Shown: one piece after another, positions 1 to 64,000 of the stretch
Numbering within the stretch: position 1 is the first letter of the stretch
Layout of the letters: every line of letters begins with the position of its first letter
Assembly (NCBI GenBank): GCA_964035575.1
Contig: OZ037838.1
Location: 1,736,001 to 1,800,000 of the forward strand
Origin: Rhynchopus sp. YZ270_cl-10
Taxonomy: Eukaryota
Length of the DNA stretch: 64,000 nucleotides
Reading direction: 5' to 3'
Made by a program: the position numbers and the translations under genes
Notes under the pieces: model-generated
What the model saw: the letters and a program-made list of their open reading frames with translations, nothing else
Database searches by the model: none
What the model was told of the DNA's origin: nothing

Positions 1-1
1 T

Positions 2-136
2 GTGGCAACCCAGTCCTGTGTGCGGGTGATATTGGACAGCCACGATGCGTTTGTGATATCGCCGTGTTCACGTGTGGTTGTGTTTGAGTCATCAGATAGT
101 ACCACTCTTGTGTCACAGCATCTGTACCCCGACTGA
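2..136 (+). CDS. 3' end of a UBL-WD40 paralogue (partial, cut by window edge)
   Basis: Reads VATQSCVRVILDSHDAFVISPCSRVVVFESSDSTTLVSQHLYPD*, matching the last blade of the downstream paralogues; TGA at 134-136. Confidence 0.9.
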   Translation: MATQSCVRVILDSHDAFVISPCSRVVVFESSDSTTLVSQHLYPD

Positions 137-398
137 GCGATGCAGTCCACCCTGTGTGGGAAGTACCTCCTCGTTGTCGCGAGTACTGCGGTGTGTTGCT
201 ATCGTGCGTTGCATCAGTATTTGCGTTGCACCCTCGACCTACTAGCCTGTGAGGGAATTCATTTTGAGACATTTTGAGAATAACGACCACACCACCCTTT
301 ACCTCTCTTTTTCACTTTTGCTTTGTTAAAACCCTCTTCTGTTGGTGGAAACTACAGACACAACGAAACCGTCACAAACACACAAAACAAAACAACCC

Positions 399-446
399 AC
401 ACCTCATCTCCTCCCAACAGAGGTGGAACAAGAAGAAGACAAAACA
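399..446 (+). promoter_or_regulatory. Putative spliced-leader trans-splice acceptor (pyrimidine tract + AG at 419-420) and short 5' UTR, repeated before most array genes
   Basis: acacctcatctcctcccaacAG|aggtggaacaagaagaagacaaaacaATG is conserved before most copies. A variant, cacctcatcactcAG|cataagaagacaaa(a/c)caATG, precedes the 15174, 21102 and 35543 copies. Confidence 0.55.
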
Positions 447-1610
447 ATGGATGTGACCTTTGTGCTGGAAGAGTCAGGCGTGACTGCGACAGTGGAGGTG
501 CCGTGCGAGGCGGACGTTGCAGCGGCAAAGGAGGTTGCGTGCACGGCGCTTGCTGTCTCGCCTGCGTCTGTCGAGATGCGCATCGGCACGCAGGTGCTGG
601 AGGGGACGTGCCGTCTGCAGGACACTGCGTTTGATGCAGGGGTGCAGGTTGTGCTTGCCCGCCGCTTTGCCGACATCAAGTGTCCTGCTAAGCTCAGTCT
701 GCCGCCTGGCTTGTCTCTCTTCTCGTTGTCTCCTTGTGGATCGCTCTGTCTCTATTTGTACTTTAATGGTTTCAATCTCGGTGGAGGTTCCAGTTTTGGT
801 GGCGTCGGCGTTGATACAGAAGCCTTCGAGACTGCCTTCGAGTTTGAAATCGAATTCGGTGGGCTTGGTCCAGCTGCCATCTCACGATGCAAGACACACT
901 GCTACATGGCGTTCAGGCGTTGTCTTGCCAAGGTTGCGCTTCCGGGTGGGGAGGTGGTCCGCAAAGTCGACGGCCTCTCGACGTGGGTGTTCGCGTGTGG
1001 CGGTGTTCTTATCTCCCAAGGCAAAGGCGGCGTCTCTGTGTATGACGAAGACCTGACGTTTCTCCTCACTCTCTCACACAAGGGGTGCAACGAGGGGAGC
1101 GACGTGGCACTGTCTGACTGTGGTGGGTGGGTGATCACCTCTTCCGGGAAGGAGAAGAACGCGCGTCTGTGGGATGTGAACACAGGTGAAGCTGTGGCAT
1201 GTGTGCCTGCGGATGGGAGGCGAGTGGCGCTTTCACGGTCTGCCTCTGTCTTTGCTGTGGAGTGCTCTCAGAAAGTGCAGCTCTATGACTGGAGTGGTGC
1301 GGCTCTTGGCAGCTTTGAAGAGGAGCTGTCTCGCGTCTTTGCCGTGCAGTTCACTCCGTGTGGGAAGTACGTCGTTGTTGGGTTTGTGAGTGGTGACATT
1401 GTTCTGGATGATGAGCGCGCCCTACACCAGTATGATGTGGCAACCATGTCCTGTGTGCGTGTGATACCAAATGCCAAGCAAGCATTTGCGATATCGCCGT
1501 GTTCACATGTGGTTTTGTTTGAGTCAGGAGAAAGTGACGACCTTGTGTCACAGCATCTGTACCCCTACTTGAGTGATGTTTCGGATGAAAACAGAGAAGA
1601 GTTGCCCTGA
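447..1610 (+). CDS. Ubiquitin-like domain + WD40-like 7-blade beta-propeller protein (array copy, YLSDVSDE-tail type)
   Basis: ATG of the conserved MDVTFVLEESG; ~72-aa beta-grasp-like pattern ending VQVVLARR; seven blades including SDCGGWVITSS..ARLWDVNTGE, VQLYDWSG and QFTPCGKY. Confidence 0.9.
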   Translation: MDVTFVLEESGVTATVEVPCEADVAAAKEVACTALAVSPASVEMRIGTQVLEGTCRLQDTAFDAGVQVVLARRFADIKCPAKLSLPPGLSLFSLSPCGSLCLYLYFNGFNLGGGSSFGGVGVDTEAFETAFEFEIEFGGLGPAAISRCKTHCYMAFRRCLAKVALPGGEVVRKVDGLSTWVFACGGVLISQGKGGVSVYDEDLTFLLTLSHKGCNEGSDVALSDCGGWVITSSGKEKNARLWDVNTGEAVACVPADGRRVALSRSASVFAVECSQKVQLYDWSGAALGSFEEELSRVFAVQFTPCGKYVVVGFVSGDIVLDDERALHQYDVATMSCVRVIPNAKQAFAISPCSHVVLFESGESDDLVSQHLYPYLSDVSDENREELP

Positions 1611-2128
1611 TGAGCACAACAGCGTGCAGCTCTATGATTGTAGCAGTGCGGCTCTTTGCAGCTTTGATGAAGCATGGGCACGTCTGGATGCGTATCCTCC
1701 TCTCACTCGTACTTCAGGACGCGCGTTTTGGGGGTTTTCGGGACTTTTGGGGTTTGAAACAAATAATGGATGGAAGAAAATGCTGATGGACTGAGCGATC
1801 AACAAACAATGAATCAATAAAGATGGGGGTACTTTAGTTTGATATTTTGAGGATAACGCCCACACCACCCTTTACCCCTCTTCCACTTTTTCTTTCCGTC
1901 TGTCGGTGGAATTGACAACAACATCACAAACACACAAAACAAAACAACGCACACCTCATCTCCTCCTACCCACATCTTCTTTTCTAGACAACAGCTCTCT
2001 GCGTACGACACTCTATGTCGTTCTTGGAGACTCACTTTGCATGTGTCCTGTCGCGATATTCTCCGAAGTGCATGCATCGTAAACTACAACACAAAACACA
2101 GTTACACACAAAACACAACACAACAACC

Positions 2129-3148
2129 ATGGACGTGACCATTCAAAGCTTCGATAAGAAGGACCACGTCATCGAGGTGGGTGTGGACGATACTGTGATG
2201 GACGTGCGTCGCAACGTGGCGTCTGCACTGGGGTTGCACGAAGACAGCTTCAGCATGAGGTTCGGAGGGGAGGTTATGGACGGAGCTGACGTGAGGAACC
2301 TGAGTGCTGGGGACACCATTGTGCTGACGAGTAAGAAGGGCGAGGCTATTGCAACACTTCGTGCATTGGGTGAGAAGGACCTGACGGAGGAGCGGCTGGC
2401 AAATGTGGGGGATCCTCAAGTGGCGTGTTTGCTTCTGCAGGCGGAGGTTGCGAGCGTGATCAAGTTCATGTCAGGAGAGGAGTTCAAGCATCTTGGTATT
2501 ACAAACGTATCTGTTGTGAGTCGCAGTTCGGACAGCACTTACAGTGGTGACAGGGACGTCACGGACAGTAATGAAACACGCGACTTCTCCAGGTTGGGCA
2601 TTGTGCAGGTGATGGAGACAAAGTTTTTTATTAACTGCAACATGTTGACAGCAATGGACCTGTCTGAGGTGACGAATGTCACCACAATACACGATGACTT
2701 TCTTCGTGATTGCACGGGGTTGACGACACTCGACCTATCTGGGTTGACAACTGCGACCACCATTGGCTCGCACTTCTTGTATTGTTGTGCGGCATTAACA
2801 ACAATCAACCTCTCTGGGTTGACAAATGTCACTTCAATTGGTGACAACTTCATGCACTCTTGTGCGGCGATGCACGGACTCGACCTATGTGGGCTCACCA
2901 ATGTCGAAACCATAGGTTCGCACTTCCTGTACAATTGCACGGGGTTAACACGACTCGACCTCTCTTGGTTGGGCTATGTCACTCAGATTGATGAATCATT
3001 TCTTGGGGGCTGCCAAGCAGTCCTCGTACATCGTTCACGACCCGAAAACTACAGCAGCCTCGTTGTGATGAGGCATTGCCCGTACTGTCGTACTCCCCCA
3101 CCCCCTTCACCCCCTTGTCCTTATTTTTTGGAGCCGGGGCTTATATAG
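2129..3148 (+). CDS. Ubiquitin-like domain + leucine-rich-repeat (BspA/LRR_5-like, ~25-aa period) protein, copy 1
   Basis: N-terminus MDVTIQSFDKKDHVIEVGVDDTVMDVRRNVASALGL..LSAGDTIVL has a ubiquitin-like pattern; repeats of the form LTTLDLSGLTNVTSIGDNFMHSCAA follow. Confidence 0.88.
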   Translation: MDVTIQSFDKKDHVIEVGVDDTVMDVRRNVASALGLHEDSFSMRFGGEVMDGADVRNLSAGDTIVLTSKKGEAIATLRALGEKDLTEERLANVGDPQVACLLLQAEVASVIKFMSGEEFKHLGITNVSVVSRSSDSTYSGDRDVTDSNETRDFSRLGIVQVMETKFFINCNMLTAMDLSEVTNVTTIHDDFLRDCTGLTTLDLSGLTTATTIGSHFLYCCAALTTINLSGLTNVTSIGDNFMHSCAAMHGLDLCGLTNVETIGSHFLYNCTGLTRLDLSWLGYVTQIDESFLGGCQAVLVHRSRPENYSSLVVMRHCPYCRTPPPPSPPCPYFLEPGLI

Positions 3149-3609
3149 GGCGGGTAAACAGTTTTGCGAGCCCGCAATTTTAAACTAAACGTTTTACACT
3201 CCGGCTATATTGTATAAGCTCGTAAACGCGTAGTTTGTATTTATACGGGGTTCCTATTTCGTGAATATTTAAATCTAAAGGTTTTTTTTAGCGCTGCAAA
3301 GTTTGCCAAATCATTATTTACACCTATTGTATTTGAAACAGGGTCGTGGCCGCTATCATATTCAGTAACCTGCAAGTTTTTGTTTCCTCCTTTTGTGCAC
3401 AACACAGGAAAACGGGAAACGTAAAAGGGGATAGGTTGCGAGTTGGAAACTTGTACGCTTCCACTCATGTTTTGAAGACTTGTTCACAAAGAAGATCCAA
3501 AATTGAAATAGAAAATGTAGTTTCAAATACAATACATTCAAAAGAACAGAAAGTAAGAAACGTGAAAGTCCTGAAGTACAGATGTTGATGTGAGAAGGGA
3601 GGAGCACAA

Positions 3610-3912
3610 ATGAGGGTGAAAACAGTTAGTGCAACTGAGCAGTTGCCCCTGTCAACTGCGTTTGACTATAACAACGTAAGTAGGACCTCTTCGAAGGAAA
3701 GCACGCCGATCTCAGGACGAGAACTTTCTGTTCTTGCATGTGTGTCATTCATCATTGGTGTGTTCGCAGTGCAGCTACAACAACAAGAACATACCACACC
3801 CTCCCCAGTCCCACCCTACACATTTCGCCCCTTTGCAGAAAAGGAGCTTTTATGCAACTCATCCTCGTTGTCTACACTCATACAACCATGTTTTCAGAGA
3901 GAAGCAAAATAA
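3610..3912 (+). pseudogene. Short ORF with one hydrophobic segment (possible N-terminal fragment of a type II membrane protein), duplicated at 6341
   Basis: True ATG; hydrophobic stretch SVLACVSFIIGVFAV; lies in a ~590-bp duplication (~3400-3990 vs ~6126-6740); the two copies fall out of frame after PVPPY. Confidence 0.3.
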
Positions 3913-4180
3913 TCAATAAAAAAGAAGCACAACAAAACACGAAACCACACACCTTTGTTTCCCCTCTGTACCTCCCCGCTCTCCTCTTTTTCAAGAACGC
4001 TCCTTCGCTAATGACGCGATCTTCTTTGCTGGACAACAGCTCTCTGCGTACGACACTCTATGTCGTTCTTGGAGACTCACTTTGCATGTGTCCTGTCGCG
4101 ATCTTCTTTGTTCTCCCAAGTGCATGCATCGTAAACTACAACACAAAACACAGTTACACACAAAACACAACACAACAACC

Positions 4181-5200
4181 ATGGACGTGACCATTCAAAG
4201 CTTCGATAAGAAGGACCACGTCATCGAGGTGGGTGTGGACGATACTGTGATGGACGTGCGTCGCAACGTGGCGTCTGCACTGGGGTTGCACGAAGACAGC
4301 TTCAGCATGAGGTTCGGAGGGGAGGTTATGGACGGAGCTGACGTGAGGAACCTGAGTGCTGGGGACACCATTGTGCTGACGAGTAAGAAGGGCGAGGCTA
4401 TTGCAACACTTCGTGCATTGGGTGAGAAGGACCTGACGGAGGAGCGGCTGGCAAATGTGGGGGATCCTCAAGTGGCGTGTTTGCTTCTGCAGGCGGAGGT
4501 TGCGAGCGTGATCAAGTTCATGTCAGGAGAGGAGTTCAAGCATCTTGGTATTACAAACGTATCTGTTGTGAGTCGCAGTTCGGACAGCACTTACAGTGGT
4601 TACAGGGACGTCACCGACAGTAATGAAACACGCGACTTCTCCAGGTTGGGCATTGTGCAGGTGATGGAGACAAAGTTTTTTATTAACTGCAACATGTTGA
4701 CAGCAATGGACCTGTCTGAGGTGACGAATGTCACCACAATACACGATGACTTTCTTCGTGATTGCACGGGGTTGACGACACTCGACCTATCTGGGTTGAC
4801 AACTGCGACCACCATTGGCTCGCACTGCTTGTATAATTGTGCGGCGTTAACAACAATCGACCTCTCCGGGTTGACAAATGTCACTTCAATTGGTGACAAC
4901 TTCATGCACTCTTGTTCGGCGATGCACGGACTCGACCTATGTGGGCTCACCAATGTCGAAACCATAGGTTCGCACTTCCTGTACAATTGCACGGGGTTAA
5001 CACGACTCAACCTCTCTTGGTTGGGCTATGTCACTCAGATTGGTGAATCATTTCTTGGGGGCTGCCAAGCAGTCCTCGTACATCGTTCACGACCCGAAAA
5101 CTACAGCAGCGTCGTTGTGACGAGGCATTGCCCGTACTGTCGTACTCCCCCACCCCCTCCGCCCCCTTGTCCTTATTTTTTGGAGCCGGGGCTTATATAG
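4181..5200 (+). CDS. Ubiquitin-like domain + LRR protein, copy 2
   Basis: Same length (1020 nt) as 2129..3148 and nearly identical; about 10 aa differences, all after codon ~140. Confidence 0.88.
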   Translation: MDVTIQSFDKKDHVIEVGVDDTVMDVRRNVASALGLHEDSFSMRFGGEVMDGADVRNLSAGDTIVLTSKKGEAIATLRALGEKDLTEERLANVGDPQVACLLLQAEVASVIKFMSGEEFKHLGITNVSVVSRSSDSTYSGYRDVTDSNETRDFSRLGIVQVMETKFFINCNMLTAMDLSEVTNVTTIHDDFLRDCTGLTTLDLSGLTTATTIGSHCLYNCAALTTIDLSGLTNVTSIGDNFMHSCSAMHGLDLCGLTNVETIGSHFLYNCTGLTRLNLSWLGYVTQIGESFLGGCQAVLVHRSRPENYSSVVVTRHCPYCRTPPPPPPPCPYFLEPGLI

Positions 5201-5753
5201 GGGGGTAAACAGTTTTGCGAGCCCGAATTTTTAACTAAACGTTTTACACTCCGGCTATATTGTATAAGCTCGTAAATGCGTAGTTTGTATTTATACGGGG
5301 TTCCTATTTCGTGAATATTTAAATCTAAAGGTTTTTTTTTAGCGCTGCAAATTTCGCCAAATATTTATTTACACCTCTTCCCGAGTTTTTGTCCGAATAT
5401 ACGGTTACAGTCCCACCCTTTACACCTTTTTTCCCCTTTGCAGAAAAAGGAACGTTATGCAACTCATCCTTTGTGTCTACACTCATACAACCATGTTTTC
5501 AAAGAGAAGCAATATTTTCAATATAAAAGAAGCACAACAAAACACGAAACCACACACCTTTGTTTCCCCTCTGTACCTCCCCGCTCTCCTCTTTTGCAAG
5601 AACGCTCCTTCGCTAATGACGCGATCTTCTTTGCTGGACAACAGCTCTCTGCGTACGACACTCTATGTCGTTCTTGGAGACTCACTTTTCATGTGTCATG
5701 CATGTAAACTACAACACAAAACACAGTTATACACAAAACACAACACAACAACC

Positions 5754-5993
5754 ATGTACGTGACCATTCAAAACTTCGATAAGGAGGACCACGTCATCGA
5801 GGTGGGTGTGGACGATACTGTGATGGACGTGCGTCGCAACGTGGCGTCTGCACTGGGGTTGCACGAAGACAGCTTTGGCATGAGGTGCGGAACTAAATTT
5901 ATATACGGAGCTGACGTGAGGGACCTGAGTGCTGGGGACAGTACACAGTACACAGGTACACAGGTACACAGTACAAAAATAGTTTTTTTCTGA
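5754..5993 (+). pseudogene. Truncated third UBL-LRR copy (UBL only)
   Basis: MYVTIQNFDKEDHVIEVG..LSAGD is homologous until ~5940, then replaced by (G)GTACACA repeats and a stop. Confidence 0.85.
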
Positions 5994-6086
5994 TTTTTCG
6001 ACCCCGCGGATAGGCGCGGATAGGTCAGGATAGGTCCGGATAGGCCCGGATATGGCCGGATAGGGCAAGGATAGACCGGATAGGGC
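5941..6086. repeat. Short tandem repeats: (G)GTACACA x~4-5 then ~10-bp CGGATAGGNN x8
   Basis: Read directly: gtacacagtacacaggtacacaggtacacagtaca; cggataggcg cggataggtc aggataggtc cggataggcc cggatatggc cggatagggc aaggatagac cggatagggc. Confidence 0.85.
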
Positions 6087-6827
6087 CAAAAGCCGGTTTT
6101 TTTTTTTTGGGGCAAAATCAGGTGGACAACACAGGAAAACGGGAAACGAAAAAGGGGATAAGTTGCGAGTTGGCAACTTGTACGCTTCCACTCATGTTCT
6201 GAAGACTTATATGTTTACAAAGAAGCTCCAAAATTGAAATAGAAAATATAGTTTCAAATACAATACATTCAAAAGAACAGAAAGTAAGAAACGTGAAAGT
6301 CCTGAAGTACAGATGTTGATGTGAGAAGGGAGGAGCACAAATGAGGGTGAAAACAGTTAGTGCAACTGAGCAGTTGCCCCTGTCAACTGCGTTTGACTAT
6401 AACAACGTAAGTAGGACCTCTTCGAAGGAAAGCACGACGATCTCAGGACGAGAACTTTCTGTTCTTGCATGTGTGTCATTCATCATTGGTGTGTTCGCAG
6501 TGCAGCTACAACAACAAGAACATGCCACACCCTCCCCAGTCCCACCCTACCCTGTACACATTTCGCCCCTTTGCAGAAAAGGAGCTTTTATGCAACTCAT
6601 CCTCGTTGTCTACACTCATGCAACCATGTTTTCAGAGAGAAGCAAAATATTCAGTTAAAGAGAAGCACAACAAAACACGAAACCACACACCTTTGTTTCC
6701 CCTCTGTACCTCCCCGCTCTCCTCTTGCAAGAACGCTCCTTGTTTAACCCACCAACCTTCTTATTTGTCGTTGCGAAGTGACACCACCAACCATCACATC
6801 AAACACAACAGACCCCTTAAGAATATG

Positions 6828-7988
6828 ATGGATGTGACCTTTGTGCTGGAAGAGTCAGGCGTGACTGCGACAGTGGAGGTGCCGTGCGAGGCGGACGCTG
6901 CAGCGGCAAAGGAGGTTGCGTGCACGGCGCTTGCTGTCTCGCCTGCGTCTGTCGAGATGCGCATCGGCACGCAGGTGCTGGAGGGGACGTGCCGTCTGCA
7001 GGACACTGCGTTTGATTCAGGGGTGCAGGTTGTGCTTGCCCGCCGCTTTGCCGACATCAAGTGTCCTGCTGTGCACAGTCCGGAGGATAACTTTCCTAAC
7101 TTGCGTAACTCCTCGTTGTCTCCTTGTGGAACGCTCTGTCTCTATTTCCACTCGAAAGATTACCATACCAGTGCAGTCGTCGGCTTTGACACAGAAACCT
7201 TCGAGACTGCCTTCAAGTTTGAAATCGTACTTGGTGCGCGAGGTCCAGCTGCCATCTCACGGTGCAAGACACACTGCTACATGGCGTTCAGGCATTATCT
7301 TGCCAAGGTTGCGCTTCCGAGTGGGGAGGTGGTCCGTAAGGTTTACTGCCTCTCGACGTCGGTGTTTGCGTGTGGCGGTGTTGTTGTGTTGAAGGGCAAT
7401 GACGGCGTCTCTGTGTATGACGAAGACCTGACGTTGCTCCGCACTCTCTCGCACGAAGGGTGCGGCGAGGGGAGCGACGTGGCACTGTCTGACTGTGGTG
7501 GGTGGGTGATCACGTCCTCCTTCACGGAGCAAAATGCACGTCTGTGGGATGTGAACACAGGTGAAGCATGTGTTCCTGCGGATGGGTTGGGTACAGTGGC
7601 GCTTTCACGGTGTGCCTCTGTCTTTGCTGTGGGGTGCTCTGACAAAGTGCAGCTCTATGACTGGAGTGGTGCGGCTCTTGGCAGCTTTGAAAGGGAGGAG
7701 TCTCGCGTCTTTGCCGTGCAGTTCACTCCGTGTGGGAAGTACGTCGTTGTTGGCTTTGTGAGTGGTGACTTTGAAGTGTGTTCTGAAGAGTGCACCCTAC
7801 ACCAGTATGATGTGGCGACCATGTCCTGTGTGCATGTGATACCAAATGCCGACCAAGCTACGTTTGCGATATCGCCGTGTTCACGTGTGGTTTTGTTTGA
7901 GTCAGGAGAAGGTGCCAACCTTGTGTCACAGCATCTGTACCCCTACTTGAGTGATGTTTCGGATGAAAACAGAGAAGAGTTGCCCTGA
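6828..7988 (+). CDS. UBL + WD40 beta-propeller protein (YLSDVSDENREELP tail)
   Basis: MDVTFVLEESG start (an extra in-frame ATG lies at 6825); full blade set. Confidence 0.9.
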   Translation: MDVTFVLEESGVTATVEVPCEADAAAAKEVACTALAVSPASVEMRIGTQVLEGTCRLQDTAFDSGVQVVLARRFADIKCPAVHSPEDNFPNLRNSSLSPCGTLCLYFHSKDYHTSAVVGFDTETFETAFKFEIVLGARGPAAISRCKTHCYMAFRHYLAKVALPSGEVVRKVYCLSTSVFACGGVVVLKGNDGVSVYDEDLTLLRTLSHEGCGEGSDVALSDCGGWVITSSFTEQNARLWDVNTGEACVPADGLGTVALSRCASVFAVGCSDKVQLYDWSGAALGSFEREESRVFAVQFTPCGKYVVVGFVSGDFEVCSEECTLHQYDVATMSCVHVIPNADQATFAISPCSRVVLFESGEGANLVSQHLYPYLSDVSDENREELP

Positions 7989-8402
7989 TGAGCACAACAG
8001 CGTGCAGCTCTATGATTGTAGCAGTGCGGCTCTTTGCAGCTTTGATGAAGCATGGGCACGTCTGGATGCGTATCCTCCTCTCACCCGTACTTCAGGACGC
8101 GCGTTTTGGGGGTTTTCGGGACTTTTGGGGTTTGAAACAAATAATGGATGGAAGAAAATGCTGATGGACTGAGCGATCAACAAACAACCAATCAATAAAG
8201 AAGGGGGGGGGTATTTCATTTTGATATTTTGAGGATAACGACCACACCACCTTTCCTCTCTTTTTCGCTTTTGCCTTGTTCCAACCGTCGTTTGTTCTGT
8301 GCTGGTGGAATCGACAACAACGAAACCATCACAAACAAACACACAAAACAACGCACACCTCATCTCCTCCCAACAGAGGTGTAACAAGAAGAAGACAAAA
8401 CA

Positions 8403-9509
8403 ATGGATGTGACCTTTGTGCTGGAAGAGTCAGGCGTGACTGCGACAGTGGAGGTGCCGTGCGAGGCGGACGTTGCAGCGGCAAAGGAGGTTGCGTGCAC
8501 GGCGCTTGCTGTCTCGCCTGCGTCTGTCGAGATGCGCATCGGCACGCAGGTGCTGGAGGGGACGTGCCGTCTGCAGGACACTGCGTTTGGTGCAGGGGTG
8601 CAGGTTGTGCTTGCCTGTCCTCGCTTGGCCGACATCAAGTGTCCTGCTGAGTACAATAGACCAGGGCAGTCAGACCATTTTTCACTGTCGCGTTGTGGCA
8701 CGCTCTGTGTCTACTGTGTTCCTGATCATTTCGGGTTTGTTCGTAGACAGCAGGTTTGTGGCTTCGACACAGAAACCTTCAACACTGCTTTCGATTTCAC
8801 AATGGACCATTGTACGAGTAGTGCGCCTGCCATCTCACGGTGCAAGAGACGCTGCTACATGGCGTTCAGGCATTGTCTTCTCGAAGTTGCACTTCCTGGT
8901 GGGGAGGTGGTCCGCAAAGTCGACGGTTCCTGTGCGTCAGTGTCCGCGTGTGGTGGTGTTGTTGTCTCCCAAGTCTTTAGCAGCGTGTACGTGTATGACG
9001 AAGACCTGACGTTGCTCCGCACTCTCTCGCACGAAGGGTGCATGAAGGTGGCAGTGTCTGACTGTGGTGGGTGGGTTATCACCTCCTCCGACACGGAGCA
9101 GAACGTACGTCTGTGGGATGTGAACACAGGTGTTGCTGTTGCACGCGTACCTGCGGTTGGGACTCACGTGGCGCTTTCACGATCTGCCTCTGTCTTTGCT
9201 GTGGTGCGCTATCCCAAAGTGCAGCTCTACGACTGGAGTGGTGCGGCTCTTCGCAGCTTTGAAGAGGAGCAGTATGCAATCGTTGGCATGCAGTTCACTC
9301 CGTGTGGGAAGTACCTTGTGGTTGAGTTTTTGTGTGATGATGAAAACGAAATTCGTGCACTCCACCAGTATGATGTGGCGACCATGTCCTGTGTGCATGT
9401 GATACAGGATGTCTTCGATGCGTTTGCGATATCGCCGTGTTCACGTGTGGTTATGTTTCGTTCATCAGAAAGTACTGCCCTCCTGACCAGACATCTGTAC
9501 CCCTACTGA
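8403..9509 (+). CDS. UBL + WD40 beta-propeller protein (HLYPY* tail)
   Basis: Intact 368-aa paralogue. Confidence 0.9.
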   Translation: MDVTFVLEESGVTATVEVPCEADVAAAKEVACTALAVSPASVEMRIGTQVLEGTCRLQDTAFGAGVQVVLACPRLADIKCPAEYNRPGQSDHFSLSRCGTLCVYCVPDHFGFVRRQQVCGFDTETFNTAFDFTMDHCTSSAPAISRCKRRCYMAFRHCLLEVALPGGEVVRKVDGSCASVSACGGVVVSQVFSSVYVYDEDLTLLRTLSHEGCMKVAVSDCGGWVITSSDTEQNVRLWDVNTGVAVARVPAVGTHVALSRSASVFAVVRYPKVQLYDWSGAALRSFEEEQYAIVGMQFTPCGKYLVVEFLCDDENEIRALHQYDVATMSCVHVIQDVFDAFAISPCSRVVMFRSSESTALLTRHLYPY

Positions 9510-9680
9510 GCGATGCAGTCCACCCTGTGTGGGAAGTACCTCCTCGCTGTCGCTGAGTACTGCGGTGTGTTGCTATCGTGCGTTGCATCAGTATTGACGA
9601 TATCCACCCGCGCCCTACTGGAGTTCCTAAATTTGAGACATTTTTGTGACAGCACAGCCTCACACTGAGTCACAGTACGG

Positions 9681-10570
9681 CAGTGTTTTTTCTAAGGGGG
9701 TTGGAGGGGGGCACTTTACACCCCTGGGATTTTTTTTGGGGAAATACCGCCCCCCTCGAGGGGGGCGGTATTTTGGATTTTATTTTTTGGATTACTGTGG
9801 GTTTAAAGATCACCACAGGTGGTCTTTAACAACATTTTCAAACACCAAGTCGCTCACTCCGACCACTGCGCCGTCCGTCTACGCCCAGGACAGGCGTTTT
9901 TTGGTAGCAGTCAGCAAGTACTGCTGGCTAGAAGCCAACGCAGACGGGTACTATTGTACCCTCTGCCGCCGACACTACAACACTGGAGAGTGGGTATCAA
10001 GTCCAATGGACAACGTGCAGAGGCTGGACGAGAAAGCAGAGCGACACCACGTCAGCGTCGCCCACAGGAGAGCAACGATCTGAGCAACGATCCCAGCAAC
10101 GACCCTCCTCCTATGTCTTGATAAAGTACACGTACTTTATCAAGACATAGGAGGAGGGTCGTTGCTGGGATCGTTGCTCAGATCGTTGCTCTCCTGTGGG
10201 CGACGCTGACGTGGTGTCGCTCTGCTTTCTCGTCCAGCCTCTGCACGTTGTCCATTGGGCTTGATACCCACTCTCCAGTTTGCGGGTTTGCAATGCATGG
10301 GGCTGATGTCCCCCACCCCACTTCATCAAATCAAAAGCGCTGCCTCTACCCCCATCTTTCTTCCCTAAACAACCTTCACATACCCTCACAGAGGCTACAC
10401 ACACACCATGATATTCTGATGAGACCGAGTCCTTGTCGAGAAAGCTCGGAATACACCCAAAAATCCCTGAAAAACCACTTTCTGGGGGAATTTTTTTTTC
10501 TGGGGGGGGGGAAATTTTTTTTTTACCGCCCCCCTCGAAATGAAAAACCCAAATCCTAGAAAAAACACTG
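9681..10570 (+). mobile_element. Internally deleted hAT-like DNA transposon with a TTF-type zinc-finger remnant and an internal fold-back
   Basis: Perfect 14-bp TIRs CAGTGTTTTTTCTA (9681-9694 / 10557-10570); degenerate flanking repeat agtacg-g / agtacgag; ORF segment RRF..KYCWLEANADGYYCTLCRRH..EWVS..HHVSVAH resembles the ZnF_TTF motif of hAT transposases. Confidence 0.72.
9982..10279. repeat. Long palindrome: 148-bp arms, 2-nt loop, one mismatch
   Basis: 9982-10129 is the reverse complement of 10132-10279; the centre reads ATAAAGTAC-AC-GTACTTTAT. Confidence 0.97.
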
Positions 10571-10706
10571 AGTACGAGAATAAAAAAAACCACTTTCCTG
10601 AACCCCCTTACTTTTCTATACACTTTCCATTTTCCGACTTCCCTCACTTACCCACCCCACAACACACCCTCAGAGCAAGACACTAACCAACACCATACAA
10701 GCCCAG

Positions 10707-12677
10707 ATGCCGCTATGCGAGCACTGCTCCGAACCTGCCCCGTTGCAGTGTGGGTATTGCGAGGAGCTCTTCTTTTGCGACAGGCCTGCATGCTTTGAAG
10801 CGCTCCACCCACGCACACGCGACTGGGATATGCACCGCGCCTCGATCTCCTCCTACGGCTCAACAGCGTACTGCACGGTGCACCCTGAGAGCAAACTGCA
10901 CCTCGTCTGCGAGGACCCTGCCTGCAAAGATGCCCTAGTCTGCACACGCTGTGACAACCACACAGGACACAGTACCATCGACTTCGCTCAGTACATCGCG
11001 AAACAGCGTGCCACCATCTCGCAACTCACCACAGAGCGCAGCATCATCATTGCACAAAGCCGCTCCGACCGCCACCACGAACAAACACTTCTCCGCCACA
11101 CCCAACGCACTCACCTTTCTGCCAGCGAAGGTCTCTCCCGCAGCCGTGCCGAATGCGAGGAAGGTGTGGCGCGGAGCTTCCTCGCCCAGGCGCACCGAGA
11201 CGAAATCTTGCAGTCTCAAGACTCCCACACCCCGTATCTCGCATCCACCAGAACGCCTAATAAGACACCTACACCACAGCCAGCCCTTCGGCGGCCTTCA
11301 GTCCACGAGGTGACGCCGCCTTCATGGAACAGAAGGGGGCTAGAGTACGCAAGCTCCGACAGCAGTGGGTATGACAGTGACAGCGACAGTTCGTGCAGCA
11401 GCAGCATGCCGAGCACTGCACTTCTCGCATACCTGAGGGGCGCAAACGGGGACTACTCCACCGTGGATCTGTCGCGCCTACGCAATGTAGGGGCCATAGA
11501 GTATTGCTTCCTGTACGGCTGCACAACGTTGACCACATTAGATTTGTCTGCCCCAAGCAGCGTGCGAGAGGTGGGCGAGCGTTTTCTTTATGCATGCACC
11601 GCGCTGACCGCAGTCGACCTCTCGGGGTTAGGCAATGTGACGACAGTCGGCAGCAGCTTCTTAGAGGGGTGCGCCGCGTTGTCAACGCTGGAGCTCGCAA
11701 GCTTCGCGAATGTACAGAAAATCGGTGACTGCTTTTTGTATCAATGCACCGCGCTAACGGCATTAGATATTTCGGGTCTGGAAGCTGTGCGGGAGATCGG
11801 CGACGACTTTCTCTTGGACTGCACGGCTCTGGCGAAGTTGGAGTTGAGCAGCGTCACAAAAATTGGCGAGCGCTTTTTAATGCGATGCACCTCGTTGACA
11901 ACGTTGGTTCTGTCTGGGCTGAGCCGGGATGTGATTGAGGTTGGCCGTCGCGATGTAGGCTCGCTTACGAAGATAGAGGACTGCTTCGTCTCTGGGTGCT
12001 CAGCGTTGACCGAGATCGATTTGTCGGGACTGCACAACGTGGTCACAATAGACGACCGCTTCCTCGAAGGCTGCACCACCTTGACCGCTCTCAACCTCTC
12101 TGCCTTACGCAACGTAACCGAAATCGGGGACGGCTTCGCCCAAGACTGCACAAACCTCGCGACGCTAGAGCTCTCAGGTCTCTCCCAGGTCACACACATC
12201 GGCGACGGATTTCTGTGCGGCTGCGAGGTGCTGCAAACCCTCGACCTCTCTGGGCTCCGCGCTGTCACGGACATCGGAGGGTACTTCCTGAAGGGGTGCC
12301 GTGCGTTGGCGGAATTGGACCTATCTGGGTTGCGCAGTGCGATGGTGTTGGGCGACTACTTTCTTTCGTGGTGTACAGGGCTGACTGCACTGAATCTACG
12401 TGGGGATGGCTTGGGTCAGGTTGCGGAAATTGGGGGCTACTTTTTGCGCAACTGCTCCGCACTGCGTTCTCTGGACCTTTCTCAGTTGTCCGGCGTCACC
12501 AAGGTCGGCCGTAGCTTCCTCAGGGGGTGCGAAGGGTTGAACACTCTCGACATCTCGGGTTTCGGTAACGTAGCGGAAATAGGAGACGACTTTCTCGGAG
12601 AATGCAGATCCCTAAAAACACTTGAAGGATTAGATGCGTGTAGTGCTGTAGTCTTAAAAAGACACAAAACTGGGTGA
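10707..12677 (+). CDS. B-box/B-box/coiled-coil + leucine-rich-repeat protein (TRIM-like, no RING)
   Basis: CEHC..CGYC..FCDRPACFEALH..H (B-box1-like); CTVH..VCEDPAC..VCTRC..HTGH (B-box2-like); helical linker; Ser-rich spacer; ~15-16 LRRs of the form LTxLDLSGLxxVxxIGDxFLxGC. Confidence 0.88.
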   Translation: MPLCEHCSEPAPLQCGYCEELFFCDRPACFEALHPRTRDWDMHRASISSYGSTAYCTVHPESKLHLVCEDPACKDALVCTRCDNHTGHSTIDFAQYIAKQRATISQLTTERSIIIAQSRSDRHHEQTLLRHTQRTHLSASEGLSRSRAECEEGVARSFLAQAHRDEILQSQDSHTPYLASTRTPNKTPTPQPALRRPSVHEVTPPSWNRRGLEYASSDSSGYDSDSDSSCSSSMPSTALLAYLRGANGDYSTVDLSRLRNVGAIEYCFLYGCTTLTTLDLSAPSSVREVGERFLYACTALTAVDLSGLGNVTTVGSSFLEGCAALSTLELASFANVQKIGDCFLYQCTALTALDISGLEAVREIGDDFLLDCTALAKLELSSVTKIGERFLMRCTSLTTLVLSGLSRDVIEVGRRDVGSLTKIEDCFVSGCSALTEIDLSGLHNVVTIDDRFLEGCTTLTALNLSALRNVTEIGDGFAQDCTNLATLELSGLSQVTHIGDGFLCGCEVLQTLDLSGLRAVTDIGGYFLKGCRALAELDLSGLRSAMVLGDYFLSWCTGLTALNLRGDGLGQVAEIGGYFLRNCSALRSLDLSQLSGVTKVGRSFLRGCEGLNTLDISGFGNVAEIGDDFLGECRSLKTLEGLDACSAVVLKRHKTG

Positions 12678-13080
12678 CGTGGGTCGAAAAAAAATATAAA
12701 CTAAAACAAGACGAGAGCTGTAAGCAGCTTTAGGCGAGCGGTAGGTGTAAAGCCATTTTGTGTCTTGGTTCTGAACACATCCTGTATTTTCATGCTCGTT
12801 GAGGTCAGCAGCATAGCTTACAACTACCATTTGCTTGGAGTAAGGCCAGCTTATTGCACAGAGGAGAGCTGCCACAGGTAGGGGTGCTGGAAATGACTTC
12901 TCGAGTCTACATTGCACTTCGCGGTTAGCCCCAAAGGGAAGACACCCTTCAGAATCCAGGTAGAGAATGCTGCCCACCATCCCCATCCCCTCTGCACTGT
13001 CCGCGTAGACCCCCCACTACGCAAGGAGTCATCTGATGTCACAAGGCAAGTCGCTCCCCCCAATTGCATTGGACAAAATG

Positions 13081-13322
13081 GATGTAGGACTGCATGGTTG
13101 GGTGCCACCCCCGGTATCCGGTCATGTACCAAAGGCTGTCACGAAAGGGGTTTGTGTTTCAAACCAACGTTTTTTCCTCTTTTAGCTGTTAACAGCCCGG
13201 ATATCTTTTGCCTCATCGAGTGTGATCACTTTTGTTTGAACCCTCCCAAATAGTGGAGATTGCACAACTGTGGCTACACAACCGAGGCAACTACACTACC
13301 AACAATTTGTCAAAAAAAAAAA
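13081..13322 (+). repeat. Dispersed repeat ending in poly(A) (retroposon-like); further copies at ~27319, ~45388, ~45950 and ~48460
   Basis: Shared AGTGGAGATTGCACAACTGTGGC(T/A)ACACAACCGAGGCAACTACACTAC..AACAATTT followed by an A-run; upstream GATGTAGGACT..CTGTCACGA(A/G)AGGG block shared with the 45-48 kb copies. Confidence 0.65.
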
Positions 13323-13573
13323 TTCATTTCATGCTTTCATAAATTGCTGGCATCGTACGTGGGTCAGTCGGAGGTGCCTGCGTCAATATCCATTCCTTTC
13401 ACCCTTCTTAGAATTTTTCCCAAATACAAACTCCCCCTCTTGAACCCGTAAATGGGTTTTCACAAAAGGCCTTACTCGGGTAAAATCGAAAATAAGGCAA
13501 ATTTGGGTGATTTGGTTCTTTAATCCAGGGTACCCCAATATGCTGCTATGTTTGGCATTCAAAAAAATAAATA

Positions 13574-14306
13574 CCGTAGTCGGAAAAATGTTGTAACGGA
13601 ATAATGTTGTAACGCTGGAAAAAATGGCCCAGCGTTACAACATTATTCCGTTACAACATTTTTTTGGGGTTTATTTTTGTCTTAGGGATTTTTGCTGGTG
13701 CGGGGGTGGTTTTTGAAAAGAAAAATCTTGTGCCTCTGACGGTGGTGAAAAAAGGGCGGGGGGCGGGGGGATGATGTTTTTTTTTTTTTTTTGGTGTTGT
13801 TCAACTTAGCCGTAGGCTCGACTTTTTTTGTTCCACATCAAACTGGACAGGGCAAGGGGGGTACGTTTACTATGCACAGCGCTGACCTCATTTGCGACAG
13901 CACGAGATGTGCTGTCGTCTAGCCCCACTGCGCTTGCGGCGCTACCAGCAAGGAACGCCAGGTTGGGGGCATCTCCTCCTTCCGAAACAGGCTCGTGGGG
14001 ATTGCGGCGCTTGCAGAATTGGGCTAATCCCATTTGTTTCATTTTTTATTTGGGTGAGGGGTGGGGGAGGACGTCGAAAAACCTGAAACACTAATTATCG
14101 GCTTGAAATTGGGGTGTGGTGTGTGAGGTTGGGGATTATGCCGACTGTTCCAAAAAAAATCCCTAAGACAAAGTTCACCCCAGTCATAAAAATGTTGTAA
14201 CGGAATAAAGTTACAACTTCCCGCGATCCGCAGCGTTACAACATTATTCCGTTACAACATTTTTACGTTACAACATTTTTACGTTGCAACATTTTTCCGA
14301 CTACGG
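13574..14306. mobile_element. TA-flanked MITE (Tc1/mariner/pogo-like)
   Basis: 25-bp TIR CCGTAGTCGGAAAAATGTTG(T/C)AACG with 1 mismatch; TA on both sides; internal AATGTTGTAACG subterminal repeats. Confidence 0.85.
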
Positions 14307-15173
14307 TAAAAGGAACAAAGACAAATCCTCAAATACGCCGAATGTATTTGGACGCCAAGTTCTAAGGAGCTGTTTGGTCTAAAATACTCTGGTGACACAG
14401 GATGGTCATTACCTCTCCTATTCTACCCGTAAATGGGTCTCAACAGCGTGCTTGTATTTTTTTTTGTGTGGATTTGAATTTATGACTAAGCACAAACAGC
14501 TCAGCCTAATCTAATTACCCCTTTTATTTTTTACTCTTTGTATAACTGGTGCTTCCTTTTTGAACGACCGGAACACTAGTTGTGTAGCCTTTTTGTTTTT
14601 TCTTCTTGTCAAAGCGAAAATCACTATCAATTATTTACTAGTAACAAACAAAAAGAATTTAAAAAAGCGTCCGCAATTTTGATGCTGTGCGATAACCATT
14701 GTGATGAAGGTGACTTAGCACGAACTGTTTACGTTCGTAACATATTCTTTTCTTTCTTTCACACCATGCACGGCTATGCTTTGTAGACCATCCCGTTCTG
14801 TTTCAGGTCTGCGTGCCTTTGTCGTTTTTCGAGTGTTATCCTTGAGCATAGCACCGTGCCCAGTCATGCCTTCTTACAGGTTTTCCTGTCGTCGTACTTC
14901 CAAGGCGCGTTGTCTTCTGCTTTCGAGAAAAATGGAGGTTCAAATAGGGGATCGGTCAGCAGTACAGAAAATGAGCTTATGTGTCATGTCTGCTTCTTCT
15001 TGTGGTTCGTCTTCACATCACGCCTCGGGGGGAGAGAGGTGGAAATGCCAAAGATACATTGTGGTGTCAGTTTTGCACTCTGTTGTTACACGTCAACAGC
15101 CCACGTAATTCACCACAAATCATGCAAAACAAAACAACCCACACCTCATCACTCAGCATAATAAGACAAAACA

Positions 15174-16301
15174 ATGGATGTGACCTTTGTGCTGGAAGAG
15201 TCAGGCGTGACTGCGACAGTGGAGGTGCCGTGCGAGGCGGATGTTGCAGCGGCAAAGGAGGTTGCGTGCACGGCGCTTGCTGTCTCGCCTGCGTCTGTCG
15301 AGATGCGCATCGGCACGCAGGTGCTGGAGGGGACGTGCCGTCTGCAGGACACTGCGTTTGGTGCAGGGGTGCAGGTTGTGCTTGCCCGCTGCTTTGCCGA
15401 CATCAAGTGTCCTGCTGAGTACAGTGTAGAGGCGCCACCTGGAACGCAGCGGATGAATATGAATAGTTTAACGCTGTCTTTTTGTGGAGCACTCTGCCTC
15501 TTTACACAGAAGACACGCTATGTCACTGGCCTCGATACAGAAACCTTCAGCCCTGCCTTCAGGTTCAAAGTGGACTGTGGGATATATGGTGCGCCTGCCA
15601 TCTCACGGTGCAAGACACGCTGCTACCTGGCGTGTGGGGATGACTTACGCATGGTTGCACTTCCGGGTGGGGAGGTGCTCCGCAAGGTTGACCCCTCGTT
15701 CCAAGTGTTCGCGTGTGGCGGTGTTGTTGTCTCCCGTGGCGAAGGAAGCGTCTCTGTGTATGACGAAGACCTGACGTTGCTCCGCACTCTCTCTCACAAG
15801 GGCTGCGCCCAGTGGTGTGGGAGAGTGGCAGTGTCGGACTGTGGTGGGTGGGTGATCACCTCCTCCCTCAGTGAGAACAACGCACGTCTGTGGGATGTGA
15901 ACACAGATCAAGCTGTGGCATGTGTGCCTGCGGATGGGGAGTGCGTGGCCCTTTCACGGTCTGCCTCTGTCTTTGCTGTGGTGTGCTCTAACGAAGTACA
16001 GCTCTATGACTGGAGTGGCGCGGCTCTTCGCGGCTTTGATCAGGAGGAGTCTCGTGTCTGTGCCGTGCAGTTCAGTCCGTGTGGGAAGTACGTCGTTGTT
16101 TGCTTTGAGAGTGGTGAAGTATTTTGTGAAGAGTACACTCTGCACCAGTATGATATGGCGACCATGTCCTGTGTGCGTGTGATACAAGACAGCAATGGTG
16201 TATTTTCTATATCGCCATGTTCACGTGTGGTTGTGTTCAAGGCAGCAGGAGGTGACGCAGGAAGTAACGTCCTTGTCACAAGGCATCTGTACCCCTACTG
16301 A
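15174..16301 (+). CDS. UBL + WD40 beta-propeller protein
   Basis: Intact 375-aa paralogue. Confidence 0.9.
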   Translation: MDVTFVLEESGVTATVEVPCEADVAAAKEVACTALAVSPASVEMRIGTQVLEGTCRLQDTAFGAGVQVVLARCFADIKCPAEYSVEAPPGTQRMNMNSLTLSFCGALCLFTQKTRYVTGLDTETFSPAFRFKVDCGIYGAPAISRCKTRCYLACGDDLRMVALPGGEVLRKVDPSFQVFACGGVVVSRGEGSVSVYDEDLTLLRTLSHKGCAQWCGRVAVSDCGGWVITSSLSENNARLWDVNTDQAVACVPADGECVALSRSASVFAVVCSNEVQLYDWSGAALRGFDQEESRVCAVQFSPCGKYVVVCFESGEVFCEEYTLHQYDMATMSCVRVIQDSNGVFSISPCSRVVVFKAAGGDAGSNVLVTRHLYPY

Positions 16302-16492
16302 GCGATGCAGTGCACCCTGTGTGGGAAGTACCTCCTCGCTGTCGCTGAGTACTGCGGTGTTGCTATCGTGCGTTGCATCAGTATTTGCGTTGCACCCTCG
16401 ACCTACTAGCCTGTGAGGGAATTCATTTTGAGATATTTTGAGAATAACGACCACACCACCCTTTACCTCTCTTTTTCACTTTTGCTTTGTTA

Positions 16493-16624
16493 CCGTATTC
16501 GTAAATATGTTCGACCGTACTAATGTTCGACCGTAAATATGTTCGACCGTAATAAAGTTCGTCATTTTCCGGATTTTTCTGGAAGTTCGACACTTTTTAC
16601 GGTCGAACATATTTACGAATACGG
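16493..16624. mobile_element. 132-bp TA-flanked MITE
   Basis: Perfect 27-bp TIR CCGTATTCGTAAATATGTTCGACCGTA; TA duplicated. The paralogous spacer at ~321-340 (ctttgtTAaaaccctc) is the empty site. Confidence 0.92.
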
Positions 16625-16741
16625 TAATACCCTCTTCTGTTGGGAACTACAGACACAATGAGAACATGACACAAACAAAAAACAAAACAACCCACACCTC
16701 ATCTCCTCCCAACAGAGGTGGAACAAGAAGAAGACAAAACA

Positions 16742-17830
16742 ATGGATGTGACCTTTGTGCTGGAAGAGTCAGGCGTGACTGCGACAGTGGAGGTGCCGTG
16801 CGAGGCGGACGTTGCAGCGGCAAAGGAGGTTGCGTGCACGGCGCTTGCTGTCTCGCCTGCGTCTGTCGAGATGCGCATCGGCACGCAGGTGCTGGAGGGG
16901 ACGTGCCGTCTGCAGGACACTGCGTTTGATGCAGGGGTGCAGGTTGTGCTTGCCTGCCGCTTTGCTTACATCAAGTGTCCTGCTGAGTACAGTGCATCAC
17001 CGGATACGGAACACTTATCGTTGTCGTGTTGTGGAACGCTCTGCATTTATGGGGACATCAGTGGGCTCATTTGTGGCTTCGACACCGAAACCTTCAACAC
17101 TGCCTTCAAGTTCACACTGGCCTCTTCTGTGTCCAGCGCACCTGCCATCTCGCAGTGCAAGACACGCTGCTACCTGGCGTGTGAGGACGATGATAGTTTA
17201 TGCGAGGTTGCGCTTCCGGGTGGGGAGGTGCTCCGCAAAGTTGAAGGCGTCTCGTACTCGGTGTTTGCGTGTGGTGGTGTTGTTGTCTCACAGGAACACA
17301 ACGGCGTCTCTGTGTATGACGAAGACCTGACGTTGCTCCGCTCTCTCTCGCACGAAGGATGCAGGGAGGTGGCAGTATCGGACTGTGGTGGGTGGGTGAT
17401 GACCTCTTCCGGGAAGGAGAAGAACGTACGTCTGTGGGATGTGAACACAGGTGAAGCTGTTGTATGTGTGCCTGCGGATGGGTGGTGTGTCGCGCTTTCA
17501 CGATGCGCCTCTGTCTTTGCTGTGGTGTACAACAGAGGCGTGGAGCTCTATGACTGGAGTGGTGCGGCTCTTCGCAGTGTTGCTGTGGGTGAGATCATTG
17601 ACGGCATGCAGTTCACCCCGTGTGGGAAGTACCTTGTCGTCAACTTAGAATTCGTTTATTGGGTGACTGGTGGGAAATACGAGCTTCTTCAATACGACGT
17701 GGCGACCATGTCCTGTGTGCGCAAGTTTAAGAATGTTGAGAACCCATCGTTTGCGATATCTCCATGTTCGCGTGTGGTAGTGTTTAACAATGGCTCCTCC
17801 CTTGTGACACAACATCTGTACCCCTACTGA
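16742..17830 (+). CDS. UBL + WD40 beta-propeller protein
   Basis: Intact paralogue from the conserved ATG. Confidence 0.9.
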   Translation: MDVTFVLEESGVTATVEVPCEADVAAAKEVACTALAVSPASVEMRIGTQVLEGTCRLQDTAFDAGVQVVLACRFAYIKCPAEYSASPDTEHLSLSCCGTLCIYGDISGLICGFDTETFNTAFKFTLASSVSSAPAISQCKTRCYLACEDDDSLCEVALPGGEVLRKVEGVSYSVFACGGVVVSQEHNGVSVYDEDLTLLRSLSHEGCREVAVSDCGGWVMTSSGKEKNVRLWDVNTGEAVVCVPADGWCVALSRCASVFAVVYNRGVELYDWSGAALRSVAVGEIIDGMQFTPCGKYLVVNLEFVYWVTGGKYELLQYDVATMSCVRKFKNVENPSFAISPCSRVVVFNNGSSLVTQHLYPY

Positions 17831-18713
17831 GTGACGTCCGCCCTGTGTGGGAAGTACCTCCCCGCTGTCGCTTGAGGATAACGACGACACCACCCTTTTC
17901 CTCTCTTTTTCACTTTTAGTAAACACGTAGTATTTGAGCAAAAATGCTCGAGACCCTTGTGAAATGTCGCGCGTTCTGCGTATCCACCTCCCCGCTTGTT
18001 TTCCCCCTCTCTTTTCCCCTTTGTGCTCCGCAACATTTTCTGTACTTCAGGCAAAACACATTCAAACCGTAAATCTGCGTATTTACCGTTATCAAGTCGA
18101 GAAAAAATAAAAAAGGGGTAGTTCATCCTCGGGTGTCTACACTAATACAACCAAGTTTTCAATAAAGGGGGAAGCGAACAACAAACAACCTTAATTTTTT
18201 TCGGGGACATGACACTTGTGACATATCTTAGGAAATCTTTTAGTTTACGCGAAGACGATTCTCGTGCTCCTCACTTCTCCCCCACACTATGTCAATACAA
18301 CAGGTTAGACCGTTTGGTCTGGGAGGGTTTGGGGTTTTTTCTTCTTATTTTCTCTCAGTTCAATCTTGAACTATTTCGAGAGGATCTTTTATATTTTTTC
18401 AAAAATAAAAACGTGTGATCTGGGTGAGGAAGCCAACTTTTCAATATCTCCCCCATTTTTTCTATTTGCGATTTTTTCCCCACCCCGTTTTTAGAATCAA
18501 CAAAGTGTGTACATTAAGATTTCCTCTTCCCGTTTTCAGCCTTTTTGAGCAACAAGCAAAGAGCAACGAGTCTCTCGAGAATTTTTGCTTTGTGCCAACC
18601 CTCTTCTGCGTTGGTGGAAACTACAGACACAAGGAAAACATCACAAACATATAAAGCAAAATAGAACCACACCCCATCTCCCAACAGAGGGGCAACAAGA
18701 AGAAGACAAAACA

Positions 18714-19817
18714 ATGGATGTGACCTTTGTGCTGGAAGAGTCAGGCGTGACTGCGACAGTGGAGGTGCCGTGCGAGGCGGACGTTGCAGCGGCAAAGGAG
18801 GTTGCGTGCACGGCGCTTGCTGTCTCGCCTGCGTCTGTCGAGATGCGCATCGGCACGCAGGTGCTGGAGGGGACGTGCCGTCTGCAGGACACTGCGTTTG
18901 ATGCAGGGGTGCAGGTTGTGCTTGCCCGCCGCTTTGCCGACATCAAGTGTCCTGCTAAGTACAATGTACAGGAGAAAGCAGACAGCTTGTCGCTGTCGCG
19001 TTGTGGAACGCTCTGTATTTACCGTGGCCGCAGTGGCCGCGTTAGTGGCTTCGACACCGAAACCTTCAACACTGCCTTCGAGTTCACACTGGCCTCTTCT
19101 GTGTACAGCGCACCTGCCATCTCGCAGTGCAAGACACGCTGCTACCTGGCCCATATGGAAAGCTTACGCGTAGTTGAGCTTCCGAGTGGGGAGGTGATCC
19201 GCAATGTCGCTGGCCTCTCGATGTCAGTGTTCGCGTGTGGCGGTGTTGTTGTCTTGCAAGTCCTGGGCGGCGTCTCTGTGTATGACGAAGACCTGACGTT
19301 GCTCCGCACTCTCTCGCACGAAGGGTGCGCTGTCATTGCAGTGTCTGACTGTGGTGGGTGGGTGATCACCCACTCCCGGACGGAGCACACAGCACGTCTG
19401 TGGGATGTGAACACAGGTGAAGCTGTGGCATGTGTGCCTATATGGCGTTGTCGTGTTGTCGCGCTTTCAGGGTCTGCCTCTGTCTTTGCTGTGGTGGGGA
19501 TGGACAAAAGCGTACAGCTCTATGATTGGAGTGGTGCGGCTCTTCGCAGTATTGATGTAGGTGAGGATGTTGCGGGCATGCAGTTCACCCCATGTGGGAA
19601 ATACCTCGTCGTCAACTTAGCATTAGCTTTTTGTACGACTGATTATCGTTTTAAATTTGAGCTTCGCCAGTATGATGTGGCGAACATGTCCTGTGTGCTC
19701 AGGATTGAGAATGTTGACATCTCATCGTTTGCGATATCGCCATGTTCACGTGTGGTTGTGTGTCAGGAAGGCTCCTCCATTGTCACCAGACATCTGTACC
19801 CACACAACAGTGAGTAG
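18714..19817 (+). CDS. UBL + WD40 beta-propeller protein (HNSE tail)
   Basis: Intact paralogue. Confidence 0.9.
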   Translation: MDVTFVLEESGVTATVEVPCEADVAAAKEVACTALAVSPASVEMRIGTQVLEGTCRLQDTAFDAGVQVVLARRFADIKCPAKYNVQEKADSLSLSRCGTLCIYRGRSGRVSGFDTETFNTAFEFTLASSVYSAPAISQCKTRCYLAHMESLRVVELPSGEVIRNVAGLSMSVFACGGVVVLQVLGGVSVYDEDLTLLRTLSHEGCAVIAVSDCGGWVITHSRTEHTARLWDVNTGEAVACVPIWRCRVVALSGSASVFAVVGMDKSVQLYDWSGAALRSIDVGEDVAGMQFTPCGKYLVVNLALAFCTTDYRFKFELRQYDVANMSCVLRIENVDISSFAISPCSRVVVCQEGSSIVTRHLYPHNSE

Positions 19818-20162
19818 TGTTTTTTGTTTAGACTAACTAAATTAGTTTACACATCGTATTTTGCAAAATGCTCGAGACCATCGTGAAGATCGCGCGTCTG
19901 TGTCTCCCCTCCCCCGTACAACGTTTCTTTTGTTGTCAGACCGGTCTTACCGCCACATCCTTGTAGGAGTTGTGCTGTCTGTATACTGCTTTGGGATTTT
20001 TCAATTTTGTGTTCACTGTTTATTTTGTTTTATTGCCTCCAAATATGGGGCATCAAGCCAAAATTCTTTAGGGGGCAGGAAATAATGTAGGTTTTTTCCC
20101 CTGCCTTTTTTAGCCGTACATGGGTGGGGTGCTGGAAATATAGTAAATTTGAGCAGGGAATA

Positions 20163-20508
20163 CCGTAATCGTAAGAATTCTGGGAAGTAAATATTCTGGG
20201 ACGTAACAAAACTGGGACATTTTGGACTTTTTTTAAACTTGGGACATTTTTATGTCCCAGAATATTTACGTCCCAGAACTGTGTGACCTTCCCCCCCTCC
20301 CTCACCCATGCACTTCGGTGCAAACCCAAACATGTCCAACAAACAAAAAAAATTTACATGCTTGGGCCGGTTATGATCCCCTCGCCAACCACCCACACCC
20401 CCAAAATATTGACAAGCCGAACAATTCTGGGACGTAACAAAACTGGAACAATTGGGAAAAATCTGAAACTTGGGACATTTTTACGTCCCAGATTTTTTAC
20501 GATTACGG
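20163..20508. mobile_element. TA-flanked MITE
   Basis: TIR CCGTAATCGTAA..CTGGGA / TCCCAG..TTACGATTACGG; TA flanks; internal CTGGGACGTAA repeats. Confidence 0.8.
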
Positions 20509-20775
20509 TATATAGTAAATAGGTGGCATGGTGCTATCCGGGGGGGCGGTGTTTTGCAATGTTTCACAAAAGTCACAAAATTTCAATCCTATGCACAAGC
20601 TTTTCACAACTATTTACCCACACCGTTGTGAAAAGTTGTGAAAGGTTAACGCTCCAGCGTGGGTTCAACTTTCTTTGTAAAGACCACCCCTTTGCTTTGC
20701 GACGTTGCCCTGTTCATAGGGAGGGAATGAGTGTCGCGTTTGCTTCTTGTTGGGTGGGTGCTCATTATCATTGGG

Positions 20776-20809
20776 TGCCCTCCTGACCAGACATCTGTAC
20801 CCCTACTGA
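20776..20809 (+). pseudogene. Orphan 3' end of a UBL-WD40 gene
   Basis: tgccctcctgaccagacatctgtacccctactga is identical to the end of the 8403 gene and is followed by the same 3' spacer. Confidence 0.8.
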
Positions 20810-21101
20810 GCGATGCAGTCCACCCTGTGTGGGAAGTACCTCCTCGCTGTCGCTGAGTACTGCGGTGTGTTGCTATCGTGCGTTGTGTGCGTTATCAGTA
20901 TTTGCGTTGCACCCTCGACCTACCAGCCTGTGAGGGAATTCATTTTGAGTCATTTTGAGGATAACGACCACACCACCCTTTTTCACTTGCCTTGTAAAGG
21001 CATGATTCTGTTGGTGGAAACTACTGACAAGAACGAAAACATCGCAAACACACAAAACAAAACAACCCACACCTCATCACTCAGCATAAGAAGACAAACC
21101 A

Positions 21102-22187
21102 ATGGATGTGACCTTTGTGCTGGAAGAGTCAGGCGTGACTGCGACAGTGGAGGTGCCGTGCGAGGCGGATGTTGCAGCGGCAAAGGAGGTTGCGTGCACG
21201 GCGCTTGCTGTCTCGCCTGCGTCTGTCGAGATGCGCATCGGCACGCAGGTGCTGGAGGGGACGTGCCGTCTGCAGGACACTGCGTTTGATGCAGGGCTGC
21301 AGGTTGTGCTTGCCCGCCGCTTTGCCTACATCAAGTGTCCTGCTGAGTACAGTGCATCACCGGATACGGAACACTTATCGCTGTCGGGTTGTGGAACGCT
21401 CTGCATTTATGGGGACAACAGTGGGCTCATTTGTGGCTTTGACACAGAAACCTTCAACACTGCCTTCGAGTTCACACTGGCCTCTTCTGTGTCCAGCGCA
21501 CCTGCCATCTCGCAGTGCAAGACACGCTGCTACCTGGCGTGTGAGGACGATGATAGTTTATGCGAGGTTGCGCTTCCGGGTGGGGAGGTGCTCCGCAAAG
21601 TCGCTGGCCTCTCGATGTCTGTGTTTGCGTGTGGCGGTGTTGTTGTCTCACAGGACCATAAGGGCGTCTCTGTGTATGACGAAGACCTGACGTTGCTCCG
21701 CACACTCTCACACAAGGGGTGCAAGAAGGTGGCAGTGTCTGACTGTGGTGGGTGGGTGATCACCTCCTCCAGAGTGGAGCAGAATGCACGTCTGTGGGAT
21801 GTGAACACAGGTGAAGTCGTGACATGTGTGCGTATATCAAAGCGTTGTGGGTTTGTTGCGCTTTCACGATGTGCCTCTGTCTTTGCTGTGGTGGGGGTGA
21901 ACAAAAGCGTGGAGCTCTATGACTGGAGTGGTGCGGCTCTTCGCAGTGCTATTCTGGGTGCGAGCATTAAGGACATGCAGTTCACCCCATGTGGGAAGTA
22001 CCTTGTAGTCAACTTCTGGTTCAGGGACGAGCTTCGCCAGTACAATGTTGCGAACATGTCCTGTGTGCTCAGGATTGAGAATGTTGACATCTCATCGTTT
22101 GCGATATCGCCATGTTCACGTGTGGTTGTGTGTCAGGAAGGCTCCTCCATTGTCGCCAGACATCTGTACCCATACAACAGTGAGTGA
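21102..22187 (+). CDS. UBL + WD40 beta-propeller protein
   Basis: Intact 361-aa paralogue. Confidence 0.9.
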   Translation: MDVTFVLEESGVTATVEVPCEADVAAAKEVACTALAVSPASVEMRIGTQVLEGTCRLQDTAFDAGLQVVLARRFAYIKCPAEYSASPDTEHLSLSGCGTLCIYGDNSGLICGFDTETFNTAFEFTLASSVSSAPAISQCKTRCYLACEDDDSLCEVALPGGEVLRKVAGLSMSVFACGGVVVSQDHKGVSVYDEDLTLLRTLSHKGCKKVAVSDCGGWVITSSRVEQNARLWDVNTGEVVTCVRISKRCGFVALSRCASVFAVVGVNKSVELYDWSGAALRSAILGASIKDMQFTPCGKYLVVNFWFRDELRQYNVANMSCVLRIENVDISSFAISPCSRVVVCQEGSSIVARHLYPYNSE

Positions 22188-22886
22188 TGTTTTCCACAAC
22201 CTTCCTTCACTCCCCTGTAAGGGGGGTGAAGGAATGTTGTGGTTTAGGGGGGGAGTAAAGGGTCAATATTATAAACCCAGATTTTTAGGAAAATATTGGC
22301 CGACTTTCTCTCTGTCTATTTTTCTCTCTTCGCAAAAGCGGAACTTGGATACACCATGGATACACATGAAAAGGAGTTCCGTGCTATTCACAGAATTCGA
22401 TTGAGCGTATCTAACAACAACCAAAACAAAAGAAAGTACAAAGAAGAGAATAAAAAATGCAGGAAATATAGACAAAGAGATTTTGACAAAAGGACAATAA
22501 AACACACAGCGCGTCCGTTGTTTTGTTTTTCTCAGCTGCACCTTTTTTCATAAACTTTCCCACCCTCCGCACTCAAAAAAGTATTTTAAGACGAAAAATA
22601 AAGAAAAGTTAGTCATTCCTTTTGCTATTGCAGTGCATTCAAAGCTGCACACGTTGACACAGTTTCTGTGTATTCCCTTCCCCCTTAACTGTGCACTCAT
22701 CTCATTTCTGTACTTCAAGCAAAGAAGATGCTGGACATCGTTTCGTAGTGGACGTGTGATGGTGCCTTTGTCGCCTTTGCCACCTTGATCACCTTCTCCT
22801 GAAACCATGACACACAAACGCACACAACAAAACAACCCACACCTCATCTCCTCCCAACAGAGGTGGAACAAGAAGAAGACAAACCA

Positions 22887-23993
22887 ATGGATGTGACCTT
22901 TGTGCTAGAAGAGTCAGGCGTGACTGCGACAGTGGAGGTGCCGTGCGAGGCGGACGTTGCAGCGGCAAAGGAGGTTGCGTGCACGGCGCTTGCTGTCTCG
23001 CCTGCGTCTGTCGAGATGCGCATCGGCACGCAGGTGCTGGAGGGGACGTGCCGTCTGCAGGACACTGCTTTTGATGCAGGGGTGCAGGTTGTGCTTGCCT
23101 GCCGCTTTGCCAATATCAAGTGTCCTGCTGAGTACGCTGTAACACCGGATGCGGAACACTTATCGCTGTCGGGTTGTGGAACGCTCTGCATTTACCGTGA
23201 CAACAGACTTATTTGTGGCTTCGACACCGAAACCTTCAACACTGCCTTCGAGTTCACACTGGACTCTGTGTGCGACGTGCCTGCAATCTCGGCTTGCAGG
23301 ACACGCTGCTACCTGGTGTGCAAGGACGATGACATTTTACACGAGGTTGCGCTTCCTAGTGGGGAGGTGGTCCGCAATGTAGAAGGCGTCGCGTACTCGG
23401 TGTTCGCGTGTGGCGGTGTTGTTGTCTCGAAGGGCGAAGGTGGCGTCTCTGTGTATGACGAAGACCTGACGTTGATCCGCACTCTCTCGCACGAAGAGTG
23501 CAGGGAGGTGGCAGTGTCTGACTGTGGTGGGTGGGTGATCACCTCCTCCTACAGTGAGAACAACGCACGTCTGTGGGATGTGAACACAGGTGAAGCTGTG
23601 GCATGTGTGCCTGTATCAAAGCGTTGTCGTGTTGTCGCGCTTTCACGGTCTGCCTCTGTCTTTGCTGTGGTGGGGGTGCGCAAAAGTGTGCACCTCTATG
23701 ACTGGAGTGGTGCGGCTCTTCGCAGTGTTGCTGTGGGTGAGAATATTGACGGCATGCAGTTCACCCCATGTGGGAAGTACCTTGTCGTCAATTTAGAATT
23801 CGATTATTGGGCTACTGATAGCAGCGATACGTACGAGCTTCGCCAGTATAATGTTGCGAACATGTCCTGTGTGCTCAGGATTGAGAATGTTGAGAACCCA
23901 TCGTTTGCGATATCGCCATGTTCACGTGTGGTTGTGTGTCAGGAAGGCTCCTCCATTGTCACCAGACATCTGTACCCATACAACAGTGAGTGA
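22887..23993 (+). CDS. UBL + WD40 beta-propeller protein
   Basis: Intact paralogue. Confidence 0.9.
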   Translation: MDVTFVLEESGVTATVEVPCEADVAAAKEVACTALAVSPASVEMRIGTQVLEGTCRLQDTAFDAGVQVVLACRFANIKCPAEYAVTPDAEHLSLSGCGTLCIYRDNRLICGFDTETFNTAFEFTLDSVCDVPAISACRTRCYLVCKDDDILHEVALPSGEVVRNVEGVAYSVFACGGVVVSKGEGGVSVYDEDLTLIRTLSHEECREVAVSDCGGWVITSSYSENNARLWDVNTGEAVACVPVSKRCRVVALSRSASVFAVVGVRKSVHLYDWSGAALRSVAVGENIDGMQFTPCGKYLVVNLEFDYWATDSSDTYELRQYNVANMSCVLRIENVENPSFAISPCSRVVVCQEGSSIVTRHLYPYNSE

Positions 23994-24014
23994 TGTTTTT
24001 TTTCGTTAGTAAGA

Positions 24015-25068
24015 CATGGGTAATATCTGGATCCAGATTCCAGGTAATTCCAGAAAAATTCCAGAAAAATTCCAGGTATTCCAGATCTGGATTTTTTCTG
24101 GAATTGGGCTTTTTTACTGTTCGTGACTGTGTGTCTTACGTATGTACCAAGAATTTGTCCATTTTGGAAAAGTGACCCCACTACTGGACGGACAGATTCC
24201 AAAAATGCAAATGCCGGTGTTTTTGGACGATGCATATTTCCCGGCCTTAAAAAGTGGACCCCCCACTGTCACCGGAACACCATGTGATGGAAATTCTAAC
24301 ACTATTTATTTCAAATGTGTGTTTTTGGGTTTAAATAGCCGTTAAGGGGGGTTCTACTCCATTAAATAAATCGAGTAAAAATATGGTGAACTCAGAGGAG
24401 GGGGACATTCGGTTCGAAAAACGCAATTTCGGGCAATTAGAGCAAAAACAACGCCCTCAAATACAAGAATCAGTTTTGGAAAATCCCACTTTTTGGCTGA
24501 GTGTGTAAAGTAACCAGACCAGGTTGTGAAAAATAGCCGCTGGTTTTTTTTGATTGGGAAGATCGAGCGCGAAAACGTCCAAATACATTTTTTTTATTAG
24601 TCTTTGCCATTGTCGCTGAAGCGCTCACTCCCCTCTATCCCCGAGTTCTCTTCCTATTCACATTTACACTGTGTAGAGAGAACAACAAAAACCATGGGGA
24701 GGGAACCAAACGCAACGACCACGCAAGTGAAAAAGATTGCGGTGAAACAGAGGGAACAGAATAGGAAGAGGGTAGACAGCAGCAGCAGCAACAACAGTTC
24801 TAGCAGTGTCAGTGTCAGTGGCAGTGGCAGCGACAGCATCACCAGCAGCAGTGGAAGCAGCAGTGTCAAAAACCGAGTGTTTTGTCATCGTCCACACTTC
24901 CAGATCGGAATGTGTGTTTGTGTTGCGTGCAGATTTCTGCTTAAACCCACCTGGAATACACCTGGAATTGACCTGGAATCACCTGGAATACCTGGAAAAA
25001 ACCTAGAATTTCACGAGAAATCTGAGAAACCTGGAATCACCTGGAACTGGATCCAGATACTACCCATG
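24015..25068. mobile_element. ~1.05-kb non-autonomous TIR element
   Basis: TIR CATGGGTA(A/G)TATCTGGATCCAG at both ends; GTAAGA directly repeated on both flanks; many subterminal CCTGGAAT/ATTCCAG repeats; the right flank matches uninterrupted spacers at ~26911 and ~32511. Confidence 0.8.
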
Positions 25069-25335
25069 GTAAGAGAAACCCGAATGGAGTGGGAACGTAG
25101 TGAGAGCGAAGCGGAAACGATAGTGGTGTGATGTTTTATTCTTCCCCACAAACATGTCACCCACTAGCCAGTGAGGGAATATTTTGAAGATAACGACCAC
25201 ACCACCCTTTTACACTTGCCTTGTACATACAGTATTCTGTTGGTGGAAACTACTGACAAGAACGAAACACACAAAACAAAACAACCCACACCTCACCTCC
25301 TCCCAACAGAGGTGGAACAAGAAAAAGACAAAACA

Positions 25336-26454
25336 ATGGATGTGACCTTTGTGCTGGAAGAGTCAGGCGTGACTGCGACAGTGGAGGTGCCGTGCGAGGC
25401 GGACGTTGCAGCGGCAAAGGAGGTTGCGTGCACGGTGCTTGCTGTCTCGCCTGCGTCTGTCGAGATGCGCATCGGCACGCAGGTGCTGGAGGGGACGTGC
25501 CGTCTGCAGGACACTGCGTTTGATGCAGGGGTGCAGGTTGTGCTTGCCCGTCCTCGTTTTGCCGACATCAAGTGTCCTGGCGGGTACAATGCGAAAGAGG
25601 GGGCGCAGGAAGTGTCGCTGTCGCGTTGTGGAACGCTCTGCATGTATCGTGACAACAGGCTCATTTGTGGCTTCGACACCGAAACCTTCAACACTGCCTT
25701 CGAGTTCACACTGGCTTCTTCTGTGTACCGCGGAGCCATCTCGCAGTGCAAGACACGCTGCTACCTGGTGTGCAGGGAAGGTATACATGTGTTTGCGCTT
25801 CCGGGTGGTGAGGTGCTCCGAAAAGTCAACGCCGTCTCAGAGTCTGTGTCCGCGTGTAGCGGTGTTGTTGTCTCCCAAGGCACAGACGGCGTCTCTGTGT
25901 ATGACGAAGACCTGACGTTGCTCCGCTCTCTCACACACGAAGGGTGCACTGGCATCGCAGTGTCGGACTGTGGTGGGTGGGTGATCACCTCCTCCGACAC
26001 GGAGAAGAACGCACGTCTGTGGGATGTGAACACAGGTGAATCTGTGGCATGTGTGCCTGTATACAGCAAGACAGATACAGCAAGACGGTGTAGTGTTGTT
26101 GCACTTTCACGGTCTGCCTCTGTCTTTGCTGTGGCGAGCTCTGGCGGCGTGCAGCTCTATGACTGGAGTGGTGCGGCTCTTCGCGTTGTTGTTGTGGGTG
26201 CGCATGTTGTGGGCATGCAGTTCACCCCATGTGGGAAGTACTTTGTAGTCCACTTATTATTAAATTTATGTGTGACTGATCATAGTTTGAAATTCGAGCT
26301 TCGCCAGTATGATGTTGCGAACATGTCCTGTGTGCTCAGGATTGAGAATGTTGAGAACCCATTGTTTGCGATATCGCCATGTTCACGTGTGGTTGTGTGT
26401 CAGGAAGGCTCCTCCATTGTCACCAGACATCTGTCCCCACACAACAGTGAGTGA
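25336..26454 (+). CDS. UBL + WD40 beta-propeller protein
   Basis: Intact paralogue with an inserted loop YSKTDTARR. Confidence 0.9.
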   Translation: MDVTFVLEESGVTATVEVPCEADVAAAKEVACTVLAVSPASVEMRIGTQVLEGTCRLQDTAFDAGVQVVLARPRFADIKCPGGYNAKEGAQEVSLSRCGTLCMYRDNRLICGFDTETFNTAFEFTLASSVYRGAISQCKTRCYLVCREGIHVFALPGGEVLRKVNAVSESVSACSGVVVSQGTDGVSVYDEDLTLLRSLTHEGCTGIAVSDCGGWVITSSDTEKNARLWDVNTGESVACVPVYSKTDTARRCSVVALSRSASVFAVASSGGVQLYDWSGAALRVVVVGAHVVGMQFTPCGKYFVVHLLLNLCVTDHSLKFELRQYDVANMSCVLRIENVENPLFAISPCSRVVVCQEGSSIVTRHLSPHNSE

Positions 26455-27377
26455 TGTATTTTTTTGTGTCCTGGGCTGGACCTTAAATGGCATCCTGGCG
26501 GCTGCAAAATGCTCGATACCATCGTGAAGGTCGCGCGTCTGTGTCTCCCCTCCCCCGTACAACGTTTCTTTTGTTGTCAGACCGGTCTTACCGCCACATC
26601 CTTGTAGGAGTTGTGCTGTCTGTATACTACTTTGGGATTTTTCAATGTTGTGTTCACTGTTTCTTTTTGTTATATTCCTTTGTACGAGTATGCAATGCGC
26701 CTGAAATGAAAGACACGCTCTTCAGTTGCCATGAATCTTACCGTTTTCCGGATGCGATCAACAAACAACGAATTAATAAAGAAAGGGGATATTTTTCATT
26801 TTTCTTTGTAATCTTATTCTCCTGGTATCTGGCCAAGCGGCGCTCAACCAATGATACGTGGACGCCGGTTTTTGTTACGCCAGATACAAGATAGAACATC
26901 TTATGTTTCTAAGTAAGAGAAAACCGAATGGAGTGGGAACGCTAGTGAGAGCGCAGCAGAAACGATAGTGGGAACGCAACGGGCTTCTTTCATAATGTTT
27001 TATTCTTCACCACAAAATATCACGCGCAGAGAAACACTCGTTTTTCACACAGCGCGTCCGTTTGTTTGTTTTTCTCAAACGACACCTTTTTTCAAAATAA
27101 TTTCCCACCCTCCGCACCCTTTAAAATAAATAAAAAACGTGTTAGTCATTCCTTTTGCTATCGCAGTTATTCTAAAGCTGCACGCATTGACACTTGCGGA
27201 ACCCTCTGAGGGGGATGCATCAGCATGGCTGGTATGCATGGCATGGATGTCTGTGTGTCTTTTTTAGGTTTTGGGAATGCACCCACCCGCCCCTGATTTT
27301 TTCTTCTTTCAAAAAAACAGTGGAGATTGCACAACTGTGGCAACACAACCGAGGCAACTACACTACTCCAACAATTT

Positions 27378-27676
27378 CAGGGCCTCCGCTAGGTACTAAA
27401 GTTCTGTTGATTGTCAACAGAACTTTTTGAAAATGGGGAGGAAAAATAAAATAAAAAAAGTTCTGCTGAGTGGTTCAGACCCGTTCTACCTGTCAGAAAA
27501 GCTCAGGAGAAGAAGATATGGAGAGGTGAGTGCTCAAACGTCCCAAAAAAGTCAAAATCGGGCGTTGGGAAAAATAAAAAAGTTGCGTACCGTGCGCCTG
27601 CGGCGCAAGCATGTACCCACCAACGTGGACTATCAACAGAACTTTTTCAAAATCGGAAATCCTAGCGGAGAGCCCG
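27378..27676. mobile_element. hAT-like MITE, 299 bp
   Basis: 8-bp TSD AACAATTT (27370-27377 / 27677-27684); imperfect TIR CAGGGCCTCCGCTAGG / CCTAGCGGAGAGCCCG; inserted into the poly(A)-tailed repeat whose empty form is at ~13300. Confidence 0.85.
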
Positions 27677-28140
27677 AACAATTTATCAAAAAAAAAAAAA
27701 AAAAGTAATCCTGTGGTAGGCTCCGCCGTATGTGCATGGACAGGGCTGAACATGGGTAGTTCCGTGCTATTCACAGAACTCGATAGGCGATTGAGCGTAT
27801 CTAACAACAACCAAAACAAAGGAACGTACAAAGATGAGAATATAAAATGCAGGAAAAATAGACAAAGAGAAAAACAAAGAGATTTTGACAAAGTGAACAA
27901 TAAAATTTTTACTTTCAGCTTGACTTTTGTTCTGGTGTTTTTCGACCAGTGGATGTTTCTCGGTATCTGATCATTACTTGAACTCACCAGCTATTACGTC
28001 GTGGTTGTATCCCCGTTTCTCCCTTGTTTGTTGCTCCGCCCTTTTCTGTAGGCACAACTAAACCATGACAAATACACAAAACAAAGCAACCCACACCTCA
28101 TCTCCTCCCAACAGAGGTGGAACAAGAAGAAGACAAAACA

Positions 28141-29298
28141 ATGGATGCGACCTTTGTGCTGGAAGAGTCAGGCGTGACTGCGACAGTGGAGGTGCCGTGC
28201 GAGGCGGACGTTGCAGCGGCAAAGGAGGTTGCGTGCACGGCGCTTGCTGTCTCGCCTGCGTCTGTCGAGATGCGCATCGGCACGCAGGTGCTGGAGGAGA
28301 CGTGCCGTCTGCAGGACACTGCGTTTGATGCAGGGGTGCAGGTTGTGCTTGCCCGCCGCTTTGCCAACATCAAGTGTCCTGCTGCGCACAGTCTGCCGGA
28401 AGACATGTGCAGCTTGCATAATTTCTCGTTGTCTTCTTGTGGATCGCTCTGTGTCTATTACTACTCGGAAGATTACATTTACCATACCAGTGCCGTCGTC
28501 GGCTTTGACACAGAAACCTTCGAGACTGCCTTCAAGTTTGAAGTCGAATTCGGTGGGCTTGGTCCAGCTGCCATCTCACGGTGCAAGACACACTGCTACA
28601 TGGCGTTCAGGCATTGTCTTGCCAAGGTTGCGCTTCCGGGTGGGGAGGTGGTCCGCAAAGTCGACGGCCTCTCGACGTGGGTGTTCGCGTGTGGCGGTGT
28701 TGTTGTCTCCCAAGGCAAAGACGGCGTCTCTGTGTATGACGAAGACCTGACGTTGCTCCGCACTCTCTCACACGAAGGGTGCGCTGTCATTGCAGTGTCT
28801 GACTGTGGTGGATGGGTGATCACCTCCTCCAACACGGAGCAGAACGCACGTCTGTGGGATGTGAACACAGGTGAAGCCGTTGCATGTGTGCCTGCGGATG
28901 GGAGACACGTAGCCCTTTCACGGTCTGCCTCTGTCTTTGCTGTGGAGTGCTCTCAGAAAATGCAGCTCTATGACTGGAGTGGTGCGGCTCTTCGTAGCTT
29001 TGAAGAGGAGGAGTCTCGCGTCTTTGCCGTGCAGTTCACTCCGTGTGGGAAGTACGTCGTTGTTGGGTTTGAGAGTGGTGACTTTGTTCTGAATGCTTAT
29101 TTAGAGCACACCCTACACCAGTATGACGTGGCGACCATGTCCTGTGTGCATGTGATACCAAATGCCGACCAAGCTACGTTTGCGATATCGCCGTGTTCAC
29201 GTGTCGTTTTGTTTGAGTCAAGAATCAGTGACAAGCTTGTGTCACAGCATCTCTACCCCTACTTGAGTGATGTTTCGGATGAAGACAGAGAAGAGTAG
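28141..29298 (+). CDS. UBL + WD40 beta-propeller protein (YLSDVSDE tail)
   Basis: Intact paralogue, starts MDATFVLEESG. Confidence 0.9.
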   Translation: MDATFVLEESGVTATVEVPCEADVAAAKEVACTALAVSPASVEMRIGTQVLEETCRLQDTAFDAGVQVVLARRFANIKCPAAHSLPEDMCSLHNFSLSSCGSLCVYYYSEDYIYHTSAVVGFDTETFETAFKFEVEFGGLGPAAISRCKTHCYMAFRHCLAKVALPGGEVVRKVDGLSTWVFACGGVVVSQGKDGVSVYDEDLTLLRTLSHEGCAVIAVSDCGGWVITSSNTEQNARLWDVNTGEAVACVPADGRHVALSRSASVFAVECSQKMQLYDWSGAALRSFEEEESRVFAVQFTPCGKYVVVGFESGDFVLNAYLEHTLHQYDVATMSCVHVIPNADQATFAISPCSRVVLFESRISDKLVSQHLYPYLSDVSDEDREE

Positions 29299-29528
29299 CC
29301 CTGATGAGCACAACAGCGTGCAGCTCTATGATTGTAGCAGTGCGGCTCTTAGCAGCTTTGATGAAGCATGGTCATGTCAGGGTGTGCAGTGCACCCTGTG
29401 TGGGAAGTACCTCCTCGCTGTCGCTGAGTACTGCGGTGTGTTGCTATCGTGCGTTGCATCAGTATTTACGCTGCACCCTCGACCTACTAACCTGTGAGGG
29501 AATTCATTTTGAGACATTTTGAGGAGGC

Positions 29529-29623
29529 GTTTGTTTGAGTCAGGAGAAGGTGCCAACCTTGTGTCACAGCATCTGTACCCCTACTTGAGAAATGTTACGT
29601 GGGATGAAAACAGAGAAGAGTAG
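29529..29623 (+). pseudogene. Orphan 3' end of a UBL-WD40 gene
   Basis: tttgtttgagtcaggagaaggtgccaaccttgtgtcacagcatctgtacccctacttgag matches the end of the 6828 gene (FESGEGANLVSQHLYPYL). Confidence 0.8.
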
Positions 29624-29792
29624 CCCTCAGTTTGATATTTTGAGGATAACGCCCTTTTCCTCTCTTTTTCGCTTTTTCTTTTCCGTCTGTCGGTGGAGTT
29701 AACAACAACGAAAAACATCACAAACACACAAAACAACACAACCCACACCTCACCTCCTCCCAACAGAGGTGGAACAAGAAGAAGACAAAACA

Positions 29793-30884
29793 ATGGATGT
29801 GACCTTTGTGCTGGAAGAATCAGGCGTGACTGCGACAGTGGAGGTGCCGTGCGAGGCGGACGTTGCAGCGGCAAAGGAGGTTGCGTGCACGGCGCTTGCT
29901 GTCTCGCCTGCGTCTGTCGAGATGCGCATCGGCACGCAGGTGCTGGAGGGGACGTGCCGTCTGCAGGACACTGCGTTTGATGCAGGGGTGCAGGTTGTGC
30001 TTGCCCGCCGCTTTGCCAACATCAAGTGTCCTGCTGCCTACCCTTCCGAGTCTATCCGAGGAAGGTTCGTTCTGTCGTGTTGTGGAGCGCTGTGCCTCTA
30101 CTCTCCCTGCGAGAATGGGGCTGTTGTCGGCTTCGACACAGAAACCTTCAACACTGCCTTCGAGTTCACACTGGCCTCTTCTGTGTCCAGCGCACCTGCC
30201 ATCTCGCAGTGCAAGACACGCTGCTACCTGGCCTGTATGGAAGGCCTTCTCGAGGTTGCGCTTCCGGGTGGGGAGGTGCTCCACAAAGTCGACGGCGTCT
30301 CGAGAGCAGTGTTCGCGTGTGGCGGTGTTGTTGTCTCGAAGAGCACTGACGGCGTCTCTGTGTATGACGAAGACCTGACGTTGCTCCGCTCTCTCTCGCA
30401 CGAAGGGTGCACTGGCATTACAGTGTCTGACTGTGGTGGGTGGGTGATCACCTCCTCCAAGAACGAGAAGAACGCACGTCTGTGGGATGTGAACAGAGGT
30501 GAAGCTGTGGCATGTGTGCCTGTATCAAGGCCTGCTGTCGCGCTTTCACGGTGTGCCTCTGTCTTTGCTGTGGTGGGGCTGAACAGAAGCGTGGAGCTCT
30601 ATGACTGGAGTGGTGCTCTTCGCGGTGTTGTTGTGGGTGTTAATGTTAAAGGCATGCAGTTCACCCCATGTGGGAAGTACTTTGTGGGAAGCTTTTTGTC
30701 CTATGATTTGATGACTAAATACGAGCTTCGCCAGTACAATGTTGCGAACATGTCCTGTGTGCTCAGGATTGAGAATGTTAGTAGCTCATCGTTTGCGATA
30801 TCGCCATGTTCACGTGTGGTTGTGTGTCAGGAAGGCCCCTCCATTGTCACCAGACATCTGTACCCACACAGCAGTCTGTCTTAA
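29793..30884 (+). CDS. UBL + WD40 beta-propeller protein
   Basis: Intact paralogue. Confidence 0.9.
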   Translation: MDVTFVLEESGVTATVEVPCEADVAAAKEVACTALAVSPASVEMRIGTQVLEGTCRLQDTAFDAGVQVVLARRFANIKCPAAYPSESIRGRFVLSCCGALCLYSPCENGAVVGFDTETFNTAFEFTLASSVSSAPAISQCKTRCYLACMEGLLEVALPGGEVLHKVDGVSRAVFACGGVVVSKSTDGVSVYDEDLTLLRSLSHEGCTGITVSDCGGWVITSSKNEKNARLWDVNRGEAVACVPVSRPAVALSRCASVFAVVGLNRSVELYDWSGALRGVVVGVNVKGMQFTPCGKYFVGSFLSYDLMTKYELRQYNVANMSCVLRIENVSSSSFAISPCSRVVVCQEGPSIVTRHLYPHSSLS

Positions 30885-31278
30885 CAGAACTATCTCGTGC
30901 GAGTGTGGTAGCAACAACAGAGGCAAATGGTGGTGTCAGTTTGCACTTTGCTTTTATACGACAACAACAGAACCAACAGCCACACCAAATTAATTTGCCA
31001 CAAGACGAAACATCTAACAAAGCCCACACCTCATCTCCTCCTACTGACGCATCTTGCGTTGCATCAGTATTTGCGTTGCACCCTCGACCTACTAGCCTGT
31101 GAGGGAATTCATTTTGAGATATTTTGAAGATAACGACCACACCACCCTTTTTCTTGCCTTGTAAAAACATGATTCTGTTGGTGGAAACTACTGACAAGAA
31201 CGAAAGCATCACAAACACACAAAACAACCCACACCTCATCTCCTCCCAACAGAAATGGAACAAGAAGAAGACAAAACA

Positions 31279-32364
31279 ATGGATGTGACCTTTGTGCTGG
31301 AAGAGTCAGGCATGACTGCGACAGTGGAGGTGCCGTGCGAGGCGGACGTTGCAGCGGCAAAGGAGGTTGCGTGCACGGCGCTTGCTGTCTCGCCTGCGTC
31401 TGTCGAGATGCGCATCGGCACGCAGGTGCTGGAGGGGACGTGCCGTCTGCAGGACACTGCGTTTGATGCAGGGGTGCAGGTTGTGCTTGCCCGCCGCTTT
31501 GCCAACATCAAGTGTCCTGCTGAGTACAGTGCATCACCGGATACGCAACACTTATCGCTGTCGGGTTGTGGAACGCTCTGCATTTATGGGGACAACAGTG
31601 GGGTCATTTGTGGCTTCGACACCGAAACCTTCAACACTTCCTTCGAGTTCACACTGCCCTCTTCTGTGTCCAGCGCACCTGCCATCTCGCAGTGCAAGAC
31701 ACACTGCTACCTGGCGTGTGAGGACGATGATAGTTTATGCGAGGTTGCGCTTCCGGGCGGGGAGGTGCTCCGCAAAGTCGACGGCGTCTCGTACTCGGTG
31801 TTTGCGTGTGGCGGTGTTGTTGTCTCACAGGACCATAAGGGCGTCTCTGTGTATGACGAAGACCTGACGTTGCTCCGCACTCTCTCACACGAAGGATGCA
31901 GGAAGGTGGCAGTGTCTGACTGTGGTGGGTGGGTGATGACCTCCTCCCTCAGTGAGAAGAAGGCACGTCTGTGGGATGTGAACACAGGTGAAACTGTGGC
32001 ATGTGTGCCTGTATCAAAGCGTTGTGGTGTTGTCGCGCTCTCACGATGTGACTCTGTCTTTGCTGTGGTGGGGGTGAACAAAAGCGTGCTCCTCTATGAC
32101 TGGAGTGGTGCGGCTCTTCGCAGTGGTTTTCTGGGTGCGGGCATTAAGGGCATGCAGTTCACCCCATGTGGGAAGTACCTTGTGGTCAACTTCTGGTTCA
32201 GGGACGAGCTTCGCCAGTACAATGTTGCGAACATGTCCTGTGTGCTCAGGGTTGAGAATGTTAGCAAGTCATCGTTTGCGATATCGCCATGTTCACGTGT
32301 GGTGGTGTGTCAGGAAGGCTCCTCCATTGTCACCAGACACCTGTCCCCACACAACAGTGAGTGA
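31279..32364 (+). CDS. UBL + WD40 beta-propeller protein
   Basis: Intact paralogue; a point change creates an alternative in-frame ATG at 31255. Confidence 0.9.
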   Translation: MDVTFVLEESGMTATVEVPCEADVAAAKEVACTALAVSPASVEMRIGTQVLEGTCRLQDTAFDAGVQVVLARRFANIKCPAEYSASPDTQHLSLSGCGTLCIYGDNSGVICGFDTETFNTSFEFTLPSSVSSAPAISQCKTHCYLACEDDDSLCEVALPGGEVLRKVDGVSYSVFACGGVVVSQDHKGVSVYDEDLTLLRTLSHEGCRKVAVSDCGGWVMTSSLSEKKARLWDVNTGETVACVPVSKRCGVVALSRCDSVFAVVGVNKSVLLYDWSGAALRSGFLGAGIKGMQFTPCGKYLVVNFWFRDELRQYNVANMSCVLRVENVSKSSFAISPCSRVVVCQEGSSIVTRHLSPHNSE

Positions 32365-32578
32365 TGCTTTCCACAGCCTTCCTTCACTCCCCTGTAAGGG
32401 TGAATGTGGTATATAGTATTGAAATCAATGTAGGGGGAGTAAAGGTCAATATTACAAACCCATATTTTTAGGAAAGTATGGGCCAACTTTCTCTCCGTCT
32501 ATTTTTTTCTAAGTAAGAGAAAACCGAATGGAGTGCAACGAACGTTAGTGAGAGCGCAGCGGAAACGATGGTGGGAAC

Positions 32579-33489
32579 CAGGGGTCCTAAGAGTGGTAAC
32601 TTTTACCACTTCTGAAGTGACCTTTTTTATTTTTTTGAAATCCGAAGGTCACTTCGAAGTGACCTTCGAAAAGTGCCCTAAAAAGTGACCTTTTTATTTT
32701 TATTTTTTGAAATCCGGTGTCACGAAGTGACCTCGGATGCTTAACATACACCGGGAACACGTTGGAGGGTCCGGGAATTTTTTTTCTTTTTTGCCAAGAT
32801 CAGGGGTCTGCAGGGCTGCAGGTTGCCACAATTTTAAGCGCATTTTTTTGAAATGTTGCGTACCGTGGCTTCGCCAGAAACTTTCGTTTTAGAAAAATAC
32901 GTAAGTAATTTACGGAAACTGACGATAATTACCAACGACAGTGCCATTTTATGTCAACATTTTTTAGAAATGTTGCGTACCGTGGCTTCGCCAGAAACTT
33001 TCGTTTTAGCAAAATACGTAAGTAATTTACGGAAACTGACGATAATTACCAACGACAGTGCCATTTTATGTCAACATTTTTTAGAAATGTTGCGTACCGT
33101 GGCTTCGCCAGGAACCTTTGGGTGACATGACCGCCGTTTCTTTTATTAATGTACTGAGGTTACTGATAAGAAGGCTGACACCCACTAAACATCTGCCAAA
33201 ACATCTGCCTATGGCTGTGTTGTGTTGTTCGTGGTAAGAAGCATAACGGTGGCATCAGACTGCGACACCGCGAAATTGCCTCACAAAAAAAAAATCGTAT
33301 CTAGTACTCTGTCCCTATGATACGGCGATAACCAACGTCCGGTGTATGTCCGAGGAATTTGCACCTTTTCGACCTCACTTTTGTTGTTCCTCTGAGGGGG
33401 GAAAGTTTTTTTTTTCCCTCCCCAAAAAACGAGAAGTGACCTTGAAGTTACCATTTTTAATTTTTTTGAGAACAGCGTTAGGACCCCTG
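32579..33489. mobile_element. Non-autonomous hAT element, copy 1
   Basis: TIR CAGGGGTCCTAA / TTAGGACCCCTG; perfect 8-bp TSD GTGGGAAC; empty site at ~26968; internal ~117-bp tandem unit x~2.3. Confidence 0.93.
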
Positions 33490-34004
33490 GTGGGAACGCA
33501 ACGAGCTTTTTTCATAATGTTTTATTCTTCCTCACAAAATATGACGCGCAGAGAAACACTCGTTTTTCACACAGCGCGTCCGTTGTTTGTTTTTTCTCAA
33601 CTACACCTTTTTTCAAAAAAATTTCCCCCCGGTATCACATAATATACTGTCTTTCCATGGATACACATGGAAAGGGGTTCCGTGCTATTCACAGAGCTCG
33701 ATAGGCGATTGAGCGTATCTAACAACAACCAATACAAAGAAAGTACAAAGAAGAGAATATAAAATTCAGATACGTTGACAGAGTTTATGTGTATGCCCTT
33801 CCCCCTTTACTGTGCACTCATCTCATTTCTGTACTTCAGGCAAAGAAGATGCTGGACATCGTTTCGTAGTGGACGTGTGATGATGTCTCTGTGTCTTTGC
33901 CACCTTGATCACCTTCTCCTGAAACCGTGACACAAACACACAAAACAAAACAACCCACACCTCACCTCCTCCCAACAGAGGTGGAACAAGAAGAAGACAA
34001 ACCA

Positions 34005-35164
34005 ATGGATGTGACCTTTGTGCTAGAAGAGTCAGGCGTGACTGCGACAGTGGAGGTGCCGTGCGAGGCGGACGTTGCAGCGGCAAAGGAGGTTGCGTGC
34101 ACGGCGCTTGCTGTCTCGCCTGCGTCTGTCGAGATGCGCATCGGCACGCAGGTGCTGGAGGGGACGTGCCGTCTGCAGGACACTGCGTTTGATGCAGGGG
34201 TGCAGGTTGTGCTTTCCCGCCCTCGCTTTGCCGACATCAAGTGTCCTGCTAAACACAGTGTGCCAGACAACTTGTGCAACTTCTCGCTGTCTCCTTGTGG
34301 AACGCTCTGTCTCTATTTCCACTTGGAACGTTCCAATCCCAGTGGTGGTATCGGTAGTACCGGTGTCGGCTTTGACACAGAAACCTTCGAGACTGCCTTT
34401 AAGTTTGAAACCAAATGTCGTGGGCTTGGTCGAGCTGCCATCTCACGGTGCAAGACACACTGCTACTTGGCGTTCAGGCGTTGTCTTGCCAAGGTTGCGC
34501 TTCCGGGTGGGGAGGTGCTCTGCAAAGTCGACGGCAACTTTCACTCAGTGTTCACGTGTGGTGTTGTTGTTGTCTCCCAAGGTGAAGACGGCGTCTCTGT
34601 GTATGACGAAGACCTGACGTTGCTCCGCTCTCTCTCTCGCACAAAGGGTGCATGAAGGTGGCAGTGTCTGACTGTGGTGGGTGGGTGATCACCGCCTCCC
34701 TCAGTGAGAACAACGCACGTCTGTGGGATGTGAACACGGGTGAAGCTGTGGCATGTGTGCCTGCGGATGAGAGGTTCGTGGCGCTTTCACGATGTGCCTC
34801 TGTCTTTGCTGTGGTGTGCTCTGAAAAAGTGCAGCTCTACGACTGGAGTGGTGCGGCTCTTGGCAGCTTTGAAGAGGAGGAGTCTCGCGTCTTTGCCGTG
34901 CAGTTCACTCCGTGTGGGAAGTACGTCGTTATTGGCTTTGTGAGTGGTGACTTTGTTCTGGATTCTGAAGAGCACACCCTACACCAGTATGATGTGGCGA
35001 CCATGTCCTGTGTGCATGTGATACCAAATGCCGACCAAGCTACGTTTGCGATATCGCCGTGTTCACGTGTCGTTTTGTTTGAGTCAGGAGATAGTGACGA
35101 CCTTGTGTCACAGCATCTCTACCCCTACTTGAGTGATGTTTCGGAAGAAAACAGAGAAGAGTAG
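34005..35164 (+). pseudogene. UBL + WD40 paralogue with a +2 frameshift
   Basis: An extra CT unit in ctccgctctctctctcgc (~34627-34639) splits the ORFs 33927..34655 and 34652..35164; otherwise full length. Confidence 0.8.
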
Positions 35165-35542
35165 CCCTCATGAGCACAACAGCGTGCAGCTCTATGATTG
35201 TAGCAGTGCGGCTCTTTGCAGCTTTTATGAAGCATGCGTATGTCAGGGCGTGCAGTCCACCCTGTGTGGGAAGTACCTCCTCGCTGTCGCTGACTACTGC
35301 GGTGTGTTGCTATCGTGCGTTGCATCAGTATTTGCGTTGCACCCTCTACCTACTAGCCTGTGAGGGAATTCATTTTGAGACATTTTCACGATTAACGACC
35401 ACACCACCCTATTCCTCTCTTTTTCACTTTTTCCTTGTTCCAACCCTCTTTTGTTATGGAAACTGCAGACGCAACTAAAACATCGCAAACACACAAAACA
35501 AAGCAACCCACACCTCATCACTCAGCATAAGAAGACAAAACA

Positions 35543-36649
35543 ATGGATGTGACCTTTGTGCTGGAAGAGTCAGGCGTGACTGCGACAGTGGAGGTGCCGT
35601 GCGAGGCGGACGTTGCAGCGGCAAAGGAGGTTGCGTGCACGGCGCTTGCTGTCTCGCCTGCGTCTGTCGAGATGCGCATCGGCACGCAGGTGCTGGAGGG
35701 GACGTGCCGTCTGCAGGACACTGCGTTTGATGCAGGGGTGCAGATTGTGCTTGCCCGCCGCACTGCCGACATCAAGTGTCCTGCTGAGTACAGTCTGCAG
35801 AAGGTGACAGACAATTGCTCGCTGTCGGGTTGTGGAACGCTCTGCATTTACCGTGACAACAGTGGCCGCGTTAGTGGCTTCGACACCGAAACCTTCAACA
35901 CTTCCTTCGAGTTCACACTAGCCTCTTCTGTTGTCAACGCGCCTGCCATCTCGCAGTGCAAGACACGCTGCTACCTGGTGCGCGAGGAAGGCTTACGCGT
36001 GGTTGCGCTTCCGAGTGGGGAGGTGATCCGCAACGTCGCTGGCCTCTCGATGTCAGTGTTCGCGTGTGGCGGTGTTGTTGTCTTGCAAGTCCTGGGCGGC
36101 GTCTCTGTGTATGACGAAGACCTGACGTTGCTTCGCACTCTCTCTCACGAAGGGTGCGCTGTCATTGCAGTGTCGGACTGTGGTGGGTGGGTGATCACCT
36201 CATCTTGTGTGCAGAGAGACGCACGTCTGTGGGATGTGAACACAGGTGAAGCTCTTGCATGTGTGCCTGTATCAAGACGTTGTCGTGTTGTCGCGCTTTC
36301 ACGGTGTGCCTCTGTCTTTGCTGTGGTGGGGCTGAACAGAAGCGTGGAGCTCTATGACTGGAGTGGTGCGGCTCTTCGCACTATCGTTGTGGGTGAGAAT
36401 GTTGTGGGCATGCAGTTCACCCCATGTGGGAAGTACCTCGTCGTCAACTTAGCATTAGCTTATTGTATGACTGATTCTAGTTTGAAATACGAGCTTCGCC
36501 AGTATGATGTTGCGAACATGTCCTGTGTGCTCAGGATTGAGAATGTGAGCAGCCCATCGCTTGCGATATCGCCATGTTCACGTGTGGTTGTGTGTCAGGA
36601 AGGCTCCTCCATTGTCACCAGACATCTGTACCCATACAACAGTGAGTGA
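35543..36649 (+). CDS. UBL + WD40 beta-propeller protein
   Basis: Intact 368-aa paralogue. Confidence 0.9.
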   Translation: MDVTFVLEESGVTATVEVPCEADVAAAKEVACTALAVSPASVEMRIGTQVLEGTCRLQDTAFDAGVQIVLARRTADIKCPAEYSLQKVTDNCSLSGCGTLCIYRDNSGRVSGFDTETFNTSFEFTLASSVVNAPAISQCKTRCYLVREEGLRVVALPSGEVIRNVAGLSMSVFACGGVVVLQVLGGVSVYDEDLTLLRTLSHEGCAVIAVSDCGGWVITSSCVQRDARLWDVNTGEALACVPVSRRCRVVALSRCASVFAVVGLNRSVELYDWSGAALRTIVVGENVVGMQFTPCGKYLVVNLALAYCMTDSSLKYELRQYDVANMSCVLRIENVSSPSLAISPCSRVVVCQEGSSIVTRHLYPYNSE

Positions 36650-36931
36650 TGTTTTTTTTTATATTTAGTAAACACGTAGTGTTTGACAAAATGCTCGAGA
36701 CCCTCGTGAAAAGTCGCGCGTCTGCGTATCCGCTCCCCGCTTGTTTTCCCCCTCTATTCCCCTCTGTGCTCCACGACACTTTCTGTACTTCAGGCAAACA
36801 CAACCATATCATTAATCAAGTCGAAGAAAGTTTTTGTGTTCTACACAACGAAACTATCACAAACACACAAAACAAAACAACGCACACCTCACCTCCTCCC
36901 AACAGAAGTGGAACAAGAAGAAGACAAAACA

Positions 36932-38039
36932 ATGGATGTGACCTTTGTGCTGGAAGAGTCAGGCGTGACTGCGACAGTGGAGGTGCCGTGCGAGGCGGAT
37001 GTTGCAGCGGCAAAGGAGGTTGCGTGCACGGCGCTTGCTGTCTCGCCTGCGTCTGTCGAGATGCGCATCGGCACGCAGGTGCTGGAGGAGACGTGCCGTC
37101 TGCAGGACACTGCGTTTGGTGCAGGGGTGCAGGTTGTGCTTGCCCGCCGCTTTGCCAACATCAAGTGTCCTGCTGAGTACAGTGCAGATCGTAAGTTGTG
37201 TAACTTATTGTCACTCTCGCGTTGTGGAACGCTTTGTGTCTTCCGTGACGGTTTGGGACTTTTTGTGGCTTCGACACAGAAACCTTCGAGACTGCCTTCC
37301 GATTCGGCGCTGACAGTTGGTTAAGTGCATGCGGTGAGCCTGCCATCTCGCAGTGCATGACACGCTGCTACCTGGCATGCGAGGAAGGCTTACACGAGGT
37401 TGCGCTTCCGGGTCGGGAGGTGCTCCGCAAGTCGACGGCTTGTCGAAGTCGGTATTCGCGTGTGGTGGTGTTGTTGTCTCCCAAGGTGAAGACGGCGTCT
37501 CTGTGTATGACGAAGACCTGACGTTGCTCCGCTCTCTCTCGCACGAAGGGTGCACAGACATGGCAGTGTCTGACTGTGGTGGGTGGGTGATCACCTCCTC
37601 CAAAGTGGAGGACAAAGCACGTCTGTGGGATGCGCACGCAGGTGAAGCTGTTACATGTGTGCCTGCGGCGGGCGTATGCAAAGTCGCGCTTTCACGGTGT
37701 GCCTCCGTCTTTGCTGTGGTGGGCCGTGGCAAAGTGCAGCTCTATGACTGGAGTGGTGCGGCTCTTCGCAGCGTTGTTGTGGGTGCGAGCATTGACGGCG
37801 TGCAGTTCACCCCATGTGGGAAGTACTTTGTCGTCATCTTATTATTAGCCTATTGTATGACTGATCAGAGTGCAAAATACGAGCTTCGCCAGTATGATGT
37901 TGCGAACATGTCCTGTGTGCTCAGGATTGAGAATATTAGTAGCTCATCGTTTGCGATATCGCCATGTTCACGTGTGGTGGTGTGTCAGGAAGGCTCCTCC
38001 ATTGTCACCAGACATCTGTCCCCACACAACAGTGGGTGA
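36932..38039 (+). pseudogene. UBL + WD40 paralogue with two frameshifts
   Basis: The frame changes at ~37250-37263 and again at ~37430 (cgcaagtc versus cgcaaagtc in paralogues). Confidence 0.8.
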
Positions 38040-38898
38040 TGTTTTTTTTCCCGCGTTGGTGGGTGAGGGGAGATAAAACAATTATCCCCCCTTTTTCCCC
38101 TTTTGTTTTTGTGCTGAGTATGTAATACATCTGTTGGATATGAAGGGCTCTTTATCCAAACGGCAAGTGGATGCGTAATAATTTTATTGTATACAAACAT
38201 ACGAAGCGGTACGCGTACGGTTTGTTAGGAAATAATACAAACCGAAATGATTGGGCTCTTTCGGATTGAATGATTTGAATAGTGTGTGTGTGTGTTCGGA
38301 AATAGATACTGTCTCTTTTCTGTCTTGTTTAATGTTCATTGTTTCCCTTTCATTGCCCTTTGCTTGCTTCCCGACTCCAATTCAATCAATACTCACAGAG
38401 GGGGGGCCAAAAATACAATTAGCGTTTCTCGTTTTTCAAAAAAAAAATAATAAAAGAAGAAAGAAAGTAAGCACGCATATCCGTCCCTCTGTGTATGATG
38501 CACTTGTGAAGCCTAATAGTGCACTGTTGTTGCTTTTTATCGCACAAGTATACCTGTTAATACAATTACAGCACACAGATGCAGCAAAATGGCTCGCTTT
38601 TGCGGGTGGCGAAATGTCTTCTCTTTGTTCTTCGACTCAGCTGCTTTAAGCGCGAGTTGTTTTACGGATCCAGGAGCAGGAGCTAGAGTATTTGCGTTGC
38701 ACCCTCGACCTACTAGCCTGTGAGGGAATTCATTTTGAGACATTTTGAGGATAACGACCACACCACCCTTTACCTCTCTTTTTCACTTTTGCTTTGTTAA
38801 AACCTCTCCTGTTGCTGAAACCATCACAAACACACAAAACAAAACAACCCACACCTCACCTCCTCCCAACAGAGGTGGAACAAGAAGAAGACAAAACA

Positions 38899-40011
38899 AT
38901 GGATGTGACCTTTGTGCTGGAAGAGTCAGGCGTGACTGCGACAGTGGAGGTGCCGTGCGAGGCGAACGTTGCAGCGGCAAAGGAGGTTGCGTGCACGGCG
39001 CTTGCTGTCTCGCCTGCGTCTGTCGAGATGCGCATCGGCACGCAGGTGCTGGAGGGGACGTGCCGTCTGCAGGACACTGCGTTTGATGCAGGGGTGCAGG
39101 TTGTGCTTGCCCGCCCTCGCTTTGCCGACATCAAGTGTCCTGCTGAGTACAGTCTGCCGGAAGACTTGTGTAGCTTCTCCCTGTCTCCTTGTGGAACGCT
39201 TTGTGTCTTCCGTGACGACTTGTCTGGGATTTTTTGTGGCTTCAACACAGAAACCTTCGACACTTTCTTCCGATTCGACGATGACAGGTGGTTAAGTGCA
39301 TGCAGCGCGCCTGCCATTTCGGCTTGCAAGACACGCTGCTACCTGCCGTGCGAGGAAGCCTTACACGAGGTTTCCCTTCCGGGTGGGGAGGTGCTCCGCA
39401 AAGTCGAAGGCGTCTCGCACTCAGTGTTCGCGTGTGGCGGTGTTGTTGTCTCCCAAGGCAAAGACGGCGTCTCTGTGTATGACGAAGACCTGACGTTGCT
39501 CCGCACTCTCTCGCACGAAGGGTGTGTGCGCTTGGCAGTGTCTAACTGTGGTGGGTGGGTGATCACCTCCTCTAGAGTGGAGGACAAAGCACGTCTGTGG
39601 GATGTGAACACAGGTGAAGCTGTTACATGTGTGCTTGCGGCGGGCGAACGCAAAGCGGCGCTTTCACGGTCTGCCTCTGTCTTTGCTGTGGCGAGCTGTG
39701 GCAGCGTGCAGCTCTACGACTGGAGTGGTGCGGCTCTTCGCAGCGTTGTTGTGGGCGCGAGCATTGACGGCATGCAGTTCACCCCATGTGGGAAGTACCT
39801 CGTCGTCAACCTATTTTTAGCTTTTTGTATGACTGATTATAGTTTTAAATACGAGCTTCGCCAGTATGATGTTGCGAACATGTCCTGTGTGCTCAGGATT
39901 GAGAATATTAGCAAGTCATCGTTTGCGATATCGCCATGTTCACGTGTGGTTGTGTGTCAGGAAGGCTCCTCCATTGTCACCAGACATCTGTACCCACACA
40001 ACAGTGAGTGA
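38899..40011 (+). CDS. UBL + WD40 beta-propeller protein (last array copy)
   Basis: Intact paralogue. Confidence 0.9.
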   Translation: MDVTFVLEESGVTATVEVPCEANVAAAKEVACTALAVSPASVEMRIGTQVLEGTCRLQDTAFDAGVQVVLARPRFADIKCPAEYSLPEDLCSFSLSPCGTLCVFRDDLSGIFCGFNTETFDTFFRFDDDRWLSACSAPAISACKTRCYLPCEEALHEVSLPGGEVLRKVEGVSHSVFACGGVVVSQGKDGVSVYDEDLTLLRTLSHEGCVRLAVSNCGGWVITSSRVEDKARLWDVNTGEAVTCVLAAGERKAALSRSASVFAVASCGSVQLYDWSGAALRSVVVGASIDGMQFTPCGKYLVVNLFLAFCMTDYSFKYELRQYDVANMSCVLRIENISKSSFAISPCSRVVVCQEGSSIVTRHLYPHNSE

Positions 40012-40792
40012 TGTTTTTTTTCCCGCGTTGGTGGGTGAGGGGGGACAAAACAATTATCCCCCATTTTTTCCCCTTTTCTTTTTGTACTGAGTATGCAATA
40101 CATCTGTTGGAAATGAAAACACCCAGGCAAGTTTGCCATCATAATATTATCCAAGTCACACTTGCTGAGGTGGATGGACAATTAAGGTCCCGCAGTGAAC
40201 CTCGATTCGCTTGTGGAGTTGGGGACTTCGGCTTTCGGGTAAGTCGACGTTCGTCGGTCGTATCTGCGACCAGCTTTCGCCTCTGCACACACTTCCTCAT
40301 CCGTACCCTCAGTATGAGCTTTCTCAACGACTCTGATTCCTTCGCACCTTTGGAGACAGCAGATGTGATCCGGAGCCTCTTGTCGGTACATTCTCGTGCG
40401 TTTGCCTTCTTCTTCTGCTCATCTTTAATGGTGATAGGAGCCACTTCTTAGCCGTTCTGGTGACGAGCACCTGGCGTTCTTGTCTGGTGTCTTTTTCGTG
40501 TGGGATGGCGCCCCTCTCCCGTCTGCGACGACGCAGACTCGCAGACTCGTCCCAGGTGTGGGCATCGTACTCCTTGCGCCTTCCACCTCCTCCTTCGTGC
40601 TTTGCACACAAAGAATTGGCCGACTGTTGTGGTCACCTGAGAGCTTTTTTTTTCTGTTCGGTGTCACAAACGCGGAAGCCAGCACCACACTCTCCTCCCT
40701 CACCCCCCAAAAAACCCCCCCCCCCCACTAGTTACAGGACTGGCTCTCACACATTGGCCATCTCCCCTCTCCCCCTCCCCCTCCCCACTCAA

Positions 40793-42931
40793 ATGTTTTG
40801 CTGCTGCATGCGAGCGCAAGATGACGACTCACGGAAGAGCATCGACATGGAGCGGATAAGGCTAATGAAGGACAGCCACCGCTTGCGGTCTGCGGAGGAA
40901 AAGAAACGGAGGACTGGTGCACCGACACGTACAACACGCTCTGAGAAGCGTGGCGAAGAGGACAACCTGGGGGACAGCTTCAACTCCACTATGTCCCGCG
41001 CATCGCTTTGGGATAAGGTGACGGATCCACGCAAGCGGGTCAGCTGGCAAGGCCCTGCACGGTACAGCGGCTACAACACCAGCACCACTGCCGAGTATGA
41101 GTCTGCCCACAGCGGGACCTCTCATGCACAGCAAACCAGCGACGCCAGCATCCCCATCCGCACTGCCTCAACACAACGCATGGCATATTCACAAAAACGC
41201 AGCAGTTCCTCCAAAGACGTCCACGCCGCCACAGTCACCGGGTCCACAAACCGCCGTACTCTCCTTTTTGAGCTCGCAAGCGATAATGAAGACGAAAGCG
41301 GTGCCCCTCCACCTCCTCTGGCTTGCGACGAAGTGGTTGGAAATGTCGCAGCGAGTCTCCTCAGGAAGGTGGAGGACGAAGCCGTCTCCTCGCCTCTGAG
41401 TGAGAAGCGGAGCTCAAAGGGAAGCGAGAGCGACAACAACAACACCACAAACACCACCACCAACAACAGCAGCCGTGCCGACTCCGACAGCGACAACAGC
41501 AGCACCCACAGCCACCTCCTCGCGCACCCTTCTCTCCTCGCCCAATGCATCACGCCTGGCTCAGGAGGGGGCTCCCTTCCATTTGTCCCTGCCTGCCTGC
41601 ACAGCTCTCTGGAAGAAGACCACCACCCCAACCCTTTCACCGAACCAACACAGACTGCGCACGCAAGCGAAGAGTACCGCAGCCTGCAGCACTTCCTCAA
41701 AAAGGAGTTCATCGAGGTGGAGGAGGCCTACGTCGCTGCGCTGGACCTTGCCTGCGAGGAATACCTTCGTCCACTCATGGCAGTCCCCGGCCTACAGGGA
41801 ACCATTGTCAACGACGTTCTCGGATCGCTCTACAATATTAAAGCCTGCAACGTTATGTTCCTCAAGGAGCTCCGCGAGACCGCAGGCCGGCAGGCATCCG
41901 ACACCAGCAAATTCCCTTACTCCGAAGTCGACTTTGGCCCCGCCTGTTTGAACCATATGAGGACGTTCCGTTCTATTGCCTCCTATTTCGCGTTGTACGA
42001 ACAGTTTTGCACCTTTGCGCATAAGTGCGACTCCGTCGACCTTCTCGCTGACACAACAAAACGCGGCAAACGACTCTCCCTTGATCCATGCGCAGAAATC
42101 CCTGATGAATCTCTCCTCGCAGAAGGCATGCGCGCATTCAACGACGTCACCAAAGAGGTTCAGGAACGCATCGAAGCCTCGCACGAAGAGTCTTCTCAGG
42201 ACTATTCTATTCTAGGCCTGTTGGTACGACCGATCCAAATGCTTGCAAGATATCGCACTATTTTGCAGCGTTTGGTGGATAGCACGCACGAAACCGAACA
42301 TGGTTATGCATTACTTCAGGAAGCCTGCCTAGAGGCTATTGGAGTATGCAATTATTGCAATCAGAGGAAAAGGGAGCATGATGGCGCGCTTATGGTGACG
42401 GAGGTGGAGAAGAAGTGGTCGTTGACTGGATTGGCGGGAAATGGAAGGCATTGGATCATGGATGCAGAGTTGGCAATTTTAGTGGAGTCTTCTGGTGCAG
42501 CGGTGGAAACGCCGGTGCGCAGTCCGCTAGCAATCCCTCTGCCTGCAGTGGTGCGCCGCCTTCACAAATGTGTCGTCTTCCTCTTCAACAACCTGCTTCT
42601 CTGCATCTACGCAAAGGAGCGCGGAGAGGCCCTCCTCCCCGAGTCTCCTGTTGCCGACAAAGTCTACCTCGCAGTGGACGTTCACTCGATCGCCTCCATC
42701 CGTCCAGATATCTCCCCACCCACCCTCGCGCAACTCGAAACCACAGAAGGCGAAGCGCCGCCCACAGCGCACCGTACCCTCTCTGTACGTGAGCGTGGCG
42801 ACTTCTCGATCGACCTGGTGTTCCCGACAGAAGCGCAAAAGAACCTTTGGTACGAAACCCTTAAGGGGGTTACCCTGAAACAGCGGGACCCTAAACAGCG
42901 TTCAGTGATTGGCTTAGATTTGCATGACTAA
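40793..42931 (+). CDS. Rho guanine-nucleotide exchange factor (DH + PH domains) with N-terminal Cys cluster
   Basis: DH motifs KEFIEVEEAYVAAL and LLVRPIQMLARYRTILQRL..T; PH motifs VFLFNNLLLC and FPTEAQKNLWYETL; first ATG after a C/T tract gives MFCCC. Confidence 0.85.
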   Translation: MFCCCMRAQDDDSRKSIDMERIRLMKDSHRLRSAEEKKRRTGAPTRTTRSEKRGEEDNLGDSFNSTMSRASLWDKVTDPRKRVSWQGPARYSGYNTSTTAEYESAHSGTSHAQQTSDASIPIRTASTQRMAYSQKRSSSSKDVHAATVTGSTNRRTLLFELASDNEDESGAPPPPLACDEVVGNVAASLLRKVEDEAVSSPLSEKRSSKGSESDNNNTTNTTTNNSSRADSDSDNSSTHSHLLAHPSLLAQCITPGSGGGSLPFVPACLHSSLEEDHHPNPFTEPTQTAHASEEYRSLQHFLKKEFIEVEEAYVAALDLACEEYLRPLMAVPGLQGTIVNDVLGSLYNIKACNVMFLKELRETAGRQASDTSKFPYSEVDFGPACLNHMRTFRSIASYFALYEQFCTFAHKCDSVDLLADTTKRGKRLSLDPCAEIPDESLLAEGMRAFNDVTKEVQERIEASHEESSQDYSILGLLVRPIQMLARYRTILQRLVDSTHETEHGYALLQEACLEAIGVCNYCNQRKREHDGALMVTEVEKKWSLTGLAGNGRHWIMDAELAILVESSGAAVETPVRSPLAIPLPAVVRRLHKCVVFLFNNLLLCIYAKERGEALLPESPVADKVYLAVDVHSIASIRPDISPPTLAQLETTEGEAPPTAHRTLSVRERGDFSIDLVFPTEAQKNLWYETLKGVTLKQRDPKQRSVIGLDLHD

Positions 42932-45900
42932 AAAGGTGGGGGGGATAAGGCATTTTTTTAAAAAATGCAAAAAAAAATATTGGGGTGTGTTCGTCTTTCC
43001 AAATTTTCTTGATATTTATGTAAAAAGGGGTATTTTTTTGTCATGCAAGGTCTACAGGTGTTTTGTTATTTTATTTTATTTTTCACTCACTATATGTTAG
43101 GTGTGTGTGCTTGAAAGTTGCTTTCGAAAAAGCAAATTTAAAAAAAACAGCACTTCCGAAGAGCTGAACATTAAACCAAGGACCGGTGGGTGTGGACAAT
43201 GTTTTTAGCACTTTTTTTTTTATTTGGTGCTTGCCTTGGGTCAGCCGTGATCACGGGAACAACTCCAAAAATTGAGAGTGCTCAAAATTGTCACCAAAAT
43301 CATCTTAACGCCAATATGTGTTAACCATTGCATCATTAAAATGGCTATTTTTTTTTTGTGGGTGCCCTATCCATGGGTGTTTGTCTCGATCTTTATTGTG
43401 ACTCTCTGGTTCGTATACGGCTTTGCCATTACGGATTAGTGATCTGCTGTTTTGTTATGGGACAGGACCTGCAAGATAAGGGAGGGGTAAGGGGGTGGGA
43501 GTGGGATGGGATGGTTTCCAGAGTAAATGGTGTTTTACGTTGCGTATTTTTACCCACTAGAGCACATCAGATCCGCACAATACAAGCGTACGTGATGATG
43601 CTTTTAAAAGAGAAAATACATCAAAAATAAACGATACAGCCATCACTCTAGGGAACTGAGCGGGTCATAATTTTCATTGGCATTTGTTGCTTTTTTTATT
43701 TCGAAAGCGAATTTTTTTTAAAAAATGAACTGTTTTTTATGGCTTCATCTTTCTAGATGTGTGTATGTGTGCACGAACGGAACCGTCATATTTCAAGCTT
43801 ATTTGGGGGGAAATCGCGATAACACGAGGACTTTTTTTTTCGCGATACTACGGTGCGATACCACAAAAAAAAAAATGCGTGTTGTCGCAATTTGCCCAGC
43901 TTTTTTTTTTGTTTTTTTTTTGTTTGTCTTCTGTTTTTTTTATTGTGTCTCCGTTTCATATTGGTTTTCATTGTTTGCGCTGAATTCAGTTTTTACCGCG
44001 CTTCTTCCTCTCTCCCCTTTAGACGTGTGTACACGATTTCTTCCGAGTTTTTATTTTTGTGTATTTTTTGGGTGCAAAAAAGCTAATGTACCAAGCATAC
44101 AACCACCACAGTGGAAAAACCGAGTGCATGCCAGTGAAATGATTTCTTTGGAGTTCGACAACCCGCGGAGAATCGAGTGCCCCCTGCGTCCACCGGTTTT
44201 CTGGTGGGGGCGTTTGCATTTTCAACTTCTCTTTTTTTCTTTTTTTCTTTTCAAAAAAAATTTTATATGTTCACCGTATCTTACAGCGTAGGCGTGAATA
44301 CCACGTGGTGTTTTTCGGGAGCCGTGACATTTTGTTTATTTTTGTGTTTCAAAAAAAAAAATCTTTCTCCCTTTATTGGTGTGGCTGATGCGAATCACTC
44401 CCTCTTCAGCCACACCATTTTTTCCTTTTCCCTTTTTGAGGTTTCAATTTATTCAGAAGTGACACTTCATTAAATTATACCCCGTATGTGCTGCAAACAC
44501 TCCCTTTCTTTTATTCGTTGCTTGTTAGAGTCATGATCACAAAATAGAGTGTGTATTTTATATATTATTTGGTCACCCCCTCAACCCCATCGTGTGAAAT
44601 TACCAAAAATGAAAAAGCCAAAAAAAGGACGAGGAACAGCTGCGTGGAGGCGCACACGAGAAAAAAAGCGAGGTGTCTACACGTTATCAATTATTCAAAA
44701 AAAAAAAAAAAAAAATCCCAGCTTTTTCATGTCCTTTTGTGAGGCATTTTTTTTTTGTCTGTATGTCAAGCATCCTTTTGTTTTTGTTTCTTGACTGTGT
44801 TTTTTTTTGTTAAGATGACATCGATGTGTGTGCACGAGAGGCGCATTCCTCTTACAAGTTTTCTTTTCCTTTCTCTTTTATTTACTTTTTTATAGTGACT
44901 AAGCACAGAGAGGCTTACGTTCATGTAACCATTTTTCTCTTTTAAAACTGGAAGAGGGGACATCATGCCGGAATACGACGACCTTCAGTAATTCCAAGTT
45001 TTCTAAAAAAAGAAAAAAAAAACTCAAAACATCAGTACATCCCTATCTCCCCATCTGCCCTTACGATATCGTCACCCACCTTGAAAGAAGTTCTTTTTAT
45101 TTTGTGAGCATTTTTTTTTTCGGCATTTTGTTGTTGCAGTGTTGCTCCAATAATAAATAAACTTCTTTCAAGTCAGGAAAGTGTAGCTTTTTTTTGCACA
45201 AGGTGGCTTACTACACTGTTCCAAATTTATCAAAAAAAAGGCTTTATTTTTGTTTTTATTCTGTTTTTTTTTCATATTCCACTTTATTCACACAGGGGGG
45301 TGTTCTTAGTGAAGATGGGTGTGTTTATCACTCAACGGGTGTCGTATTTTTTCCTAACGTTTCGAGATATCAGATGAACTCAAACAAGATGTAGGACTAC
45401 ATGGTTGGGGTCCAGGTCATATGGACCAAGGTACTGTCACGAGAGGGCTTTTTATTTCAAGTCAAAGCTTCTTTTTTCCTGATACCATCAAAAAAAGAGC
45501 CTCCACTTTTGCATTATTTTATACTAACAGTGAATTGTGGTCAGTAAGCCCCAGGGGTTCTTCCGGGTTCACACCCATGGGTTTCCCGACCCCGCTGGCC
45601 ACACCAAGAAAGTGGAGATTGCACGAACTGTGGCAACACAACCGAGGCAACTACACTACTCCAACAGTTTATCAAAAAATAAAAGCAATAATTTAACCAA
45701 CGCGTATACACACCGAGCTACCCCTGTAGCTATGTCAGTTCCCTCTCCGTTGTCCCCCATTTTTGCATTTTGTATTTCCCCCCCCAGGCATGCCGCAAAG
45801 TGTCTAGAGGGACCAAATAAGAGAACGAAATATAAGAAGGACAGACTCTGAACAGGAAAGAAGGAATCCTTTTTGTGTTGGGGTTTGCTTAACCGCAACC

Positions 45901-47554
45901 CCCACCGGGAAAACGCGTGAATCCGCGTTTTTCGCTCAGTTACAGTTTTCAGATGTAAACCTCGAAATGGTTGGATCTAGGACTATGATTGGGGTCCACC
46001 CCGGGTACACCGGGCATGCATCAAGGTACGCTGTCAACGAGAGGGCTTTGGATTTCAAGTCAATTTTTTTTTTCTTTGTTCTGTCCTTTTCCCCCCTTTG
46101 AATTTTTGCTTCTCTTCTTGCATAGCTTTGCAACAGTCAGTCGACCCTTTATTTTAAAAATATTGAACAAAAATGGGGGAGAAAAAATGGAGTTGTTTCA
46201 CAGAAGTGGTCACTACATATTTCCAACAAATTTAAGACAAAAACAATAAGTACTAACGAAACACAAGGGGAGCGTTTTTTTCCTCTTCCCCGAGACCGAA
46301 AAAGTAATGTGTTTTTTTATGATAATTTTTTTTTTTTTGGATTCCCCGTTTGGGGTATTTTCCAAAAAAAAAAACAACTGACAAATGCGTGTTGTGTGTT
46401 GCCCATTTTAAATCTCATTGTCTAATCTGCTTCCAGCACATCCCCTGCAGCTCTGAAGTTGAGGCGGTATGCTTGTTCAGGTGTGTCTTCCCCGTGTGCT
46501 GTCTTTTTAAAAACCCTGGGTGTTGTGTTATGTCTTTCATATTTTCAAAAAAAAAAATGATTTTTTTTTGAAAACTTAATTTGTGCAGTGTTAACCACCC
46601 TAAGGGATGTGTGGTTCACTCCAGTTTTATTTTTTTTTGTTTATTCTTTTGCTTTTTGTTTTTAAATTTTTTTTTGAGAAATAAACCATCAGGTTACTCA
46701 GACTACTAATATTGGTACAGCGAAAAAAACCTGGTTCAGCGTGCATTTTAAAAAAAAAGTGACAAGGTTTTCAACTAAATGTTGGATGCAACGTTCTGAA
46801 CGAAATAAATGGTCAAAACGAACAGACTAAACAAACAACAGTCGACCACATTATGCCATCCCCCCCTGTTTCCCCTCAACGCGAAACCTCTCCCTCTCTC
46901 TCTCTCTCCGGAATGTCAAGCCTCATTCCTTAATATAGTGGCGAACTGTGCGTTGTGCACATTTCTTTTGTTCATTGTGGAGGGGCGCTTTCAATGGAAG
47001 GAGAACAAAAGCATGCATGAGATATCATTTTTTTCTCTTTTTGCCACAAAAAAAAAAGCAAAAAATAATGCATTAATTGGTGTGACTGAAGGGGGACTTT
47101 TTCCGCATTTTTCCGCCCCATTTCAGCCACACCATTAATTCACCCTTCTTGTAAAAAACAATCAGATTGTGCATCAACTTACGCTGTGTGAGGGATATGG
47201 GAGAGTTATCAGAGGGTGTGTTAAGGAATTCCCCCTCTCTTTGTCCAGAGTTTTTTTTTTCTCAAGGTGACTCTTCTCAGCGACAGGAGGGCGTTGAGGC
47301 ATCTTATAAAACTAAGTTTAACTTGTCTTTTTTTTTCTATGATTCTGTTGAGGTTGAAAGTTTTGCCAGCAGAAGAAGAAAAATAAAATAAAATAAAATA
47401 GCTGGTCAAAAAAAAAAACATCCCCTCCTCCCTCCCTCTCCCTCTCGCACTATATACTTCATCATACATTTTGTGGTGTGTATGCCTGCTGAGGCATATT
47501 CATCCGACGAGTTTTCTGTTTTCTCTTGAAGTACGTATTTTTCAAAACGCCTTT

Positions 47555-47912
47555 TAGGCTAGTTGACGTAAGCAATATGTGGGTTTTGGGAGGGTTTGGG
47601 AGCAGTTCAAGGTTAGGTGACAGTCCAAAAAACCCTAAAAAGCAGGTTTTCACCTGAACTGTGCCTAGGGCCATGCTAGGAACACATGTTCGGGCTACGT
47701 GTACACAACCTGCACTGCGTTCGTTTTCAGTTGTGGTCCAAATACATAACACCCGGCCCCGGTTAGCAGTTCTTACGATTCGTACGCAAAAGAGAGCAAC
47801 TCCCACACCGTGTGAGGGGAGGGATTGTTGGGATTGTTCGAGGGGGTTTGGGACACGATTCCCACAAAAACAGACAAACTTCCTAAACCTACGCCTCACG
47901 TCAACTAGCCTA
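47555..47912. mobile_element. Putative MITE
   Basis: 15-bp inverted ends TAGGCTAGTTGACGT / ACGTCAACTAGCCTA; a second small inverted-repeat unit follows at ~47920-48075. Confidence 0.55.
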
Positions 47913-49422
47913 TTTTTTTTTGGCGTCCGTTGCTTAATTTTACACAATTTTAATCAAAATACGACCTGATTTTGCCTCTTGGTGAAGTTTAGTGGAGAGT
48001 TTGGTGATATTTAAACCAAACTCCAGTAAAAATCAGGTGGAAAAAGAGTAAAATTAAGCAAACGAGAGGCCAAAACCACGAAATCGTTTTCAGGTCCACT
48101 CTGTGTTCTGGTCACGCCACCGAAGGTCATCTGTCATGAGAGAACTTTTGCATACACTCGCTTCTAGGTGCAGGTCACATTTTTTTCGGGACTTTTGGGG
48201 TTTGAAAAAAAGGATGGATGCGATCAACAAACAACAAACAACGAATAAACAAAGAAGGGGGGGTATTTCATTTTTGCATTATACATTCTTCAAGGAGACC
48301 CTTTCGTGTTATTTGTGTGGTGGAAAAGTGTATCGATTTCATTGTCCTCTTTTTACTTTATAATTATTTTAGAAATTTGCAAATGTGGACAAAAATAAAA
48401 GTACAATTTGTAACAAACGGAAGGCCGATTTTAATGGCCTTCCCAAAAAAGCGCGCATTTTAGATGTTAACCTCGAAATGGCTGTAGGTGGGGTCCCCCC
48501 GGGCGCACCGGTCACGCACCACAATGTGCACTGTCGCGAGAGGGCCGTTGTATTTCAATGCAACTTTTACTGCCGTTGTTTCTTTCTTTTTCCTCAGTGC
48601 CTGTGGTTCCACCTCGCTGTCCCTGTCGGATGTGTTTTTCCACTGTCAACGTGATTGTCGACAACAAAGGAGGGCTGACTGTTAGAAGGTGAAAAAAAAA
48701 GGCAGGGAAGCGTTCCACTATTCTACCTGTCTCCCGTTTTTCCGTTTTTCGTGCTTTTTTTTTTTGCCTCTCCTTTCAGAATCAACAGAGTCTGCTGTAA
48801 TATTATAAGATTTTCAAAAAAAAGCGCAAAAAAACAAAAAAAGCAACTTTTCTTGCAAAGCCTTGAAAGGGGAGCGTTATGGTGCGCTAGGCAACATCAA
48901 CAGGTGGCAGGGGTAAGGGGGAGATGTGAGTCACTGTGCTATTATAAATATTTTGTCCAATGTATTCATGGACCAATATATATATTTTTTTACGGAGAAC
49001 CGAGTGTCTGCGTTTCCGCCGGTGTACGGTAAGGCGTTTTGCACTTTCAACTTCTCTTTTTTTGTTTTTTTTTCAAAAGCACAGATGGGTGAAGGGACGA
49101 TAAAACACCCCCCCAAAAAAAACGGTGGATCGACACCTTTTTACTGCGCAGCTCGTGTTGGGGTGTACCTATGCCATCATTTTTTGAGGACCTGACACCT
49201 CATACTTTCTCTCCTACTGTCCCCGTCTCCCCTTCATAAGAACAATCAAGCTACAATCCAGGCTTTTTTTCTGGTTTTTTTTATCATAATTTGTGTTTTA
49301 TTTTGTGCAAAAATAAAAATAGCCTTTCTTGCCCTCATTTCTCCAATTTTCCCGCTGATTTTGGTAGTCCCACCCACCTTCATTCAAATCCCTTAGACAA
49401 AAAAAACCTCATTTTTTCCACA

Positions 49423-50808
49423 ATGCAAAAACGTGCCCTGAGTTCGACTGCGACGAAGCAGGCTGTGAACACCATTAGCAGCACCCACAGTGCGTCTTGC
49501 GGATGTGGGAAGTGTGGGTCGGGTGGTTTGCGTGTTGCTGCACGGCACTTGACTGAGAAGAGCCGGGCTGGGAACCGTGGTGTTGTCTTCATGGGACCGA
49601 ACGAAGTTGAGGTGAAGGGCATCCCCGATCCGCAGCTTGCTCTGGACAGCATGAACTCCCCTGTGCACTCTGAACGTCAGAAGCGGAAGTGCGAGCACGG
49701 CGTCATCCTCAAGGTTGTCACAACGAACATCTGCGGCTCCGACCAACACATGGTGCGCGGCAGAACGTCACTCCCGGGAGGCCACATGGTGCTGGGCCAC
49801 GAGATCACTGGGGAGGTGATTGAGACTGGGTCGGACGTAGAGTTCATTAAGAAGGGTGATTTGTGTTCGGTTCCGTTCAACATTGCTTGCGGACGTTGCG
49901 ATGCATGCAAACGCGGCGACACTGGCGTCTGCCTCACCACCAACCCTGCCCGCCCTGGCGCTGCATACGGCTATGTAGACATGGGCGGCTGGATTGGTGG
50001 TCAATCTGAATACGTCATGGTCCCCTATGCAGACTTCAACCTCCTCAAATTCCCCGACAAAGACCAGGCCATGGAGAAGATCGAAGACCTAACACTTCTG
50101 TCAGACATTCTCCCAACCGGCTACCACGGTGCTGTCACTGCAGGCGTCAAACCTGGTTCCACAGTCTACGTAGCTGGGGCAGGCCCCGTTGGGCTTGCTT
50201 GCGCTGCGTCCTGCCATCTCCTCGGAGCAGCCTGCGTCATCGTTGGCGATCTCATCCCCGAACGCCTCGCCCAAGCCAGGTCCTTTGGATGTGAGACGAT
50301 CGACCTCCGCACAGAAGGGTCTCTTGAGGACCACATTGCGCAGATCATTCCTGGGTCAAATGGATTGGTTGATGCCGCAGTCGACTGTGTTGGGTTTGAG
50401 GCGCGTGGTTCTGGAGGATCGTCGACGACGGAGAAGCCCGCTCAGGTTTTGAACGATTGTATGACCATTGTCCGTGAAGGTGGGGGTATCGGCATTCCTG
50501 GTCTGTACGTGACGGAGGACCCGGGTGGTGTGGATGAGGCTGCGAAGGTTGGTGCGTTGTCTCTGCGTCTGGGCTTCGGGTGGTCCAAATCGCAGCATTT
50601 CTACACCGGGCAGTGTCCAGTGATGAAGTACCACAAACAGTTGATGAACGCAATCCTGTTCGATAAAATCAACATCGCAAAGGCGGTGAATGTGCAAGTG
50701 ATCTCGCTAGACGACGCACCAAAGGGGTACGCCGACTTTGACTCTGGAGTCGCGAAGAAGTTCGTCATCGACCCTCATGGCATGACAGGGAGGGTTACTG
50801 CTATGTGA
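49423..50808 (+). CDS. fdhA: Glutathione-independent formaldehyde dehydrogenase (Zn-MDR family) with N-terminal extension
   Basis: GNRGVVF.G, HGVILKVVTTNICGSDQHMVRGRT, GHEITGEV, CGRCDAC..C, GAAYGYVDMGGWIGGQSEYVMVPYADFNLLK, LSDILPTGYHGA and KKFVIDPH follow the Pseudomonas FdhA pattern. Confidence 0.93.
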   Translation: MQKRALSSTATKQAVNTISSTHSASCGCGKCGSGGLRVAARHLTEKSRAGNRGVVFMGPNEVEVKGIPDPQLALDSMNSPVHSERQKRKCEHGVILKVVTTNICGSDQHMVRGRTSLPGGHMVLGHEITGEVIETGSDVEFIKKGDLCSVPFNIACGRCDACKRGDTGVCLTTNPARPGAAYGYVDMGGWIGGQSEYVMVPYADFNLLKFPDKDQAMEKIEDLTLLSDILPTGYHGAVTAGVKPGSTVYVAGAGPVGLACAASCHLLGAACVIVGDLIPERLAQARSFGCETIDLRTEGSLEDHIAQIIPGSNGLVDAAVDCVGFEARGSGGSSTTEKPAQVLNDCMTIVREGGGIGIPGLYVTEDPGGVDEAAKVGALSLRLGFGWSKSQHFYTGQCPVMKYHKQLMNAILFDKINIAKAVNVQVISLDDAPKGYADFDSGVAKKFVIDPHGMTGRVTAM

Positions 50809-52464
50809 GCAAAATAAAAGTAAAACATAATTTTAATGAAAAAAAAATATGGTGTAGCGTTGATGGTGCAAACGTGATTTGATTTTTATTTTTTTTTACC
50901 TCTTCTTGAAAGTCATTGCTTCGTATGTGTGCACCGTGCCCCCACCTGTTTCCCACCTCCCCTCCGCTGTTTTGTTTTAACACTTTTTATAAATTCAAAG
51001 ATTTTTCTTATTCTCTCCCACGCCCCCAGGTTCGTTCCCACTACGGAACCAAAATCTAAATTATTGTGCGGTCAGCAGTCCACAACCAGTGCGTGAACCA
51101 CAGGAGAACCCTTGGGGAACTTGGGTTGCTGACCACACCATTCAACGTGCATTTTCTTCTTTGTTTTGTGTTAGGTGTCGACAATTCCTCAGGACCATCC
51201 GACGGAATATTACCCAGTTTTGTTTTCTTTTGTGTGCTTGTGTCTACATGTATGTGACCTCCTTTACTATTGTTAACAAACCCCTCAAGTGTCGTCTCCA
51301 TCGTCTTTTTTTTTGATTTTTTTTTCCGATTTTTTTTTCCTCTCTCCCTTTTGGGGTAATACTGTTCTCAACACAGAGACTCTTTTTCTCCTTCTTCCTT
51401 TTATGGATGATATGTGGGAAATGAAATACCCCCACTTTGCCTAGAATCCTTGGGAATCCTTGGAGTTTTAGTTTTGGGATTCCCTCCTTGCGCTCATTTT
51501 CCCAACCATTTTTTATAAAGGTGACTAAGAGTAGAGTAGATTCATCTTACAAAATAGTTCTTTGCAAGCTCCCCAAAGCACAACGTTTTAAACATTTTCT
51601 TTTTTAAAAAAAGCACAAAAAAATATAGTGGAGCACACTCTAGGGTGGCTACACTAATACAACCAAATTTTCAAAAAAAAACAAAAATGATACAAAAAAA
51701 TTTTAAACGGTGTAAAATTACATCATTGATGAATCGAAACACTCCGCGAGCATATATCTTTTTTGTGGAGTATCTCGGGAGGTCCGACCACCCCATCATC
51801 GCCCGACCCCCTACTGAGATGGTTTTATATGACTGCTTACGGTGTTCTCTGTCAGCAATCTCATACCATGCAACACTTCCTCCCGAAAAATTCTATAACT
51901 CGATGACCGGAGTGTCAGTGCCTGCGTCCCAGAGACATTTGCACTATCAACTCTTCATCTTTCTTTTTTTAAAGACAAACTTCAACGGCGGATTTCCTAT
52001 GTAACATATAACGACCAAAATAAAAACCCCGTTTGTCTTTTAGTTGGTACGCTGCCCACGTCATACGCGGGGCGATCAAAACAAAATATCCTCTTTACTA
52101 GGGTTAAGGACGATCTGCGTCTACACCTTCTGTACAAAAGGCTTTCGGCCGATATTGGGTAAAGTTGTTTTGTTGATTCAAAAAAAAAAAGTTCTTTTCC
52201 CTTTTGTCAGGGTTCTAGCTCAGAAGAAAAAAAAAAGAAACGGAAAAGGTGGCTCAAAAATTTTTTTCTGCGCTTCGCGCGCAGGGATTACGCAGCTCCC
52301 CCAAAAATAAAAAAAGTACGTATGGATTTTCAACACGTACAATTCTAAGCAAAAACAATTAAAAACCGCGCGCGCTTCGCGCGCGCTCTCCCTGGCAAAG
52401 TTGGTTGAGAAGGGTTGTGAAAGTTCGAAGAACTGGAGAAATCATCAGTCATGGCATCCAAATG

Positions 52465-52635
52465 TTCCTGGCGAAGCCACGGTACGCAACATTTTTAAAA
52501 AATCTTGACATAAAATGGCACTTTCGTTGGTAACTATGGTCCAGTTCCGTAAACTTTGCTTCCATGTTTTGCTAAAACGAAAGTTTCTGGCGAAGCCACG
52601 GTACGCAACATTTCTAAAAATTGCGCTTAAAATTG
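52465..52635 (-). repeat. Inverted copy of the internal tandem unit of the hAT elements
   Basis: CTGGCGAAGCCACGGTACGCAACATTT x2 is the reverse complement of the unit at 32850-33115. Confidence 0.8.
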
Positions 52636-53187
52636 CCTATTATGTCATGGGAAGGGTGTATTGCAATCTAGCGCCGCAGGCGCACGGTACGCTACTTTTT
52701 TCTTTCGCCATGCTGCATGCTCCTTTTCCGGTAAAATAGAAAATTGTCTCCTACAAATAGAATTCTGTAGGGGGTAGGTGAGAGGTGGGGGCGGAGCCCC
52801 ACTCCTCACCTACCCCACCCCAGCCCCAATCCAAAACCCAAATTACCTACGTATGGACACGTATGGATTCCACCTTTTCAAAAACAATTCACGTATGGAT
52901 TTCCATACGTTCCACACGTGGAGCGTAATCCCTGTTCGCGCGGAAAAATTGACCACGCCAAGTCGCTGTTTTTAACAGCAAAGGGGACTGGCTGACGACA
53001 CTGAGGACCTCCTTGGCCAACCGGTTTTTTGCACCGTGTAAAAAAAACCCAAAAAAAAAAAAAAAAACAACGGAAAAGGTGGGCCACCTTTTCCGTTCTA
53101 CTGAGCTAGGACCCTGCTTTTGTAATTTCGGTCCTTCTCATACAATATGCACCTCCTCTACAGCATTGTTTCTATTTGTGTGTCACT

Positions 53188-54123
53188 ATGTCTCTCAAAC
53201 TGTTCAAAACCATGTGGGGTGTCCCCGAAATCGCTGACGCCGAGAAGCGCCCTGAGATGTTGAAGAGGGTCGTTGCCGATGGTTTTATTGGGATTGAAAT
53301 GTCGAGCTTTTCGTATCTGATTCCTGGTGTTGTGGACGATGTGAAGGCGGCGGGGCTGCAGATTGTTGCGCAGGCACACACCAGTTCCATCCGCGATGCG
53401 CCAGATGGGTTTTACAAATACATGGGTGCATGGGAGGTGCAGACTCACCTTGACTCGCTTCGCAGCACTGCGCTTGAGGCAAAGGAAATGGGTGCCATCG
53501 CGCTCAACTCGCACAGTGGTGTTGACGGTTGGAGTGTCGACCAGGCGCGCAGCTTCCTTCGTGGCGCGCTTCTTGTTGAGTCTGAGGTTGTCATCCCTAT
53601 TTTTCATGAAACCCACAGACGCCGTCTGTTTTGGAACCCTTTTCAGACCCGCGACATCTTGCAGGGGCAGGAGGACCTGGCGGGGATAAAGCTGAACTCT
53701 GACATCTCTCATTGGGTTGTCTGTTTGGAGCGGCCGTTTGCGACGCAGGCGTCGTTTCAGGACAACAGTGACCAGGTGGACCCATGGTGGCCTGAGGTGT
53801 TGGCGCTCCTCAAGAAGCACTGCTGCATGATCCACGCCAGGGTCGGCTATGCAGAAGGCCCGCAGGTCCCCAACCCTGCCGCTGAGGAGTACGAAGGCGT
53901 GCTGGCGTCGCACTTCTACTACTGGGAGGAGATCGTCAAGGCCATGGTCGCAAGCAACCGTGACGTCATCATCGAGCCCGAGCACGGCCCCTGGCCATAC
54001 CAGCAAAGCGTGCCAAACACAAAGACTGCACCCACCCATGACATCTGGGAGGCGAACGACTTCATTAAGGAGAAGGTCAAGAAGAACTTCCCAAACTGGG
54101 TCGCCGAAGCAAAAGGGAACTAA
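53188..54123 (+). CDS. Xylose-isomerase-like TIM-barrel protein (sugar phosphate isomerase/epimerase family)
   Basis: FKTMWG, GIE, NSHSG, HETHRRR, DISHW, HARVG..GPQV and EHGPWPY motifs, with metal-ligand spacing typical of this mainly bacterial subfamily. Confidence 0.8.
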   Translation: MSLKLFKTMWGVPEIADAEKRPEMLKRVVADGFIGIEMSSFSYLIPGVVDDVKAAGLQIVAQAHTSSIRDAPDGFYKYMGAWEVQTHLDSLRSTALEAKEMGAIALNSHSGVDGWSVDQARSFLRGALLVESEVVIPIFHETHRRRLFWNPFQTRDILQGQEDLAGIKLNSDISHWVVCLERPFATQASFQDNSDQVDPWWPEVLALLKKHCCMIHARVGYAEGPQVPNPAAEEYEGVLASHFYYWEEIVKAMVASNRDVIIEPEHGPWPYQQSVPNTKTAPTHDIWEANDFIKEKVKKNFPNWVAEAKGN

Positions 54124-54168
54124 AAAAGCGAATTCTCTTAATGGTCACGCAGTTTACGAACCTTCTTC

Positions 54169-55017
54169 TATATGGGTCCGTCCGGAAACCCTCCTGGTAA
54201 GATTCATCCTTTTGGGGTTTTTTGAGGTTTTTCTGCTCAAAACACCCAAACAACCCAATTTTTTGATACCCACCATACACCTACCACCCCAGAGGGCATA
54301 TTTTGGGCATTTATTTTTGTTTATTTCCCCTCCCCCCCTTTTTACTTATATTTTTTTACGTATTTTTTGGAAGAAAAAAACGTGGCAATGACAGCAGTGA
54401 AGTTCACTTTTTTGTCGAGAAACACGGTAAGAATGGGTGCGACGCACACTTGGTGTCGTTTCGAACCCTCTCTCTGATGATTCTTGTTGTCAGGAGATCC
54501 TTACCGTAGGGGTCATTGTCGGTGCCCTGCGCGAGCTTCCCCACACAGAGGCCTTTGTTATCTCATTCCCTCGTACTCATACGTATCAGTGCACCCTTCT
54601 TTCCATCAATCTCTTTTCGTCTGTGTACTGCTGCCCGAGCAACGGTCGTGTCATTTCAGCTAGCGTGTACTCTGACACGGAGGGAACCTGTATTTACTAT
54701 GGAGTCTCCACATCCAAGGTGACCCGCAAAGCAAAAGTCCCTGGCATTGATCCAGTAGATTTGACAGAGGTCAATGAAACCTTGTCAAGGCGGCATGGCA
54801 GGATTAAGAGAAAGAGAGAAGAGATCCAGAAGAACGACAATAAAAGGCTGAAAATCTGATTAAAAAAGCGAAAATATAGCCTCAGACCCCCCCAAAAACC
54901 TATTTTCATATCAGAATATCACCTAGATGCACTTTTTGTGGGGGGCATCATCAAAAAAACCCAAAAATACCCAAAAGGATGAATCTTACCAGAGGGGTTT
55001 CCGGACGAGTCCATATA
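54169..55017. mobile_element. TIR element (~850 bp) with ~55-bp imperfect TIRs and TATA flanks
   Basis: TATATGG..CGTCCGGAAACCC..CTGGTAAGATTCATCCTTTTGGG at the left; its reverse complement at 54961-55017. Confidence 0.75.
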
Positions 55018-55661
55018 TATAACTTAAGTCTAGCCTTTTCGGGTGACGCTGTAGCATAAAATCTACCTCAAAAGCAAAGCGATTTGTCGATACAAACAAT
55101 AATGAATGAAATGGTAATACAAATGAAGGTTCAAGGGAGTGGGGGTGAGGGTGGGGGTGAGGGGGGCAGAGAGCCTTCTCTAAACGTTATTTTTCTTAAT
55201 TTTTTTTGCTTTTTTAGCTCCCTTTTTACTGGGGGGGAGCTATTAAAGTATACGTATACTTTATTCGGCGGGAATTACTGCTTAAATGGCCAAAAAACGA
55301 AAAGGGGGAGAAAAAAAAAATCACTGTTATTTTGGGGTTTCTAGTGGCCGAAACCTCGCGAAAACACCACCATTGACATTTTTGGGCCAATCCCAGCCAG
55401 TGGTGGGGTCAATGTGGAAAAATGAACAATTTTTTGGTGACTTAAATTTTCACAAATCTGAACCCCATCAGGCACCAATCGTGTGAAAACTGATACACGC
55501 GTTTTAGGTCAAAAATACTCATTTTTCAGTGCAAAGTGACCCCATCACAGCACGCACAGAATCCGGACCACCGAAATCAAAAAATTTTTTTTTCGATTTT
55601 TTGTGCAAAAAATGCTGTAAAAAATTTTTAGTAAGAAAAATGTACACAAAAACCGTATACT

Positions 55662-56335
55662 CAGGGGTCCTAAGAGTGGTAACTTTTACCACTTCCGAAG
55701 TGACCTTTTTTATTTTTTTGAAATTCGAAGGTCACTTCGAAGTGACCTTCGAAAAGTGCCCTAAAAAGTGACCTTTTTTTTATTTTTTTGAAATCCGGTG
55801 TCACGAAGTGACCTCGGATACTTAACATACACTGGGAGCCCGTTGGAGGGTCTGGGATTTTTTTTCTTTTTTGTCAAGATCAGTGGTCTGCAGGGCTGCA
55901 GGTTGCTACCATGTACAATTTTAAGCGAATTTTTTTGAAATGTTGCGTACCGTGGCTTCGCCAGAAACTTTCGTTTTAGCAAAATACGCAAGTAATTTAC
56001 GGAAACTTACGATAATTACCAACGATAGTGCCATTTTATGGCAACATTTTTTAGAAATGTTGCGTACCGTGGCTTCGCCAGGAACCAAAACGGTGACACA
56101 GACCGCTGCGAAAATTGCCTCACAAGAAAAAAATGTATCTAGTACCCTGTCCCTATGATACGGCGATAACCAACGTCCAGTGTATGTCCGAGGATTTGCA
56201 CCTTTTCAACTTCACTTGTGTTGTTGCCATACCGCCTCTGAGGGGGGAAAGTTTTTTTTTTTCCTCCCCAAAAAACGAGAAGTGACCTTGAAGTTACCAT
56301 TTAAATTTTTTTTGAGAACAGCGTTAGGACCCCTG
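55662..56335. mobile_element. Non-autonomous hAT element, copy 2 (nested)
   Basis: Same TIRs and body as 32579..33489; perfect 8-bp TSD CGTATACT; one fewer internal repeat unit. Confidence 0.93.
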
Positions 56336-56423
56336 CGTATACTTTATTTCACAGATTTCCACGCTCAAAATGGGTTTCCGCGCCGTATACTTTATTACCC
56401 CCGTATACTTTATTAGCACCGTA

Positions 56424-56652
56424 CACGACGGTGAAGTAACGGGTGTTACAAGTGGAGTTACAAGTGAGTTACATGTAACTTTTGTTACATGTAACTCACT
56501 TGTAACTCACTTGTAACCCACCAGTTACAACCCGATTTTGCCTGTAATTCATGTATCCCACTTGTAACTCACTTGTAACTCACTTGTAACGGTTTTTCAC
56601 TTGTAACGTTACATGTAACTTCACTTGTAATGTACTATACTTCACCGTCGTG
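56424..56652. mobile_element. TA-flanked MITE (nested)
   Basis: Perfect 15-bp TIR CACGACGGTGAAGTA; TA duplicated inside a CCGTATACTTTATT motif; internal CACTTGTAACT repeats. Confidence 0.88.
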
Positions 56653-59600
56653 TATACTTTATTAGCCCCCCCCCCCCAGTAAATACAAAAACGTTGTGTG
56701 TCCCGATTTGGGAGGATTTAGGGAAAGGGGGGGGTTTTTTTTTTCGTGGTTTTCTCTCGTGTTGAACAAAATAGCTAATTCTATTCTGTGTACCCCCCTC
56801 CCTCTGTGTATGATCCCTGTATGCGGAGTTCCTCCCCCTCTGTTTAAATTAGTGATATGGTCTGCTCTTCCTTGCGTGGGGTCTGGCCTGTTATCGGATT
56901 ATCAAAAAAAAGACAGTCACACAACAAACACCAGTGGGGGAAAAATCTAAGGTGGATTTTGGGAGTTTTTTCCCAACCTTCCTGTATACACGCGTCAGCA
57001 ACCAATACAGGTAGTGTATTGAAATGATTCTGGGGGGGGGGTTAGGGGGGGTCACAAGGGGAGGACAATGCACTTTTTCAGGATTTTTGAATTCTACGCG
57101 CAGCGCAGTGACCGACCCCGCAAGTCACTACCCAAGACCCCCCAGAAAACGCCTGGAGGCCCAAAAATACCAAAAATAGTGACCAGAAGTGACCAGAAAA
57201 TCAAAATTCCGAAAAAAAAAGGGGTCGTGGGACAGGGTCTGTACCTTGCTTATTCCTATTTTTTAGCACATAAACGAGATATGGCCATGGCAACAGTACA
57301 TGACTCATATTTTAGGAAGTAAAGGATTCATCTTGACTAATATCATTTAATTGCGTTTGAATACAGTCAAAACAAGACAAGACGGTCACCTGGCATCTGT
57401 ATTTTGTGGGTCGTAGTGACCAATGTATACACGCGCTTAGGTACCCACACCATTAATAGGCCAGGGAGTGATCGATTTAGGGAGGAAAATTAGTCAGGTG
57501 TAAATTATCGAGCAGATCTGCCGTCACTGCCTCACCCGGTCCCTCAGGGTACCTTCCCTTGAAAAAAAAACACCTCGCATGACTTTCCAGATATTGCAAT
57601 GCCCAATTCCTCCCCTTGGTTTTGCAGTTCAGTCTGCAATAGCCCTGTACTAGACACGTAAATGGATATCCAGTCATAGACTCGACTAAAGCACCGACCC
57701 GCATCTGCCTCGTCTTCTTTATCTTCTTCAGACCCCACACTCAGATTATTGTGGGAGGAAAGAGACATCCCTTGTGAAGACAGACAGGCACGCCACAAAA
57801 TATAGCGGCAAGAGCGGGGCGTCCTCAAAGCTCACAAGGGCAAGGAACGCCGTATTGGGAACTTAGGCACACTGCTCCAATGTGGCAAGGCCAGACTGCT
57901 TGACGACAAGCAATACGCAATGACCCGCGAGGAGGACGCGTGGGAGGCCCAATGCCGCACACGTCACTTTCCTCCCCTTTTCGCGTGTTTTCTTATACCC
58001 AATCTCCCCAGGGCTTGCAGAATCGCCTCTGAGGACACCTTCAGCAGGCCCACTCCACAGTGGATACGGCGCTTTGCCTTTACTGCCATTCCACTGCGCC
58101 TACACAAGGATTTTAGACCGGACTTGGCGTAGAACTGCCAATCCAGTGCCCCCGGCACTTTTCCCGCCCTCTCAATGCGTCCCAACGGTGTTTTTAATGG
58201 GTTTTGATTGCACCCCGATTTGAAAGGTGCCAAAGTACAAACCCTGTCCCAGGCCGTTTTTTTTTTTTTTGAAAAATTCGAATTAGACCCCCACAAGTGC
58301 TCAGAAGTGTCCAAAACCAGGCGGAATTGAATTGTAGGTCACCTGGGGACCATATTTTCTGGTTTTTCAGGGTGATGTCTATTTTTTTCTCAAAAAAAAA
58401 ATTTTTTGGTCGGTGTCCTCACTTTTAACATGGGATGTGACCCCCCCTAGCCTAGGCTAGGGGGGGGGGTAAGGGGTCTAATTTTAATTTCGTCGATTTT
58501 GAGAAAAATTTTGGCCAAAACTGGGCCCCACGTATAAGGAACCGGGCTCATATTTCTCAAAATTTAAGTGGTCAAAAAATTGTCCAATTTTCCGAAATGA
58601 CCCCACCGCTGCACGGGCGGAGCCCAAAAATGCAAATAAGCCACTTTTTGGTTTCATTGAAATGATGCGGCTGACACTGAGGAATTATGGTTTACGGCGT
58701 CCCATTGAGGGGGCGAACCCTTTTTAATTTTTTGTACTCTTGAAATGTGTAATTTCATGTTTTCGCGAAAAAAATACGAACTGATCCTACAAGGGTTGAA
58801 GGAAGGTGTGTGGAAAACAATAATAACAAGAACAACTAATTGCTAAGAAAAAAAATGGGGTGTGTTGTGGATACAGGGCTCTCAAGATCCTCCACGAAAA
58901 AAGCAGAATTTTCGAAATGAGGAGGATTTTATTTTTGCAAAAAAATCCCCCAAAAAAAAATTTTCCCCCCGCAACAAGCGGTCGTCGCGCGCTTCGCGCG
59001 CGCCTCCCTGACAGCCACAGAGCGGAGAGGCGGGTCAATTTTGCGAGATAATAAAAAACGGAAATCTAATCCTTTCTCTTGCACCATAGGCTCCACGAAC
59101 CGTACAAAACCAAGACGTCTTCCAGAAGCAGGGGCTGATGCAACGGCGGGTAATTTTTAAAAAACGGCAAAAAAATTGCAGCTTTGGTCAAGTTGTATTT
59201 TTTAGCTGCAAAATGCAAGGGTATCCAAAGACATTGCCAACTCTATTTTTTTGCGGAGCAAAAAAATTAATATAAATGGCGCCGCAGGCGAAAAAAAATT
59301 AGGGTACGGTGTAAGAATACTTCCTTTTACACCACAAAATCACTCAACGAACCCTTTTTTTTGAGTAGCAAAAAATGAAAATGGCGCCGCAGGCAAAATT
59401 TTTTTAAGGTGCAGCCCTGGACGGTGCATACAGGCTCGGGAAAATATTGGCTCCCTCGGGGGAGACAAAGTGACCCCCTACTATAAAACCCCTAGGAGGA
59501 TAATCCTCCACCCGAGCCCGCCAAAAAAAAAAAAAAATGGAGGAAATCCTCCACCAAAAAAGCCTGAAAAAAAAAAAAAAAAGCCCCTGGAGGAAATATC

Positions 59601-60953
59601 CTCCCCTACGTGGAGGATCTTGAGAGCACTGTGTGGATAACTCCGCGCGATTTTCGAAACCACCATAGCATCCTGGCGATTTTCTGGAGGTGCTGATGTG
59701 ACGATGCCTGGTGCGATCGACGACGTGTTGTCGTCTGTGCATTATGTGTTCCTTCCGCACTGCTCTGATGACGACGACGATGCGTGGGAGCCTGTGGACG
59801 ACTACGAGCTGGAACATGCCGAGGCCGCCCGATTGAATGGTTATCGAGCCTGCCGAGACTACGTCCAATAACGCGATCGAGCAGATGGTGCTGGACGAAG
59901 AGGACAGCCCCACTGTTTAAAAGTTTCAGATGCAGGCATCCCAGTGGGTCCAGCGTACGAAGAGCGTTTTAGCATACCTGCAGAAGAGCAGAATGCTGGC
60001 GTGTTGTAGATTATATTTTTTTCAGAGTGGAGTTCCACAGCACACCCGGTTTTTTTTCCGATAGCAATTACTTGTTTTAACTCAGATACGTGCTGGATGC
60101 AATTTAACGTACCGGAGTACCAAACTCCTGGTGGGATTTCAAAGACTCTAAGGAGGGGTTTTACCGCACTGATGTTTGTTGTGTTACTGTAATAAAAAAC
60201 TAACACAAAATAATAACTTCATCGCCCTATTCAAATACCCCTGGGCTCCTCTTGTGTAAATATGCCTCACAAATGAGATTGCTTCCCTATTTGCCACTTC
60301 TCTGCCGCTTTATTTTAAGTGTGTAGAGTATTGTTGATCTCTTTAACTCTTTGAAAATGTGGCACGTTGTTGATGCACAAAAATATTTTTTTCTTTCGGG
60401 CGACTTCGTACATAACCCGTCCTCGGATGGGCGATTGTTGTTACTACAAAACAAAAACAAAAAAACAAAAAAAAAAACAAAAAATACCCACTGATGGGTC
60501 CCAGCACCCGGCGTGAAGAGGAGCCTCACTTTTTGGGTGACTTTTTTTTTTAAACCCACGGAGTTGTGCCTGCGCTCCCAGAAGCATTTTGCACTAACTT
60601 CACAGTTCCTGATTTGAGAAGGAACCCACCTCTTTTGGTGGGTGTTTGTCCACAGCAGCAACAAAAAAAAGTGTGCCTTTCTGAATATTTTTCTGTACCT
60701 GTTTTGTTCTCCCGTTTTCCCAACAGTAATATTATGTTCTTTCTCATATTATGACATAACAGAGGTGTTATGTTCCATGCAAGACACCTCGTCACGGGGG
60801 GTACTGCAGCGCGCGCTGCAACAGAACCCAGTCAGAGATGCTCCCCTCTCTTGGCATATGTTCTTCAATTTGTTCTCAGTCCCCCCACATGACTTCCAAA
60901 AACCCTCAGACGACACACAACAAGATTATTGGTGCGTCACAACCGTAGATTCG

Positions 60954-62696
60954 ATGATGGTGGGAACGGCTTCCTTTGCTTTGTTGGCAGCAAGCCTGTC
61001 TGTGGCCAACGGCGCATCAGTCGCTTGTTTTTCTAGAAGCCTTGACATATCAAGCGCGTGCATCTGTGATGAGGAGTGTGCCTCGGGATTGTGCAGATAC
61101 GTGCCTCCTCCACCTAACGTCATCACGCAGGGCAACATGTTGTGTGTGGCGTGTGAATCAGACGACCAGTGTGTGCATGATGAGTACTGTGTGACCATTG
61201 CGGTCGAAGTGGGCAACCCTCCTGCCCACCCTTACTATTCATGCCAGGCAGCGGGCAGCGTGGGTGCATGGTGCCACGTAGACGAGGTGTGTGCATCGAA
61301 GCTGTGCCACGAGAACCGCTGTCTCGCATGCAAGGTGGACGGCAACTGCCACGACCCAGCCACCCCTGAGTGCGACAACGTAGGTTCCCCCGCACAGTTC
61401 TCATGCCGCCCCAGAAGCATGGTCAAGGTCCTCTCCCAGAAGAACGTCGTCAACAGCAACTACCAAGATCTCATTGCACAAGGCGTGGTGAACCCAGGAA
61501 ACCCTGACGCAGACACGCACAGCATTGTTGGGAACCTGGACAAGGACGACTTCATGCATTGGGGGGGCCGCTACGGGTTCCAAATGCGCACCACATACCA
61601 GTCAGGGGAAGAGTCTGTATTTGAGTGGACACAGACTTCATGGTTGACAGAGCCCAAAATCACAGGGTTCGTGCCTGAGCTCCCGACAGGGTATGATGGG
61701 ATCTGGGGTAACGGTGATGCTGCTGTCAGTGAAGCCTTGTACGCACCCAAGCCTGCCCTTCTGATCCTCTCTCTGAAGGACGTGGCGGATGGCCTGTTCA
61801 CAAGTGGAATGCTTGCCACCGGTCTGGAGAACGAAAACAACCCTGAGGCAAACGCGCACAGCATCATCGGGACGCTGCACAGGGGGGACCTCATGCATGG
61901 GAGTGGCTACTACATGTTCAAGATGCACTACAAACTGCTCAGTGGTGAGGAACAGTTGTACACTTGGAGGCAGTCGTCGTGGATGACGGACAGCACGGTT
62001 GCGGGGTACACACCTGTGGACATCCCTGAACGGTACCCTGCGTTTATTGGGCTGCACAAGTCTCCTTCCCCTTACACATACTTGCGTGGCTCTGGAGGTA
62101 GTGCAGGTGGATGGTACAACCCCGTGGGTGCAGTTCGGGTATGGGGTACAGGAGCTCGCGCGGGCATTCCTGTAGCGACAATTGGTTCAGTGGACCTCGT
62201 CGCAACAAGCCAAAAGCTATACATATACGAGCCGGAGCAGCTGAAGATCCTCTCAGGAAGCGGCACGTTCCCAAGCTACATCTCCAACAGCGGTGTCGTG
62301 AACCCGGCAGACCCTGACGCACATCAGTACAGCATCATCGGGAAGCTGGACAAGGACAAATTCGTTCACGCAGGTGGCTTCTACAAGTTCAAGCTGCACT
62401 ACGAAATGTCAGGTGGAACGGAACAGGTGTACGTGTGGACACAGACGTCGTGGTTGACGGATCCCACCGTTACAGGATTTGTCTTAATCGTGGGTCCGCC
62501 CGGATCTGCGTCCCCTGCGTTTACTGGGTTGGGATTATCCGGCACCCCTGACAAAACCTACTTGGACACTAACGGGGGTGTTTCGCATTATTACCACGCT
62601 ATTGGCATAATACAGCTTTGGAACGGCGGTATCCCTGTCACCACCACAACAGTTGCTGTGAGTCAGACATTGTATGTGTTCCCTCCTCAGGAATGA
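60954..62696 (+). CDS. Putative secreted protein: signal peptide, Cys-rich region, three copies of an unrecognised domain
   Basis: MMVGTASFALLAASLSVANGA is signal-like; CxxDxxC repeats; 3x NPxNPDAxxHSIxGxL..G.Y.F...Y...G.EQ...W.QxSW. The ORF is open further upstream (to 60642), so the start is inferred. Confidence 0.78.
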   Translation: MMVGTASFALLAASLSVANGASVACFSRSLDISSACICDEECASGLCRYVPPPPNVITQGNMLCVACESDDQCVHDEYCVTIAVEVGNPPAHPYYSCQAAGSVGAWCHVDEVCASKLCHENRCLACKVDGNCHDPATPECDNVGSPAQFSCRPRSMVKVLSQKNVVNSNYQDLIAQGVVNPGNPDADTHSIVGNLDKDDFMHWGGRYGFQMRTTYQSGEESVFEWTQTSWLTEPKITGFVPELPTGYDGIWGNGDAAVSEALYAPKPALLILSLKDVADGLFTSGMLATGLENENNPEANAHSIIGTLHRGDLMHGSGYYMFKMHYKLLSGEEQLYTWRQSSWMTDSTVAGYTPVDIPERYPAFIGLHKSPSPYTYLRGSGGSAGGWYNPVGAVRVWGTGARAGIPVATIGSVDLVATSQKLYIYEPEQLKILSGSGTFPSYISNSGVVNPADPDAHQYSIIGKLDKDKFVHAGGFYKFKLHYEMSGGTEQVYVWTQTSWLTDPTVTGFVLIVGPPGSASPAFTGLGLSGTPDKTYLDTNGGVSHYYHAIGIIQLWNGGIPVTTTTVAVSQTLYVFPPQE

Positions 62697-62730
62697 CACT
62701 GTCCTGTGTGTTGAGAGCAGTATGCAAAGG

Positions 62731-62770
62731 CAGTTGTTGTTGTTGTTGTTTTTGTTTTTGTTTTTGTTTC
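62731..62770. repeat. (GTT)n / (GTTTTT)n microsatellite
   Basis: Read directly. Confidence 0.9.
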
Positions 62771-63495
62771 TTTTCAATTTTATCAAAATCCGTTTTTTTT
62801 TTTGTTCCTTTTCCCCCTATTTCTGAACACGCCACCCCTCCCTGGGTGACCCCTCCTCCCCCAGCTCTATTTTTAAAAGTATAATTTTGTGTGCTTCTGA
62901 CAGCTTCTGATGCAGCAATGCTGTGTTGTTTAGAGATGTGCACTTTTGGTGGCGAGTGTCTGCATCCGAAAGATATGTCTGCATTTCGTTTCCGACTTCA
63001 CCTTTGTTTCTGGTTCGGGTTCGGTGTTTGTATCCCTTTTTGGTGTGATTTTTCTAAAAATTAGATGTAGGGCACACACCCCAGCCCTATACAGCCACAC
63101 CAACTTTTGTTTTTATTATCAGGACAAATGCAGGTACTTTGTGGTGGGAAATGATAAACGTCTTAGACTTGTTATTTACCTCCTCCTCCCTCTCCGTTTG
63201 TGTCCCTGTTCCCCTTTTGTTTGCCCTCCCATCCGTGTGTAAAGTATGTTTATAATGTGACAGTACGATTCGTCACCCACAAGGCACTGGCCTGAATTGT
63301 TGGTTCGCATTTCAGGGATTTTACGAACTCAGCAAAGCACGTAAAATACTTAAGCTGCACAGTTTTCCTGAAACCTTAGCTCAGAGTCTCTCCGCTAGTT
63401 TTATGTGAATTGTTTTATGCGGACTGCAGACACAGAGGTGCACGTGTGTTTGTGCCCACCCCTTCGCGGCTGTACGCGACTGTGTTCTCTTTTCT

Positions 63496-63541
63496 CCATT
63501 CCACTCCACCCCACTCCACTCCACTCCACCCCACTCCACCT
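63496..63541. repeat. (CCACT/CCACC)n pentanucleotide microsatellite
   Basis: Read directly. Confidence 0.9.
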
Positions 63542-64000
63542 TCATCCAACCTTGCCTGGTTCACAGCAACCCAGGGAAGGTGTAGCGATAGTATCATACA
63601 TTGTTTGCGACGGAACAAAGCTGTCTCTTCCATGCACCACGTCCTTCGATGCATCGCAGATGTGTTTAGCATGGAAGCAGAGACGAGCACGGTTCTCGTT
63701 GCTCGCATGTTGAGCACTCCAACCATTATCAGCAACCTTGTTTCCTTTCATTGTTTATGTTTAGATGTTGATGAGATGTGCAAAATAGCAAACGATGCAA
63801 CACAAAGCTATAGAAAATACAAACTGGAACGAAAACCACACAAACAGATGCATTTTTGCACGAACATCAAGTCAGCATGTGACTAGGATGCTTGTAACGC
63901 TTCATATCACAGTGATGCGTCCCACCACTGTGAAGGAGTTGCAACACTCTGTTTTGCACTTCACTCTCATATTCGTATTAGCCCTGATTTGCCAACAACG

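Follow-up and report, generated by a model that had tools for sequence, protein, structure and literature searches.

Why should the first 213 nt of every gene in a tandem array be almost the same, down to the silent sites, when the remainder of each gene differs from copy to copy? The window, which is the whole stretch of 64,000 nt analyzed in this study, contains 16 copies of a gene family that we call UBL-WD40, all in tandem on the + strand. Both ends of the constant 5' block were found 16 times on this strand, compared with 0 expected from 100 shuffles. The earlier note on this DNA had counted 16 full-length copies; all 16 are present, but only 14 are intact ORFs (361–387 aa), and c34005 and c36932 are frameshifted. 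The intact copies on the + strand are copy 1 (447..1610, 387 aa; block 447-659, 0 differences from the block consensus), copy 2 (6828..7988, 386 aa; block 6828-7040, 2 differences), copy 3 (8403..9509, 368 aa; block 8403-8615), copy 4 (15174..16301, 375 aa; block 15174-15386), copy 5 (16742..17830, 362 aa), copy 6 (18714..19817, 367 aa; block identical to the consensus), copy 7 (21102..22187, 361 aa), copy 8 (22887..23993, 368 aa), copy 9 (25336..26454, 372 aa), copy 10 (28141..29298, 385 aa), copy 11 (29793..30884, 363 aa), copy 12 (31279..32364, 361 aa), copy 14 (35543..36649, 368 aa) and copy 16 (38899..40011, 370 aa; block 38899-39111). Broken copy 13 (34005..35164, +) loses its frame after 216 aa and keeps the block with 2 differences, 1 of them private. 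Broken copy 15 (36932..38039, +) has at least 2 frameshifts (at about nt 320 and 498), and its block has 3 differences, 0 private and all shared. No tandem repeats were found inside any coding sequence of the window.

The structure models indicate that these genes encode a ubiquitin-fold domain (UBL) followed by a seven-bladed WD40 propeller. The UBL-only model, built from residues 1–85 of copy 6, had a pLDDT of 78, with strands at residues 2-7, 13-17, 42-46 and 67-72 and a helix at 24-35. It has the beta-beta-alpha-beta-beta-(3-10)-beta order of the beta-grasp fold and superposes on ubiquitin. Foldseek returned 255 matches with E ≤ 0.001, and the matches in the PDB included ubiquitin, the parkin UBL and ISG15 (TM 0.72–0.89, rmsd 1.3–1.9 Å, 70–74 columns). 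Residues 1–81 had no match to the Pfam ubiquitin family (PF00240), even at E ≤ 10. The exposed C-terminal Gly-Gly of a conjugatable modifier was not found, as the domain runs into ...VQVVLARRFADIKCPA... and the propeller, and from its sequence we regard the UBL as an integral domain, not a modifier. The propeller of copy 4, modeled with AF2, had a pLDDT above 90 over residues ~100–370 and matched G-beta and WDR5 in Foldseek (E ~1e-16, TM 0.6–0.73), as a seven-bladed WD40 propeller would. The Pfam WD40 model PF00400 scored 22 bits, below its gathering score of 27, and other Pfam propeller-domain models scored 23–31 bits, below cut-offs of 84–305. The propeller strands are conserved, and the loops alternate between conserved and hypervariable ones; the latter carry indels and are spaced every 30–60 nt. 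By WD40 topology, the hypervariable loops should be the B-C and D-A loops of the usual ligand-binding top face, so that the proteins would form a repertoire of binding faces that vary while the UBL handle stays constant. The N-terminus of the proteins is the first UBL strand and there is no signal sequence, which suggests a cytosolic location.

The constant block comprises nt 1-213 counted from the ATG. Each of the 16 copies differed from the consensus at 0–3 nt, as the earlier note had read for the first ~215 nt. Only 15 of the 213 sites were polymorphic, and the distinct variants were 11 nonsynonymous and 4 synonymous. The mean pairwise divergence was 1.2% in the block versus 20.8% downstream (minimum 6.4%, 812 gap-free columns), and the median length of the longest perfectly identical tract per copy pair was 126 nt for the block versus 45 nt for the propeller. 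The divergence that had been described as abrupt just after IKCPA occurs in two steps: identity is about 90% over nt 214-246 (up to IKCPA) and then falls to about 40%. The 5' edge is sharp, in that contigs from other runs resemble the window up to only about 8 nt before the ATG, and the sequence upstream of copy 2 is unrelated to that of the other copies until the start codon itself.

Silent sites were measured in the 14 intact copies by 4-fold diversity and Nei-Gojobori dS. The 4-fold diversity of the UBL was 0.006, with zero in 46 of 48 columns, compared with 0.158 in the amino-acid-invariant columns of the propeller, where 27 of 57 columns had zero (Mann-Whitney p = 4e-8). The UBL had a dS of 0.012, compared with 0.215 for conserved propeller columns and 0.367 for the rest of the gene as a whole. 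The claim of near-invariance including synonymous sites was thus confirmed. Two 15-codon windows in the propeller were also rather low in 4-fold diversity (0.036 and 0.073); such regions are not confined to the block, which is the longest of them and has the lowest diversity. Within the block, dN/dS was 0.80, so the few variants look like young neutral changes and not like survivors of a protein filter. In variable propeller columns dN/dS was 1.04, with dS saturated there (0.80) and the alignment unreliable. As a separate matter of base composition, 37 of the 72 third positions in the block are G, compared with 25.9 ± 3.6 expected for the same residues under propeller codon usage (p ~ 0.002), an excess that conversion alone fails to predict.

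If the copies were simply young, silent sites of the conserved propeller strands should be as clean as those of the block. Because the dS was 0.012 in the UBL and 0.215 in the conserved propeller columns, simple recent duplication was rejected. A control for plain recent duplication lies in the same window: a gene with a different N-terminal UBL and a BspA-type LRR (UBL-LRR; 2129..3148, +) has a second copy (4181..5200, +), and the two are 94–100% identical evenly along their whole length. A more elaborate version supposes a very recent expansion from one gene, in which the block is identical by descent and the propeller then changed fast through a local mutation rate or targeted diversification. 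The high dS as well as dN of the propeller part (0.37 and 0.25, whole remainder) and the recurrence of its indel-bearing loops would agree with this, but it requires a rate step of about 20–30 fold across a boundary of ~30 nt. Moreover, the non-coding flanks of the closest pairs were 77–97% identical in their alignable parts, while their propellers were 80–94% and their blocks 98–99.5% identical. The flanks are therefore about as diverged as the propellers, and the block, not the propeller, is the outlier. Together with the uncoupling and mosaicism described below, this makes such an expansion quite improbable in our judgment.

Several patterns suggest that the copies have exchanged sequence. 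All four gametes were present at the block site pairs nt69/188, 158/188 and 69/158, which indicates recombination inside the block; a recent expansion would not by itself leave block variants in all four combinations. Block and propeller distances between copies were uncorrelated (Spearman -0.04, p = 0.66). In a FastTree of 118 propellers, UBL-variant labels were compared with 500 shuffles of the labels. Position 63 of the UBL (G in 25 of 118) needed 29 changes versus 29.7 for shuffled labels, with 198 of 500 shuffles giving as few or fewer, and position 24 needed 13 changes versus 14.5. The relationships of the UBL and the propeller, which the earlier note had proposed to compare, are thus uncoupled, and labels were placed no better than shuffled ones, although mosaicism blurs the propeller tree and weakens this label test. 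The neighboring-site incompatibility was 0.428 compared with 0.482 ± 0.012 after permutation, with none of 1000 permutations as low; identical runs with p < 0.0005 were shared by 17 of 120 copy pairs. The propeller segments appear from these sequence patterns to be mosaic between copies, which again argues against expansion from one gene followed by independent change. The two broken copies had 1 private block change in 426 nt, whereas about 8 were predicted from their own downstream private rate.

We believe that the paralogues probably convert one another or cross over unequally, and often enough to keep the block nearly identical, as a case of concerted evolution confined to one domain. As expected of concerted evolution, one segment is far more identical than the rest, silent sites included, and the genealogies are discordant with incompatible sites. 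This explanation is based on patterns among paralogues; no conversion event was observed directly. In this model, the copies would exchange sequence along the whole gene. Nothing would maintain diversity in the UBL, so conversion and purifying selection on the protein would drive all its sites, silent ones included, to one sequence. In the propeller, selection may keep the hypervariable loops different, or the hypervariable loops may interrupt the homology so often that the tracts left are too short to convert efficiently, and either or both could operate. If homology tracts are cut short in the propeller, the long identical block would reinforce its own homogenization. The role that had been proposed for the block as a homology anchor for recombination is plausible.

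The family extends far beyond the window. The 16 copies in the window supply the DNA-level evidence; what concerns the subgroup and the whole genome comes from protein sequences. The family has at least 415 members spread over many contigs; all of them are ENA records, probably of a single assembly, and predicted proteins with the same N-terminus occur on at least 13 contigs. The block matched only 28 clusters in a set of 1.84 billion representative proteins. In the main group, the identity was 0.96 for the UBL and 0.66 for the propeller. One subgroup (four members on another contig and P0065) has propellers 0.63–0.65 identical to the main group, which is as close as main-group propellers are to one another, and a UBL only 0.83–0.86 identical to it. 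One common set of UBL changes unites the four members on the other contig, and the subgroup block carries 10–12 residue changes. On the propeller tree this subgroup with its own UBL version is a clade (1 change), so that its version could also have come by plain descent, followed by strong constraint. In more distant members, the UBL identity was 0.80, 0.65 and 0.40 and dropped along with that of the propeller, which means that the domain is not intrinsically frozen. The UBL-WD40 family appears to be undescribed and without named relatives; in the literature searched, we found no description of it or of a UBL as the constant part of a variant family.

The block nucleotides themselves could instead be under purifying selection, with silent changes in a functional RNA or DNA element purged copy by copy. 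The candidates would be a small-RNA target controlling copy expression, an element that regulates translation, or a fixed signal for recombination. This would account for silent sites as invariant as replacement sites, for two sharp edges with the 5' edge at the start codon, and for G at third positions beyond the codon-usage prediction (37/72 versus 25.9). The block is also nearly unchanged in contigs of runs labeled as other organisms (X4, X6 and X7). If these labels stand for distinct species, this near-identity would favor constraint on the nucleotides. Copy 4 was the reference for these contigs, and the 222-nt contig from X7 had 3 substitutions, all at sites that vary among the copies or at which copy 4 does not have the consensus letter of the window. 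However, the predicted fold of the block was no better than that of shuffled sequences (z -0.88, 34 of 200 shuffles as stable; an equal-length propeller stretch had z -1.36) and Rfam gave 0 matches in the window, so a structured RNA element was not recognized. No alternative frame was unusually open, since synonymous recodings had as few stops in fractions of 0.13–0.77. Block variants reach frequencies of 12–21% among the copies and lie dispersed across the propeller tree, which fits spread by exchange better than purging copy by copy. Furthermore, the subgroup tolerates its 10–12 residue changes, and the block is kept in both frameshifted copies. We therefore consider nucleotide constraint an unlikely main cause, although it may act in addition to conversion. 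Of the two causes offered in the earlier note, conversion or unequal crossover and an RNA-level constraint, recombination gained indirect support from the four gametes, the uncoupling, the label scatter and the subgroup UBL, while the RNA part found none (z -0.88, no Rfam match).

Homogeneity of this kind could also arise during assembly or polishing, if reads from hundreds of copies flattened each block to the majority sequence. No other stretch of the gene is repeated as much as the block, polishing errors concentrate in such places, and the frameshifts of two copies could likewise be assembly errors. Against this, 15 polymorphic sites with private and shared variants were retained in the block, and predicted proteins on at least 13 contigs have the same N-terminus. 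Independent contigs from four runs and four studies cover the block, and among the best-supported differences listed, three lay inside it (15242, 15361 and 15387) versus 27 in 15462-16217. An artefact is thus very improbable, and we return to conversion as the preferred explanation.

Constant and variable parts are combined in other gene families. In MHC class I (non-binding exons), the Giardia VSPs (conserved 3' end) and the trypanosome VSGs (C-terminus and flanks), one part is constant and the recognition part is diverse, and the zebrafish NLR family reportedly belongs with them. The constant part in such variant families can provide homology for exchange. Such families encode antigens or receptors that are secreted or lie on the surface, or else NLRs, whereas the UBL-WD40 proteins have no signal sequence. 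In Rad23, Dsk2, Ddi1 and parkin, an N-terminal non-conjugatable UBL precedes a module for binding or catalysis. The UBL-WD40 proteins are similar in having an N-terminal UBL and a module, and the model fits the parkin UBL and ubiquitin with an rmsd of 1.3–1.9 Å, but they have no UBA or RING, their partner domain is a WD40 propeller, and the sequence similarity is below Pfam detection.

The closest comparison is the NWD/HNWD family of Podospora anserina (het-d, het-e). It is a paralogous WD-repeat family of 10 members whose loci exchange sequence, and its WD repeats, each with four hypervariable positions, are homogenized and reshuffled as whole units (PMC1805685). Both families use WD40 for variable recognition and undergo concerted evolution, with the variability on the interaction face and the rest constant. 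In contrast, the fungal WD repeats are homogenized, whereas here the N-terminal UBL is homogenized and the propeller has diverged; the UBL-WD40 coding sequences have no internal DNA repeats, and there are at least 415 members instead of 10. A fungal NWD/HNWD-type NLR was rejected as the identity of UBL-WD40, as there is no NACHT or HET domain and there are no arrays of near-identical WD repeats.

The process, concerted evolution restricted to a single domain, is already known, and this case is unusually clean. With a silent-site rate step of about 18–30 fold across ~30 nt in hundreds of genes, the family is well suited to measuring the limits of conversion tracts. The constant ubiquitin-fold handle and the hypervariable WD40 face of the models, beside UBL-LRR genes of the same build, suggest that this unicellular eukaryote has a recognition system built of modules. 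We speculated further, with considerable doubt, that the genes might be a protist's germline-encoded intracellular recognition repertoire, in which each of hundreds of propellers would bind its own target with a hypervariable top face, the invariant UBL would deliver the cargo to the proteasome or ubiquitin receptors, the 5' block would anchor the shuffling of propeller cassettes, and UBL-LRR would be a parallel design. The UBL-LRR family has at least 174 members in the same genome, and the N-terminus of the neighboring LRR protein in the window scored 22.1 bits against the Pfam ubiquitin family, below the cut-off of 25.4. UBL-LRR resembles UBL-WD40 in the N-terminal UBL followed by a repeat domain, the MDVT start and the shared cluster, but its UBL is not frozen (identity 0.60 for the UBL and 0.50 for the LRR, from a sample of 40 of 116 members). 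Between the two families, the UBL domains share 29% identity over 38 aa (E 1e-5).

Both ends of the block, which spans the first 213 nt from the ATG of each UBL-WD40 copy and encodes the ubiquitin-like domain (UBL), were found 16 times each on the + strand at 447-39111, and not once in shuffled sequence. The genes opening at these ATGs were 361-387 codons long. Fourteen of the 16 were intact, and two were broken, both on the + strand: c34005 (copies are named by the position of their ATG), which lost its frame past codon 216, and c36932, which carried at least two frameshifts. The array was broken up by genes of a second family, UBL-LRR, which join a UBL to a BspA-type LRR, and all sizeable ORFs that could be assigned to a family, across the whole window (1-64000), were on the + strand. 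The ORFs of the window were uninterrupted, and the 5' leaders were preceded by pyrimidine-rich tracts and then AG. The layout resembles the polycistronic gene arrays known in Euglenozoa.

The earlier note held that the UBL-coding ~215 nt are nearly invariant, synonymous sites included, and this was confirmed. Over nt 1-213, departures from the block consensus numbered 0-3 per copy, with 15 polymorphic sites overall. The mean pairwise identity in 30-column windows was 0.93-1.00 at -16 to +195, approximately 0.90 to +249, and then 0.40; upstream of the block it was 0.66-0.76 over ~60 nt and lower farther out, and in the propeller part it ranged from 0.19 to 0.95 between windows. When the 14 intact copies were aligned by codon, the diversity at 4-fold sites was 0.006 in codons 1-71 (zero in 46 of 48 columns) and 0.158 in the amino-acid-invariant columns of the remainder (zero in 27 of 57), and the difference between the block and the invariant propeller columns was significant (Mann-Whitney p=4e-8). 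Lowish 4-fold diversity was also present in two 15-codon propeller windows (0.036 and 0.073). The dS values (Nei-Gojobori) of the UBL, the conserved propeller columns, and the whole remainder were 0.012, 0.215, and 0.367, respectively. Because dS in the propeller was not equally low, the observation stands, and the frozen block is a real feature. Plain recent duplication looks different: two nearby, near-identical UBL-LRR genes (2129-3148 and 4181-5200, + strand) were 94-100% identical, evenly over ~1.2 kb.

As to the cause, the earlier note had named recombination between copies or an RNA-level constraint. The first fared well, since the paralogue patterns suggest gene conversion between copies as the best explanation of the uniform block; the second gained no positive support. 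The dN/dS within the block was 0.80, with 11 replacement and 4 silent changes among the distinct variants, and these few variants seem to behave as young neutral changes. All four combinations of shared block variants occurred at three site pairs, and block distance was unrelated to propeller distance (Spearman -0.04). Mapped onto a tree built from 118 propellers, the commoner UBL variants fitted it no better than shuffled labels. UBL positions 63 and 24 required 29 and 13 changes versus 29.7 and 14.5 when shuffled, respectively (for position 63, 198 of 500 shuffles had as few), and position 23 gave a weak signal (20 versus 23.9; 5/500). The contig of origin does hold signal on the same tree (27 changes versus 37.2 shuffled; 0/500).

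In the closest pairs, the divergence of the flanks was on a par with that of the propellers, and therefore the block is the outlier. It was also kept in both broken copies, with 1 private change versus ~8 expected at the rate of their own downstream parts. The longest uninterrupted identity of any copy pair sits in the block (median 126 nt versus 45 nt), which makes the block the best substrate for further exchange. This would form a self-reinforcing loop, in which long identity in the block would favour exchange, and exchange would keep the block identical. The process proposed for the block, concerted evolution limited to one constant domain, is of a known kind.

Exchange between copies also appears to extend into the propeller. 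The incompatibility of neighbouring propeller sites was below the permuted values (0/1000 permutations as low), and significant identical propeller runs were detected in 17 of 120 copy pairs, including a 3' module (~nt 1035-1120) common to eight intact copies (18714, 21102, 22887, 25336, 29793, 31279, 35543, and 38899) and present in the broken copy 36932. This near-identical module, LRQY[DN]VANMSCVLR...SPCSRVVVCQEG[SP]SIV, was subgroup-wide, and the copies with it were 12-17% different elsewhere.

The UBL domain is not intrinsically frozen. The propellers of four genes on another contig, together with that of the further member P0065, were 0.63-0.65 identical to the main group, within which the value was 0.66. 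Their UBLs nevertheless matched the consensus at only 0.83-0.86 identity, and the same UBL changes were common to the four genes. In more distant members, UBL identity dropped to 0.80, 0.65, and 0.40. The subgroup with the UBLs at 0.83-0.86 also forms a clade on the propeller tree, so that its UBL version could reflect descent followed by constraint.

An RNA-level or other nucleotide constraint would likewise keep the block invariant. Third-position G in the block did exceed the codon-usage prediction (37 of 72 versus 25.9 +/- 3.6), and the block was almost unchanged in runs labelled as other organisms, which would favour such a constraint if these are separate species. However, the fold of the block did not stand out from shuffles (z -0.88), no Rfam match was found, and none of its alternative frames was unusually open. 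In 10 of the 16 copies (517-1056, 8473-9009, 28211-28750, and 7 others), an Arg-, Leu-, and Cys-rich ORF of 158-180 aa began in a second frame ~70 nt into the copy. Dual coding was rejected as the cause of the frozen block because the openness of the block's other frames did not exceed that of synonymous recodings, and the second-frame ORF is probably a side effect of base composition. Within gene conversion, the GC-biased form was also considered. Third-position GC fell from 0.70 in the block to 0.58 downstream; over nt 1-216 of each copy (18714-18929, for example), third-position G and C were 0.52 and 0.18, respectively, with G at 29% downstream. This is not a clean signature of GC-biased conversion, as the excess concerned G only and C was not raised.

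The 5' leaders (-75 to -1) formed discrete classes. One 75-nt leader was common to most copies, a variant was common to copies 15174, 21102, and 35543, and the leader of copy 6828 was unrelated and brings in a second ATG, giving a start (MMDV...) that is common across the genome. Between leader classes, homology began no more than a few nt from the ATG. Two contigs of X7, a sequencing run labelled as another organism, matched the leader and first 28 coding nt of copy 15174 (15163-15201), followed by ~142 nt of unrelated sequence; they could be another gene type with the same start, or a chimaera.

Pfam gave no ubiquitin match on the block. Residues 1-85, modelled with diverged relatives, took a ubiquitin beta-grasp fold (pLDDT 78) resembling ubiquitin, parkin UBL, and ISG15 (rmsd 1.3-1.9 A). 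The UBL lacks a terminal Gly-Gly, and we therefore regard it as a built-in domain instead of a conjugatable modifier. The remainder was confidently modelled as a seven-bladed WD40 propeller similar to G-beta and WDR5; the ESM Atlas returned generic WD40 clusters only (scores <=0.84). In 90 members of the family, conserved loops of the propeller (0.05-0.7 bits of entropy) alternated strictly with hypervariable ones, which had 1.5-3.4 bits and contained indels. In WD40 propellers, the B-C and D-A loops make up the top face. Because the WD40 profile match places 'SDCGG' in the A-B loop and 'ARLWD' in strand C, this topology, rather than coordinates, assigns the hypervariable loops to B-C and D-A, i.e. 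the top face. The dN/dS of the loops was 1.04 with dS saturated and the alignment doubtful, and for this reason we do not claim positive selection.

At the protein level, on which the genome-wide evidence rests, the search returned 415 proteins at E<=0.001. The best 120 of these 415 were 65-100% identical and came from at least 13 contigs of a single source; against the 71-residue consensus, 95 of them had 0-2 differences, 18 had 3-8, and 5 had 10-12, and 2 were N-terminally cut. Among 1.84 billion representative proteins, the block matched 28 clusters only, all of the same build or fragments. The family was found in 5666, 2974, 88, and 30 contigs of four independent runs, respectively; the block-to-flank contig depth ratio was in the hundreds, and summed depth does not equal copy number. 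No relatives were found in JGI metagenome or GTDB genome contigs (85 and 40 pattern matches, respectively, 0 confirmed). A literature search found no description of the UBL-WD40 family, which is apparently a very large, undescribed one. Its build suggests a variable-binder repertoire.

The nearest described case is the Podospora NWD/het-e WD-repeat family, whose loci exchange repeats with one another and whose surface positions become diverse (PMC1805685). In the present family the roles are reversed, since the homogenised part is the non-repeat UBL; the UBL-WD40 genes, unlike NWD/het-e, also lack a NACHT domain, and their coding sequences contain no internal DNA repeat.

The UBL of the UBL-LRR family differs in sequence from that of UBL-WD40, yet it also begins with MDVT. 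This family has at least 174 members from the same source, many with a precomputed PF00240 match, and there is no such freezing of its UBL (identity 0.60 versus 0.50 for the LRR part). A truncated UBL-LRR gene lies at ~5750-5993. A 656-aa protein (10707-12677), with two N-terminal B-box-like zinc fingers followed by BspA-type LRRs, represents a third build with these repeats. Between the gene copies, 16-nt repeat arrays were present at 13581-13614, 14234-14296, and 16500-16561, and an intergenic tandem repeat at 32841-33115 contained a 117-nt unit 2.4 times at 98% identity.

Follow-up and report, generated by a model that had tools for sequence, protein, structure and literature searches.

Patchwise sequence exchange among tandem paralogues encoding predicted seven-bladed propellers in Rhynchopus sp. 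YZ270_cl-10

The stretch of Rhynchopus sp. YZ270_cl-10 DNA analysed here (64,000 nucleotides, hereafter the window) contains 16 paralogues on the same (+) strand, 14 intact and two frameshifted, and raises the question of how these copies came to share short variable patches across otherwise different backgrounds. The initial annotation had explained the sharing by segmental gene conversion that recombines loop cassettes, as in VSG mosaics or chicken immunoglobulin genes. The intact copies have predicted products of 361-387 residues. The copies, each named after its start, and the relics of further copies are as follows.

447..1610, + strand: c447, 387 residues, clade A, intact
6828..7988, + strand: c6828, 386 residues, clade A, intact
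8403..9509, + strand: c8403, 368 residues, intermediate lineage, intact
15174..16301, + strand: c15174, 375 residues, intermediate lineage, intact
16742..17830, + strand: c16742, 362 residues, clade B, intact, with a clade-A-like tract
18714..19817, + strand: c18714, 367 residues, clade B, intact
21102..22187, + strand: c21102, 361 residues, intact; 5' end c16742-like, 3' end c31279-like, with c18714-like inserts
22887..23993, + strand: c22887, 368 residues, clade B, intact
25336..26454, + strand: c25336, 372 residues, clade B, intact
28141..29298, + strand: c28141, 385 residues, clade A, intact, with a clade-B-like tract
29793..30884, + strand: c29793, 363 residues, clade B, intact
31279..32364, + strand: c31279, 361 residues, clade B, intact
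34005..35164, + strand: c34005, clade A, frameshifted
35543..36649, + strand: c35543, 368 residues, clade B, intact; used for the structure model
36932..38039, + strand: c36932, clade B, frameshifted
38899..40011, + strand: c38899, 370 residues, clade B, intact
1..174, + strand: relic 3' fragment of one more copy, at the window edge
29310-29417 and 29530-29627, + strand: a pair of gene relics in the spacer that follows c28141
1616-1672, 7994-8050, 9513-9541, 16305-16333, 20776-20841 and 35176-35283: similar short relics

The frame of c34005 is broken by an insertion of 2 nt near 34628 (the first stop in frame lies at 34653), and that of c36932 by a 4-nt deletion near 37251 and a 1-nt deletion near 37429. 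The array probably continues upstream of the window. No dedicated array of donor cassettes was found in the window, whose spacers hold only a few relic fragments. Clades A and B are interleaved, and the nearest relative of 13 of the 16 copies lies 3-10 copies away.

Sharing was assessed in a nucleotide alignment of all 16 copies (A2) and a protein alignment of the 14 intact ones. All 11 earlier statements of motif sharing were recovered in the copies named, including that of SENNARLW with the frameshifted c34005, for which only nucleotides were compared (A2 columns 747-770). Of the four motifs cited as linking c28141 with c447, all were present and one also occurs in c6828. The background groupings held as well: c28141 is 90.9% identical to c447 and about 76-77% identical to c18714 and c35543, and c21102 is 94.3% identical to c31279 and 89.3% to c16742. 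The following mosaic tracts interrupt these backgrounds.

17407..17490, + strand: c447-like (clade A) tract in c16742; A2 columns ca. 743-850; 3SEQ-type exact p 2.7e-10
21604..21619, + strand: 16-nt micro-tract in c21102, identical to c18714 and c35543; outer bounds 21600-21628
21729..21739, + strand: main switch in c21102 from c16742-like to c31279-like, approximate; A2 columns ca. 705-715
28774..28811, + strand: tract in c28141 identical to c18714 and c35543; A2 columns 678-727; outer bounds 28771-28826

The tract in c16742 has a core identical to c447 in A2 columns 740-761. In the micro-tract of c21102 (A2 columns 566-581), the 8 positions that differ from c16742 and c31279 all match c18714 and c35543; this copy also has one large 5'/3' switch. 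The patch that c28141 shares with c18714 and c35543 is identical to theirs in nucleotides throughout its tract, and shared patches generally match at the nucleotide level, synonymous positions and indels included. Tract lengths range from about 16-25 nt for the smallest up to about 140 nt. In several tracts the alignment itself shows a pair of breakpoints within 16-60 nt, a pattern that marks gene conversion as opposed to a single crossover. Tract ends sit in invariant blocks, which correspond in the structural model to the loops on one face of the propeller and the strands next to them. This agrees with the proposal that exchange runs between invariant turns, but it is expected in any case, since ends can be located only where copies are identical. 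The swaps of hypervariable patches are real, but exchanged tracts are not restricted to these patches.

Statistical tests also pointed to recombination. The PHI statistic of the 16 copies was 0.649, whereas permuted data averaged 0.750 (z = -13.8; reached by 0 of 2000 permutations), and in 25 of 120 pairs the longest identical fragment exceeded all 1000 site permutations, where about 0.12 pairs would be expected by chance; both tests assume exchangeable sites and can be inflated by strong rate heterogeneity along the gene, an effect reflected in the extended identity of the invariant 5' module and of the 3' end in clade B. The fragments of these 25 pairs span 22-242 columns, and the pairs include 18714/28141, 447/16742, 15174/22887 and 22887/34005. 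Site compatibility drops with distance along the gene. In a 3SEQ-type test, 178 of 3360 triplets, which are not independent events, fell below a Bonferroni threshold of 0.05, and each of the 16 copies was the 'child' in at least one significant triplet. The initial annotation had held that a single tree for all blades would speak against exchange. In AU tests on five segments, each segment rejected the ML trees of the other four (20/20; p 0.014 to 1e-86), these trees being estimated from the same short segments. The full-length tree was rejected by four of the five (AU p 0.035, 0.0066, 0.0068 and 0.028), and segment S1 did not reject it (AU p 0.067). Phylogenetic conflict along the gene and two-ended tracts that match a non-sister copy exactly, by which gene conversion between paralogues is recognised, are both present. 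Patchwork mosaicism among the copies is thus borne out by PHI, 3SEQ-type, AU and identical-fragment analyses, and segmental exchange between paralogues is significant at the nucleotide level.

Long identical blocks occur in the family, which numbers more than 400 members, and the mosaic pattern recurs in proteins on several contigs. We compared 12 patches in 99 of 120 listed relatives. Each patch had 90-99 distinct versions among the 99, most of them unique, so that divergence within patches, and not the re-use of a small set of cassettes, accounts for most of the diversity. The idea of combinatorial cassettes therefore stands only in part: some re-use occurs, but it is not the main source of diversity. 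There were 77 identical-patch sharings, 27 between nearest relatives and 31 between members that rank each other 10th or lower over the remainder of the protein; 10 of these 31 fall in patches that together would be expected to show about 0.17 identical pairs under column shuffling. In four of the 12 patches, column shuffles expect 1.1-1.8 identical pairs. Identical patches of 9-15 residues join members whose identity elsewhere is at or below background. The correlation between patches is near zero family-wide, a value that could also stem from a star-like radiation with saturation.

The C-terminal part of each gene product is predicted with high confidence to form a seven-bladed WD40 propeller. 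In an AlphaFold model of c35543, 27 strands lie between residues 82 and 361, and pLDDT for residues 81-368 is about 82-96 per 10-residue block, with 70 in the last block. Foldseek aligned the model with G-beta, LIS1 and WDR5 (E about 1e-16, TM 0.6-0.79, about 300 aligned columns), and the predicted structure has the seven four-stranded blades and closed propeller of the WD40 fold. No Pfam WD40 or propeller model scored above its gathering score (for instance PF25174, 22.7 bits with a cut-off of 305; PF00400, 22 with 27); judged by sequence, the propeller is divergent from curated Pfam models. No tandem repeat was found within the gene, and the best blade-to-blade match within one protein was 27.6% over 29 residues (E 0.03). 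Of the 26 loops after the first strand, 12 with an entropy of 0.09-0.83 bits alternate strictly with 13 of 1.5-3.2 bits, and one long loop is mixed (1.44 bits). This alternation along the chain suggests that one propeller face varies. In WD40 proteins the top face is by convention the ligand-binding face, and the hypervariable loops would all lie on one face, by that convention the top, an assignment made from chain topology and not from measured coordinates. In the eight closest pairs, pN/pS was 1.36 in variable columns (above 1 in 8/8 pairs) versus 0.20 in the framework, the former being biased upwards because the columns were picked for amino-acid variability.

The propeller is preceded by an N-terminal module of some 72 residues that hardly varies between copies, synonymous sites included. 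Mean pairwise dS was 0.017 for codons 1-72 and 0.240 for the framework; for hypervariable codons it was 0.94, a high value that may partly reflect misalignment. The conservation extends into about 130 nt of 5'UTR, and the homogenised 5' module is present at every copy.

35413..35757, + strand: homogenised 5' module, example from c35543, consisting of a 5'UTR segment of about 130 nt that contains a polypyrimidine tract and AG, followed by the first ca. 215 nt of coding sequence

The N-terminal module is likely to be ubiquitin-like. Relatives with 26-30% identity gave sub-cut-off Pfam matches to the ubiquitin family (PF00240, E 7e-5 and 0.007; PF23603, 0.0025; PF11976, 0.019), and these relatives align over the N-terminus. 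The N-terminus of the window's own copies gave no Pfam ubiquitin match, and its AlphaFold pLDDT is 28-50. No hydrophobic, signal-like N-terminus was found (hydropathy over 19 residues peaks at 0.68 in the first 30). Separately, neighbouring LRR genes have an N-terminus that matches PF00240 below threshold (E 1e-4).

Taken together, these results are quite probably explained by evolutionary gene conversion between paralogues with some unequal crossing-over, under diversifying selection on a presumed binding face. Short stretches of about 16-140 nt and some larger segments would be copied between paralogues by ectopic homologous recombination. Conversion may homogenise the 5'UTR, N-terminal module and framework and occasionally move loop-coding patches from copy to copy, while selection for diversity would keep those patches different, so that exchange between copies is likely to keep diversifying one propeller face in a family of more than 400 genes. 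That unequal crossing-over and block duplication were the main process, with single crossovers, multi-gene block copies and little true conversion, is unlikely. The large switch in c21102, the interleaved clades with distant nearest relatives and the relic 3' fragments in the spacers would fit such a process, but single crossovers cannot place two close breakpoints in an unchanged background, and homogenising the 5' module of every copy takes repeated non-reciprocal exchange. Most likely both conversion and unequal crossing-over with block duplication act. The absence of any exchange, with shared patches arising by convergence or by tree-like descent at uneven rates, is exceedingly improbable. 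Chance matches are possible in short patches where few positions vary, as the column shuffles indicate, and variable columns have pN/pS above 1; nucleotide identity at synonymous positions and indels, the strong conflict between segment trees and the identical patches in distant members speak against it, and the AU, tract and fragment results already contradict it.

It is very unlikely that the assembler made the chimeric copies by joining reads of different paralogues. A family of this size with long identical blocks invites such errors, word depth at conserved blocks reaches hundreds of thousands, and the public short-read unitigs here are 31-312 nt long, none of the listed pieces bridging a mosaic junction. 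Assembly switches, however, are single breakpoints in long identical stretches and do not yield inserts of 16 nt that are flanked on either side, within about 30 nt, by copy-specific differences; the pattern also recurs in proteins across several contigs, the reading frame is open in 14 of 16 copies, and local matches of unitigs from two studies to the window show no differences. Programmed or somatic diversification, in which the cell would assemble new mosaics from the array at a high rate and clonal descendants would differ, is quite unlikely. It would suit the very short double-breakpoint tracts between invariant blocks, the nearly unlinked patches and the invariance of the 5' module, and donors could be supplied by the two frameshifted copies and by several relics. 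But 14 of 16 copies are intact with their own 5'UTR and start codon, which argues against a single acceptor with silent donors, and the N-terminus is not signal-like. A stable locus is also suggested by four sequencing runs, drawn from two studies, which reproduce the window to at least 97% and for which only 9 substitutions and 3 indels are listed across 11.7 kb, although rare variants would not be visible in unitigs. All the data are accounted for by ordinary evolutionary conversion, and VSG-like or immunoglobulin-like switching is unsupported.

Under the preferred reading of evolutionary conversion, the family would be a germline-encoded repertoire of cytosolic binding proteins. We found no published description of this propeller family, and we regard it as possible, though doubtful, that it is an undescribed intracellular recognition repertoire with a ubiquitin-like handle, a hypervariable face, patchwise conversion and possibly a second, LRR arm. 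More than 400 propellers would then share an invariant face and a handle, each presenting its own hypervariable face. Through the handle, a bound target would be docked onto ubiquitin or proteasome machinery, and patchwise conversion, perhaps at a raised or even somatic rate, would generate new specificities. Such a system would stand beside the NLR, HNWD or VLR systems as their protist counterpart with a new architecture, and the neighbouring LRR genes, with their sub-threshold ubiquitin-family N-terminus, could be the second arm.

In VSG mosaics and chicken immunoglobulin V conversion, short templated tracts are copied with framework blocks as homology and pseudogenes as possible donors; these systems are somatic and programmed, with one expressed acceptor and surface or secreted products, and clonal descendants differ, as in Borrelia vls. 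The analogy drawn in the initial annotation is not supported here: unlike VSGs, these proteins begin with an invariant module without a signal peptide-like segment, and unlike the chicken locus, the array has no single acceptor with promoterless donors, its 14 intact copies each having a 5'UTR and start. The NLR-LRR families of plants and fish, like Plasmodium var genes, are large germline repertoires for recognition that use repeat scaffolds; they comprise hundreds of clustered paralogues with a conserved scaffold and variable binding residues, in which ectopic recombination is a source of new combinations. By analogy, the present family may resemble them in its many clustered paralogues, conserved scaffold and ectopic recombination, with a different scaffold and domain partner.

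For trypanosomatid tandem arrays, a survey describes concerted evolution, gene conversion and inconsistent phylogenies across array regions, the arrays being general ones mostly read as dosage (PMC1855330). As in that account, same-strand tandem copies are homogenised here alongside divergence among duplicates, but a constant framework is combined with a hypervariable face. The closest analogue appears to be the fungal HNWD WD-repeat genes. As portrayed for the HNWD/NWD genes het-d, het-e as well as het-r of Podospora anserina, the WD-repeat propeller of these intracellular STAND NTPases, which carry an N-terminal effector domain, performs recognition, positions under diversifying selection lie on the interaction surface, and concerted evolution is accompanied by reshuffling within and between paralogues, near-identical WD repeats shuffling whole and varying in number (PMC1805685, PMC2873952). 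Set beside that portrayal, the family described here shares the exchange between paralogues and, judged by topology, the grouping of variable residues on a propeller surface. It differs in that no NACHT, NB-ARC or other NTPase was among its Pfam matches (E up to 0.1), its partner domain is small and likely ubiquitin-like, its blades are dissimilar within a protein and do not form a tandem repeat, blade number is fixed at seven with sub-blade patches exchanged between genes, and its members number more than 400 compared with 10.

Sixteen paralogous propeller genes, named here by their start positions (c447 and so on), form a same-strand array in the window's first 40 kb. The genes in the array share one strand and lack introns, and open reading frames of 361-387 codons were found in 14 of the 16 copies; c34005 carries a 2-nt insertion near 34628, and c36932 carries deletions of 4 nt near 37251 and 1 nt near 37429. 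Three non-propeller genes break up the array. A relic 3' fragment at its left edge suggests, from sequence, that the array may continue upstream of the window. Further short relics lie in the spacers, often right behind a stop codon, and match the gene interior (query ~791-898) or the 3' end.

Genes and relics of the array and its surroundings
1-174: relic 3' fragment of a propeller gene
447, 6828, 8403, 15174, 16742, 18714, 21102, 22887, 25336, 28141, 29793, 31279, 34005, 35543, 36932 and 38899 (starts), forward strand: propeller paralogues
2129-3148 and 4181-5200: two LRR genes, 97.4% identical (duplicated block, 1974-3325 versus 4019-5376)
10707-12677: B-box and LRR gene, 656 residues, interrupting the array
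40460-42931, forward strand (that of the array): RhoGEF (DH) gene, 823 residues, directly after the array (PF00621, E 4e-16)
49420-50808: zinc alcohol-dehydrogenase-family gene (PF08240, E 7e-21)
1616-1672, 7994-8050, 9513-9541, 16305-16333, 20776-20841, 29310-29417, 29530-29627 and 35176-35283: short propeller-gene relics in spacers

The two LRR genes encode a BspA-type LRR domain (PF13306, E 1e-12) behind an N-terminus with a weak, below-cut-off ubiquitin-family match (PF00240, E 1e-4). Like the propeller genes, this pair thus combines a small N-terminal module with a repeat scaffold, and its 5' part has a third, partial copy at 5624-5940 (87%). In the product of 10707-12677, a long BspA-type LRR region (PF13306, E 5e-34) is accompanied by a B-box-like zinc-binding match at the N-terminus (E 0.002, below cut-off).

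The initial annotation had claimed that hypervariable patches are shared between otherwise different paralogues. Every one of its sharing statements held in the alignments, which covered the 14 intact proteins and, at the nucleotide level, all 16 genes. Thus c28141 groups with c447, its closest relative overall (90.9% nucleotide identity), yet has a patch otherwise found in c18714 and c35543; similarly, c21102 is closest to c31279 (94.3%) and c16742 (89.3%), yet has a patch of c18714 and c35543. In the shared patches, nucleotide identity extends to synonymous positions and to an indel.

Mosaic tracts, with columns of the nucleotide alignment of all 16 copies (A2) and window positions
c28141, identical to c18714/c35543: A2 678-727; 28774-28811 (outer bounds 28771-28826)
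c21102, identical to c18714/c35543 at 8 of the 8 positions that differ from its closest relatives: A2 566-581; 21604-21619
c16742, clade-A (c447-like) tract: A2 ~743-850; 17407-17490

Recombination statistics agreed with these readings. On 310 informative gap-free sites, PHI was 0.649, compared with a mean of 0.750 in permuted data (z = -13.8; 0 of 2000 permutations), and the share of compatible site pairs dropped with distance, being 55% within 10 nt and 34-40% beyond 200 nt. In a 3SEQ-type maximum-descent test with exact p values, 178 of 3360 triplets passed Bonferroni 0.05 and all 16 copies occurred as 'child', the best p value being that of c31279 (9e-16), followed by c21102 (2e-13), c28141 (3e-11) and c16742 (3e-10). 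A GENECONV-like check found 25 of 120 pairs whose longest identical fragment was reached by 0 of 1000 site permutations; these fragments span 22-242 columns, and the pairs include four that the initial annotation had named (18714/28141, 447/16742, 15174/22887 and 22887/34005). When maximum-likelihood trees were built for five segments in a GARD-like check, they differed, and the AU test rejected the trees of other segments in 20 of 20 comparisons. The full-length tree was rejected by four of the five segments, S1 being the one that did not reject it (p 0.067). Sites along the gene are not exchangeable, triplets overlap, and the data tested also supplied the trees; even so, a single tree clearly does not explain all blades. 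Patch mosaicism is real and statistically robust.

The 5' module behaves differently from the rest of the gene. About 130 nt of 5'UTR and ~215 nt at the start of the coding sequence are near-identical across all copies, and mean pairwise dS was 0.017 for codons 1-72, 0.240 for framework codons and 0.94 for the most variable codons. Since constraint on the protein alone cannot cut dS fourteen-fold, repeated homogenising conversion is the simplest cause of the likeness of the module; selection acting on the RNA itself is a possible alternative cause of the low dS. The region of ~130 nt upstream of all 16 start codons (e.g. 35413-35542) is a conserved A/C-rich leader, present as a variant in three copies. 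In most copies a polypyrimidine tract and AG lie ahead of it, resembling a splice-acceptor-type signal.

The mosaics are best explained by non-reciprocal exchange between paralogues over evolutionary time. The two-ended tracts of 16-140 nt indicate gene conversion. Unequal crossing-over and block duplication probably act as well, as suggested by the spacer relics, by the way the two clades interleave along the array, and by c21102, which has one large switch. Conversion would homogenise the framework and the 5' module, selection would keep the loops different, possibly helped by breaks in homology where the loop-coding patches have diverged, and now and then a patch would be carried across between copies. 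Similarity depended only weakly on physical distance (Mantel r = -0.24, p = 0.026), and nearest relatives were mostly non-adjacent; for the most part, exchange is not with neighbouring copies. One spacer relic, upstream of c21102, is a perfect 34-nt copy of the end of c8403.

The initial annotation had likened the process to VSG mosaics or chicken Ig conversion, with loop cassettes recombined combinatorially. Support covers the gene-conversion part of this reading and does not extend to the programmed, combinatorial part. There is no sign of programmed or somatic switching: intact copies with their own start are in the majority, no array of donor cassettes is present, and the N-terminus is not signal-like. 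The likeness to VSG or chicken Ig fails on the features that were testable. That the mosaics are an assembly artefact is argued against by their form. Logan contigs (four runs, two studies) covered every one of the 30 bins of 20800-32500 at >=97% with few differences locally, in pieces too short to bridge the junctions (at most 312 nt in 20800-32500, and 31-70 nt over 21520-21780). Within 21520-21780, 2 of 29 bins were uncovered in all four runs, and among the listed pieces none spans 21604-21619 with a further 31 nt on each side. In each of these runs, the stretch 27056-27837 of the c25336-c28141 spacer reached a summed word depth (87,000-520,000) at least that of the propeller gene's own conserved blocks; it probably belongs to a highly repeated element.

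With 98 family sequences as input, AlphaFold modelled a confident propeller (residues ~76-368) that matches G-beta, LIS1 and WDR5. Per-residue entropy, computed from the same 98 sequences, was laid on the predicted strands. Among the 26 loops after the first strand, 12 are invariant (0.09-0.83 bits) and 13, many of them with indels, are hypervariable (1.5-3.2 bits), in strict alternation, with one long loop mixed. Since consecutive loops of a beta-meander lie on opposite faces, one face of the propeller would be variable and the other constant. An invariant loop follows the blade ending in a Trp-Asp dipeptide, and by the usual WD40 convention we infer that the variable loops would lie on the top, ligand-binding face of the model. 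In the eight closest pairs, pN/pS was 1.36 in variable columns (>1 in 8 of 8 pairs) versus 0.20 in the framework, a diversifying signal that is only suggestive because these columns were selected for variability.

A protein search returned 417 matches at E <= 0.001 among 7998 candidates scored. None of the 120 matches listed has a name, and they come from a few long contigs; clustering at 50% gave 28 clusters below E 1e-30. Full-length relatives occur at 26-33% identity, several with sub-threshold ubiquitin-family matches at the N-terminus; past these, the search reached generic multi-WD40 proteins only, and an atlas search gave generic WD40 clusters, all <0.9. Family-wide diversity was analysed at the protein level in 99 of the 120 listed members (of at least 417), 21 having been removed by a 340-400 residue filter. 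In these 99, the N-terminal module is >=95% conserved at nearly every position, and for every one of the 12 variable patches 90-99 distinct versions occur, so the diversity does not come from a small set of re-used cassettes. Identical patches exceeded the column-shuffle expectation in 11 of 12 patches. Among 77 identical-patch sharings, 27 were between nearest relatives, and 31 joined members that rank tenth or lower for each other elsewhere, with background identity at or below the median of 0.66; 10 of these 31 fall in patches where ~0.17 pairs are expected by chance in total. Patch-to-patch similarity correlated poorly (mean r 0.17 between adjacent patches and 0.04-0.17 at greater separation), which could also result from a saturated star-like radiation. 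One relative outside the window (P0010, 439 residues) has an apparent internal duplication of ~70 residues across the first blades, which would have arisen through unequal recombination in this family.

Conversion between tandem paralogues is familiar, and the mosaicism here is a further example; the interest rests on the propeller family itself, the exchange process being ordinary for tandem families. The family is very large and unnamed, and joins a constant 5' module to a propeller of which one face is hypervariable and the other invariant. This modelled layout is that expected of a large diversified binding repertoire, of which the fungal HNWD allorecognition genes are the best-studied WD40 case. 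Eukaryotes build large receptor repertoires in only a few known ways, to which the family, if it serves in recognition, would contribute a new scaffold. The array would also be a compact natural system for measuring the effects of short-tract conversion and selection on binding surfaces. Searches of a limited full-text collection gave no account of a family in which a ubiquitin-like domain is joined to a WD40 propeller that has a hypervariable face, and the family appears to be undescribed.

The Podospora HNWD reports describe a WD-repeat domain that determines recognition specificity, concerted evolution of repeats within and between ten paralogues, and diversifying selection on four surface positions per repeat (PMC1805685, PMC2873952). 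HNWD is the nearest described system; the propeller family is similar in working and is not a member. HNWD proteins carry an effector and NACHT, whereas the propeller family has a small N-terminal module and no NTPase domain; its blades are fixed at seven, without near-identical internal repeats, and it exchanges sub-blade patches between genes. HNWD-style shuffling of whole repeats inside one gene is ruled out, since a propeller gene has no such repeats. For tandem arrays of Trypanosoma brucei, one report likewise describes region-dependent phylogenies and concerted evolution (PMC1855330).

In the window, no Rfam matches at gathering thresholds and no tRNAs were found. A reading of 53176-54123 as a sugar-phosphate isomerase was dropped, as it lacks Pfam support. 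The nearest atlas clusters of the gene at 49420-50808 are bacterial glutathione-independent formaldehyde dehydrogenases (score 0.99), making it a bacterial-like gene in a eukaryotic context. The 684-residue open reading frame at 60642-62696 has no Pfam family; it has a Cys-rich N-terminal part and, by eye, three apparent internal repeats of ~120 residues each.
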